This document shows, in pieces, positions 1-64,000 of a DNA stretch of 64,000 nt. Source of the DNA: Mytilus trossulus (Eukaryota). Under the pieces are notes generated by a model, which worked only from the letters and a program-made list of their open reading frames with translations, had not been told where the DNA came from and did no database searches. Made by a program: the position numbers and the translations under genes. The stretch covers positions 13,392,001-13,456,000 of the forward strand of contig NC_086377.1 of the NCBI RefSeq assembly GCF_036588685.1, written 5' to 3'. Numbering within the stretch: position 1 is the stretch's first letter; each line of letters opens with the position of its first letter.

Positions 1-1150
1 TTTTGACGTCATTTTAGAAAATATATGACGCCACATTGGAAAAGTTATTGTTGTATGACATCGAAAAATCCAGCAGAATAGATTTCCGAAAAGCGATACG
101 TGTATTCTTCCTTGGGATTTATTTGAAATGTAAAACTAAATATTTATAGTTATGAATACTAATACGTGTATTATTAATTGTGTGTTAAACGTTTTACAAA
201 CCTTTGTTTTCTCACTGTGATACGAATTTTTTTAACTCACTATGAAACATTTTTCAAAGATGTTTGTTCAAATGTATATTGAATTTTTGTTGAAAATATC
301 AAACATAATTTTATATGCTTTCTTTTCTCTCCAGCTTGAAAATATGAGATCAATAGATTATTAAATGTGATTTTTCATGTTAGCCTTGGTATCAGCCCAC
401 GACCCATATCAAGCCCTTGGGCTCAAGTCTTCTGTCTTGATATGGGAGTCTAGGGCTGATACCATGACCAATATGGATAATGCCATGTAATAATCTATAA
501 ATATTTTTCTGCTTTGCAAATTATTCACGGTCCATTTTGCCATTCACTAAGTACGAAATAGAGATTTACATCTTCAAACTGGAAACATCTTAGTTCAAAC
601 TGTATATTTTTCGCCTTCAAAGTAAAATAAGAAAATATGATTTAACTCCATACTATACAATATGGACCAAATAACGTACATGTGAGCAAATATAAATCGT
701 AGTGATTTTAAGACTGAGCAAAGTACAAACCGGTCAGTCAGCTACTCTTGACACGTGACCAAATGTAAACAATTCAAACGTGGAAATTACTTCCAGATTT
801 GTGACAAATCATTCGTCGGAAATCAAATTGAATAAGGAATATAGGTAGGGTCACATTTTTCCTGACATCACAATATGATATTCAGAAAACAGCTAATAAA
901 ATTTAACGTCAAAATAGCGTTCATCATTTACGTTTTGATTACCAGAACTAATCACTTGTTTTGAAAATATATTCGATAGTTCGAAAAAGGTATGAATCGG
1001 GTCAGAATCAGAACACAAATTTACAGACAGCAAATATTAATGTATGTGACGATATTTCAATTGATATTAAAACAGTGTTTCTAAATATATACTAGTTAAT
1101 TCATGTTTATAATTTCTCTTCTTCATCTAATAGTTATTTACATTTTTTAG

Positions 1151-1166
1151 TGCAACCTTTGTTTAA
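1151..1166 (+). CDS. Terminal coding exon of an upstream C-type lectin paralog (rest of gene lies before the window)
   Basis: ttttttag|T GCA ACC TTT GTT TAA encodes (D)ATFV*. It matches gene A's last exon (D)ATFI* at 20080-20095, with a similar 3' UTR and AATAAA at 1231. Confidence 0.8.
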
Positions 1167-3002
1167 GACTTTGGTCAAAGAAACAGAAAGAGTACACCAA
1201 AACTCGACATGGAACATTTGACACTGCTTAAATAAATATATCTTCAATTTTAAATGACAAACTATAATGTTTAGCTCTTTGATACACATATGTGTTCTGG
1301 TATCCTGTATTTTCGGTGCCAGTAGAAAAGATCAAAATCTGATTCCATGCCCTGAGCACCTGGGCTAATTCCCGGTTTTCGTAGAAGGGAATTCATGCGT
1401 TAACAAAAAGAAATCTCAATAACTGTGATACAATCTGTGTGTATGGTAAGCTGTTTTCTTGCAGAAAAAGCAGAAAAGAAGGGTCTGCTTCTATCATACC
1501 CGTGTATCTGAATTAAATACATAATTTTTGAGAAGGTAATTCATGTTGCTTAAGAAACGTTTGCTATGAAGTGTTTTCTATTTGTAATTTATTGCATCGT
1601 CGTTTTTCGTTCTTTTAATTGAAATTATCAAACGAGATTTTAACGAGAATTTACTACTGTAGGCTGAATAACATATTATATATGATATTTCATAACTGGC
1701 CAAAATCGGTTCAATGCATCACAAATTTAAAAGAAATTGAAAATAATTGAAAATAACACTTTATTCATTTCTGTATGCTATAAATATACGAAGATGTGGT
1801 GTGTGTGCCAATGATACAACTCTTCATACCAGTCTGTACTTATAATGTACAAAGAACGCTGAGTTGAGATTATAAAACATGTGTTTCATGTGATATGATC
1901 TGCGGAGTCATATGATCCAAATAGATAACAATAGCTCATATTTTGCTTGTGGGAGTTGTGACAACTTTTCTCGATAATTTCCAATATCTTACCTTTAAAA
2001 AAATTTGTAGGAATTTAGAAAAGTAGCGAATAAGTCAATCAGAAACAGAAGCATTGCCTCATAAAAAATTAAAATAGCTTAATATCAGTTGTATATACCC
2101 ACCGGAGTTAATAAATGTAGCATCTACCACTGTATTTGAAAATTTAACTGTCTCGAATGGGTTAATATCTCATCACACACGATTTTGGGGTGGAATCTGT
2201 TTCTCTAATGATTTTATACGATATGCAGACAAACTCAATCCTTCCTTTCAAATGATTCGCAAAAAAATGTGTTCTTGTAGTGTTACGTTATCTAACATGG
2301 TCGCTTTTGATGATGACGTCACAATAAAAAATTCAGAGGAAAGCATGAAAATTTGTACCAGTATGAATTAAATCAAACGAATAATCAACAGGTCAGGACA
2401 AATCGTGTACGAATTAAAGAAATGACAATAACACAATATAAATAATGTGCGTCTGTTTTTTTTCCCTCTGTTACATTCCAACCCCAATACTTGAAAGTCA
2501 GCGACAGCGACAGATAACTACATACCTAAGATTCATATGACCGAAAGTGATGTAACGAGAATACCACATTTTTTTTAAAGTTACAAATCTAATGAAACAC
2601 AAACCAGGTAAATTGAGAAATTAAAGCTATAATTTTGATAAAACACACAATTTCCTATATCTAAATCAACAATATTTTACATAAATTACATACAACTTTC
2701 AAAATTTGCACATTTTATGAAATATCTAATAATAATGAAAGACCAAAGTTATCTTCTTCTTCAAAATCCAAGATGGAGGAACACACCCGAGCCACCATCA
2801 AAGTAGTGCCGAATTTAGAAAGGACATAAGGTCAAAATTCATATGAAGTGATGTTTTCTATTTTGATAACAAATTTGACCGATACTCAACCCGATATATA
2901 TTTCTGTGTACAGTTTCCCTACAGTCAAACATTTCAAGGAAGACTTATTATAGAACACGCTTCTTTTTCTCATTGTGATTAATAGGGCATTGAACTAATT
3001 GA

Positions 3003-3010
3003 TATAAAAG
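3003..3010 (+). promoter_or_regulatory. Candidate TATA box of gene A
   Basis: TATAAAAG about 55 nt upstream of the candidate ATG and donor of exon 1. Confidence 0.4.
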
Positions 3011-3062
3011 TACACAATTTAAAGATATATACATCTGGAAATTTTGTAATGTATGTTCCAAG

Positions 3063-3080
3063 ATGTCTATATTTTTTCAG
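3063..3080 (+). CDS. Gene A candidate exon 1 (MSIFFQ, start of signal peptide)
   Basis: ATG TCT ATA TTT TTT CAG|gtaagt is a consensus phase-0 donor. Splicing to 11481 gives MSIFFQISLVFLVGFTLIPSQ, a plausible signal peptide. It requires an 8.4-kb intron. Confidence 0.55.
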
Positions 3081-4944
3081 GTAAGTTTAAAGTTTGACGG
3101 TAATTGTCATGTGCCAAATAAATCTATTCACGCGCGTTTAATGTCTATTATTATTGACGGACTTCTTTTTTTTAGGCATTTTACTTTAAGAATATTCTTA
3201 ATGATGTGATTTAAACATCATGTGACACATATGTACGATTATATAATTTATATTATCTGATTTCCTTAATCGCCAGTGTGCATGTATATCAAGCATTATA
3301 ATTTTAGTTTTGATTTTAAACTGTAATGTCTGTTTGTTTTGTTTACACATTAATGTTAATATAAAGGAATTGTATGCGACTGTCATACAAGTGAGAGGTT
3401 CATCTAGTAATAAAACCAGGTTTAAGCTACATGAGGTAATGCTTGTACCAATTCAGGAATATCTCAGTTGTTTTTCCACATGTTTGACGTGTTTGAGCTT
3501 TTGACTTCGCCATTTGATAAAGGAGTTTCCTGTAATTTCCTTGGAGTTCTGTTATTTTGTTGGTTTTTTTTCAGTGAGAAATTGTCTTTTTGTTAAATAC
3601 AGTTCCAATCAATTAAGTTCAACATTTGTCATACTTATATATCAATCCACAATTTACGTCCCACGTAACGTCACCTTGTAAGGAAAACAAACTAAAATTT
3701 GAAAGTTCAAAACTTCAAATCAAATTTAACAACGGGAATAATTGACCTCCTATATAAGATTCAAATATTAAAACTTCTGTTGAGAATTTTTTTTAATTTC
3801 TTTTTTGCATTAGTTTGATACTGTTTCTTTTTAGGGGTCGTCGTCAGTGCATTATTTAATCATATATAAATTTTTTAAATTTAAATTGATAGTTAACAAT
3901 AGGATAAAAACGTGTTGACATTCATTTTCCGCAATTTAAAAAAATCAAAAGCTCTAATTTTGTTGGTCCCGAACACGTTCATATATTCAAATTTAAATTA
4001 GACTCTTTTATGTAAGGAGCTTAAATAACTACTATTTAAACAGTTTCTCTCAGTCACGTTTGTGTATTAAATAGTAGATGACAGTTAACTCAAAAATAAG
4101 CATTGTGACACAGAAATGTCTTTTTGATTTTTTCTTAACGTGAATCATCGAGGTTCGGATATAAAATTGCATTATAAGGACGTTTTGAGGTAGGTGTTTT
4201 CAATATTTTTTTATACTTACAAATTACTGAAGAAACGCGAACTATCGCACCTGAGACGAGCACACTTACCACACCAACACCTGATTGTGAAAAAACAAAA
4301 TTAATAACCAAATTTACCAGAAACCATATAGCTTATGATATGAAAACAAAACTTAATAGTTAAACCGGAGAAATACGTTCAGTGCTACATGGTGAGCAGA
4401 ATCTGATTACTCGTTCAGAGCACCTCAAATCACCCCAGTTTTTGGAAGGAATTTGTATTGCTAAGTCTTAAGTTTTCTATGTTGTGTTTTGTGTACATTT
4501 CCTGTATTTTTGTCTTTTTTAGCCATGGCGCTGTCCGTTTCCTTTCAAAAATATATCTGCATATATAATGTTCAACTACTAGTTGTAATGTTAACAAGAC
4601 ATTGTGTGGGAATTTTTCGATAGCCAAAAATCATTTGCCAAGATTCAGGAATATTTAAAAAAAACCAACATATTATCAAAAATCAATTTAAATTAAAAAA
4701 AGTTTACAAAATCTATAAAATCAAACGCCCGGGAACGCAATATCTTTGGAACGAATGGAAAACATATTATAACGATAGTAAATGTATTACTTGAGGACAA
4801 TGGTTTTTAAACCTGGGTTTTCTAGCTAGCTTTCGAAAAAAGAAGCATACAAATCTTGCTGAAATCTTAAACTTCATTTATATATTTACAATTTGAAACC
4901 AGCTAAGTTTTAGAGACCCAATGATGAAAAAGATAAAAACTAGG

Positions 4945-5260
4945 TTGAATGAATGAACGAATTAATCTTTATTGCAAAGCATAGACATGCTATGGCAAAA
5001 TAAACAACATATATAACATAATATAAAACATGAATAGACAACAGAAAACAATAGTATAATACAATGACATATAAATTATGTTATGAGACTATATAAGATC
5101 GAATATTCCATGCAGCTTTAACATAAATACATAATTTGATCGTGAGAGACTTACTAGAAACTAGGTTCACCATATAGCTTTTAATAATGAACAAAACTAT
5201 GCTGCTTGAAAATCTATTTAAGTTTATAAATCAGACGGAAAATATATTAAACGAGCCCGA
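4945..5260 (-). mobile_element. 3' end of a CR1/L2-like LINE
   Basis: The minus strand ends ...KLCIYVKAAWNIRSYIVS*, then a short UTR, AATAAA and a (CATT)n tail. Confidence 0.5.
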
Positions 5261-6061
5261 TTAATGTACAAGACAAAGAAAGAACAAATAAGGTATAAAG
5301 CAGTTAACGGCAACATCTAAATTACAGACTCCAACCATTAAACTGGTACTAACAGAACTACCTATACATATGAAAATAGAAATAACTACAGTAAAATAAT
5401 ATTGGATAATGTACCCGGACTCAATCAATGTGTGTATGAGTAGCAATTCTTATATGACTTGCCTCTTTCGCTTCGTTAACAATATCGTGATAACTTTCTC
5501 GATATATCCATTCTTAGCGCAAAATTCAGGGATATACAGTATACATCTTATACAATGTTATAACGGATTTTACAATTTACGTCCAACTTAAATTCACATT
5601 TATTTTAACATATATGCAAACGCTATGCCGATTTCGCTGTGTAAAATTTGCAATTGAAAAAGCTTTACTTTTATTATAATCCTTGTGCATAACTAAAAGA
5701 GGGAAAATAGGAACTTTTTTCTTTTAGAATGTTTCGAAACAAATCTATACGATATTATGCTGGGCCTACTTTTTGCTTCGGGAATGCCTTTGCGGTTGCC
5801 AAGTAAAAGAATACAACAATTGTTTTCTAGTTATTCCAGTATTTGGTTAAGTCGGGCGTTTGATTGTGTCAGATTTAAGGGACATCAACTTTTTCAAATT
5901 ACCATGAAATTTAACTTTTTATACGGATATGTTTGAAAAAAGTTAGAATACATGCCATGTGATTATCCGCATTCAAAATTGTAATGAATCAAACACAAAA
6001 CAAGCAATCAATCAAGCCTGACAATTTCAAACTGGATTCTAAGTCTAATTTGCCTTAACAT

Positions 6062-6139
6062 TGATTGATTGATTGTTGGTTGCTTTACGCCGCATTAGCA
6101 CAAAAAGGCTATATCGCGGCGAGAGCTAATTCGAATATT
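6062..6139 (-). mobile_element. Extremely 5'-truncated (78 bp) copy of the I-group LINE
   Basis: Matches the LINE 3' end at 34108; 16-bp TSD TAATTTGCCTTAACAT at 6046-6061 and 6140-6155. Confidence 0.9.
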
Positions 6140-6872
6140 TAATTTGCCTTAACATAAATACATTTATCATGCTTTGGATAAAGTAGAAATCAGACCTTAT
6201 ATTACATATAGAAACTCTCTTAACCTAATCCTTTCACAACAAATGAAAGGACTTTATAATTGAAGATTTCCTATGCGTGTACCCATTAGAAAACAGAAAA
6301 TCTATAGTCATTTGATATATTGTATTAATACCTGTCTTTGTCTAAAATAGATATAGGAAGGTGTGGTATGAGTGCCAATAAGACAACTCTCCATCCAAGT
6401 CACAATTTTTTTAAATAAACCATTATAGGTCAAGGTATGGTCTTCAACACGGAACCTAGGTTCACCCCGAACAGCAAGCTATAAATGACCCTAAAAATTA
6501 CTAATGTGAAACCATTCAAACGGGAAAACCAACTGTCTAATCTATATAAAAAAAACAGAAACACTTATGAATCACACAAACGACAACCACTGAACATCAG
6601 AATCCTGACTTAATATGCCTGCATTAGAAAATGACAAGGAAATCGTATTGGATAATAAGGTCACAGATGCAACTGGTATAGAAGTTTATAACTTAGAAAA
6701 TATATACTAGTATGCCACTTTTGCTACGTCTTTTGTAAAATGTCTCTCTCGTCGAGGTAAAACATTTTCTTCTATTCTTATAATAATTTGTTCCATATTG
6801 AGTCTTGTGAGTGCAATGTCTTTTATTTATGACTGTCTTACCAATTGGGCATACCACTTATAAGTAGTTCTA

Positions 6873-7495
6873 AGGGCATACGATACAGTTACATGAGAGG
6901 TAATGATGTTGCTAACGTCAATTGTTATTTTCGCGACGTTAAACTATGGCTTATCGAGAAAAGATTCAGTTTTTGACAGATTTTTATCATTCAAACTTAT
7001 TTAACTTGAAAACGAGTGCATGTGCCCCTTTTTCGAAAATGCCATTTGGTTTGATATCGTGAGAAGATTATTTGTGCTAATTTTCTTGAAAACGTTAATT
7101 GTGCGATTTTTTTACATTGATAAATATACAGCAAACATTATGGGTTTGTTTTCTACATTCATGAACATTTGATAAATATGAGTTATGTCTGAATAAATTA
7201 TGTATAAATATTAAGGATACTTATAAAATACAGAAACTACAAATCATTTAACAAAAAACAATTTATGCGTACCTTTTAAAACAAAAACGTTATGACTTTC
7301 TTTCGAAAGGAAAATTACGGCCACAAATCCGAATTTTGACCAAATAAATAAAATTTAAACCTCATTTTACAAAAAAGCAGCACATGAAAGTATATTTTTT
7401 ATAATATATTTGAATTAATTACTCAGGTAATAATAGTCTATATGGACATTTTTATCAAATGTAAAAACGGGATCAAAACTGTATGTTATGCCCTT
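6873..7495. mobile_element. Non-autonomous TIR element (MITE) at a TTAA-like site
   Basis: AAGGGCATACGATACAGTT ... AACTGTATGTTATGCCCTT inverted ends; no ORF. Confidence 0.7.
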
Positions 7496-8139
7496 AATGA
7501 CGAAACGCACTTCTATTTAAGTTGGACGTAAATTGTAAAATCCGTTATAACATTGTATAAGATGTATACTGTATATCCCTGAATTTTGCGCTAAGAATGG
7601 ATATATCGAGAAAGTTATCACGATATTGTTAACGAAGCGAAAGAGGCAAGTCATATAAGAATTGCTACTCATACACACATTGATTGAGTCCGGGTACATT
7701 ATCCAATATTATTTTACTGTAGTTATTTCTATTTTCATATGTATAGGTAGTTCTGTTAGTACCAGTTTAATGGTTGGAGTCTGTAATTTAGATGTTGCCG
7801 TTAACTGCTTTATACCTTATTTGTTCTTTCTTTGTCTTGTACATTAATCGGGCTCGTTTAATATATTTTCCGTCTGATTTATAAACTTGTGTAGTTCGTG
7901 TTGTTTCTTAATTATTATTTATAACTGTTGATGTAAATGTCCTTTGGTTTTTGTGAGTCTTTGTTCACTCCTTGGTTTTGATTGTTATTGTCTATCATAA
8001 TCTGTGATTTCGAAATTATATTACACAACTGTACAATAGAATGAAGTGTATCAGTTTTCTAAATGTGCTTTTACATTATATAAAAGTTATAATAAATAAA
8101 GAAGGTGTGCAGTTTGTATTAACCGTAAAAAAACCATTT

Positions 8140-8445
8140 TTAACCCCACCACATTATTTATGTATGTGCCTGTCCCAAGTCAGAAGCCTGTAATTCAGCG
8201 GTTGTCTTTTGTTTATGTGTTACATATTTGTTTTTCGTTCATTTTTGTACATACATAAGGCCGTTAGTTTTCTCGTTTGAATTGTTTTACATTGTCTTAT
8301 CGGACCCTTTTATAGCTGTCTATGCGGTATGGGCTTTACTAACTGTTGAAAGCCGTACGGTGACCTATAGTTGTTAATGTTTGTGTCATTTTGGTCTTTT
8401 GTGGATAGTTGACCCATTGGCAATCATACCACATCTTCTTTTTTT
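8140..8445 (+). repeat. Abundant interspersed repeat (other copies near 6350-6610 -, 18900-18995, 28645-28830, 42180-42490, 54530-54780 -)
   Basis: Shared motifs GTGCCTGTCCCAAGTCAG, GAAGGCCGTACGGTGACCTATAG and CATTGGCAATCATACCACATCTT. Confidence 0.75.
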
Positions 8446-11400
8446 ACTTTGATTTTTGTTGTTCTGCAGCTGTATGTCAAATTATGTTTGGATAAGTAAT
8501 TGTCTTATTGTTTGTACCATTACAAATCAATAATGGTCAAAATTATTTACAACTATAACCAGCTGACTATAACACAGCCAATCTTATAGTTTCCAGACGT
8601 TTACCTCTTTTAAAGTATATATTTTTATGGAACTCTTTGAAATTGTACATTTTTCCGGAAGAAAAAGTTATATTTATAATTCCCCATAGTGTGATGCGAT
8701 TCAAAAAGTTTTTGAGGAATGTTTTAAATTTTTTTAGGGAATATTTTGTATACTTTAAAAACAATTTCTTATCGTCACATTATACTTCATTTTGTGAGGT
8801 AAAAAACTAATTTTTCAAAACTTTTTTTTAATGAAATCATCAACTTTATTTTTTAATTAAATTCTAAAGTTAACTACACATTACATCAGTTTATGGTGTC
8901 GTAAAACAACCGCGAGATATTCCCTTCGAATAATGCCATCATATCGCTGTCGCCCTATGACACACTTGGTTTCCGGACAATTACTTTGCTTTAACATTTT
9001 TAAGTAAATGGATCTTTTTAAAATTTTACAAGAAAGTTCAATATCACAAACGAAATGTTGGAATGGTACTGGGTTTCATGGTACCTTTTGGTAACTATTT
9101 GGAAATAAGGGACGAACAAGGGGTCAAAATCACAGTTTCTGGACAATAACATGTGTGTAAGTGTATGGTCCTCTCTGAAATTGTACTACAAGGTTCCATT
9201 TCACAGAAGGAAGGCTAGAATTGAGATTGATGTAATTGCCCCAAAAGTTTAGAAAGTATGCGCCAATAAAGGCAATAGAAGTATACCGGTGTTTAAAAGT
9301 CTTAAATTGATTGAGTGAAAACAAATACGGGTAACAAACTAAAATCGAGGGAAACACATCATAAAAAAGAACAAAATAAAGGAACAAAAGGAACACCGAT
9401 TGCAACGAAAAACAAACGCCAACTGACAAAAAAATCAAACTCTTTGATAACAACTGCCCTATTCATGACTTGGTACACAATATTTTAAGTAAAAAACCGG
9501 TGGGTTGATCCTGGATTAATGACAAGTCAAACTTCTCGCTTAATGGCAATTTAAAACAATGAGAACACTACGTGACAGAAATACAGCACTAACACGTAAA
9601 ACATTCATCACAGAGAAAAGCACAAATGAACATTGGAGAACAATAACATACATATTTAATCAACGAAAGACACCAATTGGGCCAAAATCCAGCAATTTTC
9701 TAGTTTCCAGACAAAACCTTGACGTGTTTATGGAACTCTCTGAAATAGAACATTTTGCCTGAAGAGATAATAATTTTCAAAGATTCAAAAACGTTTGGAG
9801 GGATTTCTTTTAATTTGGGTGGGATGGAGGTTCATACCTTTTTTTCATCTAAATTTTCCAAAATATCATATTCTAAATTAAACATATTCTAGGGGTTTCC
9901 TTAAAAAAACATTGATAATTCTGATTTATATACAAAAGCAACAAATACTGATACGACAGGAGATACACTATTAACCAAGTATTGCGCATTATATCCCAGT
10001 ATTGTTCAATTACACAGTATTACGCAATAGCAAGAAATCTTCAATTTAAAATGAATACAAATCGTGTAACCAATTTCAGTGGGATATGTTTAAAGTCTTT
10101 ATTTTTGAAGGTTCTAATCTTGTATTTCTATATTGAATATTGACCCTCTTTTTGAATTGGTCTCTTTTGAGGTCCAAAGTGTCCGGAATCATTTTTTTTT
10201 TAATTCATCGGACACTGAATGAGTTGGCTTCTTTGATATGCCAAATTTGATTGTGCATATAGATTGAATGATTTGGTCCTGATTTCCAATGAGTCCACAT
10301 TAAGAATTGAGTGGTCCAAAATTAAACTTGGTATGATGTCAAATAAAATAAAAATGGTGTTTTTTATATGCTGACTCAAATTTTGTTTAATTTTGGATAT
10401 CAGACCATACTAGGTAAATTGACTGACCCATTTCAAACATTTGTGATCTTCGTATTTGTGTCAAAACATATAATATGTCAAAATATGTATTACAATCCAA
10501 ATTCAGACCGTATAAAGCTTGTATATTTTATCCAAACCTCTACAAACTGTGCAGGGTTCGACAACTGCGGTCGTATGAGGATGCACTTGGTTAAGCATTG
10601 CCTTACCTTTTTTGTACTGCTTTGATATTCTTCTGTTTATTACACGTTTCGAAGTTTTTTATATTCACATAATAACATAAGAGGTACTTTCATAACTGTA
10701 ACAGAACACGTATCAATCTGGTCATCCGGGCATTTATAATTAACTTATAGAAATTCTTTGTTTGGCTTGTGGATTATTTATGTATCTTATGTTGGTTTTT
10801 AATTATACATTTGTTATACAGCATTTGTTTGATTTACAATTAAAGCAAGATTTTACATTCTGAATCATATCACACTCTCTTGTCCTAATTGTAATGGAAA
10901 TAAAATTGAAATAGAAATAAACCTCACTGACCAAATGTATAGAAACGGATAATGACCAGTGTGTTAAATGTTGCAAAAGGTACGAAAATTATACAACCTT
11001 TTGTACTTTTATTGTTTTCACAAATTATTTAAACATGTATTGGTGAAGCAAACAATTGATAGAATTTATAAGCATTGACCATGTTTTGCAGAGGAAAGGA
11101 TGAAAAGTTAAAATTGACAGAAGAATCTAAAGCTAAATTTGCCTGACAGTTCCAATCTCAGATTTGTAAAAACTGCATTATATGCGATTTACAGTTTTAC
11201 GCACACTGCAGTTTGTATAGTCCTTTATTAACTACCACTGCAACGGCACCATCCATTTGTTACATATTACCCCAAATAACATTAACTGTTTAAATCTAAA
11301 ATTAATGTTTTATCAGTATGGTTTTTAATTCTATCGTTTTTGTATATAGCATTAAGTTGGATCGTTGGAAGCATGATTGCGGACCACCTAAGATTCTTCG

Positions 11401-11480
11401 TTTTTTTGGTCGGGTTCGTGTTGCAAGTATTTTTCTATGAATTGTTTTTTTTTATACTTTTCTGTGTCGTTTTGTTATAG

Positions 11481-11706
11481 ATATCATTGGTGTTCCTTGT
11501 GGGTTTTACCTTAATACCTAGTCAACGGATATTTCCTAATTTAGATGGAATAAATGGTCAACAAGTTATTTCAAATATTAATGGGATCAGAACTGGTACG
11601 AATATAGTGGATGACCAAGAAATCTTCACTGACCGTAATGGAATATTCGTGAGTAATGAAGTTATTGACGGGAGAGTTTCAGGCTGTCCTAGTTCACAAT
11701 CATGGG
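11481..11706 (+). CDS. Gene A exon 2 (signal peptide core, Ile/Asn/Asp-rich region)
   Basis: ttatag| acceptor and G|gtaag donor (phase 0 to 1). ISLVFLVGFTLIPSQRIFPNLDGINGQQVISNINGI...GCPSSQSW is homologous to gene B exon 42642-42834. Confidence 0.85.
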
Positions 11707-11742
11707 GTAAGGAAACAACTGAAATATGATCTAGTTTTGATT

Positions 11743-11952
11743 CTGTTGACCAACTTATATTCGTGGATACTTTATTTGGCGTTTTAGCCCTTTCTAGTCC
11801 ATTTCGCGGCGATTTAATTTAGCGAATCTTAAATTTACTTGATGAAGTTAAGTAAGAAATAATCAAAGTTTTACCAAATTCGCGACAATTTATATTCGCG
11901 ATATTTTCTACTCGCTAAAAAAAATCGCTCGCAAAAGTAAGTTGGTTTACAG
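11743..11952. mobile_element. Short MITE in intron 2 of gene A
   Basis: CTGTTGACCAACTTA ... TAAGTTGGTTTACAG inverted ends with internal TTCGCG motifs. Confidence 0.55.
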
Positions 11953-12479
11953 TGTATATGTTCACGTACCAATTATTCAAACTGTAACTATGTTTCACGG
12001 AAACAACAGCTTTTTATGCTGATATAATAAAAGTAAAATAATTAAGGAGTATCAGTATCATTGCAAAAGAGTACATTTAGACAAACAAAGACTGTACCTG
12101 GATTTCCTTCATTTGTTGTTTTATTCACAGATTATCTTTAATCTTGCATTAAAACAGTTGGTGTTATCATTAATATATAACTTTTAAAACAAAAAACTAA
12201 TAAAACAAAAGAGCAATAATGTCAACGAATATGTGAGTAAATTCTTATGGCTGTTTTTTTATCAGGTTATCATTTATGAAACATGTATTTAAATATTCAC
12301 ATTGCTCTAGCGTAAAACTGTTACCAAGGTTTACACTAACACATACAAATAAACAAATCTGTTTGAGAAAACCAGTTGAGGACTATTACAAAATCAGTTA
12401 AATGTGTTTTCGGTTGCATCCTTGATACTCCAAAAATATTGTTCAAATAATAATACGTTTCATTCATTTTTTTTTTAAG

Positions 12480-12863
12480 ACGGTGCTTTCTTAGGTGGAT
12501 TCGCAATGGGAAGGTTACTCGCGCCAATGAGTATGGCGGACGGAACCATGATGACAACAGGACAAATAATGATTATGAATTTTATGAACATTTTAACAGG
12601 AAGTCCAATGGCCCCAGTGATTTGCCAACCACAATCAATTTCAACCACTTGTCCCCAGCAACCAACCACGACGCCTTGTCCGCTACAACCAGCAACGTCA
12701 ACTTGTCCCCAACATCCAACTACGACGCCTCGTCCCCAACAACTAAACTTGGCGCCTTGTCCCACTCAACAAACTACGACGCCTTGTCCACCACAACAAT
12801 TAACGACGCCTTGTCCCCAACAACCAAATACAACGCCTTGTCCTACACCACCTCCAGAAAGAA
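12480..12863 (+). CDS. Gene A exon 3 (Met-rich hydrophobic block plus CPQQPTTTP-type repeat stalk)
   Basis: ttttaag| acceptor and A|gttagt donor (phase 1/1). DGAFLGGFAMGRLLAPMSMADGTMMTTGQ... is homologous to gene B exon 43659-43859. Confidence 0.9.
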
Positions 12864-13123
12864 GTTAGTTTTCATAATATTTTTGCTTCAATGCATGATA
12901 GTTGCTTTTACATTTGGTATTCCTTTTACTTTACACTTCATAATCCGTCTACAAACGCAAGCCATACAATTGCAGATGCGTTTAAGAATACTGTTTTGTT
13001 TTGTTTGTGATTTTGTTTCAGATACATGTATATGGAATTCTCTGGTGTTATCAATGCTCGGTGCTCATACAAAATTGTGCCCGGTGACCCTTGATTTCTT
13101 TTCATAATTTTATTACATATAAT

Positions 13124-14040
13124 CAAGGAGGTTATATTAGAAGGAGAGAGGACAAAAGACGATAATTACACATAAAATGTTACCGACTTTTCTGTAAGTG
13201 GGTGTTAATTAGTTGAGATCGACCCTGTCACAGAGGGAGATTTGTCCTAATTACATACCCGAGTAAGAAAGGAAACACCCGAGGTGTCATAAACTGACCG
13301 GATATACAGTTATTTAAATGTTAATAAGATTTTTTGTGAAATTTTTTATAAAATAATTAATAATCAAAATTTTATGTTAAAAGTAAACTTATTACCAATA
13401 GAAATGAAACGAATATCCTTCTCATTGTCGTCAATGTTAATATCAACAGTCATAACAGAAAGTCACTTTTACGTTGTTCCCGATAAATTTCTCTATGTTT
13501 CAATTGTTAATATTCCTTCCGGTCGTTACCGGTCACCATAACTAAAGTACTTTGCATATTCGTATATTTTCTATGATTATTACCTGCCAATTCTCATAAG
13601 CAGAAAGTGACAGGTGAAGCGAAAATCTTTGTTTAAAGCAATGTAGTGTTGAATAAAAATCGCTCAATAACTTTCCTTTAAATCCTCATAACTTTGTAAT
13701 TTCTTTCTCTTTTTTCACCGTAGACAGACGATTGATTTTGAAATTGCGCGTCCGATCGTTTTACGTATCATAAACACCTATACACTGTATTGGTACCGAA
13801 AATACACCTGAACTTTAATGACCCAGCCACTGATAAAAATCACGTGACATGTGCGATTTATCTAATGGCCCTAACTACTCGCGGTAACAGCCCGGTACAT
13901 CAGAGGCCCATGTCAAGTGGGTGCTAAACATGTCGGTTTCTTTATAATTTTACCATTTTTCTCTGATCGAACTGCTATCCTGGGGATGCTGATTTTGTAT
14001 CAAGCAGAGTGTTCACTCTCCTTCTAATATAACCTCCTTG
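13124..14040. mobile_element. Non-autonomous P-element-like transposon in intron 3 of gene A
   Basis: Perfect TIR CAAGGAGGTTATATTAGAAGG; 7-bp TSD ATATAAT (13117-13123, 14041-14047). CANRG termini with a 7-8 bp TSD fit the P superfamily. Confidence 0.75.
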
Positions 14041-14470
14041 ATATAATATATGAAAATATATAATATATAAAAAAAATATCCTGAAAATCCTCGTTTCTAT
14101 TTTTTTTTATCACTCGGCTATCAACAATGAGGTTATGAATTCGAAGCACGCACGCGTTAGATGCATTCGACTCCTGATTGATCAATTAATTACCTTGTTA
14201 ATCTTTCGAAATTATGGAAAAAAGATAATGTATGATTGTCAATTGTATAAAAATCTGCTTAATAATATGTCTTTACAGTTTATTGCCCGCCAAATTGTAC
14301 ATGGCTTTTATCTCAAAATCAAGGACACGGAAAAGCATTGAAGTTTTAACGTTATTATATGTTTACAATGTATCCTTTAAGTTGATGACTGTCTTTTAAA
14401 TAGCTTGTTAATTTGGATTTAGATGCAAATATCCTTACAAAAGCATAATATGATGTGTTATCCTTTTTAG

Positions 14471-14556
14471 CTGCTATTTGTCCTCAAGGTTGGATCTTAT
14501 TTGAAGAGTTATGCTATAAGCTTTCTGCTGATGATAAAGTCTGGGATGATGCAAAG
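14471..14556 (+). CDS. Gene A exon 4 (C-type lectin domain N-terminus)
   Basis: tttttag| ... |gtata. TAICPQGWILFEELCYKLSADDKVWDDAK fits the long-form CTLD pattern CPxGW...CY...W..A. Confidence 0.9.
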
Positions 14557-16339
14557 GTATAAAATATAGTAGCTCATTTGATGAGAGGTGTAGCTGGCTA
14601 TCAATCAGGTTTGGTCCACAGTTTTTTCTAAAAATCCTTGTACCAATTCAGGGAATTGACTGTTGTTATACATTCGTTTGATGGTTTGCGCTTTTTGCCA
14701 TTGGATTAGGTCTTTCCGTTTTGATTTTTTATCGGAGTTCAGTATTTTTGTGACTTCACTTTTTGTTATATACATACATAAAATATTTGCAATAAGTAGT
14801 ATTGTATAATTAATAAAGTATGCCAAACATTTGCTCTTAAAGTATAAAATAGTGACTTATATCATGTATATAGAATTTAAATAAATGGCATGTTGTATAG
14901 GTTTGTGAAATTCAGAATTCAATTAGAAACATAAAGATACTAAAAACATCAAGGTAAAATTGGAAACCAAAAGCCAACGAATGTTATTTTCTTGACAATG
15001 CCACAATTTTTATAATAACAATTATGATCTTAGTTATGAAACAACATATAGTTTTCACATTTTAGTGCATCTTACATACTTTGCATCATAAATCAAACAA
15101 TATAACCATTTCTTCCTAATATGAGACAAACCATACTAGATTCTTTCAACTCGATGGCTTTATACTATTTATTTAAAAATTTCATTTCACAGTCATTTAC
15201 ATAAATTAAAAAAAAAATAACAGAGGCAAGACGTTCCATTTTTTTTTTATCCAACATCGTTAGTACAACAAAAAAATACAACTTATATTAGATACAGCAA
15301 AACCATACAAAACTATGAACTGGATCGTGGTAAACTTAAGAATATCTCCCCTGTTTACTGTTAAAAATATATCGATGTAATAACTTATATTATTATATCT
15401 TACATATATTTTAAAAAATCCTATTGGGTGACATGAAATAATTCAGTTAATTTTCATTCAATTGCAAGGAATGACGACTAACCCTAGACATTTACATTAG
15501 CGGTGAATAACCTTTGAGTTTGTTGATTTGTACTTGAGTTACCTCCCATGAAAATGATGTCACAGACGTAAATAAACTAAATGGCAGCGTACACGTTACA
15601 CTGGAAGCCCATCGAGAGACGAGGAAATAAGTCATTGGACATAAATACAGTTGAGAGTGCCAACAGCCGATGATATCTCTTATACACGGTCCTTTTCAGG
15701 GCCATTAATATTTTACAAAAAGATTCAACTTTTGTTGTAAATTCGAGAAATTCGATCAAAAATGTATTTTCAAACGTCATTCTGTGTGTTACGTGTGTTA
15801 TGTTAAAAATATAGACACACTATAGTAAGTGTTCGAAATACCCTTCCACTGTTAGTTCAGTATAATAAAGCAATTGTGGCCCCTTTGAATCGATGAATAT
15901 CCAAAATTGTCAACCCTTAAAAGTTAGTTCACTTCGGGCTGCGCCCTCAATGAAATAACCTTCTCGTGATGACAATTTTGGATTTTCACCCTTTCAACGG
16001 GCCATAATTGTATATTATCAGTAGAAATTTATCGTATCAATTACTATCCAACTGGTCTGCAGTATTTATGATATAATTAAATTCAAAGTAAGGGACGATA
16101 CCACAACTAAAAGTTTAACCTTTGTAACAAAACAGAAATATGATTTTTTTTCAAGCAAACTGATGTCCGTAGTCATATTATCATTTTCCTTTGTAAAAAA
16201 TAATATAAAATTAAATAACGACAATTATCACACCAAAAACACAAAAGAATGAGAATAAGAACGCTAAACTAAAACACAACATACGGTGAGATACTTACTA
16301 TTCGAACCAAAACAACACATATTCTAATGACTAAATGAT

Positions 16340-16850
16340 TTGTTCGACAAACCCGATAATTTTAATCTTTCTTTAGTCAACTTTCCATTTCTGTGAAGCA
16401 ACATCCCAGTGGCACCAGCATATGGAGTATATGTGTAGTTGATACGTTACTCTAGAGCTAGCTCAAAGTATGCTGATTTAGTTGGACGAGAAAATACTGC
16501 TTTCTCAAAAGTTGCTAAGACAGGGCTATGAATCAATCAAATTAAAGTCATCACTCAAGAAATTATACGGTCCCCATCATGAGCTGATTGGCCAAAAGTG
16601 TGTCAGAAATTAGATCTGATATTCTTTCTCAGTCATAATAACCTTCCGTCATTACCGGACTGAATAAAGAAATAGCACGACGGGTGCCGTATACCGTGCA
16701 GGAAATGCTTACCCTTTTGGAGCACCTGATTTCACTCCCGTTTTTAGTGGAGTTCGTGTTGTTTCTTAATTATAATTTTAACTGTTGATGTAAATGTCCT
16801 TCGGTTTTTGTGAATCTTTGTTTACTCCTTGGTTTTGATTGTTATTGTCT
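16340..16850 (+). mobile_element. Degenerate Penelope-like retroelement fragment (RT C-terminus plus 3' UTR)
   Basis: LFDK.DNFN...VNFPFL*SNIPVAPAYGVYV..LIRYSRASS...LLSQKLLRQGY...LKSSLKKLYG, with stops and frameshifts. Confidence 0.75.
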
Positions 16851-17360
16851 CGCTTTTTAATTGTCACATGAAATTTCTTCAATCCACTATCTTAATTTTG
16901 AAAATCCTTGGATAATTTGTAACCAAACCCAACGTATAGTAATAAATTAATGATATATAATGTTTGTTAGAAAAATAATTTTAAAAAAATAAACAAAACA
17001 AATGATTATTAACTGGAAAATTAATTCGTTGTCATGAGTATTCATAGGCAGATGCATTGATCTATTATCTTGAAAGGTACCGATGCATAGTGCATTAACC
17101 CAAGAAAATAAAGCAAGTGTTGATAATAATTATGGTTATTTTAATATCTAACGCGATATAAGTGTTGAAAAGAAATATATAATAGTAGATAACTCTAAAA
17201 AGATGTAGAATTCTTCCACAAAACAGCGCGACACTTATGTCCACTAGTAACAAAATGACGTATACCTACTGTCACTATGCGACAGTCAACAATGCGCAAA
17301 ATATTTATCTATATATATTAGTATCAATTTGAGCTCATTCCTGAAGTTGTTTTTTACTAG

Positions 17361-17472
17361 ACTGAATGTGGAAATGAAAATGCTATCCTGGCTGAACCAG
17401 ATACTATAACAGAGCAAGGCTTTCTGAAACTTTTGAATCTGATACTTGTACCTGAAACAAACTGTCGACGTA
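17361..17472 (+). CDS. Gene A exon 5 (CTLD middle)
   Basis: tactag| ... A|gtaagt. TECGNENAILAEPDTITEQGFLKLLNLILVPETNCRR fits C.....LA.....EQ.FL, and phases match both neighbours. Confidence 0.85.
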
Positions 17473-18612
17473 GTAAGTGAACAGTTACCTTCCTGGCACT
17501 AAACGTTTAATGCATATTTTGTTGTTCATGCAGTTGTTGATAATACAAAACTGACCATCACCTACTGAATGCAGCAATATTCCTACTTATATATTGTGGT
17601 TTTATTATTTTTCGTTGGATACTAATTTTCGTGGATGTCGTCAGTACATGTGATCCACGAAATTTAATATAAAACGAATAAACAATATTATATTGGCTTG
17701 TATGCAGATTTCGGTAAAACCACAAAATTAATTATTCACGAACATGCAAGTTTCCTTATTCCAAGAAAATTGGTACCTACGAAAATACCACTGTATTTCA
17801 CCATTTGCACCACACAAAAATGTAAAGGAGAGTTTGAATGGGATATAAAAAAAATAAAATAAAAGTGTGCCTACAACAAAACACGACAAACAAAGAATGA
17901 ATACAGAAAAATGGCCGAAACGTATGATAAACAGCCAAGAGAATACTGAATTTAACTAAAACTCCAGACCCTTTGTTCAAGATATTTTTGTGATGAATTC
18001 CCTGTTTCTTTCAAGTTTGAACTAGATGTTTATAAAAATACAAAGATGTGGTATGATTAGTCGTATAAGCCTTCTATTAACTACAGCTCAAATTAGTAGA
18101 TATATGCAAGTATAGGCCTTCTTTCAACCATCAACATTGATAAAAACTCGTACCGTTTAGTTAGTTATAAAAGATCCCGACAAAATGAACCGGAAAGTTA
18201 TTAGTGACAGTCACGAACCAACACCAACCACTCAACAAAAGACATCTGATTTTAAACAAGCACATAATAAATGTGAAAGGATTTGGTGTATTTGTGAGCG
18301 ATCACCCCTCTCCTATCCATGGACAGTGTCGTAACTGAATAAAATAGGAAAAACGTACATGACTGGTACAACATACAAAAACAAACAAAAAATACCGATA
18401 TAGAAGTACTCACGGTCACTAAAGCAAGAACTGGGCAAATCACATCTAAAACAGTGGTTTTATCCGGGGATTTTTTTATATGAATCTTATTGTATTGACT
18501 TACCAAAGACAATAAATAATCAAAATAAAACATTTCACTTAACTGCAAGTATGTGACATATTGGGCAATTTATAGCCAACTCAATAAGTTTTAACTTACC
18601 TTTTCTTGTCAG

Positions 18613-18832
18613 ACTATTGGATTGGTGGAAGAGATTCCAATGATCCGCCATTATTAGACTTCAGATGGACCTCAAGAGGTGTAAATGTAAACGATGGAGT
18701 TACAGATTGGTTTATGGGGGAACCGAACGGTGGACCTTACCCTGAATACTGCACGGAAATGCGATCAGATTTCGATTACAAATGGAACGACCATCCATGT
18801 AGAGAAACAAACAGATATATCTGTCAAAAAGA
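18613..18832 (+). CDS. Gene A exon 6 (CTLD carbohydrate-binding part, EPN and WND motifs)
   Basis: NYWIGG...W...GEPNGGPYPEYC...WNDHPC...YICQK; tgtcag| acceptor and GA|gtatgt donor. Confidence 0.95.
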
Positions 18833-19396
18833 GTATGTTATCCTTACTGTTATCTCTCTAATAGGTCGTGCATATTGAAACCATTATCATACAGTTAACA
18901 TGCCGTATGGTGACCTATACTTGTTAATTTCTGTGTCATTTTGATCTCTTGTGGACAGTTGTCTCATTGGAAAACATACCACATCTTCTTTTTTATATAT
19001 GCTTGTATGATATGGGATTTACTCATTGGTGAAGGCCTTATGCTGACCTAGGCTTGTTGATGATCAATGATTTTCTGCTGTTTGTTTGTTCTTTGGCCCG
19101 GTTGTTTCTCTTTGACACCTTCTAAATTTCAATTATCATTACTTTTTTCATCTCAATAAGAACATAAACATGAACCAAAAAAATATAAATAGCATTTGCA
19201 TCTGTCTGTATTTTTGTGTGCTGTGTTGAGCATTTATCACAAAAGTTTAAGATAGAAGGCACGTGTGTGTGTGAAAACAAAATTTTTCATAAGAGTTTGC
19301 ACCACATTATAATTATTCTTTGATTTCCTGTGTAAAGCTTGTACCACTGCATCAAGTGTGATATGATATTTCTCTTCTCGATAAAGATTTCAAATT

Positions 19397-19590
19397 GATT
19401 ATTGATTGATTGTTGGTTGCTTTACGCCGCATTAGCACAAAAAGGCTATATCGCGGGGAGAGCTAATTCGACTATTTTTACAATTTAAAGCATATTTTTA
19501 AAATAAGACAAAAGGTCCTTCAATATACTAAAATTCTTGACTAAAGCAAATTGAGTACATACAAATAAAAATCAACAGTAAAATAATTGA
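19397..19590 (-). mobile_element. 5'-truncated I-group LINE 3' UTR copy in the last intron of gene A
   Basis: Near identical to 34281-34470. Confidence 0.85.
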
Positions 19591-20079
19591 TTAAGCAAGG
19601 CTTATAAAGCATTTTAAATAGTTACTAGTAACTGTCCAGAATGAATAAAAAGTATGTTTTTGCACAGGATTCATCGACGAAAACTTTTACTAGAATTTTA
19701 GACAATAGGAATACAAATGATTTCAACGGTTTGCAGAATGATATGTCCTGTTTATGTCATGTCACCAATCATTACCACCTATATCGTCAAGTAACAATAG
19801 ACAATTTAGAGAAAAACACGAACATTCAACGTTTATTAGTTAATTTTGACCAATGAAATCCGAGACGAAACGAACCGAACTTTGATTAGGAAAAGCGTTT
19901 CAATGAGTTGAAATAGTAAAATATTTTAAAGAAAGCAATTTTTAATCTATGTATTGTTATCTTAATTTCTAAAAGAAAAATTTGATTTTTCCTCAAGTGT
20001 CGTTCGTTTTGGAGATACAATAGTTAAGTAGTGTATATCACTACTCTTCTTTGCCTAATATTTGTTTATATATTTTCAG

Positions 20080-20095
20080 TGCGACATTTATTTAA
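20080..20095 (+). CDS. Gene A exon 7 (terminal, DATFI*); spliced CDS 1062 nt = 353 aa secreted C-type lectin
   Basis: ttttcag|T GCG ACA TTT ATT TAA completes the phase-2 codon. AATAAA lies at 20151 and a paralogous exon at 1151. Confidence 0.8.
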
Positions 20096-21034
20096 GACTT
20101 AGGTCAAAGGAAACAGGAAGAGTTCGAAACAAAATCAGCATGGACACTTAAATAAATATGTGATGAGGAACTTCATGTTTTTTTTGTTTATGACAAACTT
20201 CATGAGTTAAGACTTTCTCAATTGATTTTTAAAGTTCGTTCTTATGTTGTATTGTTCTATCACTGTCCCAGGTTAGGGGAGGGTTGGGATTCCGCTTACA
20301 TGTTAAACCCCACCACATTCTTATGTATGTGCCTGTTCCAAGTCAGGTGGTGTAATGGTTATGTAATAAACAGGGAATCAGGGTTTGAATCCCTGCTAAG
20401 GTTTACGTTTGTATAAAGTTATCCAAGGTTTTGGGTTTTTTTTTGTATTTTATTGCCTTTATTCATTGCTGGGCCGTAGCTACTTTTAATTCAGAAATTT
20501 AGATGAAATTGCATTATTTAAACTCTGGTCATCACGTACTATTGGTTTTTTGCATGAATGAAGCTGCACTTTTCTTAATATCTTGGTTGAAAATGTTAAA
20601 ATCTCAATTACCGGTATGTTAGCAATCATTTCCTTTTATATAGCATTTAAAAAGTTGTAACAGATTTAAAATATCTTATAGCAAGTCTTTATTCTGGTAA
20701 TCACAATTTCTGAAAGAATTTATAATTATTCATTATCCATTTATCAATGATTTTAAGTCACCCTTTTTAATTTAAAAACATGCATCATAATCTAAACATA
20801 TGAATTAAACGTACCATGAAACAGTTTTATTTCTCATTTTGTGTTCTGTTTTGTTGATTTGGACTGATATAAATTATCCTGAAGGGACTGGAATTCATTT
20901 TCTGTTATTGTTTTAAATCTTAAAGGACAGGATGACAAAACAGATTACTGAGTATGAAGATTAGTTCATAGACCTGGCTGGATTGTTTCTTATGCAAATT
21001 CAGGATCAGATGGTAGGATGACCTGCTTAGGATG

Positions 21035-21449
21035 TTTGATTGGTTTTTGGTTGCTTAACGTCCAGTGGCAAATATTTCATGCATTTTCAGGACGAGAACA
21101 AGTTCACAATAAATAAAAAAGGTAGGTCTTGTCATAATAGAGGCCATTGGGAATGATGGTCTTGGAAATTTGGACTGCCATCGGAAAATGAGGGTATATT
21201 GGATAGAGGCAGATATTTTGCCTTGCAACAGGCCACCTACGGGCCCCAACAGTTGTTGCAATGGATCTTAAAGTGCAAAGAGCGTGGCACTCTTTACAAG
21301 AGATTTAACGTCCCCGTTCTGACCGGACGTGTCTGCGAACTAAATACATCCCGCACAGCCAAACGGACGCCCCACATCGGCAAGAGTTTTACTGCCGGTC
21401 GGGAGAAGACCAAGTGACCATATTTCTATTCCCCAGTTACCCTTGGGGG
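21035..21449 (-). mobile_element. SINE, same family as 56010-56440
   Basis: Colinear similarity; degenerate TSD ACCTGCTTAGGATG / ACCTTCTCAGGAAG. Confidence 0.85.
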
Positions 21450-23519
21450 AACCTTCTCAGGAAGAAGCTTTATTTTTGTGTCTATAATTTCAACAGGTTG
21501 TAGCTAAAAAAAAAAAGGCCATTGTGTGCTGGCATATATTCTTCATCGACTATTGACCAAATAGAATGTAAGACTGATACGAAATGTATATCAGATGTAG
21601 TTATTGTCAAAAGAACAAAAAAGGACCAATCATATGCAATTTTATCAATATTGTACATACTAAATATAGAATTGCGTAGTTGAAATACATACTGTTTGTA
21701 TTGTTTGTAGTCGAAGGATCATATGTTTCATATTTAAGTATCATGTACAATAAAGGTAGGACGCATACCTATATATATATAGAAATTTCAATTGTTTCTC
21801 CGAAAACCGTCTTTGTACAATCCTCAAACTTGTGTCTTTCTACAATTGCCTGACGAATGATATTTTTATATACAAATAAATCAACTTGAGGCAAAGGATG
21901 TAACTCATGACATCTTTATGTACTTTAGTATATCAATATTGCAGGTTTTCCATGTAAATTGTAAACGTGAACAAGGAAAATAGATCACATTCAAGACATG
22001 TAATTTGTTAATATTAAGTAACAAGAACAACTTAATAATCTTTTGATCCTTCAAATGATTCCACGGACAATGTCGTTTACGGAATTGAATTTTGGGCTAT
22101 GTTATGTTGGTGAAACCCGACGGACTTTTTTGCGTAAAAGAATCATCCGCATTTCAGGGTTCTTGATAACTGTTTCAATCAACCGGACCATGATTCTTTT
22201 TCTCTATAAAAGTACGCATCATCGTGCAAATTGATCATCACACCAAAAGCCGTTTACTAAGTACTTCTTTTTGAAAGGATAAAGGACATTTATGGATAAG
22301 ACAACAAGGCACTGCAATGCCATATGATTTCAATGACATCATCCAAAGAGTAGGAGATTTGTTATGTCCACCCTGCAGTTTTCTAAATGTAATGAACTGA
22401 TTAAGTACTGCATCAAGACCCCAGCGTAGTCAAGGGCAAACACAATAACATCGGCTCAATGTAAAAATGTCTTCTAAATCTAGATCAAGGATACCAAGAT
22501 AACAAGACCTTGTCAATATCAACTTCACAAATAATAAATGATGTTTATCATCTTAATTACGTGTTATAATTTTCTTTTCAGTGATCTTTATATATTTTAA
22601 TTCTAACTGTTCAGTCCATGTTTAGTAATATACATTGGCGTGACTCTGTTATTAAACTTCCCGCTATTGTGTTATTGTGCTATTGTCTATTGTATTCTCG
22701 TCTTTCAAATTTGCCTATATTTACCTTGTATATGTTCTGGAACATATGAGTCATACGCGTATGGTCGGACCATTTGAGTATGGTTATTAATGGGCCAGAC
22801 CATATGAGTATTTTGACCATAAAGGTATTTTTTTCAAATATGCATTACAAACGTTTCAAAAATACTTTAATCTTTATCTAAAATGATGGTAACATGACAA
22901 TGTATTATTTCAAAAGCTACGTTAAAATTGAATATTGATATTTTCATCGCTAATTACATTCTTGCATATAGGTTTATGGTGACATTTACTTACACACGGT
23001 AACTTCTTCTTTATGTAAATCCCTCCAGCGTTGGAGCACACACATTTAGCTGTGTTCCCTTAACGGATTAGTTTTTAAAAATGTTAACATATTCACAAGT
23101 TATTCCAAATTGTAATGAAATCCTCCAGCAGAATGTTGCACATGCACACAATTTATTTACAGAAATGTACATATTATATACACGGATTACCCATTCATTA
23201 TCCAGGATGTAGATACGGCGATAAAAGCAATGTTCAGTTAAATAAGATCAATTGACTATTTTGGCTGTTGAATTCTCTAGATAGAGGTAATGAATTAAAA
23301 GGTCTTCATTCATATGGGAGCCAAGTAGAGCAAGCCAAAATACTATGCATTTAGAAGATGCTACAGATGGATATTTGCTATCTAATGTTGATATCTCTGT
23401 TATGATATATTTTTTGCGTTATAAGAGTTAGTTCTACATTGTACTCAAATTTTAAAGTCTTGCACTACACACGTTCAGGCTTGTGTATATGGTGTATATT
23501 ATAGTTAAGCAAGCAGATA

Positions 23520-25480
23520 TTAACGTTCTAAATTGTTATGCATAAACATCACACTAAGGTATTTTAACGGCAACTATTTTACAATTTATGATATATATAT
23601 ATCAGATGGTGGTAAATATTGTCAATAGTGTCTTTTATATATGGGGAGCTGTGATACCTAGGGAAGTGTTATATCTCGGCTGATAGTCTCTTTTTGTGAA
23701 TTTCATAGCAGTATATTCTGGACATAGTTTCAATCTTTCCAAGTATTTCTGGGTTGTTCGGTATAATGTTCAGATTTGCGAAGCCTTGACAGTCTACTAT
23801 TAGTGTACATATTGCCTCACGGTTACTGAAGTGAGTTGCCCATATTGATTCAGATATAACTCTCATTATAAATTTCTTAATTGAAGTGTATAATGCTATC
23901 CTGATGTTCATATACAATGGACAAGTTGTTAACACATGACATATGTCTTCGTTTTCAGTTCTACAGTTTGGACAAATCGGGTCTACTTCGGCCTGATTTA
24001 ATCTGTGTCTATGAGCTTGTAATAGATAGGTTCCCGTTAATATGCGGCTTTTTGTAATTGCTTTTCTAATATCTGAAACTGATGAAGAAACTGTAGCCCA
24101 AACAGGATGTGTGACACCTATTGTTAAGTTCGAAATTGCTAAATGTTGTAGAGTTGATTTTTCTTCACATTCTAGACGTAGTGTGTTTGTCCAATGACCG
24201 TTTATTGCTGATTTTGTCCGTTTTTTTCATTCTTTTTTTGAATACTTCTTTTTGCATAATTCCAGAAAGAAAGGTAGATTGTACATCTCTAAAATTTCTG
24301 CTGTTTTGGTGAAGAAGCTTGTTGATCTTCCGGAAATATATTGACGCATAGCTAGTGATCTAATAGTTTCATTGTCGCTATTGAGAACACCAAATAAGAG
24401 GCTAAGTTGTCTTTTGTGAATTTCAGCAATAAGCGGTAGAGCTCCCAGAAGTAGGTATACTGATGCACATGCTGTCCTTTCGGAAGAGACTGAAGTTTTC
24501 TCAAGGTATCGAGGTGGAAGCTTGACAGAAGCGACATTTCTTTAGAATTCACATGTAGAGTTTAAGCCCGTACAGTAGCCTTTGTAGGACATACGCTTGA
24601 TAGATCCTATATGAGGATTTAGGATTTAAACCGTTTGAGCCATGTAGACCAGTCTTTATGAGCGAGTACAATGTTCTTCTGGATAAACTTATGCGATCAT
24701 CTACATTTATTCGGGTTTCATCTTTTGTTGATCTTGTAAGCCCTAGGTGGGTTGTACGATCCGTACAATTTAGATCATTGTTCCCCATTTTAAAAGCATC
24801 GCTATCTTCAGGATCTTTACGTTTATTTCCAGTCTTTATTATAACATTACTCTTTTGAGGATGGATGTTAAATCGATGGTCTTTTGAGTAGTTATTGACA
24901 ATGTTCAGCATTTCTTGTATTTCTTCTCTATTGAGGGATAAAAGTACGATGTCATCTGCACATGTAGGACATCCAACATAATTGTTGCCTATATGAGAAC
25001 CTAGATTTTGTTTTTGCAAATCAAGAAGCAGTTCGTTTATGTAGGCCTTATATAGGTGAGTAGATAGGACACCTCCTTGACGCACGCCCTGATGTATTCC
25101 AGAGCTTGTACTTGTTTCTCCTTTCAATTTTACTGTTGATGTTACGCCGCTATATAGCTCCTCGATAATGTTCCACAAATTCAGATTTAGTCCGTAGTGA
25201 TATAGCCTGTCCATCAGTATTACGTGACTTACAACATCGAATGCCTTTTGACTGTCGAGTGTTGTGACGAAAATGGTTTATTTTCCTGTGATCTCTGAGC
25301 ATGCCTCCGAAAGTATAAGTGCTGCCATGTTTGGAGACAGTCTTTGTGTAAAACCAAACTGTAAAGGAGATTGTCCTGATTTCATTAAGTTAGCTTTATC
25401 CAAAATGATATATTCAAATACTTTTCCGATAATTGATTCAAAGGTAACATAACTGATTTTGCATTTACACCTTTTGTTTG
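23520..25480 (-). pseudogene. Degenerate non-LTR retrotransposon ORF2 (RTEX-like RT)
   Basis: QGVRQGGVLS and CPTCADDIVLL RT motifs, a C-terminal CPNC...H.LTTCPLY zinc motif, and multiple frameshifts. Confidence 0.85.
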
Positions 25481-25869
25481 CAAGTGAAAATATAGCCTTA
25501 TTTTCCACTCATAGATCGAAAAAAACAAACTGAAAACGTTATGACTAAAAACGAAAAAGACAATCAGACAAATAATAGTACATAAAAAAAGACTAAGCAA
25601 CTTGAACCCCACCAGAAACTAGGGATATTCGCAGGTGCGCATGCTCCGGAAGGGTAAACAGACGTGACTGCGAACTTGGCACATCCCGCACAGCCAAACG
25701 GACGAACTTCTTCGCTAAACGTTTTACTACCGGTCGGGAGAAGACCAAGTGACCCTTTGGTTATCTAACTGCAACTTTCCTTACAGCCGACTGCATTGAG
25801 TGTGTAGGTAAAGGTCACATCTTTGATTAACTTGCTTGCTCGTGAAGACATTATTATGTAAGGTATACT

Positions 25870-26150
25870 ACCCTCCTCAGGAACAGCTATACATGAAGGT
25901 CAACTGACAGAGGCCTTTGATATAACAACTGGGGTTGGACAAGGTTGTCTCCTTTTGGCAGTTGACTAGATTACGAGGCAAGCTACTGATGACAGAAGAA
26001 ACGGTATCCAATAGACCATATGCATGTTTACCCACATGGATGACCCATACTTTGCCGATGACATTGCCTTGCTGTCTCACAACCACCAACTAATGCAGGA
26101 CAACCTAGCACAGGTTGAAAAGAGAGCAGCAAAAACAAGACTTTTCATCA
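25870..26150 (+). mobile_element. RTE-like RT fragment
   Basis: FADDIALLSHNHQLMQDNLAQVEKRAAK read from about 26050. Confidence 0.65.
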
Positions 26151-26171
26151 CTTACAATAACACCACACCAT

Positions 26172-28310
26172 GCTTTACGCCGCATTAGCACAAAAAGGCA
26201 ATATCGCGGCGAGAGCTAATTCGAATATTTTTACAATTTAAAGCATATTTTTAAAATAAGACAAAAAGTCCTTCAATATACTAAAATTCTTGACTAAAGC
26301 AAATTGAGTATAAACAAATAAAAATCAGCAGTAAAATAACGTGATAAAAATTAAAATCGATTTAAATATAATAACATTTTTATATTTTATAATAAATTGC
26401 AATTTCTTTTAAAAAAGCAACAATATTTGTAAATGGAACATTATTAAATAAATCATACATATTATTGACATTGAAATGCTTCTTACGAATATCAGCAAAG
26501 TCAATACAATTAATTAAAACATGTTTAATAGTATACTTGCAGTTGCAAGGAACACATTGTGGTTCATCTTCATTTTTTAAAAGATACTCGTGTGTTATTC
26601 TAGTATGACCAATACGACATCTAGTAATAACACACTGATCTTTTCTGCACATAATGTTATTAAAAGGTTTGCCTAAATTAGGTTTAATTTCATGCAATTT
26701 ATTATCATCTTTTTTACTCCATTTATTTTTCAATATATTAAAAACATATTCTCTAATATTAGATTTAAAATCAGTATATGGTATATCACAGTTAGATAGA
26801 GGATCACCCAGGGCATTCTTTGCCCCAAGGTCTACAGCTGTGTTTCCAAGGATTCCAACATGACTCGGAACCCATAGAAATATTATTTCTTTCAGAAGAA
26901 TTTTTAAATTCCTCATTACATATAAAATTTTCAGGATTGTTGGGTTTTTAATTTTAGTATTTCGTATAGCTTGTAAGCATGAAAGTGAATCCGAACATAT
27001 AATAAATTTGGATTTATCTGAAGAAGCAATAAATTTCAAAGCCAAAATTATTGCTTCTGCTTCAGCAGTAAAGATGGATGCATCAGATGGCAAACGGAGG
27101 GTTGCAGCTCTGTCCCTGAAGACAGCAGCAGATGCAACTCACCATCTTTTGATCCATCAGTATATACAGTTGAAAAATCTAGATAATCGGCTTTAATTTC
27201 AGCATAGTGTTGCTGAATTAAAAGAGGATTTGTTTTATTTTTATTGTGTTCACGGAGATCAAATATCATTTTTGGTTTAGGAAGTTCCCATGGAGGACAT
27301 TTGCAAGTTTGAACTTGAGCAACAGCTTTTAAATCAAAAGAAGCTAAATGTGGTTTTAAACGTAAACCTAACGGAGGAATTTTATTTTCATGTTTTGCAA
27401 AAATATCTTCATAAATCGGATTAAAAACACAGCTGTAGGCAGGATTATCTGAATGGGCTTTTAGTTTGACAGCATATTGAAGTCCAAGCTTCAAACGTCT
27501 GTCAGTGAGTGAGTGCTCATCAGCCTCTACATACAGACTCTCAACTGGTGAGGTTTTAAATGCGCCAAGACAGAGACGCAAACCTTGGTGATGCACAGCA
27601 TCGAAAATTTGTATGTAGGACTTCCTTGCAGAGCCATACACTATAGAACCATAATCTTGTTTAGATCTAACAAGAGATCTATATAAATTGAGTAAAATGT
27701 TGCGATCAGCACCCCAGTCAGTGCTGCCGACAACTTTTAAAATATCTAAAGCTTTTAAACATCTCGCTTTTAACATTTTGATATGGGGTAGAAAGGTTAA
27801 CATTTTATCGAAAAGTAAACCAAGAAATTTGGTTTCATCAACCAGTTTAATTGGGTTGCCGTACAAGGTTAGTTCTGGATCAAGATGCAATTTTCTTTTG
27901 TTACAAAAATGCATCCCGACCGTTTTTGAAGTGGAAAATTTAAAACCATTTTCCGAGGCCCATTTTTCAATTCTTCCAAGACATAATTGTAATTGTCTTT
28001 CAATGTAATTCATATTTTTGCCTCTGTAACATATTAAAAAATCATCAACGTACAATGAACCTTCAATATTACTTTTTAAAACCTCAACAAGGCTGTTGAT
28101 TTTAAGACTAAATAATGTAACAGATAAAATACTGCCCTTGAGGGACACCCATCTCTTGATCATACAGATCAGATAGAATTAACTCTAACATTAAATTGTC
28201 TGTTAGAGAGAAAATTAGAAATAAAATTAGTCATATTGCCTTTCAACCCCATATCAAATAGATCTTTTAAAATACCATATTTCCATGCAGTATCATAGGC
28301 CTTCTCAAGA
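26172..28310 (-). mobile_element. 5'-truncated copy of the I-group LINE (RT C-half, RNase H, 3' UTR), frameshifted
   Basis: ORFs 27048-28163 (YVDD) and 26380-27093 (RNase H) are near identical to the 34509-36430 region. Confidence 0.95.
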
Positions 28311-28991
28311 TCCCTGCCAAGGTTTTGTAATCAACAGGTAATCAGTGTCCCTACTAAAGTTAACGTTTGAAGCAAGTTATCCAAGGTTTTGTTTTGTTTT
28401 TGTATATCTTGTTTAGCCTTTATGCATTGCTTGGCTCTGGCATCTTTTAAACTCTGATCATGACACAGTATGGAATTTTTTTTTTGCATGAATACTTTTC
28501 TTAATATCTTAAAAAATAAATCACATTTTGGTGTAAAATATTAACCTCACGTATGTGTGCAATTATATTCTAATATATATAGTATTCAAGAAGTTGTAAT
28601 AGATATAAAATTAAATTTAAAAAAACATGCATCATAATCTATTACACCGTTAGTTTTCCTTTTTGGATAGTTTTACACTAGTCTAGTAATTTTGGGGCCC
28701 TTTATAGCTTTTTGTTCGGTGTGAGCCAAGGCTTCGTGTTGAAGGCCGTACATTGACCTATAATGCTTTACTTTTATAAGTTGTTATTTGGATGGAGAAT
28801 TGTCTCATTGGCACTCCCACCACATCTTCCTAAATCTATAGAAATTTAACGCACCCTGAAACAATTTTACTCCTAAATTTGTGTTTCTGATTTGGTGATT
28901 TTAACTGATGGAAATTATCCTGAAGGCACTGAAGTTTGATCTCTTCCATTGTCTTAAATCTATAAGGGCAGGATGGCAAAACATATTCTTA

Positions 28992-31407
28992 AGTATGAAG
29001 ATCAGTTGATAGACCTAGCTGAATTGTTTTATTAGCCTTATTATGAAGATCAGTTGATAGACCTAGCTGAATTGTTTAATCAGCCTTAGTATGAAGATCA
29101 GTTGATAGACCTAGCTGAATTGTTTTATCAGCCTTAGAATGAAGATCAGTTGATAGACATAGCTGAATTGTTTTATCAGCCTTAGTATGCAGATCAGTTG
29201 ATAAACCTAGCTGAAATGTTTAATCAGCCTTAGTATGCAGATCAGTTGATATACCTAGCTGAATTATTTTATCTGCCTTAGTATGAAGATCAGTTGATAA
29301 ACCTAGCTGAATTGTTCAATCATCCTTAGTATGCAGATCAGTTGATATACCTAGCTGAATTATTTTATCAGCCTTAGTATGAAGATCAGTTGATACACCT
29401 AGCTGAATTGTTTTATCTGCCTTAGTATGAAGATCAGTTGATACACCTAGCTGAATTGTTTTATCAGCCTTAGTATGCAGATCAGTTGATAGACCTAGCT
29501 GAATTGTTTTATCAGCCTTAGTATGCAGATCAGTTGATAAACCTAGCTGAATTGTTTAATCAGCCTTAGTATGCAGATCAGTTGATATACCTAGCTGAAT
29601 TATTTTATCAGCCTCAGTTATCTGCCTTAGTATGAAGATCAGTTGATAGACATAGCTTTATTGTTTTATCAGCATTAGTATGCAGATCAGTTGATAGACC
29701 TAGCTGAATTTTTTTATCAGCCTTAGTATGCTTAGTATGAAGATCAGTTGATAGACCTAGCTGAATTGTTTAATCAGCCTTAGTATGAAGATCAGTTGAT
29801 ACACCTAGCTGAATTGTTTTATCAACCTTAGTATGAAGATCAGTTGATAGACAGAGCTGAATTGTTTTATCAGCCTTAGTATGAAGATCAGTTGATAGAC
29901 CTAGCTCAATTGTTTTATCTGCCTAAGTATGAAGATCAGTTGATAGACATAGCTGAATTTTTTTGTCAGCCTTAGTATGCAGATCAGTTGATAGACCTAG
30001 CTGAATTGTTTTATCAGCCTTAGTATGAAGATCAGTTGATAGACCTAGCTGAATTGTTTAATCAGCCTTAGTATGAAGATCAGTTGATACACCTAGCTGA
30101 ACTGTTTTATCAGTTTTAGTATGAATATCAGTTGATAGACAGAGCTGAATTGTTTTATCAGCCTTAGTATGAAGATCACTTGATAGACCTAGCTGAATTG
30201 TTTTATCAGCCTTAGTATGAAGATCAGTTGATACACCTAGCTGAATTGTTTTATCAGCCTTAGTATGCAGATCAGTTGATAGACCTAGTTGAATTTTTTT
30301 ATCAGCCTTAGTATGAAGATCAGTTGATAGACCTAGCTGAATTGCTTTATTAGCCTTAATATGGAGATCAGTTGATAGACCTAGCTGAATTGTTTTATCA
30401 GCCTTAGTATGAAGATCAGTTGATACACCTAGCTGAATTGTTTTATCAGCCTTAGTATGCAGATCAGTTGATAGACCTAGCTGAATTGTTTTATCAGCCT
30501 TAGTATGCAGATCAGTTGATAGACATAGCTGAATTGTTTTATCAGCCTTAGTATGCAGATCAGTTGATAGACATAGCTGAATTGTTTTATCAGCCTTAGT
30601 ATGAAGATCAGTTGATAGACCTAGGTGATTTTTTTTATCTGCCTTAGTATGAAGATCAGTTGATACACCTAGCTGAATTGTTTTATCAGCCTTAGTATGA
30701 AGATCAGTTGATAGACCTAGCTGAATTTTTTTATCAGCCTTAGTATGACGATCAGTTGATAGACCTAGCTGAATTGCTTTATTAGCCTTAATATGGAGAT
30801 CAGTTGATAGACCTAGCTGAATTGTTTTATCAGCCTTAGTATGAAGATCAGTTGATACACCTAGCTGAATTGTTTTATCAGCCTTAGTATGCAGATCAGT
30901 TGATAGACCTAGCTGAATTGTTTTATTAGCCTTAGTATGCAGATCAGTTGATAGACCTAGCTGAATTGTTTTATCAGCCTTAGTATGCAGATCAGTTGAT
31001 AGACATAGCTGAATTGTTTTATCAGCCTTAGTATGAATATCAGTTGATAGACCTAGGTGAATTTTTTTATCTGCCTTAGTATGAAGATCAGTTGATACAC
31101 CTAGCTGAATTGTTTTATCAGCCTTAGTATGAAGATCAGTTGATAGACAGAGCTGAATTGTTTAATCAGCCTTAATATGCAGATCAGTTGATAGACCTAG
31201 CTGAATTGTTTTATCAGCCTTAGTATGAAGATCAGTTGATACACCTAGCTGAATTGTTTAACAGCCTTAGTATGAAGATCATTTGATAGACATAGCTGAA
31301 TTGTTTTATCAGCCTTAGTATGAAGATCAGTTGATAGACCTAGCTGAATTGTTTTATCAGCCTTAGTATGAAGATCAGTTGATAGACATAGCTGAATTGT
31401 TTTATCT
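28992..31407. repeat. Tandem satellite, 48-bp unit, ~50 copies
   Basis: Unit TAGTATGAAGATCAGTTGATAGACCTAGCTGAATTGTTTTATCAGCCT; the register recurs every 240 bp (5 units). Confidence 0.97.
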
Positions 31408-34400
31408 GTCTCAGATGGTGTGATGTTCTGCTCAGGAAATAGCACTCTATTATTTCCACAGGTTGCAGCGAAAGGAGGCCAATGTTTGCTAATTCACCAG
31501 ATATTTACCCAAACTGTGCTGATCAGTTGCGAAAACTTGCTACTAGCAGCAGCATACAATTTTTCTCTACTTCCAATATTAAAATATCAGTACGTTAGAC
31601 AGCATTTCCTTTTTTTAGTTATTAATACATTTTATTATTGTGTTTTATTTTTAAAAAACAAGTTTTATTCATAATAAAAACTACATCTCAGTAATATAGA
31701 AATTACATTAAAATTTTGCAGTTGTCTACATAATCGATCAATAAAAAAGAAGTCCCGGTAATTTTATTGGTTCATGTATGAAGTTCCACTTGAATAGGCT
31801 TATTACGGAAGCCGATAAGGGCCATTAAAAAAATATTTTATGTCGTTATTACGACATAGCCTGTCGTAATTTCGACATAACATGTCGTTATTACGACATT
31901 GCTATGTCGTAATTTCGACATAACATGTCGTTATAACGACATCGCTATGTCTTAATATCGACATATCATGTCGTAATAACGACATCACTATGTCGTTATA
32001 ACGACATAGCTATGTCGTAATAACGACATCGCTATATTTAAAAGAATATGTATTATGATTGGCAAGAGACTAAATGACAAAGAAATTTACAATTATACGT
32101 CATCATAATGTCCCCGATAATTATAAAAGCCCCCGCATGGTCAGCTATAAAAGAGGGAAGAAAGCTACCAGAGGGAGAGTCCCCGAAATGCTGTGTGACA
32201 CAGTGTTATTATTCCATTATTAGCTCCCTTGGTAAAACTCCAAATTTCATATTGAATGTATTCTATTGTTAAAAAATTTACAGAAGCTTAATAAGTATAT
32301 ATTTGTTAATTGCATGGCTTTTGCTATTTGAATTCATAGGTGAAAGATATTTATTTATATTGTAAAGTTTAATATTTGCATCGTCGCAAAATCTTTGGTT
32401 ACCTTCTTTGGATACCTTCAGTGAGAAACTTATATATGTTATAGATACCAATTTAGATTAACATGGCCCATAGTGCTAGGGCTGTACAGTCAGTCAAAAT
32501 CGTATATCAACAAGTTACCGGTATGCAGTCACACATGTTGGAAGAATGAAATGTGGAATTATTAGAGGACTGAAATTGTTCAACCAAGTCAAGCAACGCT
32601 TTCCATCTCCCTTTAAATAAGCGCAAACTACATGGCTTCTTGGTATAAGGGTGTATTGAAGTATTGATAGCTCTATTTCTAAGTTCAAACGTTGGGCACG
32701 CGCGATGTTCCTACAACCCCTAGGATTTATAACAGAATCTTCGAAATTTCATCCGCAAAACAAAATAAAAATGTTGGAAAACACGAACCAATATTAAAAC
32801 AAATTCAATATATGTTTTAAAATATGTTTTTACAGCTCTTCATCATCTCCTAAGTAATATCTAGTATATTTGAGGATTAAAAAAAGAAAGCTATGTGAAA
32901 AAAACGGATGTCCCCATCCAACGTTACATTTATGAAAAACTGTTTTAACTCTTATGTATAGTGATCTTATTTCTTATTCTCTGATCTTCTTGTTTCTTGA
33001 CAGGAACAACGACATGTGTAGGTTCTTTGTGGCGTTAAAGCCGTTATTTTACCAAATTTCGTTTGAATCGACTGCATACTATAGTAGAAAATGAATAAAA
33101 ATAGTAAGACAATCATAATATCTAACAAAAGTACAAATATTTGCCTCATGTGAGTTCAAATATTGCTGATTCAATAAAAATCTTCTCTACACAGTCGTTT
33201 TTTAAATCAATGGTAGCCATTTTGTCCAAGTTGATATTTCATTTTTCAAAGCAGTTAAGGCGTTTTTTTATAATTGATCAAAACAAAAGTTAGATACACG
33301 CAGAGTAAAAAATGCCAAGAATCTTTCCTTATTAACTACATATTTGGGTCTTAAAGGAATAAAATGCTTCCATACATTACAAAACGGTAGCCAACTTTTC
33401 CAAATGTCTGAACACGTCTAAAATCCTAAAGACGCTAATTTCCGACGTTAATGTGCTAAAGTTTCAATTAAATGTTTATGATGATTAAAACATGTTATGA
33501 AATTTGGAGAAAGATGTTAATGATTGCTGCCGAAAAAAAAAATTGTGCATGTTGCTAAAGACTCCGCCCGGGGAAATAGGTTCGACACAGGTTAAATTTT
33601 GCAATTTTTATTAATTGTTTAGCTTTTAACGATTTATTTAAAAGAATTTGGAAATGGGGGGAAAATCCCATTTTATAAAATAAATTGAAATTTATGTTAC
33701 GGAAGTACTCCGAAATAGATCATTTAAAGTCGTCACTTCAGTTAGGTGCAATCATCAATATCAAAACACTTAATACCAGTTCACGGAATGTTTTACTTCG
33801 CGATTTGTCCTGCTATTTCGTGATGAAAGTAATTCCTGTACTAGCGAAGCTGGAACTTTTCGTCAATATAAACGTGTGCATGAAATGGAGGTAATTGACA
33901 GACGAATCCCAAACAGCAACGAAAACCGTTTCATCGAATTAAAAAAAAAAACCGGGATTATATTTTTATTTGCCGTTTTGGCGGACGACCCAGGAGTAGA
34001 TTACTATATTTTAAAATGTATATATCTGAAGATGACTTGGGAAATAATTCTCAAGCCAAGGTTCAAGTAATTGAAGGAGTGTATTTCGACAACTTATATG
34101 TCAGGGATTGATTGATTGATTGTTGGTTGCTTTACGCCGCATTAGCACAAAAAGGCTATATCGCGGCGAGAGCTTATTCGAATATTTTTACAATTTAAAG
34201 CATATTTTTAAAATAAGACAAAAGGTCCTTCAATACACTAAAATTCTTGACTAAAGCAAATTGATTATATACAAATAAATGATTGATTGATTGTTGGTTG
34301 CTTTACGCCGCATTAGCACAAAAAGTCTATATCGCGGCGAGAGCTAATTCGAATATTTTTACAATTTAAAGCATATTTTTAAAATAAGACAAAAAGTCCT

Positions 34401-34508
34401 TCAATATACTAAAATTCTTGACTAAAGCAAATTGAGTATATACAAAATAAAAATCAACAGTAAAATAACGTGATAAAAATTAAAATCGATTTAAATATAA
34501 TAACATTT

Positions 34509-37500
34509 TTATATTCTATAATAAATTCCAATTTCTTTTAAAAAAGTAACAATACTTGTAAATGGAACATTATTAAATAAATCATACATATTATTGACAT
34601 TGAAATGCTTCTTACGAATATCAGCAAAGTCAATACAATAAATTAAAACATGTTTAATAGTATACTTGCAGTTGCAAGGAACACATTGTGGTTCATCTTC
34701 ATTTTTTAAAAGATATTCGTGTGTTATTCTAGTATGACCAATACGACATCTAGTAATAACACACTGATCTTTTCTGCACATAATATTATTAAAAGGTTTG
34801 CCTAAATTAGGTTTATTTCATGCAATTTATTATCATCTTTTTTACTCCATTTATTTTTCAATATATTAAAAACATATTCTCTAATATTAGATTTAAAATC
34901 AGTATATGGTATATTACAGTTAGATAGAGGGTCACCCAGGGCATTCTTTGCCTCAAGGTCTACAGCTGTGTTTCCAAGGATTCCAACATGACTCGGAACC
35001 CATAGAAATATTATTTCTTTCAGAAGAATTTTTAAATTCCTCATTACATATAAAATTTTCAGGATTGTTGGGTTTTTAATTTTAGTATTTCGTATAGCTT
35101 GTAAGCATGAAAGTGAATCCGAACATATAATAAATTTGGATTTATCTGAAGAAGCAATAAATTTCAAAGCCAAAATTATTGCTTCTGCTTCAGCAGTAAA
35201 GATGGATGCATCAGATGGCAAACGGAGGGTTGCAGCTCTGTCCCTGAAGACAGCAGCAGATGCAACTCTGTCACCATCTTTTGATCCATCAGTATAGACA
35301 GTTGAAAAATCTAGATAATCGTCTTTAATTTCAGCATAGTGTTGCTGAATTAAAAGAGGATTTGTTTTATTTTTATTGTGTTCACGGAGATCAAATATCA
35401 TTTTTGGTTTGGGAAGTTCCCATGGAGGACATTTGCAAGTTTGAACTTGAGCAACAGATTTTAAATCAAAAGAAGCTAAATGTGGTTTTAAACGTAAACC
35501 TAACGGAGGAATTTTATTTTCATGTTTTGCAAAAATATCTTCATAAATCGGATTAAAACACAGCTGTAGGCAGGATTATCTGAATGCGCTTTTAGTTTGA
35601 CAGCATATTGAAGTCCAAGCTTTAAACGTCTGTCAGTGAGTGAGTGCTCATCAGCCTCTACATACAGACTCTCAACTGGTGAGGTTTTAAATGCGCCAAG
35701 ACAGAGACGCAAACCTTGGTGATGCACAGCATCGAGAATCTGTATGAAGGACTTCCTTGCAGAGCCATAATCTAGTTTAGATCTAACAAGAGATCTATAT
35801 AAATTGAGTAAAATGTTGCGATCAGCACCCCAGTCAGTGCTGCCGACAACTTTTAAAATATCTAAAGCTTTTAAACTTCTCGCTTTTAACATTTTGATAT
35901 GGGGTAGAAAGGTTAACTTTTTATCGAAAAGTAAACCAAGAAATTTGGTTTCATCAACCATTTTAATTGGGTTGCCGTACAAAGTTAGTTCTGGATCAAG
36001 ATGCAATTTTCTTTTGTTACAAAAATGCATCCCGACCGTTTTTGAAGTGGAAAATTTAAAACCATTTTCCGAGGCCCATTTTTCAATTCTTCCAAGACAT
36101 AATTGTAATTGTCTTTCAATGTTATTCATATTTTTGCCTCTGTAACATATTAAAAAATCATCAACGTACAATGAACCTTCAATATTACTTTTTAAAACTT
36201 CAACAAGGCTGTTGATTTTAAGACTAAATAATGTAACAGATAAAATACTGCCCTGAGGGACACCCATCTCTTGCTCATAAAGATCAGACATGGTCGAATT
36301 AACTCTAACATTAAATTGTCTGTTAGAGAGAAAATTAGAAATAAAATTAGGCATATTGCCTTTCAACCCCATATCAAATAGATCTTTTAAAATACCATAT
36401 TTCCATGCAGTATCATAGGCCTTCTCAAGGTCGAAAAAGACCGACACCACATGCTCATTTTTCGCAAAACCATTACGGACAAATGATTCGAATCGAACAA
36501 GATGATCAAGAGTACTGCGACCCTGTCGGAATCCACACTGGATATTGGCTAATAGCCCATTGGATTCCAGGAACCAAACAAGGCGATCATTGACCATCCG
36601 TTCGAGTGTTTTACAGACACAACTGGTAAGAGCAATTGGTCGATAATTAATAGGATCCGTATGATCTTTACTTGGTTTTGGAATAGGCACGACGGTTGCA
36701 AGCTTCCAGATTGATGGTAAATCACCAGATTCCCAGATGTTATTCATGAGCTGCAAGAGAGCTTCTAGCGAGGAATCTGGCAAGTGTTTTAAGAGTTGGT
36801 AGTGAATATTATCAGGCCCACAAGCTGTATCATGGGCTTTTGACAGAGATGTTTTAAGTTCTTCAAGAGAAAATTGTTTATTATAATTTTCACCATTTTT
36901 TGATTTAAAGTTTAATTTATTTTTTTCTTTTTGTTTTTTAACTTTTTTTTCCGTCGTTGGTTGTGAACCGTCTTTCAGATTTTTTACGGTCACCTATGGC
37001 TTGATCACATGCGTCATCAAACCAAGAGTTACTGGGATGTTTTGGATTTGCCGAGGTCTTAGGAATAGTTCTGTCAGCAATTGACGTTAGAACTGTATTA
37101 AAAGTTAAAATTGGATCTTGCACAGTCCCAAACATCTTTGACTGAAGTTCCGCTCGACAGAGATTCTCAAACAAGGACCAGTCCGCCTTGTCAAGTTTCC
37201 AACGTGGTACTCTCTGTTGGGCAGAATTAAAAAGATGTTCAAGTACTATTGGAAAATGATCACTTCCACATAGATCATCATGAACACGTCATGAATAATC
37301 CAGAAGCAGAGAGGGATCGCATATAGTGATATCAATAGAAGAATAAGACCCGTTTCCAGGATGAAGATACGTATTAGATCCATCATTAAAAATGCATAAT
37401 CCTTCTTGAGAGACAAAGTCCTCAATGATCTTACCTTTGGCATTATGAGTCTTGCTACCCCGTAATGGATTGTGGGCATTGAAGTCGCCCATAAGTATAA

Positions 37501-37878
37501 ATGGTGAGGGTAATTGATCAGTGAGGTTTTTGAGTTTTGCTTTATCGATAATTGAATTAGGTGGAATATATATCGAACATAATGTAATTGTTTTGTCTAA
37601 TGATAAACGAATTGCAACTGCTTGCAGATCCGTTGTGAGTTGGACTGTGCTATGAATGACGTTTTCCTTCACAAAAACGGATGATCCGCCTGCAGCACGT
37701 TCATCTACCTTAGAAAATGTACTATACATGTTGTATCCTTTTAAAGATACGTTGTCACTTTCTTTTAGATGAGTTTCTTGAAGACAAAATGCAATAGGTA
37801 AAAAGACTGAACTAGAAGTGTTAACTCGAGAAGATTTATTTTAAGACCTCGGCAATTCCATTGGATTATATTTGTCAT
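34509..37878 (-). pseudogene. LINE ORF2: AP endonuclease, reverse transcriptase, RNase H, C-terminal Zn motif (frameshifted)
   Basis: MTNIIQWNCRG, LQETH, GDFNAH (APE); YRPIAL, DLEKAYD, PQGS, YVDD (RT); YTDGS, AE..AI, SDS, WVPSH.GI.GN (RNase H). Broken into several ORFs. Confidence 0.92.
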
Positions 37879-37889
37879 TATTTAATAAA

Positions 37890-39391
37890 AGAAGGGCGAA
37901 TGCTGTCGAGTTTGCCAGCATTCTTATTTCGCTCACCCTGAGATCGTGATCTTTCGGGTGGCGGAACACTTTCAGTTTCCATTTCAGTTTCGATGATAAG
38001 TGTTGAAAATCTGTTGTGCGAGGAGAGTAGTCGATCTCCAGGACTACGCGCAGCTGGTGTTACTCCGCCTCGACCCCTACCCCGCGACCTCGAATCAGAA
38101 GACTTCTGAGAGGATGTATTTCCTGGCTTCTTTTGGACATCCTTCTTTTCTTGAGAACGAAGAGGAGATGGGGCTCTGGTAGACTGTGTACTGGACGAAG
38201 AAGATACCTTCTTGGATGCAGATGAAGGCAGACTTTTGGAGGTGGAAGAATCATCTATGTCACTGGGAAGATCCCAGACAGATTCACCGCTCCAATTGTG
38301 TATTTCTACTGTTTCTTTTTATTTTTTTTCTCATTTTTTTTTGGTGATGATAGTGAGCTCTGTAGGGAAGATTGAGTTGACTGAGTACTGGTTTTGGAAG
38401 ATATTGGTTTTCTTGGAATTAATATTCTATCGGTAGGTTCTGTTTCAACAGGCAGCATTTTAAAATTGTCCGCATCAATTGGCCAAGTCATGCGAGTTTG
38501 TGTATTCTCGTGACTGAATGAGCGGACAACTTTGCTGGCGTACGATGGTCTGTTTGAAACAAGGAGATCATTCGAAACAGAAGCTATCTGTTTAGCTTCT
38601 GGGTAACTAATGTTTCTTTCTGTTTTAATTTTAATTATATTTTTTTCTTTAAGGTAAACAGGGCAGTCCCTAGACGATGAAAAATGGTATTCACCACAGT
38701 TTACACATTTAGAAGATTCAGAGTGACAGTTTGTTCCCTCGTGTCCTTCGTCAGAACACTAGAAGCATCTCTGATTACCACGACATTGTTTGCTTCCATG
38801 ACCAAACTTTTGACAAGTAAAGCATTAAATTGGGTTTGGGATAAACATGTCAACTCTGATTCCGAAGCAACCTAAAGTAATAGATGGAGGAGGAGTTGGA
38901 GTTCTAAAGGTCAAAAGATAAGTATTTAATTTGATTATATTTCCATTCTTTTTAATTTGAAATCTAATAACATTAGTTACACCTTGGCTTGAAAGTTCCT
39001 CACCGATTTCTTCCACGGTAAGGTCACCAAGGTATTGACTTCTGTCTCGAATGATCCCCTTACAGCTGTTCAAACTGTTATGAGGAGAGGCAGAAACAGG
39101 AAAGTTTGATATTGTAGACATTGTAAGTAAATTTGTTGATTGACTTTTGTTGGAACATTCAACCAACAAATTGCCAGATCTCATTTTTGAAACTTTTTTA
39201 ACAGTACCAGCAACGCTTTGAATTTGTTTGTGAATTACAAAGGGCGATATTTTTGAAATTGTTTTTTCTTCTGTTCCTTTTATTACAATAAATCTGGGCC
39301 AACTGTCATCTTCCCGACAGGGCTCTGAATCATCACATTTTCTTTTCTTATGCATTAAAGCTGATTTAGAGGGTTTGTTTTGTTGTGCCAT
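37890..39391 (-). pseudogene. LINE ORF1 (gag-like, three CCHC knuckles) with in-frame stops
   Basis: MAQQNKPSK...PNPI*CFTCQKFGHGSKQC...CF*CSDEGHEGTNC...CVNCGEYHFSSSRDC. The 3' boundary is approximate. Confidence 0.85.
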
Positions 39392-39993
39392 ATGAAAGGA
39401 GAAAGATTCACCATTCTTGCCATCCACCCACCTCGGAGTGCCTACAAGGGCGATGCTGTGTTTCCGTGGCGAACCGGGATCGAGTGCTAATGCTGAAAAC
39501 GAGCTCCATATATAATGTAGCTGGTCCTCAAAATCAGCACCCAAGATCCACTGCGGAAAGCACCAGATGTTCCAAGAATAGTATACTCAAGCAGAGCTTA
39601 TCCATCAAGCGAAAAAGAAAGCGTACCACTTGATTGACCCATGAGCCATCGCCTTCTTCAGTTATCCAAAATATAAATAGCTTAATTTAAAATACATGTG
39701 TATATTATGAAAATTGTTACAAGACAGCTTATTGTTGAGGATTAACTGAAGGGCTCGACATGACCAGCCGATTGATCGAACCGGGTCCATCCGACCTCCC
39801 GTTTAGATGATTTCGAAGCCAAAGCAGCTTATTGAACTATAGTCTCGTCCGTCCGGGTATTTTCTGACCGTAAGGAGTCTGGCTATAGCCCTCATCCACA
39901 AGGATCTCGTCAACCACCGACACGGGTAGCAACCCACGGCAAACGGGTTGGAGAGCCTATTTTATTTAAAACATCGGGCATCTCACGATGTTC

Positions 39994-40139
39994 GGATCAC
40001 TTTAGTCTGGTCTCTACCCTTCGACCTGTCCAGCATGGGTAACCCTACCAGGAGACGAAGCTCCAGCTGGCATAGCTCTTGGGGTCACTGAGACACGCAA
40101 GCCCTCCGACCACGGCAAGGATAGCGATCCACCGGAGGG
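39994..40139 (-). ncRNA. HDV-like self-cleaving ribozyme at the LINE 5' end
   Basis: P1 CCCTCCG/CGGAGGG; P2 GGATCGC/GTGATCC; P3-L3 CTATCCTTGCCGTGG; extended P4; J4/2 CTAAA. It begins at the first base after the TSD. Confidence 0.8.
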
Positions 40140-41597
40140 TATATGTCAGGGAAAATACAATTCTATTCAAATTTAACCAAGGGAAAAAAATGTTCGATTT
40201 ACTTGCAGAGTGTCAGATATATTTGTATTGGGGATGAATTAAGATATAGAAATTTTACAATGACAGATGATATGCAACTTGAAAGTTAAACATCCAAAAT
40301 ATGAAAACCGTATACATGTACTTCCGTCCCATCTTTCCTTCGTACATTACTTGCGACAGTACTGCATTTTAAGTTGAAACAACTTAAAGGGTAAACATTA
40401 TTTTATCGATTTCCACAACTCGAGGTAATTTTGTGATAAAATGACATCACAAAACGAACAGAACCAGAATCAACCAACAATATAAAAAACCGAATAAAAC
40501 TTGCAAAAATTAATCAAAGTCACATTTTAATTGTAACGTGTTATAGGAATATCGTGCCCAATGTTTGAAAGTAGCATTAAAGCATTATTGAAATTTTATT
40601 TCACCCTTATTACCCTTGTAGTATGCGCTTATTTTGTGGGAGATGGGATACTTAGCAGGCTCGCATATGCACTTTGCATTATCAAGCTAATCTGTCTGTA
40701 CAGCCATTTGACAGACGTCTAGTTATTAACCTCAACGGTATTTTATAAAATATATAAGTTTCTCACTGAAGGTATTCAAAGAAGGTATCCAAAGATTTTG
40801 CGACGATGCAAATTTTAAACTTTACAATATAAATAAATATCTTTAACCAATGAATTCAAATAGCAAAAGCTATGCAATTAACAAATATATACTAATTAAG
40901 CTTCATGTAAATTATTTAACAATAACATGCATTAAATATGAAATTTGGAGTTTTACCAAGGGAGCTAATAATTGAATAATAACACTGTCCGCAACACAGC
41001 ATTTCGGAGACTCTCCCTCTGGTATCTTTCCTCCCTCTTTTATAGCTGACTATGCGGGGGCTTTTCTAATTATTGGGGGCATTATGATGACGTATAGTTG
41101 TTAATATCTGTGTCATTTAGTCTCTTGGCAATCATTTTACATATTCTTTTATATTAAGCGATGTCGTTATTACGACATAGCGATGTCGTTATAACGACAT
41201 AGTGATGTCGTTATTACGACATGATATGTCGAAATTACGACATAGCGATGTCGTTATAACGACATGTTATGTCGAAATTACGACATAGCGATGTCGTAAT
41301 AACGACATGTTATGTCGAAATTACGACATGCTATGTCGTAATAACGACATAAATTATTTTTTTGAATGGCCCTTATCGGCTTCCGTAGCTTATTGACCAA
41401 TAAAGAATGTAAGACTGATATGAAATTTACATCTACGTAATTATTGTCAAAAGAACACACACGAAAAATTTTGTCAAAATTATACATACATTTTTGTCTG
41501 AAAAACTACCGGAAGAATAAAATCTAAATAGTAAAATCATTTTTTTCCGAAAAACCGTCTTTGTTCAATTTCTCAGTCTTGTTTAAATGAATGTTTA

Positions 41598-41757
41598 AGA
41601 AATAATTCATGAGGGCTTGAATATATCGTGATTTTACCACGGGTTGGCCCTTTATGACAAATATTTTACCCTGAGCGATAGCGAGGGGTAAAATATCAGC
41701 ATAAAGGGACAACCCGTGGTAAAATCTAGATATATTCAAGCCCCCATGAATTATTTC
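41598..41757. repeat. ~160-bp imperfect palindrome (end of a non-autonomous element)
   Basis: AATAATTCATGAGGGCTTGAATATATC...TTTTACCACGGGTTG / CAACCCGTGGTAAAA...GATATATTCAAGCCCCCATGAATTATT. Confidence 0.75.
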
Positions 41758-42641
41758 GATTCTAATAGGACAAATACGGCAATTATTTTGGATCGAAGCG
41801 CTCTAGGTGATGGCATTATTTGCCGTTCCACTATATACACGCACTATTAAATTGACGTAAAGTAACGGAGCAAACTGAATAAATGATGATGCTTAAACTA
41901 TTTATAATAACATATTTAGATAATTTTAGATGAATCTAATTATTATTGTACTTATATGTCTCATATATATACAAAAACGGCTAATATAACTCATTTTAGC
42001 ATCATTTATTAACGTTTCCTTGTTGTGATGATTTTCCGTTTCACAAGCGTGTATTTTCCCGTAAATTGCTTATATTCTGACGTCATTGTTCTATGACGTC
42101 GAGTCGCTCATTCATTAAAAAACATATGACGTGGTGGTACAATGGGAACAGCCCATGAAATATATGGGGGGGGGGGGGGGGGGTTAAACCCGCAAACATG
42201 TTTAACCCTGCTACATTCTGTATATATGTGTCTGTCCCAAGTCAAGAGACTGTTAATCAGTGGTTGTTGTTTGTTTATTTGTAACATATTTGTTTTTCGT
42301 TTATTTGTTGGACGAATGTAGTTCTCTCGCTCGAATTTGTTTACATTTTCAATTCTGGACCTTTTATATCTGACTTTTGGGTATGGGCTTTGCTCATAGT
42401 TGAAGGCCTTACGTTGACCTATAATTGTTAATGTCTGTGTCAATTTGGTCTCTTGTGGAGAGTTGTCTCATTTGAAATCATACCAAATCTTGGTGTTTTT
42501 TTTCTTATAATTGCTTTCAATGCTTTTTTAATTCAGAGTGTTCATATCTATTTTTTAAACATTCATCAAAGTATGAAACAATATGAAATAAATATTGTGT
42601 AAATATTAATATTTGTAAAAAGAATTTCCGATTTACTTTAG

Positions 42642-42834
42642 ATGTTACTAGTGGTTTTGATTGGTTTTACTATGAAAAGTAGCCAGCAAGTAGTGACCAA
42701 TTTAAATAGAATAGATGAACAACGAGTTATTACTAATATAGATGATATAGAAGATCAAGGAGCAATTGGCACCATCGATGAAATTTTTTTAATCAACGAA
42801 GAAAGAGTTTCCAGTTCACCAACAAACACTTGTG
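42642..42834 (+). CDS. Gene B first identified coding exon (signal peptide, acidic Ile/Asn/Asp region)
   Basis: ctttag|ATG ... G|gtgaga. MLLVVLIGFTMKSSQQVVTNLNRIDEQRVITNIDDI... is homologous to gene A exon 2. An upstream exon was not identified. Confidence 0.85.
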
Positions 42835-43175
42835 GTGAGAACTAAATTGATTAATATTCTGTTAGATTTGTATTTGAAGAATATTCACACATTCAGTATT
42901 TATCTATAGCTGGAAATTATTATCAATCCCGATTAATCGCGGCTACTTACCAATAATTTATGTTCTTGTTGATAATAACCTGTCCGTTAAGTCTAAATAT
43001 ATATGTAATGTATTGTCGAAAGCAACGACGGTAGTTTCATTTTTCAAGTAGTAAATCTTTAATATCTTTGAATCTTTTGTGTTACTACCTGTGTTAACAT
43101 TAATCTAAACATAAAGTTTTAACCAGAGTTAATAATCAGAAAATTTATTGGCCGAATAATTATATTCCACAAAAG

Positions 43176-43400
43176 CGGCACATTAAGGTTAAACATTTTC
43201 TACCTCAGGCAAATATTACCTTAGCTGTATTTGGCAAAACTTTTAGGAATTTTGGTTCTCAATACTCTTCAACTTCGTACTTTATTTTGGCCTTTTAAAC
43301 TTTTAGGGATTCGAGCGTCACTGATGAGTCTTTTGTAGACGAAACGCGCGTCTGGCGTGTGTACTATATTTATTCCTGGTATCTATGATGAGTTTATAGA
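43176..43400 (+). mobile_element. Retrozyme/Penelope-derived fragment carrying a hammerhead, in the gene B intron
   Basis: Flanking sequence recurs at 47941-48010 (-) and 48190-48280 (+), where the hammerhead is decayed. Confidence 0.65.
43315..43358 (+). ncRNA. Minimal type I hammerhead ribozyme
   Basis: GCGTCA CTGATGA GTC-TTTTGTA-GAC GAAA C-GCGC-G TC|TGGCGT: intact core, stems I and II, palindromic short stem III; predicted cleavage after 43352. Confidence 0.88.
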
Positions 43401-43658
43401 TATCACAATCGGAATTTTGTTCCAATTGAAGAGCATTTTGATGCAGCAAACCTGAATATGAACATGATGAATATTTGATGCATTTTTTCATCTTCAAAGT
43501 ATATGTATATTTTTAACTGTGAACTCTCCTCTGTTATGTGCTTTAGGGTGTCTAATATCAAAGCATCAATTTGTTATTACGACATTGACATTTGGGTTTA
43601 CCCTGTTATCCTTGTCATAACATTGACTTTGTGATAATACTTTATTGATTTTTTTAAG

Positions 43659-43859
43659 ACGGTACTTTTCTTGGTGGATTTTTATTTGGAAGATTATTGG
43701 CACCAATGGCTATGGCGGACGGATCAACGATGGCAACGGGACAAGTTATGATGATGACACTGATGAGCATGTTGACAGGAGTGCCACAGACTGCAGTACC
43801 AATGGTATGCCCACCCCAATTAACCACCATGCCTTGTCCATCAACACCGCCTCAAAGAA
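43659..43859 (+). CDS. Gene B Met-rich/stalk exon
   Basis: ttttaag| ... A|gtaagt (phase 1/1). DGTFLGGFLFGRLLAPMAMADGSTMATGQVMMMTLMSMLTG...CPPQLTTMPCPSTPPQR. Confidence 0.9.
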
Positions 43860-44309
43860 GTAAGTTAAAGTCATTTAATGTAAAAATCATTAATTAATTG
43901 TTTGGTACGGCTGAAATCAATAGACCTTAATTGCCTTTAATGTTGGTATTTATAATCCATTGGTCGTATATTAGACCGTACTTTTTTTATTAGTTCCGCA
44001 TCCAAAAAGTCAATATCGTCTAACTAGCTGAGACAGTACCATTATTGTACAATGTTTCGAATAACATTGTTTTGGGGCATCATTAAATGACTGTGCCCAC
44101 ACACATGATATGATCTGAGATAAAATGTCCTTTACACGGCTTTTTCCCCATTTTTAATTGAATTTTTCTTAAATATTTCTTTAGTTAGATTTTGGTACAT
44201 GAACCATTAAAAATCCTACAAACAAGCAAACATTAAACTTGGGAAACACTGATTTGACGTTATTAATATGTATATGTTTATGATTAGGTTTAACTTTTAT
44301 TTCTTACAG

Positions 44310-44590
44310 CCGTCAACCGTGTTATACTATGCGAAGGAAATGTGCCGGCCTTTATCAGTTGCGATTCACAAATAAATATAGTAGAAGCTGTATACGGTCG
44401 AGTAGATCGCAGTATTTGTCCAGATGATAGAATATTAACAACAAGCTGTATGTCAACTACGTCAGATGCTTTAGTTAAAACAGATTGCAATGGACAAACA
44501 ATTTGTCAATTAATGGCTAATAATGCTAAATTTGGTGACCCCTGTCAAGGTACATACAAATATCTAGATGTCACTTATACATGCATTTAG
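44310..44590 (+). CDS. Gene B terminal exon: SUEL / rhamnose-binding (Gal_lectin) domain; spliced CDS 675 nt = 224 aa
   Basis: LCEG...SC...I..A.YGR...IC...SC...C.G...C...N..FGDPC.GTYKYL.V.Y.C with 8 Cys; AATAAA at 44644. Confidence 0.95.
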
Positions 44591-44716
44591 ACACGAACAA
44601 ACTGTTTGCTTTATCTGTAAGGTTTAAACAGTCAAATTGGATTAATAAAAAATATCTTAAAATGTTTTCCTTCAATACGAAAGGTTAAACTTGACATGTG
44701 GGTGCTCTTCCTATAT

Positions 44717-45067
44717 TAAGGTATGTACCGAGGTGCCGCTTCTTATATAAAGGTATGTACCGAGGTGCCGCTTCTTATATAAAGGTATGTACCGAGGTGC
44801 CGCTTCTTATATAAAGGTATGTACCGAGGTGCCTCTTCTTATATAAAGGTGTGTACCGAGGTGCCGCTTCTTATATAAAGGTATGTACCGATGTGCCTCT
44901 TCTTATATAAAGGTATGTACCGAGGTGCCGCTTCTTATATAAAGGTATGTACCGAGGTGCCTCTTCTTATATAAAGGTATGTACAGAGGTGCCGCTTCTT
45001 ATATAAAGGTATGTACTGAGGTGCCGCTTCTTATATATAGGTATTTACCGAGGTGCCGCTTATTATA
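44717..45067. repeat. Minisatellite, 32-bp unit, ~11 copies
   Basis: AAAGGTATGTACCGAGGTGCCGCTTCTTATAT in tandem. Confidence 0.95.
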
Positions 45068-45359
45068 GTAATTTCTAGGGATGTCTAATATATAAACTGT
45101 TATGATTTCACGTACTTAGTAATATATTAATGGATAGAAATGTATATGTCATAAGTCACACACTATCATCATCTATTAATGTGAGAGTTGTGGTGTAGAA
45201 GCGAGTGCATCTGACTTTTCTGGTTCGATCCCCGTTCTGGGGAGATAAATTTAGGGTCTGAATTTTACGCTTTCCCTTACCACTATTTGCGAGTATCATC
45301 TTGAGAAAATGATGAAAGTCCATCGGAAAGGGACGACAAATGGCTGACCCGTGCTAAGA

Positions 45360-47565
45360 TTGATTGATTGTTGGTTGCTTAATGTCCAGTGGAAAATATT
45401 TTATGTTCACACTATACGGACTTCATATACAGGAGTGTGCTTCTTACGCAGAAACTGATCCAACAAAGTTATGAGGAGGACAGATTAAAATTGACACTCC
45501 GTAAATTTTATGGACACCATCACGAATTGGTTGATCCCTATGATGTCTCTTTAACCAAACTAGCTAAGGACATTTTTACCACATGGTAGATTGTGGTTTG
45601 TCATTATGTCGTCTAATCTTTTAATTACCAAACGTGACTTATTCCCGATTGTGACCGTTTTGCTGAATGTGAATTCGCATTACTGTAAGACGTGTTTCTG
45701 TACTTGTTTATCCCAAATTCATGTATTTAGTTTACATGTTTAATGTTATATTTGTAATTCTCATCAGATTTTGTCAAATGTGTTGACGTATTCTTATTAT
45801 ATATTTAGGTATGACGTATAGAAAAATTAATCACCTCCTCTTTATTAATTATATTAAATTTTGTACGATTATTTAGGTTTGAAGTTGGATTCATAACAAA
45901 CTGGACATATATATATATTACAGTTAATTGCTATTAATAAGTATTGCAATATGCATTTTGTTTAAATGAATTATCAGTATTTAGTTCTAAATCAATCCTA
46001 ATTCTATCTCATTTTTGAATGATAGTTTTTCATATGTGACGTCATGCTGTTTCTAAATTTCATAAATTCAAATGTGGCATAACGTTTCTGCCTTTTCGCC
46101 ATCGTATGTGACGTCACAATTTTTTTAATTACGTTGACGCCCGGACTGATTCGGATGTGTGTCTTTTTTAGTTTTCTGTAATAAGCAGATTAGTTAATAT
46201 TTCAGTTTCATTATGTATATCTCTTTCATATTCATTTGTTAAAATTTACTGTTTACAATAGCATTAAGTATTCTATATAATAAGGATGTTCTTATCCCGT
46301 GCATAAAAACAATGCCGTACTTGTCAAAACCTTTTCAACTTTTAATCTTCAGTGTTGTACAACTTTGTACCTTTTTCACGTTCGATCTTTTATATCTAGG
46401 CGTTATGTATTCAGGTTTAGTTTTCTGTAATTAGTTAATACTTTAGTTTCTTTGTGTATATCTCTTTCATATTCATTTGATAAAATTTACTGTATGCAAT
46501 AGCATGAATTGTTCTATATAATAATTTGCGAAACCTTTTCAACTTTTGATCTTCAGTGCTGTACAACTTTGTACTTTTTTCACTTTCGATCTTTTATATC
46601 TGGGCGTCACTGGTGAGTCTTGTGTGGACAAGGCGCGTTTTTGGCGTATAGAATTTTAAACCTGATGCTTTTTGTTATCTATTAATCATGTTTTTCTGTG
46701 TCTAATATGTTCTCCTATTTATTTGTATTGTAGTCCTGTAATATTATGTTGTCATTTCAATGTTATATTTAACTTTGCCATTAAAGTGCGAGGTTTGGCA
46801 TGCCTTAAAACCAGGTTCAACCCACCACTTTTATTCCCCTTTAAAAGTGTCCTGTACCAAGTCAGGAAGATTGTCATTGTTATAATTTTGTTCATTTCTC
46901 TTTGTGTTGCATTTTAACGTTGAGTCGTTTGTGTTTTCTCTTATTTTTGAGATATTGAGATAAGACGTGGCACGGTACTTGTCTATCCCAAATTCATGTA
47001 TTTGGTTTTCATGTTTCATTTGTTATTCTCGTGGTGTTTTGTCTGATGATTGGTCTGTTTCTGTGTGTGTTGCGTTTCGGTGTTGTGTCGTTGTTCTCCT
47101 CTTATATTTAATGCGTTTCGCTCGGTTTTAATTTGTTACCCCGATTTTGTTTTTTGTCCATGGATTTATGAGTTTTGAACAGCGGTATACTACTGTTGCC
47201 TTTATTTATGCATATTCAGGACGAGAACAAGTTCACAATAAATACAATAGGTAGGTTGATACAATAGAGGCCATCAGGGATGATGGTCGGGGAAATTTGA
47301 ACTGCCACTAGAAAATGATGGTATATTGGATAGGGACAGAAATTTCGCCTACGGACCCCTCAAAGAGTTGTTGCAAGGGTTCTTAACATGCACGTGGCAC
47401 CCCTTTACACGAGGCATCGGATTTAACGCCCCCCCTTTTGACCGGACGCGACTGCGGACTTAATACATCCCGCACAGCCAAACGGACGCTCCACTTCGGC
47501 AAGCGTTTTACTGCTGGTCGAAAGAAGACCAAGTGACCATATTTCTATACCCCAGTCACCCACGG
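45360..47565 (-). mobile_element. SINE (56010 family), itself interrupted at 45406-47210
   Basis: 14-bp TSD GACCCGTGCTAAGA (45346-45359, 47566-47579); the two halves rejoin into the family consensus. Confidence 0.88.
45406..47210 (+). mobile_element. 5'-truncated Penelope-like element with a long 3' region and decayed hammerhead
   Basis: SHYTDFIYRSVLLTQKLIQQSYEEDRLKLTLRKFYGHHHELV (RT C-terminus); GGGCGTCACTGGTGAGTC...GGCGT at ~46602-46648; flanking TTTATG direct repeat. Confidence 0.75.
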
Positions 47566-50500
47566 GACCCGTGCTAAGAGAGATCCACATATCTTGCACG
47601 TAGATTTGGGAAAAAAGCAGATTAATGCCGCTTCAAGGCAGCATTCGCAACCGTAAAGTGGAAAGGAATTATAAGGAATATAAGTTGCAAAAACTTGTTT
47701 CGCAATCCACTATAAACAAAACAAATATGTTTAAACTAAACTAATTTGTTTGTAAACGCTATGTAATGATCTTTTCATCTATAACACGGATACCATATTG
47801 TTAGCATCTGATTGACAAAACATGTCATTGTAGCTCGGAAATGTATATAGATTTTATTGTGATTTTGTCATTTTATACATGAATGGGTAAGCATTAACTC
47901 ATACTAAAGTACATCTATACATGAACAGATAAAAACAGTTATAAAGCAAAACGAGTTGAAGAGCATTGAGGACCAAAAATTCCAAAATGTTGTGCCAAAT
48001 ACGGTAAGGTAAAATATTGCATATTTATTACTTTCAAACAGCGGTATACGACTGTTGCCTTTGTTTAAGTCTTGTTGTTTGAATTACAAATGTGTAATTT
48101 AGCTGACAGAACATAAATGGTATTTTTCTTGATCACAATACATTAAAAACATGAAATAAACAAAAACACAACTTTGATTTATTACTTTAAATCAAGCGTC
48201 ACTTATGAAGCTTTAGTAGATGATACGCGCGTATGGTGTAAATATTAATGTCAATCCTGGTATCTATGATGCGTTTAATTAGGTCTGCAGAATAAAGAAA
48301 AAACGTTTAACTGGCAACAACAAAAAAAACCAAAAGACATACAACAATAAAAACCAAGCACCCGTCGTGTCACTCTTATAAAATACTTGATAAATAACAG
48401 CATATAATTTTAAAAGGTGGCAGACAACAAATTACTCCCTCCAATTTAGAATGTAGTCCTACTCTGACACAAAAAAAGAGCTTTTGATGTCATCGTTTAC
48501 GTATATTAACCTGCAGATTTGCAGAAATGAAACTTTTGGTGAAAGGGGAATATATGTGTAAGACAAAATTCACTTGTCTATGAGTTTGCATAAAAAAAAT
48601 CAGGATGAATGCGCTACAAAGTATACTAATTTCAAGATTTCAAGAAAACCGGACGATATTTTGGTGGTACCTGCGTACTCAAGGTCAGAATTTTCTTACA
48701 GAATCAGAAAATCTACCTGGTTTCTATGAAGTTAAACTTAAGGTAAAATATTTTAAAAATTGCAAAATTTGGTTGAACAGTTTGGGATTTTTAATTGGTG
48801 GTCTGACATTCTTAAGCGACATGCCGAGAAACCCTAAATTTTTAGTGTCCTAACTGATCATTGTTTCAGGCAAAAAGGTCACAAATTGCAAATTTAGAGC
48901 CCAAAACCTAAATATTTTCTATCATTAGCTTTTCCCACCCTGGCAATATGATTCCATATAAAAAAAATGTCATAAATTGTCATAAATGCACAGTAAGTTG
49001 TATATGGGACATGAAAACATAGGTTTTTAAATACCAAAAAAAAGATTGTTATGAAGGTTTCATGAAATTATTTGATTTTTATCCCTTATTTCATTTCGTC
49101 ATACCAGGTATTTGGTGGATAACATAGCCATAACTGCATAAACTAACAAAAATCCCATTTATTATCTCAAATGAAAGTTTTATACGTTCAATTATATTAC
49201 TTGATAGTAAACAAAAACAGTTAAAAGATCATGACTGCACTTTTCAGTTGAACGGCAAACGATTTAATGGCTTCTAAGGTCAAGACATTGGTCACGTGAT
49301 AAAAGGTCAGAGTTTACGATTTTTGGTAAACGTGCACGCCTCGTGGTTTTTGGACTCGTATTGTCTTATTTGTACTCGTACATTGATAAAAACCAAAGAG
49401 TTCAATTCTAGATTGAATAAGCTTCCTTATTTTATATAATTATCATTAAAAAGTGTTGTAAAAATGTTATAAATTCACGAGTGAAGTGAAACTTTTTTTC
49501 TGAAAATTTGCGTAGGTCCACGGAAAATCCTTTATAATTCCTCAAATAGGTTTGGTAACGTGTTGAGGGGTATAAAATATGAAGTAAAACCATTTTTTGC
49601 TTCTCATAATACTTTATCAGATCACAAAAACCCCGGATACGCAATTGTGTCAGATTATTCGTTGCGAAGCGGAGATCAAAGGGAGATAACTCGGTACGCG
49701 CATCGTAGGATATTGCAAGTTCACAACAGTAAATTCGAGTAAAATTAATGATTGCAGATATATTTCGACAATTTCTTCAGTAAATTTTCAATATTCCATG
49801 TTCCTCTACTGTTGTAACATTAAAATAGTCATGCGAAGGTTGAATATGATATTTTTTTCAAGTACTTACAGGTTATTGAACACTTCCAAAGAAGAAAATT
49901 CTGAACTTGGACTTATTGTATTTTCTCAAACACCCTTTTGGTAGATAGAAGGATACAAGAGGGGTTTATCAGTTGTCAGTAGAACCTGTGTTACAATAGA
50001 ATTGAACTTTTCATTGCATGAAAGCAAACTGAATATGGAAACAAAGGAAATATAGTCTTTAAAATTGTGAACATTTATACTTTTGAATGAAAATAATATG
50101 AATTTGCAGTGGACAGAAGTACATGTACAATGCTTGTTTTATTGTACCTGCTTTAAGATACAGTGGTGGATCCCAGGGGTTCTGGTGACCTCCTCTTTTA
50201 TGGAAGATTAATGCATTTGAATTCAGGGATCATATAGTTAACTCTCCTTTTTATCCTTGGTTGAGAATACCACCACTTATGTTTAAAATTGTCTGGATTT
50301 ACCCTGAGATAAGAACCTTTATAAGATGTACAAGTTATGTTGCTTGCCTTAATCAAGAGAAAATATCTGAACCCAAAGAACCAGAAAGGGATTTAGAACA
50401 TAATAATCAACACAAAGATAACTGAGCAAAAGCTGTATTGCAACCTGATATCATGCAGTTCTCATCATAATTCCTATTATATGTATTATTTCAAATTTTG

Positions 50501-51860
50501 CTTTATTTTTCTTCTTCTTATATTTGAATTCAAAAGTCCTGCAACCAACTGTTGAGTGCATTCAATTAAATTATTGATTGAATAATAAGCTATAAAGCTG
50601 ACCAGTAAATAAAGTTTGAAAATGCTTTGTTGAAATACAATAGTGGTATTATATCATAAAATATACTGAATCAACTTCAAATTTAATCCAAATTCATACT
50701 TACCTGCTCTAAAATGCATAATCAATTGAAAAACAAAAACCTGAGAACACTACAATGTATAACATAGAGATTGCACAGCCACTTCCCATGTTATAGTAGT
50801 CATAGACAAAAATAAAACTGACTTAGATTAAGTATGTTAATGTTTTTTTGTAAAAAGGACAACAATAAGATATTTATTATTCTGATATCAGAAATAATCT
50901 CATAGTATCAAATAAGAATGTCAGTTCTTTTAATTGAGATAATCAATTTAATCACATAATTTACTTTTATAAAAAAAACTCATGATATTATCTGTATTTA
51001 CAATCATGGACTATATAAAAGCTTGTCAACATCTCACTTACTTCAAATGCTTTTAAAATTAACCTGTTAGTACTAAAATAAAAGAGATGTGGTATAAGAT
51101 AAGATAAGATATTTCATTCCAATTAAAAAAGGCCATGAAGAGCAAAGTAATGTGTTACAATGATTTATATAATTGACACAATAATGTTGATATAAATCAG
51201 ACAAACATGAATATAACCAACTCCATTCTTAGATTTTAAACCACAGCCAGACCAGGGCCACACATATATTAGAAAAAAAGGGTATAACAATTATATCTTC
51301 TATTATCATGATTATTAAACAGGCAAATATTCTCAAAGTCTTAATTAAAACAATATCTGTACTGTATTTATAGTTTTCTGAGTGCAAAACATTTATTTTA
51401 AATTGCAACATTTTTCAATATCTCTAGATTTTCTTGAATATGCCAATTAAATTTTGCACTTGTGCTAAACATTTCAAATTTTTTACAACTTATTATACTG
51501 TCATTTAATTCTTTTCTTTAAAAGTTATAAAGGGGAAACTGACATTTAAATATGGTATAATTGCCAATAAGATAACAGTCTAGAAACTTATCACCAGAGT
51601 CCAAGTACCTGTTAGCAGTGACAGTTAAATTACAAGTCACTTTACATACATCAACAATGAATACATTCCATTGTTTTCAGGCAAATGAGGAAAATAAGAG
51701 TACCAATAGCTTTTGTCTTACTACATGTACAAGAGAATAATAGAAATGATAATATAAATAAGGAATAATCAGAGACAAAAAAGACAGGACTTAGCCATTG
51801 GACTATATGTAAAGTATTCCCTTACTAATCCTTGGAGGAGCTGCTGTATACTTTATAGAA

Positions 51861-53162
51861 ACTAGAGGCTCCAAAGAGCCTGTGTCGCTCACCTTGGTCT
51901 ATGTGAATATTAAACAAAGGACGCATTTGAATTCATGACAAAATTGTGTTTTGGTGATTGTGATGTGTTTGTATATCTTACTTTACTGAACATTATTGCT
52001 GCTTACAATTATTCTATCTATATTGAACTTGGCCTAAGAGCTTCAGTGGAAAATGTTAGTTAAAATTTACAAATTTTATGAAAATTGTTAAAAATTGACT
52101 ATAAAGGGCAATAACTCCTTATGGGGTCAATTGACCATTTAGGTCATGTTGACTTATTTTTAGGTGTTACTTTGCTGTACATTGTTTCCCTTTACAGTTC
52201 ATCTCTATCTATAATAATATTCAAGATAATAACAAAAAACGGCAAAATTTCCTTAAAATGACTTATTCAGGGGCAGCAACCTAACAGCAGTTTGTCCAAT
52301 CCATCTGAAAATTTCATGGCAAATAGATCTTGACCTGATTAACAATTTTACTCCCTGTTAGATTTGCTCTAAATGCTTTGGTTTTTGAGTTATAAGCAAA
52401 AAACTGCATTTTACCCCTATGTTCTATTTTTAGCCATGGCGGCCATCTTTGTTGGTTGGCCGGGTCACGCCACACAATTTTTAAACTAGATACCCCAATG
52501 ATGATTGCCACCAAGATTGTTTAAATTTGGCCTGGTAGTTTCAGAGGAGAAGATTTTTGTAAAAGATTACCAAGATTTACGAAAAATGGTTAAAAATTGA
52601 CTATAAAGGACAATAACTCCTAAAGTGGTCAACTGATCATTTTGGTTATGTTGACTTATTTGTAGATTTTACTTTGCTGAACATTATTGCTGTTTACAGT
52701 TTATCTCTATCTATAATAATATTCAAGATAATAACAAAAAACAGCAAAATTTCCCTAAAATTACCAATTCAGGGGCAGCAACCCAACAACAGGTTGTCCG
52801 ATTCATCTGAAAATTTCAGGGCAGTTAGATCTTGACCTGATGAACATTTTTACCCCATGTCAGATTTGCTCTAAATGCTTTGGTTTTTGAGTTATAAGCC
52901 AAAAACTGCATTTTACCCCTATGTTCTATTTTTAGCCGTGGCGGCCATCTTGGTTGGTTGGCGGGGTCACCGGACACAATTTTTAAACTAGATACCCCAA
53001 TGATGATTATGGCCAAGTTTGGATTAATTTGGCCCAGCAGTTTCAGAGGAGAAGATTTTTGTAAAAGTTAACGACGACGGACGACGACGGACGACGACGG
53101 ACGCCGGACGCCAAGTGATGAGAAAAGCTCACTTGGCCCTTTGGGCCAGGTGAGCTAAAAAA
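51861..53162 (-). mobile_element. Helentron-associated non-autonomous element (HINE/pearl-like) with ~500-bp internal tandem repeats
   Basis: TTTTTAGCTCACCTGGCCC-AAA-GGGCCAAGTGAGCT subterminal palindrome; (GTC/GTCC)n microsatellite; units starting ~52092 and ~52594. Confidence 0.8.
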
Positions 53163-53500
53163 TATGTTGAGGATTTGGCCCCATCAATCAGGATTTTAGA
53201 CATTTAATACATAACAATGTCAATTGCAATCTGCTCTATTTGTTCCAATGTATAATGAGTATAAAATTTTATACCTAGGGTGGGAATTAAATGTCTTAAA
53301 TCCATGCATGTTTATTTACTCTATTGTTCTTTGTGTACATAAAATGTACATGTATATGAAATATATCAAATGCAAAAAAAAATGCTGTAATGTAAATATG
53401 GTAATTTGTAAACATCATATTACACCCTCACTATTTAAAGACCTAGTAAAGGAAGTCCCTGCACCTCGCTAGACCTGTTTCTAAGACAAGATGTTTTATA

Positions 53501-55032
53501 TCTATACTATTAAACGAGAAGACCTCATTTTTGGTGTCGCTTCTCTTCTTTCCACAATAAATTAATTATCATGCCTCTGTGTCCTATGGGTAAAGTGCAT
53601 AATCGCATTTGTCATCCATTCATATGATTATTCAGATTGAGTTATTTGGGTGAAAAACGAGAAAAAAGACGTCCAGATATGTTTCCGTGATTGGGCGAAA
53701 TTTTAAGTCAGATTAGACTTCCGGTTTGCGTTTTTCTGTATACTTTGAACATACATTAATACTACGAATACAGTGTATTTTCTGTCTAATATCCGTCATT
53801 GGACGAAATTTAAGTCAGATTAGACCTCCGGTTTGCGTTTTTCTCTTTTACATTGAAACAAATACATATACTACGAATAAAGTGCATTTTCTGTCTGATA
53901 TCATGGCATTTTCAAGTTTACTATCCACGGCAGTCACAGGGTTTATTTAATAGAGAGGGTCTGAATAATATATCAATGACCGCTGTGGATCAATTATTAA
54001 ACTGAGAATTGACTTTAAAAAAAAAACACTTTCGGGACGTCTGGAACGGGTGTGTTTAAGATCGAAATTTCAGGATTGACCCCTTCGGGATTCGGGATTT
54101 TTTTTTCGAATTTCGGGATGTCGAGATATTTAATTTGTATAATAAATTCAGAACCTCGGGATTTTATGTTTTTAAGCCCGGGTTATTGGGATAAGGGCCC
54201 CTCCACAGGGGCCCGTTGACTGCATAAGAGTGGCCCGCCCCGGTCATGCTTCAGTGATTCCCTATATAAGCAACCAATTATTTTCCAGAAAAGGGGGGGC
54301 GACCCCCTAAATCCGCCTCTGCCTTCCTTTAATGAATGTTCATAATATACAGATAAGCGCTAAAATTGTTCATGTGTCATTAAAATTAATAGAGAACAAA
54401 CAAACAAAAAACGGATTTTTTTGTGGAAAAAGGAGGAGCAGGGCTAGAAAAACAATTATCCTGTCCCAAATTACCAATGACTTTTAATACCTTTTCTAAA
54501 ATTCTCAAGTAACTAAATGTTTTACAAAAAAAGTAGATGTGGTACTGAATGCCAATGAGATAGCTCTCCACAAGAGACCAACATGACACCGAAATTAACA
54601 TTTAAAGGTCACCTTACGGCCTTCAACAATAATCAAAAGCCGATACTGCATAGTCTGATATAAAAGGCCCCGAAATGACAATGTAAAACAATTCAAATGA
54701 GAAAACTAACAGCCGTATTTATGAACAAAAAATGAACGAAAAACAAATATCACTGAACCACTGAATTACAGGCTCCTGACTGGAATGTTCTTAATACATG
54801 TACACTGAATGTATGTTCATATTGAAATTAATAGAAAACAAAAATAATGGGAATTTTGGAAATAAAGGAGGGGGGATAAAAAAAACATTTTCCTGTCCCC
54901 AAGTACCTATGACTTTTGATACTTTTCCTGAAATTCTCAAGTCATAAAAATCTTTTACAAAATTATTCCTACAACACTTTACATCCTTTCAAATACGCTC
55001 TGAATGCCCGCGATTTCGCGGGTGTGTTCTAG
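53501..55032 (+). mobile_element. Non-autonomous Helitron
   Basis: A|TCTATACTATTAAA 5' end; CCCGCG-ATTT-CGCGGG hairpin then CTAG|T 3' end; no TSD; internal duplications. Confidence 0.85.
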
Positions 55033-56009
55033 TAACTCTTGAAAGTATAACACGATAAAGGTTATTGCTAAGTATATAGTAACATCGACGTGCAATTAAG
55101 GTAAAGCAAACTGTCAAACATAAACAATCTACCACGTGTTTGTCGGCTGTACTTGAATTCAAAACGACCCATCGGGCCTTATTTACATGAATTTTTGCTA
55201 AAGCAGACAGCTAAATATGTCTGTTTACCTTATGAGGTCTGTAAAGAATGGATTTGGTGGTATGACTTGTGTATGCATGGAAATATAATGAAGAAAACAT
55301 TGATTTTTACCGTAACTTTTGAATACACAACATTCCCAAGGTATCCCCACAAAACACATGGCTACTTTGTAACGATGGCTGGTAACGTATAGCCACTTTC
55401 TAACGGCAAATCTAATTGGATGATCTCCAAAGATCAATAATAAAATTGCTAATAAATGATTGGATATGAAATTGTGTCAGATTATAAATAGAGGAAAAAA
55501 TGTAAACATTGAAATCCGCCATTTTGACGTAGGAAACAAACTAATTTTCAATCTTCGATTAAAGGACATTGCGCACATTGCCAGCGTATCATGCATAACC
55601 AGTCATCTGCAAATATATCTTTCAATATGTTTTTTACACTTACTTTTATATGTTTTAGTTAATTTAATGTTTTAATTTACTACAGAACGGGACATCATTT
55701 ACAAAGATGCCGTAGACAAAATTATAGGTGGCGCTGTTTGTGGGCGTAAACCTTTTACATACGGGTCCTTTTTTGTCGACAAATTGACCTTTATCTGTCA
55801 GATTCAGGCGTTTGCCTTCCAACTGTTTTGATCAATTAATAGTTCCATTCCTGACACTACTAGTATGTGATGAAAAGGGGGTCACTATTCCTTATCTCTT
55901 TAGTACCTTGGATTTTTTTTACTTAACTCGTTGTAAAAATTGTGCATTCTTTAAAGCAGTAGAACCAAGGAAAAATTTACCAAAATTGATCTTGATATTG
56001 AAAGTTTAT

Positions 56010-56440
56010 TGATTGATTGATTGATTGTTGGTTGCTTAACGTCCAGTGGCAAATATTTCATGCATATTCAGGACGAGAACAAGTTCACAATGAATACAAT
56101 AGGTAGGTTGATATAATAGAGGCCATCTGGGATGATGGTCGGAGAAATTTTGACTGCCACCGGAAAAGGAGGGTTTATTGGATAGGGACAGAAATTTTGC
56201 CTTACAACAGGCCACCTACGGACCCCTCAAAGAGTTGTTGCAAGGGTTCTTAACGTGCAAAGAGCGTGGCATTCTCTTTACACGAGGCATCGGATTTAAC
56301 GTCCCCATCTGACCGGACGTGACTGCGAACTTAATACATCCCGCACAGCCAAACGGACGCCCCACTTCGGCAAGCGTTTTACTGCCGGTCGGGAGAAGAC
56401 CAAGTGACCATATTTCTATACCCCAGTCACCCTTGGGGAT
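56010..56440 (-). mobile_element. SINE with Nin/Deu-like core and LINE-like (AATC)n tail
   Basis: 12-bp TSD TTGAAAGTTTAT (55998-56009, 56441-56452); core GGACGTTAAA...GCACGTTAAGAACCC; tail shared with the I-group LINE. Confidence 0.9.
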
Positions 56441-57697
56441 TTGAAAGTTTATGTTACTGCAGTAAAATGTAAATGTTCAAGTATTTTCTGTCAAAGTTAT
56501 ACATTACAGTCAGTTTTAATTGAACTGTGAAATTTGTAACATAAGTAACATTATGCTTAGATAAGAGGTTTTTAGCTACAAATTGACTAATGATTAAGAA
56601 TAAAGCAAAACAAAAGATATTTGAGCAACTTGGTTTGGCTCAATATGTGTAAGACCACCAATTACTTCCTCCAATTTAGAACGTATGTAAAAGTAACCCT
56701 ACTCTGACACAAAATAGTGCTTTTGATGTCATTGTTTACTTAAACTAACAAACAAATTTGCAGAAATGTTTCTTTTGGTGAAAGAAAAATATATTTAGCC
56801 CATTTTGAGCTTACATCCACTTGTCTATGATTTTGCATTAAACATACAGGGTAAGTGCGCTATATAGCATACTAGTTTAAGATTTCCAGAAAACCGGGAG
56901 TTAATTTGGTAGTACCTGTGTATTCAAGATCACATCGCCCATCTCAATCAAAACAGAGCAACATCAACGATACGACGACATTTGTAATAAGTGGTTACAG
57001 TACCATTAGAGCGAAGACATCAATGGACATCATGAAAACTTCATAAGCAAAAAGACCTTTCGTTGTTTATACCCCCTTCACATACACGAATGTGTCTTAC
57101 GATTCCTTACGAATGTTGTTTGTTTTATCAAATGCAAGCATTCGCAAGCAATCGTAAACCACTCGCAAGCAATCGTAAATCACTCGCAAGCAATCGTAAA
57201 CCACTCTTAAACAAATCGTAGACATTCGCAGACAATTGTATCGATTCGTAAAACTATTTGGAAATTTTTGGACATGCCAAAAATTTTACACGAATGTCCA
57301 CGAATCATTTCATTCGTAAAGAGCTCGCAAATCACTCGCAACAATTCGTTAATGCATCGTTAACCGATCGCAACAACTCGTAAATCATTCGCAAGAAATC
57401 GTGAACAGTTTGATTTAAGGATGTTTAATGATTCATTTACGAATAGTTGCGAGCAGTTTACGATCGCTTTGCGATGGATTAACGAATTGATACGAATTCA
57501 CGCGAGTGCTTTACGAATATATCCGATTGCTTTACGAATGTATACGAATACTTTGCGACTGCTTTGCGAATGTTTTACAAATAGGAATATTTAACAAATG
57601 ATTTGACGATAAAATTGGGGTTTTGTTTTTATTCTAATAGTTCGTTTCAGTTGTTATAACATCGTGGAAGAAGGAAGTCGCATTTTACTATTGAATC

Positions 57698-59515
57698 ATG
57701 GCTCCAAAGACAAATCCTGCTTCACCTAGATCCCCTACACCACCACCACCATCGCCCGAAACACCAAACCCCGCCGAATTACCACCACCAGAGGCAAACC
57801 CACCAACCGTTGGTATCGAATATCCTGAGCAGCAACTTTCAGATACTGACAATGTTGATACAGCCGGCTCAAACTTTGCCTCAGATGAGGACGATTTGAT
57901 AGCCACTGCCACAACCAGTGCAGCAGTAAGTGAGATTTGCTTATTCAATGTCTTTGAAAATCACCTTTATAAAGCACATAAAAAATGTATGAGTTTCATA
58001 GACAGATATTTAGTGAAATTGGCAATTGAGGAACTGCATTTTATTCAAATAAATCATCAAAATACGATACATGCAAAGAAAATCTGCATTATTTAAATCA
58101 GATTAGTTGGACAGAATAGCAATATAATAAGATTAAAGTTAAAATAATTATAACACGGAATCTATATCCAGAGGCCAGTGTATAACTGTTGTTGAACGTA
58201 TTGGCAAAAATGTAATTAAAAAAGATAACAATGTTTATGATACTTTTCAAACAATTGCAATCAGCATATGAACTTCTTGAAAGACCGGTCATTATAAAAA
58301 TATTTATGAGTGTATTTTATAGTAAAGTCGTTGATAGTTATCACGAAAATGGACATTGTGTATTTTCAGACTCGCAAAAAGAATAAACCCAAAACTAAAA
58401 GTGCGAGAATACTGACGATCGAAGAGGAAGACGAAGTAATTGAGTGGTTAAAGTCAAATCGTTTTCTATACGACAAGACAAGTATTGATTTCAAAAATCG
58501 CGATAAAAAAGAGCGAACATGGCATGAAATGGAACAGAGGATGAAGTTGAATCCCGGTGATCTTCAAAGATGGTATACGTCCTTAAGAACCACGTATGTG
58601 AAAGAAGTAAAGAAAAGAGAAAACACCACACGATCTGGAGCCGGTGTCGGAGATGGTTTGCTAACATCTAGAACTAGCTGGTTGTTGGAGAAATTCGAGT
58701 TTGTAAAACCCTTTGTCTGTCAGGCAAGAGGAACCAAGGGGTCACAGATCAAGAAACCTGACCGGTACTCAGACTGCAGTGAGTCATCAGTTCCATCAAT
58801 AACGACCATGGAAAGTACACCACAGTCAGTGACAACATCGTCAACTACAACAAAGATATCTGACTGCCTAGAAAAAGTTTCTCAGCAGTTAGCAGTCCCA
58901 AAGAGTGACATAGAGAAGACCTGCGATTTCCTTAGTACGCTAATGGCAAAGATGACCCCTTCCTGTCTGGAGGATTTTACGAATGAAACTATCTTCAAGG
59001 CAATGGAGTATGTTAAACAGTCTAAACAGGAACAGCGTCAAACACAACAACCGCCAAGGGATGATTTTATACAGCCATCCCAGCTTTCATCTACATTCAC
59101 AGACCCTTCCCAGCAAGTAAATCGCCAAACATTACCTCAATTTACCCAATTACAACCTCAACAGCAAACTGCAGTAGGAAATAACAGGCCTTCAATTAGA
59201 CCGACAACATCATCCATGTCGTTCAGGCATCGTCAGCCGCAACAAATGTCTACTGATCGCGACTATATCATTGCACGCAACTTAGCAGCTTCGAATCCGC
59301 CAGCTGACGTCCTTCAACAATATGGTCGATACCAATGGGCAGAACTGCAACCGACTAACTTGCAACCTATCTTAATGGGTCAACAGCAACAGACAGTATA
59401 CTCAACTCACACTACAAGTCAGACACCAAGTGCTATTGAATCAACTGCGACAGATACAACATCAGTACTGACGGATGCTTATGAGACAATAAACCCAGAA
59501 ACACCTTTCATATAG
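57698..59515 (+). CDS. Harbinger Myb/SANT(MADF)-like DNA-binding protein; exons 57698-57925 and 58370-59515
   Basis: GCA|gtaagt ... ttttcag|ACT phase-0 intron. VIEWLKSNRFLYDK...K...W......LQRWYTSLRTTY trihelix pattern; Gln-rich tail; no stops. Confidence 0.88.
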
Positions 59516-60356
59516 ATCTTCGACGTGAATGACTGTTTATTTTCATTTAGAAAAGATTTAGGAAAATCTTGAATAGAGAATCTTGAATGTATAACTATTT
59601 GTAGATTGTAGAAAATTTGTAGCTTTTTTTGAGAATGAAAAGAAATAGGTTAATCCACATTTGTTTATGTTGTTTATTTTAGGAACCAAAATTTTTAAAC
59701 AAAACCAATAAAAAATGACATCGCTGAAAAGTGTAATATGCAAACGGAATCTTTTGCCATTACTTGGCGCCTGTGCCCTTTTCAATGTACATTTAGTTGT
59801 AAATCAAATTCGAACACACTAAGGAGCAATCAATAATCATAAACCACAAAGAAGACAATGCCATGGCAAATACACAACAGGCAACACAAATAACAACATA
59901 ACAAAAACTAAAAACAAAGCAACATGGACCCCAAACAAAAACAAAATGTGGTGAACTCAAGTACCCTGGAAGGGTTAGCAGCTCCTGCTTCAAGTGTGAC
60001 AACCGTCGTTTAGCTTAAATGTCAAAATCATTCTGAAACTCATTTATTGATGCTTATCAAAGTTTGTGTTTAAACTCAACCTATTCTTTATTGCGCGTGT
60101 TGGGTCGTTGCCTCTTTGACACATTCCCCGTCTTCACTCATATTCTATCCCTTAAATACCATTCCAAGTACTAGTATTGCAACAAATTTGTATTATAAAG
60201 TGTATGTCAAACAAAGTTGGAGTGAATTATTCATTATGATAGAACCTCATTCTGAGATTTTTTATAGTCCTATCTATATCTAAATTTTTATTTTTAAACA
60301 TTACATCAATTAACACAATACTGATGCATTCAAAACAATCAATGTTTCTGAACCAG

Positions 60357-62102
60357 TCAAATCATGTTCTCTTGCCAATCTACGGCGCCTGCTTCCGAGT
60401 TGAAGTAATTTTTAAGATAGTTCCTTTGATCAATTCCAGCAGCGTTACCAAAAGTTCTCTGATACCCTGGGTCTCCGTCGGTAAGTTGCGCACCTTGTCG
60501 CCATTGTCCCTCTATTAAATTATGATTGTTGTCTTCTTCGTCAGCAAACAGTTGTAGATCAGCACGTTTCCTTATCCGAAGTAAGTTATGAAGAGTAGTA
60601 CAAGACAGTACGATTAAATCTACTGTTTCTGGCAGTTGTTGCATAGTTCCAATCAAAATCTGAAATCTCATGGCAAGAATGCCAAAAGCATTCTCCACAA
60701 TTCTACGTGCACGGGACAACCTATAGTTAAAGATGCGCTCATCGTGGTCTAAACGTTTTCTTGAATAGGGTTTCATCATCCATGATCGGAGAGGAAATGC
60801 GTCATCGCCAATAAGAAAATAAGGAATATCTGTTTCACCATTTGGAAGAGGGGAGGGAGGCGGAAGATCCAAAGTTCCATCTTCTAGCATTGGTCGTAGT
60901 TCCGAGTCCCTAAATATCTGGCTATCAGATGCACTTCCGTATGAGCCCACACTCAGCCAAATAAACTTATAATCTGCATCAACTAGAGCCATCATCACTG
61001 TAGAGAAGAAATGTTTGTAGTTAAAAAATAACGACCCCGAGTTAGGCGGTTTTCTTATTCTAATGTGCTTCCCATCCAAAGCACCACAAGCGTGTGGAAG
61101 GTTCCATATTCTTTCAAAGTCAGATGCTATACGCATCCAATCTTCCGTCGTAATCTCATCCGGCATGACTTCATCTTTGTATGCTAAGTAAATTGCTTCG
61201 CAGACTTTAGGCACAAAGAGTGATATGGAGTTCCGGGCAACACGGAAGGCATACATAAGATCAGCATACGTGGAACCGGTAGCCAAATGTCTGAGTGTAA
61301 CGGCTAACTTCAGTCCTGGTTCAAGTGGTTCCCTGTAACGAGAAATATTTATCTAAACTTACAATGCAATTAAAAGAATATTTTTTGTCGCATAAAAGGT
61401 AAACTGGAAATGTGTCATACATTAGAATAACAAAAGACAAGACAGTTTAATATACCCACTTCCATATGAATACGAACGTTATTTGGGGCGTTACTAATAC
61501 GTACTTTGTTCACTTTGTATTAAATTGAATTATTTAGAAGCAAAGAGCTTAAGGAAAATTTTTTAAAAGATTGTTTTGCTGACCTTTTTACTTAGATATG
61601 AATTTCTGAAAAAACAGTTAGTATGGTTTTCTAAACTGACTATATCATGCGGAAAATCCAAGCCTCGTCCTTCGGCACCGTCGGATATTCATATGATATA
61701 GTCAGCATACAAAATAAAACTAACTATTATTCTTAATGTACATTTCTGTTTTATTTTGCTTGAAAATTGAAGTACTTACCTGAAAGAGGTAGAGCTTTTT
61801 CTGATTGCAGGGGTAATTCTGTCAAGTATCTCCCCAAACAAGTCGGCATCAACTCTTAAAAAGTTTCTGTAACCAGTCGCATCTTCCCGGTTAAGCTCAT
61901 GCAGGAGTTGGTCATATTGTCCAAACAAAGTTCTTCTGATGAGCCATGGCCTGCACCAAAATCTACGTTGAGTCCGCCTCCTCCTCCTCCTAAAACAAAG
62001 AGGAAACAGTTGTTGATTTTCTTCCTCTGCCCTCTGTGCCAGTGGAAGAAGAAGTCGAAGGAAGTTATGGAAGAGTAATAATTTATTTCTCTCGTAAGAC
62101 AT
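60357..62102 (-). CDS. Harbinger DDE transposase (HARBI1-like), 432 aa; exons 62102-61780 and 61332-60357
   Basis: AG|gtaagt ... tacag|G phase-2 intron. LAVTLRHLATG, GALDGKH, FFNYK, GSASDS, GDDAFPL and FNYRLSRARRIVENAFGIL motifs are intact. Confidence 0.93.
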
Positions 62103-63480
62103 GTCTTGTTACTCCGAATGTTTACATGGATAATAAATGAGACTGTATGGCCGACTATCTATATGAGTGCATGCATTTCCCATTGCAAAAAAAAATAAAC
62201 ATTCGTAAAACACTCGTAACTCAATCGCAAATGTTCGTGGGCTATCGTAAACTATTCGTTAACCAATCGTAAAAACTTGGATCAGATCGTTACCATTCGT
62301 ATTGTGCTCGCAAAACACTCGTATGCATTCGTTAATTGCTCGTATCTATTCGCAATGAATCGTCTACTGTTATCGTAAAAGCATCGCATTCATTCTTAGT
62401 AAATCGTAACCAATCGTAAAGCACTCGCAAATCACTCGTAAAAGTGGTTTATTCGCAAAAGATTCGTTAAAGTTTAACGAATCTTGTAAATTTTGGTGAT
62501 TCGTTAGCATTCGTAAGAAACATTCGTGTATGTGAAGGGGTATTAAGGAATGAACAACAGCAATTGACAAAAATATCAGACATTAGTATTGATGAAGCAC
62601 ATTTGTTTCCGAGTGGGGATATGGATTAAGGGAAAGGTTTATTTGAAATTATTAAGTTGAGATCACGTTTTCCGAGTTTTGAATGCTTGCTCTCACTAAT
62701 ACAGCCATTAAAAAAATTTAGGAGGATATAATAGATTTCCTAGGTATGAGGTCATTTAAAGTTCAAGGAAATATTGACCGGTCTAAAATAAAACACGGAA
62801 GTGAAAAGGAGACCAGCAGGATGTGGGGAAAAAAGCAATATTGAAGTTTTTGTATTTTGTATCTGATTGGTGAAATTTCTAAAAACGACATTTTCCCTTA
62901 TATCGTCGCCATTTTTTCTTTAGTTCTTTATACACACACTTCATTAAGATAACAGAATAAAATTGTTGAAACTTGTTACCGGTATGTAATCACGTATTTG
63001 ATTAGAGTCAAATACCTAATCAGCATGAAATATACGGAGATGCTTGTTGAATTGATAATAAACTTTCGAAGCTGATTTTTTTTGTGCCGATTACGGAGTT
63101 CTCGAAAGTCCGATATTTGTATCAATTTCATAATTGAAATCTGTTTTGACAAACTATTTGACATCATTAGATACGCTCAACATGAAATATACGGATATGC
63201 TTGTTGAATTGATAATACACTTTCAAAAATGAATTAATCTATTTCTCAAGATCGAAATAAAGATAAATGTCTTAATGGCACTCTTATTCTAATTCAAAAT
63301 TCAATGTAAAGTTTTCCCTATTCTCCTTTTTTTTTTAAAGTAAAGATGGAAATGAGACCCCTGAAATTGTAATTGAGACAGCCAAAACTCCTATACAACA
63401 CAAAAACAAGCAATTGACGCAACTCAAGAATTCCTAACCCTACACTTCCTTCCTTCACACGAACAATAACTCCTAGTGAA

Positions 63481-64000
63481 AAACTCACAGTTGTTATAAA
63501 TAATAATTGGTCGAAACGGTATTCCTGGTTATATCTTGACAGAGACTTTAGCGAGGATAGCACATTAGTTGATGTCATGCTTTGCAAACTTTGTAACACG
63601 CACCAATCACACGGAAGTAATGGTAGTCAGACATGATCTACTGTAGGTTTTTAACTGTTGTGCAAAGATAAGATACCAATCCATCAAGACAGTGCACAAC
63701 ATAAATATGCAATAATTTTAGATATGGCACGCACCGTTGATGAAATGGTTTTTAATATATCTACTGGTGCACTTAAAGCAGTGAAGGTTGCTCTGAAAGT
63801 TCTATATTTTATTCTGCGCCATCACTTCACTTGCCTTTTTCGAATAACAGTTGATCTCTGCATTGATGTTGGAGCAACAGATTTATCTAAACTTCGTTTA
63901 ACTGAAAATGCTACTTATTCAAGCTGGGATACAGTTCATGAGTTGTTGGAAATATTAAGTTCAAAAGTACATCAACTTCTGCTGGATGATATGAAAGCCA
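63481..64000 (+). pseudogene. hAT-type transposase remnant (TTF zinc finger / ZNF862-like), runs off the window
   Basis: NWSKRYSWLY...MLCKLC...T*STVGF*...HQDSAQH...NATYSSWDTVHELLEILS...LLDDMKA, with two in-frame stops. Confidence 0.7.

What the first reader, a model, noticed from the sequence alone, without database searches (positions are those of the whole stretch)
3063..44590. Modular secreted-lectin cluster: one N-terminal scaffold fitted with unrelated lectin heads (C-type vs SUEL) at the same phase-1 intron
Seen: genes A and B share two homologous exons with identical splice phases (0-1, 1-1), ending CPTPPPER|T and CPSTPPQR|T. In A the next exons encode a 4-exon C-type lectin domain; in B a single exon encodes a SUEL domain. 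Established: these folds are unrelated. EPN/WND C-type domains typically bind mannose/glucose-type sugars with Ca2+, while SUEL domains bind rhamnose/galactose without Ca2+. Inference: exon shuffling swapped the sugar-recognition module on a shared secreted scaffold, analogous to collectins versus ficolins but with a non-collagenous stalk I do not recognise. The products might co-assemble.
Basis: partly seen in the sequence, partly recalled or inferred. Interest (0 to 1): 0.9.

Follow-up and report, generated by a model that had tools for sequence, protein, structure and literature searches.

The report
Mussel lectin genes sharing one stalk
Two neighbouring mussel (Mytilus trossulus) genes carry the same mussel-only N-terminal region but end in unrelated sugar-binding domains (C-type versus SUEL), a clean case of exon shuffling in a small, undescribed family whose shared region has no known function.

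Summary
Gene A (3063-18878, +) and gene B (42642-44590, +) share two homologous exons with the same phases (0-1, 1-1). At the same phase-1 boundary, A continues into a C-type lectin domain and B into a single SUEL exon. The C-type domain has EPN and WND motifs and spans 3 exons, not 4.

The genome is Mytilus trossulus. It holds six loci with the shared block: A, C and F with a C-type head, B and D with a SUEL head, and E with an unverified head. Gene models from five Mytilus species show the same junctions. A profile search of 1.84 billion proteins found the block only in Mytilus.

On a tree of the shared block the SUEL-type rows form one clade (97/99) among C-type rows, which fits a single head swap. 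SUEL domains occur at 54 or more places in this genome, and the nearest ones checked are 3'-terminal phase-1 exons. Ka/Ks is 0.37 (B-D) and 0.53 (A-C).

Not shown: transcription (no RNA run was listed), oligomerisation or co-assembly (fold and complex predictions gave nothing), and sugar specificity. B has no leader exon or TATA box in this window. I found no paper describing the family. It is a new variant of a known kind, of moderate interest.

The parts
3003..3009 (+). TATAAAA box of gene A, 60 nt upstream of the ATG
   Evidence: The block 2946-3095 is 75% identical to the matching region of paralog C.
3063..3080 (+). Gene A exon 0: ATG plus 5 codons (MSIFFQ), donor gtaagt, phase 0
   Evidence: Equivalent exons: MSLIFQ (paralog C), MSLNFQ (paralog D, used in XP_063436184.1), MSFNFQ (P0015).
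11481..11706 (+). Gene A exon 1 (phase 0-1): rest of the signal peptide, then an acidic Asn/Asp/Ile-rich stretch with a weak 6-residue hydrophobic period
12480..12863 (+). Gene A exon 2 (phase 1-1): Gly/Met-rich block (12480-12610), then a Cys/Pro/Thr linker. The linker includes a 27-nt (9-aa, CPQQPTTTP-like) tandem repeat of 7.3 copies at 12648-12843.
14471..14556 (+). Gene A exon 3 (phase 1-0): start of the C-type lectin domain
17361..17472 (+). Gene A exon 4 (phase 0-1): middle of the C-type lectin domain
18613..18878 (+). Gene A exon 5 (phase 1, includes the stop): end of the C-type lectin domain with EPN and WND, plus a 14-residue hydrophobic tail
   Evidence: (Lectin_C, E=1e-7)
42642..42834 (+). 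Gene B exon 1 (phase 0-1), homologous to A exon 1. It begins with ATG directly after an AG acceptor-like site.
   Evidence: 89% identical to residues 1-64 of P0001
43659..43859 (+). Gene B exon 2 (phase 1-1): Gly/Met-rich block plus a short Cys/Pro linker
   Evidence: 92% identical to residues 66-131 of P0001
44310..44590 (+). Gene B exon 3 (phase 1, includes the stop): complete SUEL lectin domain
   Evidence: (SUEL_Lectin, E=2.5e-20); 89% identical to residues 133-224 of P0001
44644..44649 (+). AATAAA polyadenylation signal of gene B

Best explanation
A and B belong to a small family of secreted lectins found only in Mytilus.

Each member has four parts:
- a two-exon leader and signal peptide;
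- an acidic Asn/Asp/Ile-rich stretch;
- a conserved Gly/Met-rich hydrophobic block bracketed by cysteines, followed by a Cys-Pro-Thr linker of variable length;
- one sugar-binding head.

The head is a C-type lectin domain in three exons (A, C, F) or a SUEL domain in one terminal exon (B, D).

Shown here: the exon anatomy; the homology of the shared part; the two head types at the same phase-1 boundary; both architectures recurring within the genome and across five Mytilus species; and purifying selection.

Inferred:
- After duplication of a C-type member, a 3'-terminal phase-1 SUEL exon replaced the three C-type exons once, before M. coruscus split from the M. edulis group. This is classical phase-1 exon shuffling.
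- The proteins are secreted.
- The cysteine-bracketed block and hinge-like linker hold several chains together, so that weak single-site sugar binding becomes multivalent.
- A would bind mannose/glucose-type sugars with Ca2+ (EPN/WND) and B rhamnose/galactose-type sugars. The family would then offer two specificities on one chassis for mucosal or haemolymph recognition.

The confidence given applies to the architecture and the single head swap. For the assembly role alone I would put it at about 0.35.
For: - Exon boundaries, phases and intact frames.
- Pfam heads; whole models.
- Six loci with the block in the genome. Paralog C has e0+e1+e2+three C-type exons, D has e0+e1+e2+SUEL, and F has the same five-exon layout.
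- A profile search of 1.84 billion proteins returned only Mytilus proteins as credible relatives, with either Lectin_C or SUEL_Lectin after the block.
- Those models place exactly one residue (the split codon) between the exon translations.
- The tree of the block has the SUEL rows as one clade (97/99) inside a 97/92 clade with A- and C-type rows; one change of head is enough.
- SUEL matches at 54 or more places in the genome. The nine nearest loci outside the family (L021-L030) carry the whole domain in one exon followed at once, or within a few codons, by a stop. The six of these I read by eye (L021-L025, L027) have a phase-1 acceptor.
- Ka/Ks is 0.37 (B-D) and 0.53 (A-C). Only the exons of A and C still align.
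- Cysteine counts: B has 3 in the shared part plus 8 in SUEL, an odd total. One Cys before the block and the PCP motif after it are nearly invariant.
Against: - No transcript evidence was obtainable. No RNA run was listed, and the only Logan fragments are unspliced genomic pieces.
- No M. trossulus protein for A, B or C appeared in the protein collection.
- B lacks the leader exon and a TATA box.
- Nothing supports oligomerisation. AlphaFold2 gave mean pLDDT 39, the complex test gave no answer, and there was no Pfam, PDB or Atlas relative.
- The root of the tree is assumed to lie on the divergent F/E branch. E's head is unverified.
- F's C-type domain is no closer to A's or C's than to many other C-type domains in the genome.
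- The A/C/SUEL branching order is unresolved.
Confidence: 0.7

Rival explanations
1. The window's copy B is a 5'-truncated, weakly expressed or silent duplicate. The working SUEL-type gene of this genome would then be D, 137 kb away, and the A/B contrast in this window would be partly a relic.
For: - No exon 0 and no TATA box anywhere in 19000-42641.
- A 5.8-kb LINE, a second LINE fragment and a 2.4-kb satellite lie upstream.
- B and D align through their introns at about 77-88%, close to the 80-88% seen over the exons.
- No M. trossulus protein for B in the collection, while D has XP_063436184.1.
Against: - All three exons are intact with canonical splice sites, a stop and AATAAA.
- Ka/Ks against D is 0.37, and pN/pS in the SUEL exon is 0.27.
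- Exon 1 begins with ATG, and the M. galloprovincialis model VDH97519.1 (89-92% identical) starts at that same ATG.
Confidence: 0.25
2. The shared region is not an assembly stalk. The Gly/Met-rich block could be a membrane-active or hydrophobic-ligand-binding segment, a Met-based Cu(I)/metal site, or a spacer or pro-region removed after secretion.
For: - The block is 43 residues with 8-9 Met and 7 Gly, mean hydropathy about +0.8, and is flanked by Gly/Pro.
- Met at three positions and one Gln are invariant or nearly so across 15 sequences.
- No coiled-coil or collagen repeat is present.
- From my own knowledge (a lead only): Gly/Phe/Leu-rich hydrophobic stretches occur in fusion peptides, and MxxM-type clusters in Cu(I) sites.
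Against: No evidence favours any of these readings over assembly. The conserved flanking cysteines and the hinge-like CP(x)nTP linker fit inter-chain disulfides at least as well.
Confidence: 0.3
3. A and B form one transcription unit. The single leader exon at 3063 would be spliced either to A's exon 1 or, by read-through, to B's exon 1, which also starts in phase 0 after an AG. One promoter would then give two lectins.
For: - B has no leader of its own, and its exon 1 keeps an acceptor-like TTTAG in phase 0.
- Both genes are on the same strand, 24 kb apart.
Against: - A has its own stop and AATAAA signals at 19564 and 19644.
- 24 kb of LINEs and satellite lie between the genes.
- In M. galloprovincialis a SUEL-type model has its own leader, MSFNFQ (P0015).
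Confidence: 0.05
4. The SUEL architecture is ancestral, or heads were exchanged several times, rather than one C-type-to-SUEL swap.
For: The root is assumed, E's head is unverified, and F's C-type domain is not specially close to A's or C's.
Against: - The SUEL rows form one well-supported clade, and both divergent lineages with a scorable head are C-type.
- The three C-type exons have the same layout in A, C and F.
Confidence: 0.1

Closest known systems
Collectins versus ficolins (vertebrate soluble defence lectins)
   Same: One kind of N-terminal region is combined with unrelated sugar-binding heads. The proteins are small and secreted, with cysteines near the N-terminal part.
   Different: There are no Gly-X-Y collagen repeats and no predicted coiled-coil neck, and oligomerisation is not shown. 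Here the two head types sit on demonstrably homologous exons within one genus. RefSeq's name 'collectin-12-like' (XP_052059157.1) reflects only the C-type domain.
Bivalve secreted single-domain C-type lectins (expanded repertoire, PMC10140915)
   Same: A signal peptide plus one C-type domain with EPN (or QPN) and WND motifs, in a lineage-specific, tandemly duplicated family.
   Different: An extra N-terminal region of about 130-190 residues has no Pfam match and would be invisible to domain-based surveys. That paper does not mention SUEL.
SUEL / rhamnose-binding lectins (sea urchin egg lectin, fish RBLs; Pfam PF02140)
   Same: Full-length domain with 8 Cys and the YGR, DPC and KYL motifs.
   Different: A single domain placed behind the Mytilus-specific region, rather than alone or in tandem repeats.
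Mytilectins: MytiLec-1 versus MytiLec-2/3 (PMC4882566)
   Same: Mussel lectin genes that differ by the addition of a whole module.
   Different: There a constant lectin gains an aerolysin-like effector. Here a constant non-lectin part changes its lectin.
Phase 1-1 module shuffling of extracellular domains (Patthy's rule, from my own knowledge)
   Same: The head is exchanged at a phase-1 intron, and the donor module is a phase-1 exon that is common in the genome.
   Different: Nothing in mechanism. This is a compact, datable example.

Membership tests
C-type lectin-like domain (Pfam PF00059) | Significant match to the domain profile | tested here: met
   Last exon of A alone: E=1e-7, 33.1 bits against a cut-off of 22.6. 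Whole models P0013 and P0009: E=5.6e-16 and 2.7e-17.
C-type lectin-like domain (Pfam PF00059) | Ca2+/sugar site motifs EPN (or QPN) and WND, and the long-form cysteine pattern | tested here: met
   EPN and WND read in 18613-18878. A has 7 Cys in its three head exons: 6 canonical plus one extra before WIGG.
C-type lectin-like domain (Pfam PF00059) | Ca2+-dependent sugar binding | not testable with these tools
   Needs protein and glycan assays.
SUEL / rhamnose-binding lectin domain (Pfam PF02140) | Significant match over the whole profile | tested here: met
   E=2.5e-20, 73.1 bits against a cut-off of 31.4, profile positions 3-80 of 80.
SUEL / rhamnose-binding lectin domain (Pfam PF02140) | Eight cysteines and the YGR, DPC and KYL motifs | tested here: met
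   Read in 44310-44590.
Collectin | Collagen-like Gly-X-Y repeats and an alpha-helical coiled-coil neck before the C-type domain | tested here: not met
   The exon translations contain no Gly-X-Y run. There is no Pfam collagen hit. The region before the head is a Cys/Pro/Thr linker.
Collectin | Trimer-based oligomers | tested here: inconclusive
   The complex prediction gave no answer and the monomer model was poor.
Transposable element or dispersed repeat (as a trivial source of the shared exons) | Many copies in the genome | tested here: not met
   Only 5 credible matches to e2 and 3 to e1 in 1.3 Gb. The sixth locus, F, was found with the P0009 query.

The most novel reading that the evidence does not exclude
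The cysteine-bracketed Gly/Met-rich block with its Cys-Pro hinge would be a previously unrecognised, genus-restricted assembly domain. It would link chains carrying different heads, so mussels could build homo- and hetero-oligomers that combine Ca2+-dependent mannose-type and Ca2+-independent rhamnose/galactose-type recognition in one particle.
Probability: 0.12. Interest if true: 0.7.

Novelty: new variant of a known kind. Interest (0 to 1): 0.45.

Why it matters
Bivalves lack antibodies and depend on very large lectin repertoires. How new recognition molecules arise in them is mostly described as duplication of single domains.

This locus shows another route with unusual clarity: the same homologous exons, the same intron phase, two unrelated heads, both architectures kept under selection in several species, and a plausible donor class of terminal SUEL exons.

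It also flags a conserved region of about 45 residues that domain databases do not see. Surveys based on Pfam would therefore file these proteins as plain single-domain lectins. If that region proves to be an assembly or effector module, it would be a new building block for multivalent lectins. If not, this remains a tidy textbook example of exon shuffling.

Tried and rejected
- RNA evidence: the look-up of sequencing runs (rna) on 42600-44650 listed none, so read laying could not be used.
- The search for homologous proteins with A exon 2 alone found nothing. This is expected from its length window.
All searches were run exon by exon or with database proteins, so I could not look up whether RefSeq holds exact models of A and B.
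- Structure: AlphaFold2 of P0001 with a 12-row family alignment gave mean pLDDT 39, and even the SUEL domain was unfolded. The model is not usable, and no fold search was run on it.
- Complex prediction (A block against B block): no answer, score 0.02. This is neither for nor against binding.
- The ESM Atlas and a PDB sequence search with the block profile gave nothing. Pfam on the shared exons gave nothing significant.
- P0007, a 3504-aa hit of the profile search, is an unrelated Gly/Thr/Ser-rich repetitive protein and was rejected.
- I looked for decayed C-type exons downstream of B and D as a trace of the swap and found none.
- I looked for the shared scaffold upstream of the nearest non-family SUEL exons and found none.
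- E's downstream exons look C-type-like by eye but give no Pfam hit, so its head is left unverified.
- The 6-residue hydrophobic period in exon 1 is weak (autocorrelation 0.12-0.31). I do not claim a beta-helix.


Full report
**What is in the window.** The window is AT-rich invertebrate DNA (GC about 0.30-0.40). Exact matches to RefSeq proteins on contigs of 88,129,055 and 113,486,924 bp identify the genome as Mytilus trossulus. The window is C5:13,392,001-13,456,000.

**Gene A (+ strand), read from the sequence.**
- TATAAAA box at 3003.
- Exon 0, 3063-3080 (MSIFFQ, donor gtaagt).
- Exon 1, 11481-11706 (phase 0-1).
- Exon 2, 12480-12863 (phase 1-1).
- Three C-type lectin exons: 14471-14556 (1-0), 17361-17472 (0-1) and 18613-18878 (phase 1, with the stop).

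**Gene B (+ strand).**
- Exon 1, 42642-42834.
- Exon 2, 43659-43859.
- A single SUEL exon, 44310-44590, with the stop; AATAAA at 44644.

All splice sites are canonical and all frames are open. Two corrections apply: the C-type domain is in three exons, not four, and B has no leader exon.

**Is the similarity real?**
- A exon 2 finds B exon 2 at E=1.3e-13 in a six-frame search of the whole 1.3-Gb genome, where only five places match credibly.
- Exon 1 of A and B align at 39% identity, E=3e-11 pairwise. Only three places in the genome match.
- The shared part is therefore a low-copy gene segment, not a repeat.
- Pfam gives Lectin_C on A's last exon (E=1e-7) and SUEL_Lectin on B's last exon (E=2.5e-20). 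It gives nothing for the shared exons.

**The family in this genome.** Fetching the other matches showed the following loci.

| Locus | Position | Layout |
|---|---|---|
| C | C5:20.12-20.13 Mb, minus | leader + e1 + e2 + three C-type exons |
| D | C5:13.59 Mb, minus | leader + e1 + e2 + one SUEL exon (90% identical to B's) |
| F | C5:18.94-18.95 Mb, minus | divergent, same five-exon layout, QPN-type C-type domain |
| E | C1:65.87 Mb, plus | has the block; downstream exons look C-type-like by eye but give no Pfam hit |

Each architecture therefore occurs at least twice with intact exons. The leader exon and its TATA box are conserved in A and C, and the leader exon alone also in D.

**The family elsewhere.**
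- A profile of exon 2 (alignment A1) was searched against 1.84 billion representative proteins. It returned seven Mytilus proteins plus one unrelated repetitive protein.
- With two region-restricted searches and cluster look-ups, the members come from M. galloprovincialis, M. trossulus, M. coruscus, M. californianus and M. edulis.
- All are unnamed or carry automatic names (collectin-12-like, MRC, NCAN, C-type lectin PAL-like).
- After the block they carry either SUEL_Lectin (P0001, P0002, P0003, P0011, P0015) or Lectin_C (P0004, P0005, P0009, P0012-P0014, P0017-P0019).
- B's three exon translations match residues 1-64, 66-131 and 133-224 of the 224-residue P0001 at 89-92% identity. One residue is left at each junction for the split codon.
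- A's exons are collinear with P0012 at 64-72% identity.
- These are gene predictions, some from RefSeq. They agree with the junctions but are not transcript proof.
- No M. trossulus protein corresponding to A, B or C was in the collection.

**Direction of the change.**
- A maximum-likelihood tree of the exon-2 block (16 rows, 66 columns) puts the five SUEL-type rows in one clade (97/99).
- That clade lies inside a clade (97/92) with the A-type and C-type rows. F and E are outside.
- If the root lies on the F/E branch, the C-type head is ancestral and one swap suffices.
- The order of A, C and the SUEL clade is unresolved.
- The SUEL domain matches at 54 or more places in the genome. At the nine nearest loci outside the family (L021-L030) the whole domain lies in one exon, followed at once or within a few codons by a stop. 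The six of these I read by eye (L021-L025, L027) have a phase-1 acceptor, and L021 has it at the same residue as in B. This is the kind of cassette that can replace a phase-1 head.
- No decayed C-type exons remain downstream of B or D.

**Selection.**
- Summed over exons, Ka/Ks is 0.37 for B against D (0.27 in the SUEL exon) and 0.53 for A against C.
- A and C align only in exons and their immediate flanks, whereas B and D still align through their introns.
- Both head types have therefore been kept as coding sequence, with the relaxed constraint usual for recognition proteins.

**What the shared part looks like.**
- After a plausible signal peptide comes an acidic stretch: 7-10 Asp/Glu against 3 Lys/Arg. 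It has a weak 6-residue hydrophobic period.
- Next comes one Cys, then a 43-residue block with 8-9 Met and 7 Gly. Invariant positions are G, L, P, G, three M, TG and P, plus a nearly invariant Q.
- Then follows a Cys-Pro-Thr linker that recalls an antibody hinge.
- In A the linker is expanded by a 27-nt repeat of 7.3 copies.
- B has 3 Cys outside its 8-Cys SUEL domain, an odd total.
- This fits inter-chain disulfides and a role in holding chains together, but nothing here shows it. AlphaFold2 gave pLDDT 39, the complex test gave no answer, and no Pfam, PDB or Atlas relative exists.
- A membrane-active, metal-binding or spacer role is not excluded.

**Doubts about B.**
- No leader exon or TATA box was found in the 23.6 kb between A and B.
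- That interval holds a near full-length LINE on the minus strand (endonuclease and reverse-transcriptase ORFs), a second LINE fragment and a 48-bp satellite.
- B's exon 1 starts with ATG, as does the M. galloprovincialis model VDH97519.1. Another M. galloprovincialis model, P0015, has both the leader and this Met.
- B may therefore start at 42642, or it may be a weakly expressed copy.

**Literature.** Five searches of the held library, and a reading of the bivalve C-type lectin survey (PMC10140915), found no description of this block or of the paired architectures.

**Verdict.** The exon-shuffling reading is well supported by comparative evidence. Assembly and co-assembly remain inference. 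This is a new variant of a known kind, of moderate interest.

Noticed in passing
window 5220-5593 and 7515-7888: A perfect (100%, 374 bp) inverted repeat pair, 1.9 kb apart, inside intron 0 of gene A. It could be a foldback-type element or an assembly artefact.
   Followed up: no
window 28992-31406: A 48-bp satellite of about 50 copies, 89% matches, between the two LINE copies.
   Followed up: no
window 34299-40139 (minus) and 26171-28309: A near full-length non-LTR retrotransposon with Exo_endo_phos_2 and RVT_1 ORFs and an RNase H-like (RVT_3) part, plus a 97%-identical partial copy. Another note of the scan (s1-830084) places an HDV-like ribozyme at its 5' end.
   Followed up: partly
window 44707-45067; also the 3' flank of paralog D (L015/L016): A 32-bp tandem repeat of 11 copies directly after B's poly(A) signal, conserved in the same place after D.
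   Followed up: no
window 58310-59515 (+) and 60357-61286 (-): A MADF-domain ORF next to a DDE_Tnp_4 transposase ORF (E=8.4e-35), the gene pair typical of a PIF/Harbinger transposon.
   Followed up: partly
window 8131-8437, 18902-18994, 42194-42491, 54526-54750: A dispersed short repeat (79-88% identity). It lies just after A's stop codon and just upstream of B's exon 1.
   Followed up: no
L031 (G000:C5:62240401-62250400) with L021: The SUEL exon nearest to B and D outside the family (60% identity) is preceded within 3 kb by open frames rich in Leu/Glu/Lys heptad-like sequence. This may be a coiled-coil stalk carrying a SUEL head, that is, the same head on another kind of stalk.
   Followed up: partly
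paralog D, L015/L016; protein P0002 (XP_063436184.1): The RefSeq model leaves the SUEL exon at an internal GT after ..GDPCPG and continues in exons about 6 kb downstream. It thereby loses the last strand and the last Cys of the domain. The genome encodes the complete domain followed by a stop.
   Followed up: partly
window 18831-18875 and paralog C: A short hydrophobic tail after the last Cys of the C-type domain (YVILTVISL.. in A, FVIGTAISL.. in C, similar in P0005 and P0012) is conserved. Its role is unknown.
   Followed up: no

Follow-up and report, generated by a model that had tools for sequence, protein, structure and literature searches.

Two neighboring genes in a 64-kb stretch of AT-rich eukaryotic DNA from the mussel Mytilus trossulus, referred to here as the window, raise the question of why the same short Met- and Gly-rich block is found in two predicted lectins whose C-terminal heads are unrelated, and of what the block does there. 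A first-pass annotation of this DNA had singled out the block as a candidate new assembly domain. Both of the peptides that it quoted are indeed found, at 12480-12601 and 43659-43780, and they are identical at 28 of 41 residues (68%). Each copy contains 8 Met, or 19.5%, in agreement with the figure of about one residue in five that had been given, together with 7 Gly. The block represents a real, lineage-restricted, and apparently undescribed module that is carried on ordinary lectin heads.

The lectin gene cluster

The gene models are predictions built from homology and splice signals, and they place the two genes, A and B, in a cluster that runs in the order paralogue, A, B, all in one orientation (Table 1; database relatives are referred to by P numbers). 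The paralogue is seen through its last coding exon, which encodes a short C-terminal peptide of the P0008/P0010 type and indicates that the tandem array of C-type lectin genes extends upstream of the window. Genes A and B are laid out alike: the predicted signal peptide is followed by an acidic segment with one Cys at its end, then by the Met/Gly block, and lastly by a Cys/Pro/Thr linker. The heads that follow are unrelated, being a C-type lectin domain in A (Pfam E 1e-7) and a SUEL domain in B (E 2.5e-20). In each gene, the exon that holds the block and linker has phase 1-1, and the phase-1 intron behind it is where the head begins. Since one front end is found on two unrelated heads, its job cannot depend on one head fold.

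Table 1. Coding features of the lectin cluster, in window coordinates
Feature	Position	Strand	Basis and remarks
Third C-type lectin paralogue, last coding exon	1151..1166	+	aligned to gene A last exon, including intron end and 3' UTR
Gene A exon 1, 6 codons, predicted signal peptide start	3063..3080	+	ATG, CAG/GTAAGT donor (slash marks the splice point), phase 0; placed by homology
Gene A exon 2, signal peptide remainder, Ile/Asn/Asp-rich acidic segment, one Cys	11481..11706	+	AG/GT sites, phase 0-1
Gene A exon 3, block and linker	12480..12863	+	phase 1-1
Gene A Met/Gly block, 41 aa, opens exon 3	12480..12601	+	directly behind AG acceptor
Gene A Cys/Pro/Thr/Gln linker, 87 aa, 8 Cys	12602..12863	+	composition; exon end phase 1
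Gene A exon 4, C-type lectin domain start	14471..14556	+	96% to P0003; phases 1-0
Gene A exon 5, C-type lectin domain	17361..17472	+	95% to P0003; phases 0-1
Gene A exon 6, C-type lectin domain with EPN and WND	18613..18832	+	Pfam Lectin_C E 1e-7, above cut-off
Gene A last coding exon, 5 codons and stop	20080..20095	+	CAG acceptor, phase 2; placed by homology
Gene B exon 2, predicted signal peptide (in-frame Met first), acidic segment, one Cys	42642..42834	+	89% to P0002 residues 1-64; ends phase 1
Gene B Met/Gly block, 41 aa	43659..43780	+	directly behind AG acceptor
Gene B short Cys/Pro/Thr linker, 26 aa, 2 Cys	43781..43859	+	composition, splice frame
Gene B last exon, entire SUEL (rhamnose/galactose-binding type) domain	44310..44590	+	Pfam SUEL_Lectin E 2.5e-20

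The seven coding exons of gene A have canonical splice sites and together form a closed frame of 353 residues. The first of them is similar to the N-termini of P0008, P0010, and P0004, the second is homologous to exon 2 of gene B (27 of 64 residues identical), and the signal peptide is called on hydropathy, with a KD 19-mer value of 2.03. Within the block, a Gly-rich hydrophobic stretch is followed by the motif GRLLAP, a predicted hairpin at MADG, and a predicted amphipathic, Met-rich helix. The segment had initially been drawn from 12480 to 12620; its start stands, and its end falls about 20 bases inside the linker. The linker itself is expanded by a 27-bp tandem repeat (TRF 12648-12843, period 27, 7.3 copies).

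The head of gene A is that of a single-domain secreted C-type lectin (PF00059), with the Pfam match, the long-form Cys pattern, and both of the Ca2+ site-2 motifs, EPN and WND. Exon 6 alone scores 33.1 bits against a Pfam cut-off of 22.6 for Lectin_C, and the relative P0008 gives E 2.6e-15 for the same domain. Among the C-type paralogues, the sugar-site motif varies, being mostly EPN, with QPN in P0010 and KAT in P0008, and the block is nearly constant. Skipping the donor at 18832 leads to a stop at 18878, such that 18833-18878 (+) would add a short hydrophobic tail to gene A; models P0006 and P0007 terminate by reading through this donor, which makes the tail a possible alternative C-terminus. 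Intron 1 of gene A also contains a 374-base perfect inverted repeat (5220-5593 versus 7515-7888).

For gene B, three exons were found (42642-42834, 43659-43859, and 44310-44590), encoding 224 residues. The head belongs with the SUEL/rhamnose-binding lectins (PF02140): it scores 73.1 bits against a Pfam cut-off of 31.4, harbors the YGR and DPC-x-GT-x-KYL motifs and eight Cys residues, and matches the rhamnose-binding lectins 5h4s and 2zx0 in the PDB, with 8/8 Cys aligned to those of CSL3 (2zx0). The top solved relatives of this type have two to three tandem domains per chain, whereas gene B has one domain on a stalk that is borrowed from, or shared with, a C-type lectin. A six-codon first exon, which is present in relatives, was not found in four scans of 20100-42640, an interval that contains several retrotransposon pieces. 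Translation of gene B may start at the Met that opens exon 2, or the promoter exon may have been lost. Around 120 bases past the stop codon there is a 32-bp minisatellite with 11 copies (44707-45067).

Much of the remaining window is taken up by repeats and mobile elements. A non-LTR retrotransposon lies at 34500-39600 (-), its endonuclease, reverse transcriptase, and RNase H pieces being spread over several frames. A partial copy that is 97% identical to it is found at 26171-28312, and another, separate fragment of reverse transcriptase at 24552-25277 (-). The retrotransposon is flanked by an inverted pair of about 640 bases (31804-32443 versus 40744-41387), 93% identical and with internal 22/43-bp repeats, which possibly represents foldback or MITE-type ends. 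At 28992-31406, a 48-bp tandem array of around 50 copies harbors a 367-codon stop-free frame on the minus strand with a 16-residue repeat, for which Pfam gave no match above cut-off. Finally, a MADF/Myb-like frame at 58310-59515 (+) faces a DDE_Tnp_4 frame at 60357-61352 (-), which we take to be the pair typical of PIF/Harbinger transposons.

Conservation of the block

Against the 28 identities between the two blocks, shuffling the B block 20,000 times yields 4.7 matches on average and at most 17. Among the rows of a blastn self-comparison of the window at E<1e-6, the sole coding match between A and B is 12470-12601 versus 43649-43780, at 77%. Identity between the two proteins falls to 42% in exon 2 on one side of the block and to 42% in the linker (11 of 26) on the other. 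The same pattern is found when the 28 pairs between head types are averaged, with 67% for the block, 43% for exon 2, and 48% for the linker. The block had been described as the best-conserved part of the two proteins, and this holds among exon 2, block, and linker; the ranking covers these three N-terminal segments only, because the C-terminal halves of A and B are unrelated. Within the C-type proteins (n=7), the block also has a higher mean identity than the head (84% versus 67%), whereas within the SUEL proteins (n=4) it is not the more conserved of the two (86% versus 89% for the head), and there the description does not apply.

An alignment of 14 related sequences, from which P0011 and the truncated P0014 are left out, is free of indels and has 18 invariant columns of 42, although these columns overstate constraint, as all of the homologues are close Mytilus paralogues or orthologues. 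Selection on the block was assessed from the A/B pair. The value of dN/dS is 0.33 (bootstrap 95% 0.10-0.86; 1.3% of resamples >=1; Fisher p 0.008), an estimate that is drawn from 40-41 codons of one gene pair, and the other two frames of the block give 0.78 and 2.3. The differences are distributed as 10, 5, and 15 over codon positions 1, 2, and 3. These values indicate that the block is under purifying selection, as is exon 2.

At synonymous sites, the block has diverged less than exon 2 (pS 0.44 versus 0.77, p 0.018), so that old gene conversion, or a constraint near the splice site, could account for part of the similarity. Recent gene conversion between A and B was considered and rejected, since their identity equals the between-group mean and the A/B similarity of five flanking intron stretches is not above that of shuffles.

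Distribution and origin of the stalk

The closest named proteins to the gene B block are 81-96% identical to it and are from Mytilus. Three word-index searches gave relatives in 5 of 23, 5 of 9, and 10 of 8,000 scored candidates. All ten of the relative clusters are from Mytilus, comprising five with C-type heads, four with SUEL heads, and one fused model, and the cluster members add M. edulis, for a total of five Mytilus species. An exhaustive profile search of 1.84 billion representatives resulted in seven matches at E<=0.001, five of which are Mytilus proteins at E<=1.6e-22. Two non-Mytilus matches, P0017 and P0018 (E ~5e-4), were rejected as long repeat proteins that sum many weak stretches; P0017 is SpaA/SdrD-like, with an hhalign score of 1.7%. 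A metagenome scan confirmed one of 169 pattern matches, L001, which lies on an intronless, bacterial-looking contig and has the MADG-type word only; it was rejected as chance. The conservation in other homologues that the first-pass annotation had called for is present, with the block kept in 12 database homologues. The Mytilus-only distribution is a property of these searches, in which other mytilid genera may be poorly represented.

The block does not correspond to a cataloged domain in the libraries searched. Pfam gave no match to it above cut-off for nine exons or proteins of the window and ten alignment members, with DUF5957 (E 0.1, 4 of 10 members) and a holin (E 0.15, 1 of 10) appearing below threshold; NCBIfam matched none of the ten alignment members; and a PDB sequence search with the block returned one chain only, at E 1.3. 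These results agree with the earlier remark that no domain could be recognized here. When the model of the module, which is weak and small as a query, was compared with known structures, Foldseek gave no match at E<=0.001 (88 at E<=10), and a fold search gave one of 48,161 chains at Z>=2 (Z 2.1, rmsd 4.0, 39 aligned). Two of two queries of the ESM Atlas yielded no usable match, which informs on neither novelty nor absence. A likeness to the hydrophobic cores of prion-protein or glycine-zipper type, and an amidated-peptide reading of the Gly-Arg motif, were both dropped because no library match was found.

A topical search of openly available literature found no description of the block, and the literature searched made no mention of 12 family accessions; subscription papers and supplements, such as those of Mytilus byssus, shell, and mucus proteomes, may list or describe them. 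Six family accessions are absent from one supplement of PMC10140915, and the stalk is not described in the available portions of PMC3039611, PMC5549309, PMC3896809, PMC7971044, and PMC12842671. The designation of a new domain can be kept in the sense of a selected, exon-bounded module, albeit a small one that is confined to one genus so far.

In a tree of the stalk (14 rows), the carriers of C-type and SUEL heads are split at 100/98, and a tree of the block (12 rows, with P0009 and P0015 left out) has the same split at 98/97. Both M. coruscus and M. galloprovincialis are present on each side of the split, which points to one head swap before those lineages parted. We infer a single origin for the family with two head types, predating the divergence of M. 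coruscus and the edulis group. In the probable course of events, the 5' half of a C-type lectin gene from the tandem array was duplicated and then spliced onto a SUEL exon; as the tree is unrooted, the donor is assigned solely on the larger size of the C-type array. The A-then-B order recurs in P0003 (VDH99403.1) from M. galloprovincialis, a model in which the orthologues of A and B are fused, with an internal signal peptide. In this model, the A-type block is read in an alternative frame, which is also open in the window (12454-13107), and the shift reflects either a frameshifted or broken allele or an error of the model.

Predicted shape and cysteine content

In the AlphaFold2 prediction from a ten-row alignment of the module, a short helix and a beta-hairpin around MADG are followed by a helix of 14 residues; the pLDDT is about 71 at residues 41-60 of 76, and its mean is 54 (pTM 0.34; 36 of 76 residues <50). 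A full-length model of P0008 (eight-row alignment) has a mean pLDDT of 32, and even its lectin domain is unfolded. A three-copy complex of the block scored 0.01 in a run made without an alignment, in which the fold of the chain is itself uncertain, and this score speaks neither for nor against assembly. In the predicted helix of the block, the polar residues are confined to a single arc of 200-360 degrees, and the remainder is a wide, Met-rich apolar face that a 41-residue segment could hardly bury on its own. As predicted, this helix spans two heptads only, which is short for a coiled coil, and it is the Pro-rich linker that adjoins the head.

Exactly one Cys is found within the 14 residues upstream of the block in 13 of 13 sequences, with P0005 left out on account of its different modeled N-terminus. 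In gene A, the usual position is occupied by Trp and the Cys has moved six residues upstream rather than being lost. Gene B, P0002, and the SUEL half of P0003 have three stalk Cys in addition to the eight of the SUEL domain, and as those eight align with CSL3, at least one Cys of this odd total should be free or inter-chain. Among C-type members, the parity of Cys is mixed.

Role of the block

The reading that we favor, tentatively and stopping short of calling it probable, is that the block is the conserved core of an N-terminal stalk and acts as a hydrophobic self-association tail, making single-head lectins multivalent. Among the roles suggested by the first-pass annotation, oligomerization likewise seems the most plausible. 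There is one head per protein, and the argument is that such lectins need clustering, that the module is not tied to one type of head, and that it has more apolar surface than its 41 residues could bury. After secretion, the Gly-rich stretches and the Met-rich helix faces of several chains would pack together, and the lone pre-block Cys and the linker Cys would lock the bundle via inter-chain disulfides. The linker would act like a hinge and keep the heads apart, and weak single-site sugar binding would become avid cross-linking of microbes, food particles, or mucus glycans. A more far-reaching version, which is decidedly speculative, has the block as a portable, Met-rich, hairpin-helix self-assembly domain that is soluble in granules and polymerizes on release or microbe contact into nets or gels. 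Grafted by exon shuffling onto interchangeable heads, it could allow C-type and SUEL chains to co-assemble into mixed mannose- and galactose/rhamnose-binding lattices.

It is unlikely, but worth keeping in view, that the block instead serves to anchor the lectin, whether on lipid surfaces, on microbial membranes, or in a hydrophobic extracellular matrix such as mucus, byssus, periostracum, or the shell organic layer, a role that would be compatible with self-association. The broad apolar face of the predicted helix and the Gly-rich hydrophobic stretch would suit such a role. However, the block is near neutral, with 2 acidic and 1-3 basic residues, unlike membrane-binding peptides, which are cationic, and anchoring leaves the conserved unpaired Cys unexplained. 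According to the portions available of the papers concerned, expression of some galactose-binding-domain genes is restricted to the foot in Mytilisepta (PMC5549309), the foot of Perna has high expression of tandem C-type lectin-like genes (PMC7971044), and membrane insertion has been proposed for one big-defensin N-terminal domain (PMC7203481), all of which would be in keeping with an anchor.

That the acidic segment and block together form a pro-region or sorting signal for secretory granules, to be removed or loosened on release, is improbable. Neither A nor B has a dibasic or RxxR site in its N-terminal region, the single Arg before the block is missing in P0001, P0004, P0009, P0010, P0013, and P0015, and the nearly invariant Gly-Arg is followed by Leu, a residue that disfavors monobasic cleavage after Arg. 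These features have to be set against the 5-11 Asp/Glu residues of the acidic segment and the succession of signal, acidic, hydrophobic, and effector parts, which resembles that of big-defensin precursors as far as the available portion of PMC7203481 describes them.

We consider it similarly improbable that the block has no separate function and is a duplication leftover or spacer, in which similarity reflects shared ancestry and perhaps gene conversion. Such an explanation would fit with relatives being found in Mytilus only, with the lower synonymous divergence of the block relative to exon 2, and with the shifted block frame of the P0003 model, but it sits poorly with an upper bound of dN/dS below 1, with a block that outranks the C-type head in conservation within the C-type group, and with the lack of any sign of recent conversion or of a single indel in 14 copies.

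A role in Met chemistry, in the form of oxidant scavenging, a redox switch, or the binding of Cu(I)/Ag(I) via MxM and MxxM, is very improbable. Motifs of this type bind soft metals in copper-transport proteins, and all 14 sequences have 6-9 Met per 41 residues of block, with four Met columns invariant. Yet 4 of the 10 Met-majority columns are invariant, compared with 5 of the 13 other hydrophobic columns, and the only replacements of Met are Ile, Leu, Val, or Thr, which weakens the suggestion of a redox-sensitive segment made in the first reading. Moreover, A and B agree more closely in the Gly-rich half (17 of 21) than in the Met-richest helix half (10 of 19), and there is no His in the block.

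Lastly, a transmembrane anchor of a receptor-type lectin is barely conceivable, despite the hydrophobic character of the block, its two G-x-x-x-G spacings, and the weak sub-cut-off Pfam matches to DUF5957 and holin. On simple scales, the block does not look like a membrane span: the best KD 19-mers that touch it reach 1.37 (A) and 1.28 (B), against 2.03 for the signal peptide of A, and the insertion-scale sums come to +6.5 and +4.6 kcal/mol. The block is also broken up by invariant Arg, Pro, and Asp, and a single span behind a cleaved signal would place the disulfide-rich head in the cytosol.

Comparison with known systems

As a putative self-association tail, the stalk can be compared with those of other lectins that carry one head per chain. 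The collectins (MBL, SP-A, and SP-D) have an N-terminal Cys, an assembly segment, a spacer, and a C-terminal lectin head, and the same order, with a putative assembly segment, is found in the A/B family and in the C1q-like type II and fibrinogen-type lectins of bivalves. The Cys-bearing N-terminal segment of collectins has a counterpart in the one Cys that precedes the block. In contrast to collectins, the A/B family is without collagen, the longest Gly-X-Y run being two triplets (P0002 and P0008), with no collagen Pfam match in the window exons. It also differs from both collectins and coiled-coil lectins in having no predicted long helix, and its candidate assembly element is a 41-residue Met/Gly module that lies far from the head. 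The coiled-coil tails of bivalve C1q-like and fibrinogen-type lectins are thought to oligomerize the heads, according to the available portions of PMC6835236 and PMC8878817.

In mussels, tandem, lineage-restricted subfamilies of C-type lectins are usual, as seen in the accessible part of a survey (PMC10140915). This survey sorts proteins by their Pfam domains and, in that part, describes no stalk such as that of gene A, which is around 190 residues long and contains the Met/Gly block.

Big defensins, as described in the available portion of PMC7203481, are also secreted bivalve proteins, with a signal, a pro-like segment, a small hydrophobic N-terminal domain, a linker, and a Cys-rich effector behind a phase-1 intron, and their hydrophobic domain forms nanonets. 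However, the A/B stalk has no dibasic processing site, and its heads are C-type or SUEL rather than beta-defensin. The block, which is short and has a weak model, gave no Pfam or PDB sequence match to them, and the topology of their domain is beta1-alpha1-alpha2-beta2, as opposed to the hairpin-helix predicted for the block. MRNP34, a pearl-oyster shell protein known here through a title cited in PMC3896809, is likewise secreted, molluscan, and Met-rich, a likeness by description only. No shell protein of this type is among the homologue matches, and in the mussel proteins the richness in Met is limited to a short block, conserved in position, that is attached to a lectin.

Significance

The locus presents a tidy case of exon shuffling, in which heads are swapped at a phase-1 intron inside a tandem array. 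If self-assembly is false, then the block is a minor, lineage-specific stalk on ordinary lectins. If it is true, the block would constitute a 41-residue tag that works in seawater, and could serve in the engineering of multivalent binders. Bivalve lectins are mostly without collagen tails, and the multivalency of those with a single head is largely assumed rather than demonstrated. With a short, selected module found on two unrelated heads, there is a candidate for a third answer to this problem, beside collagen and coiled coils, and one that lends itself to clean testing.
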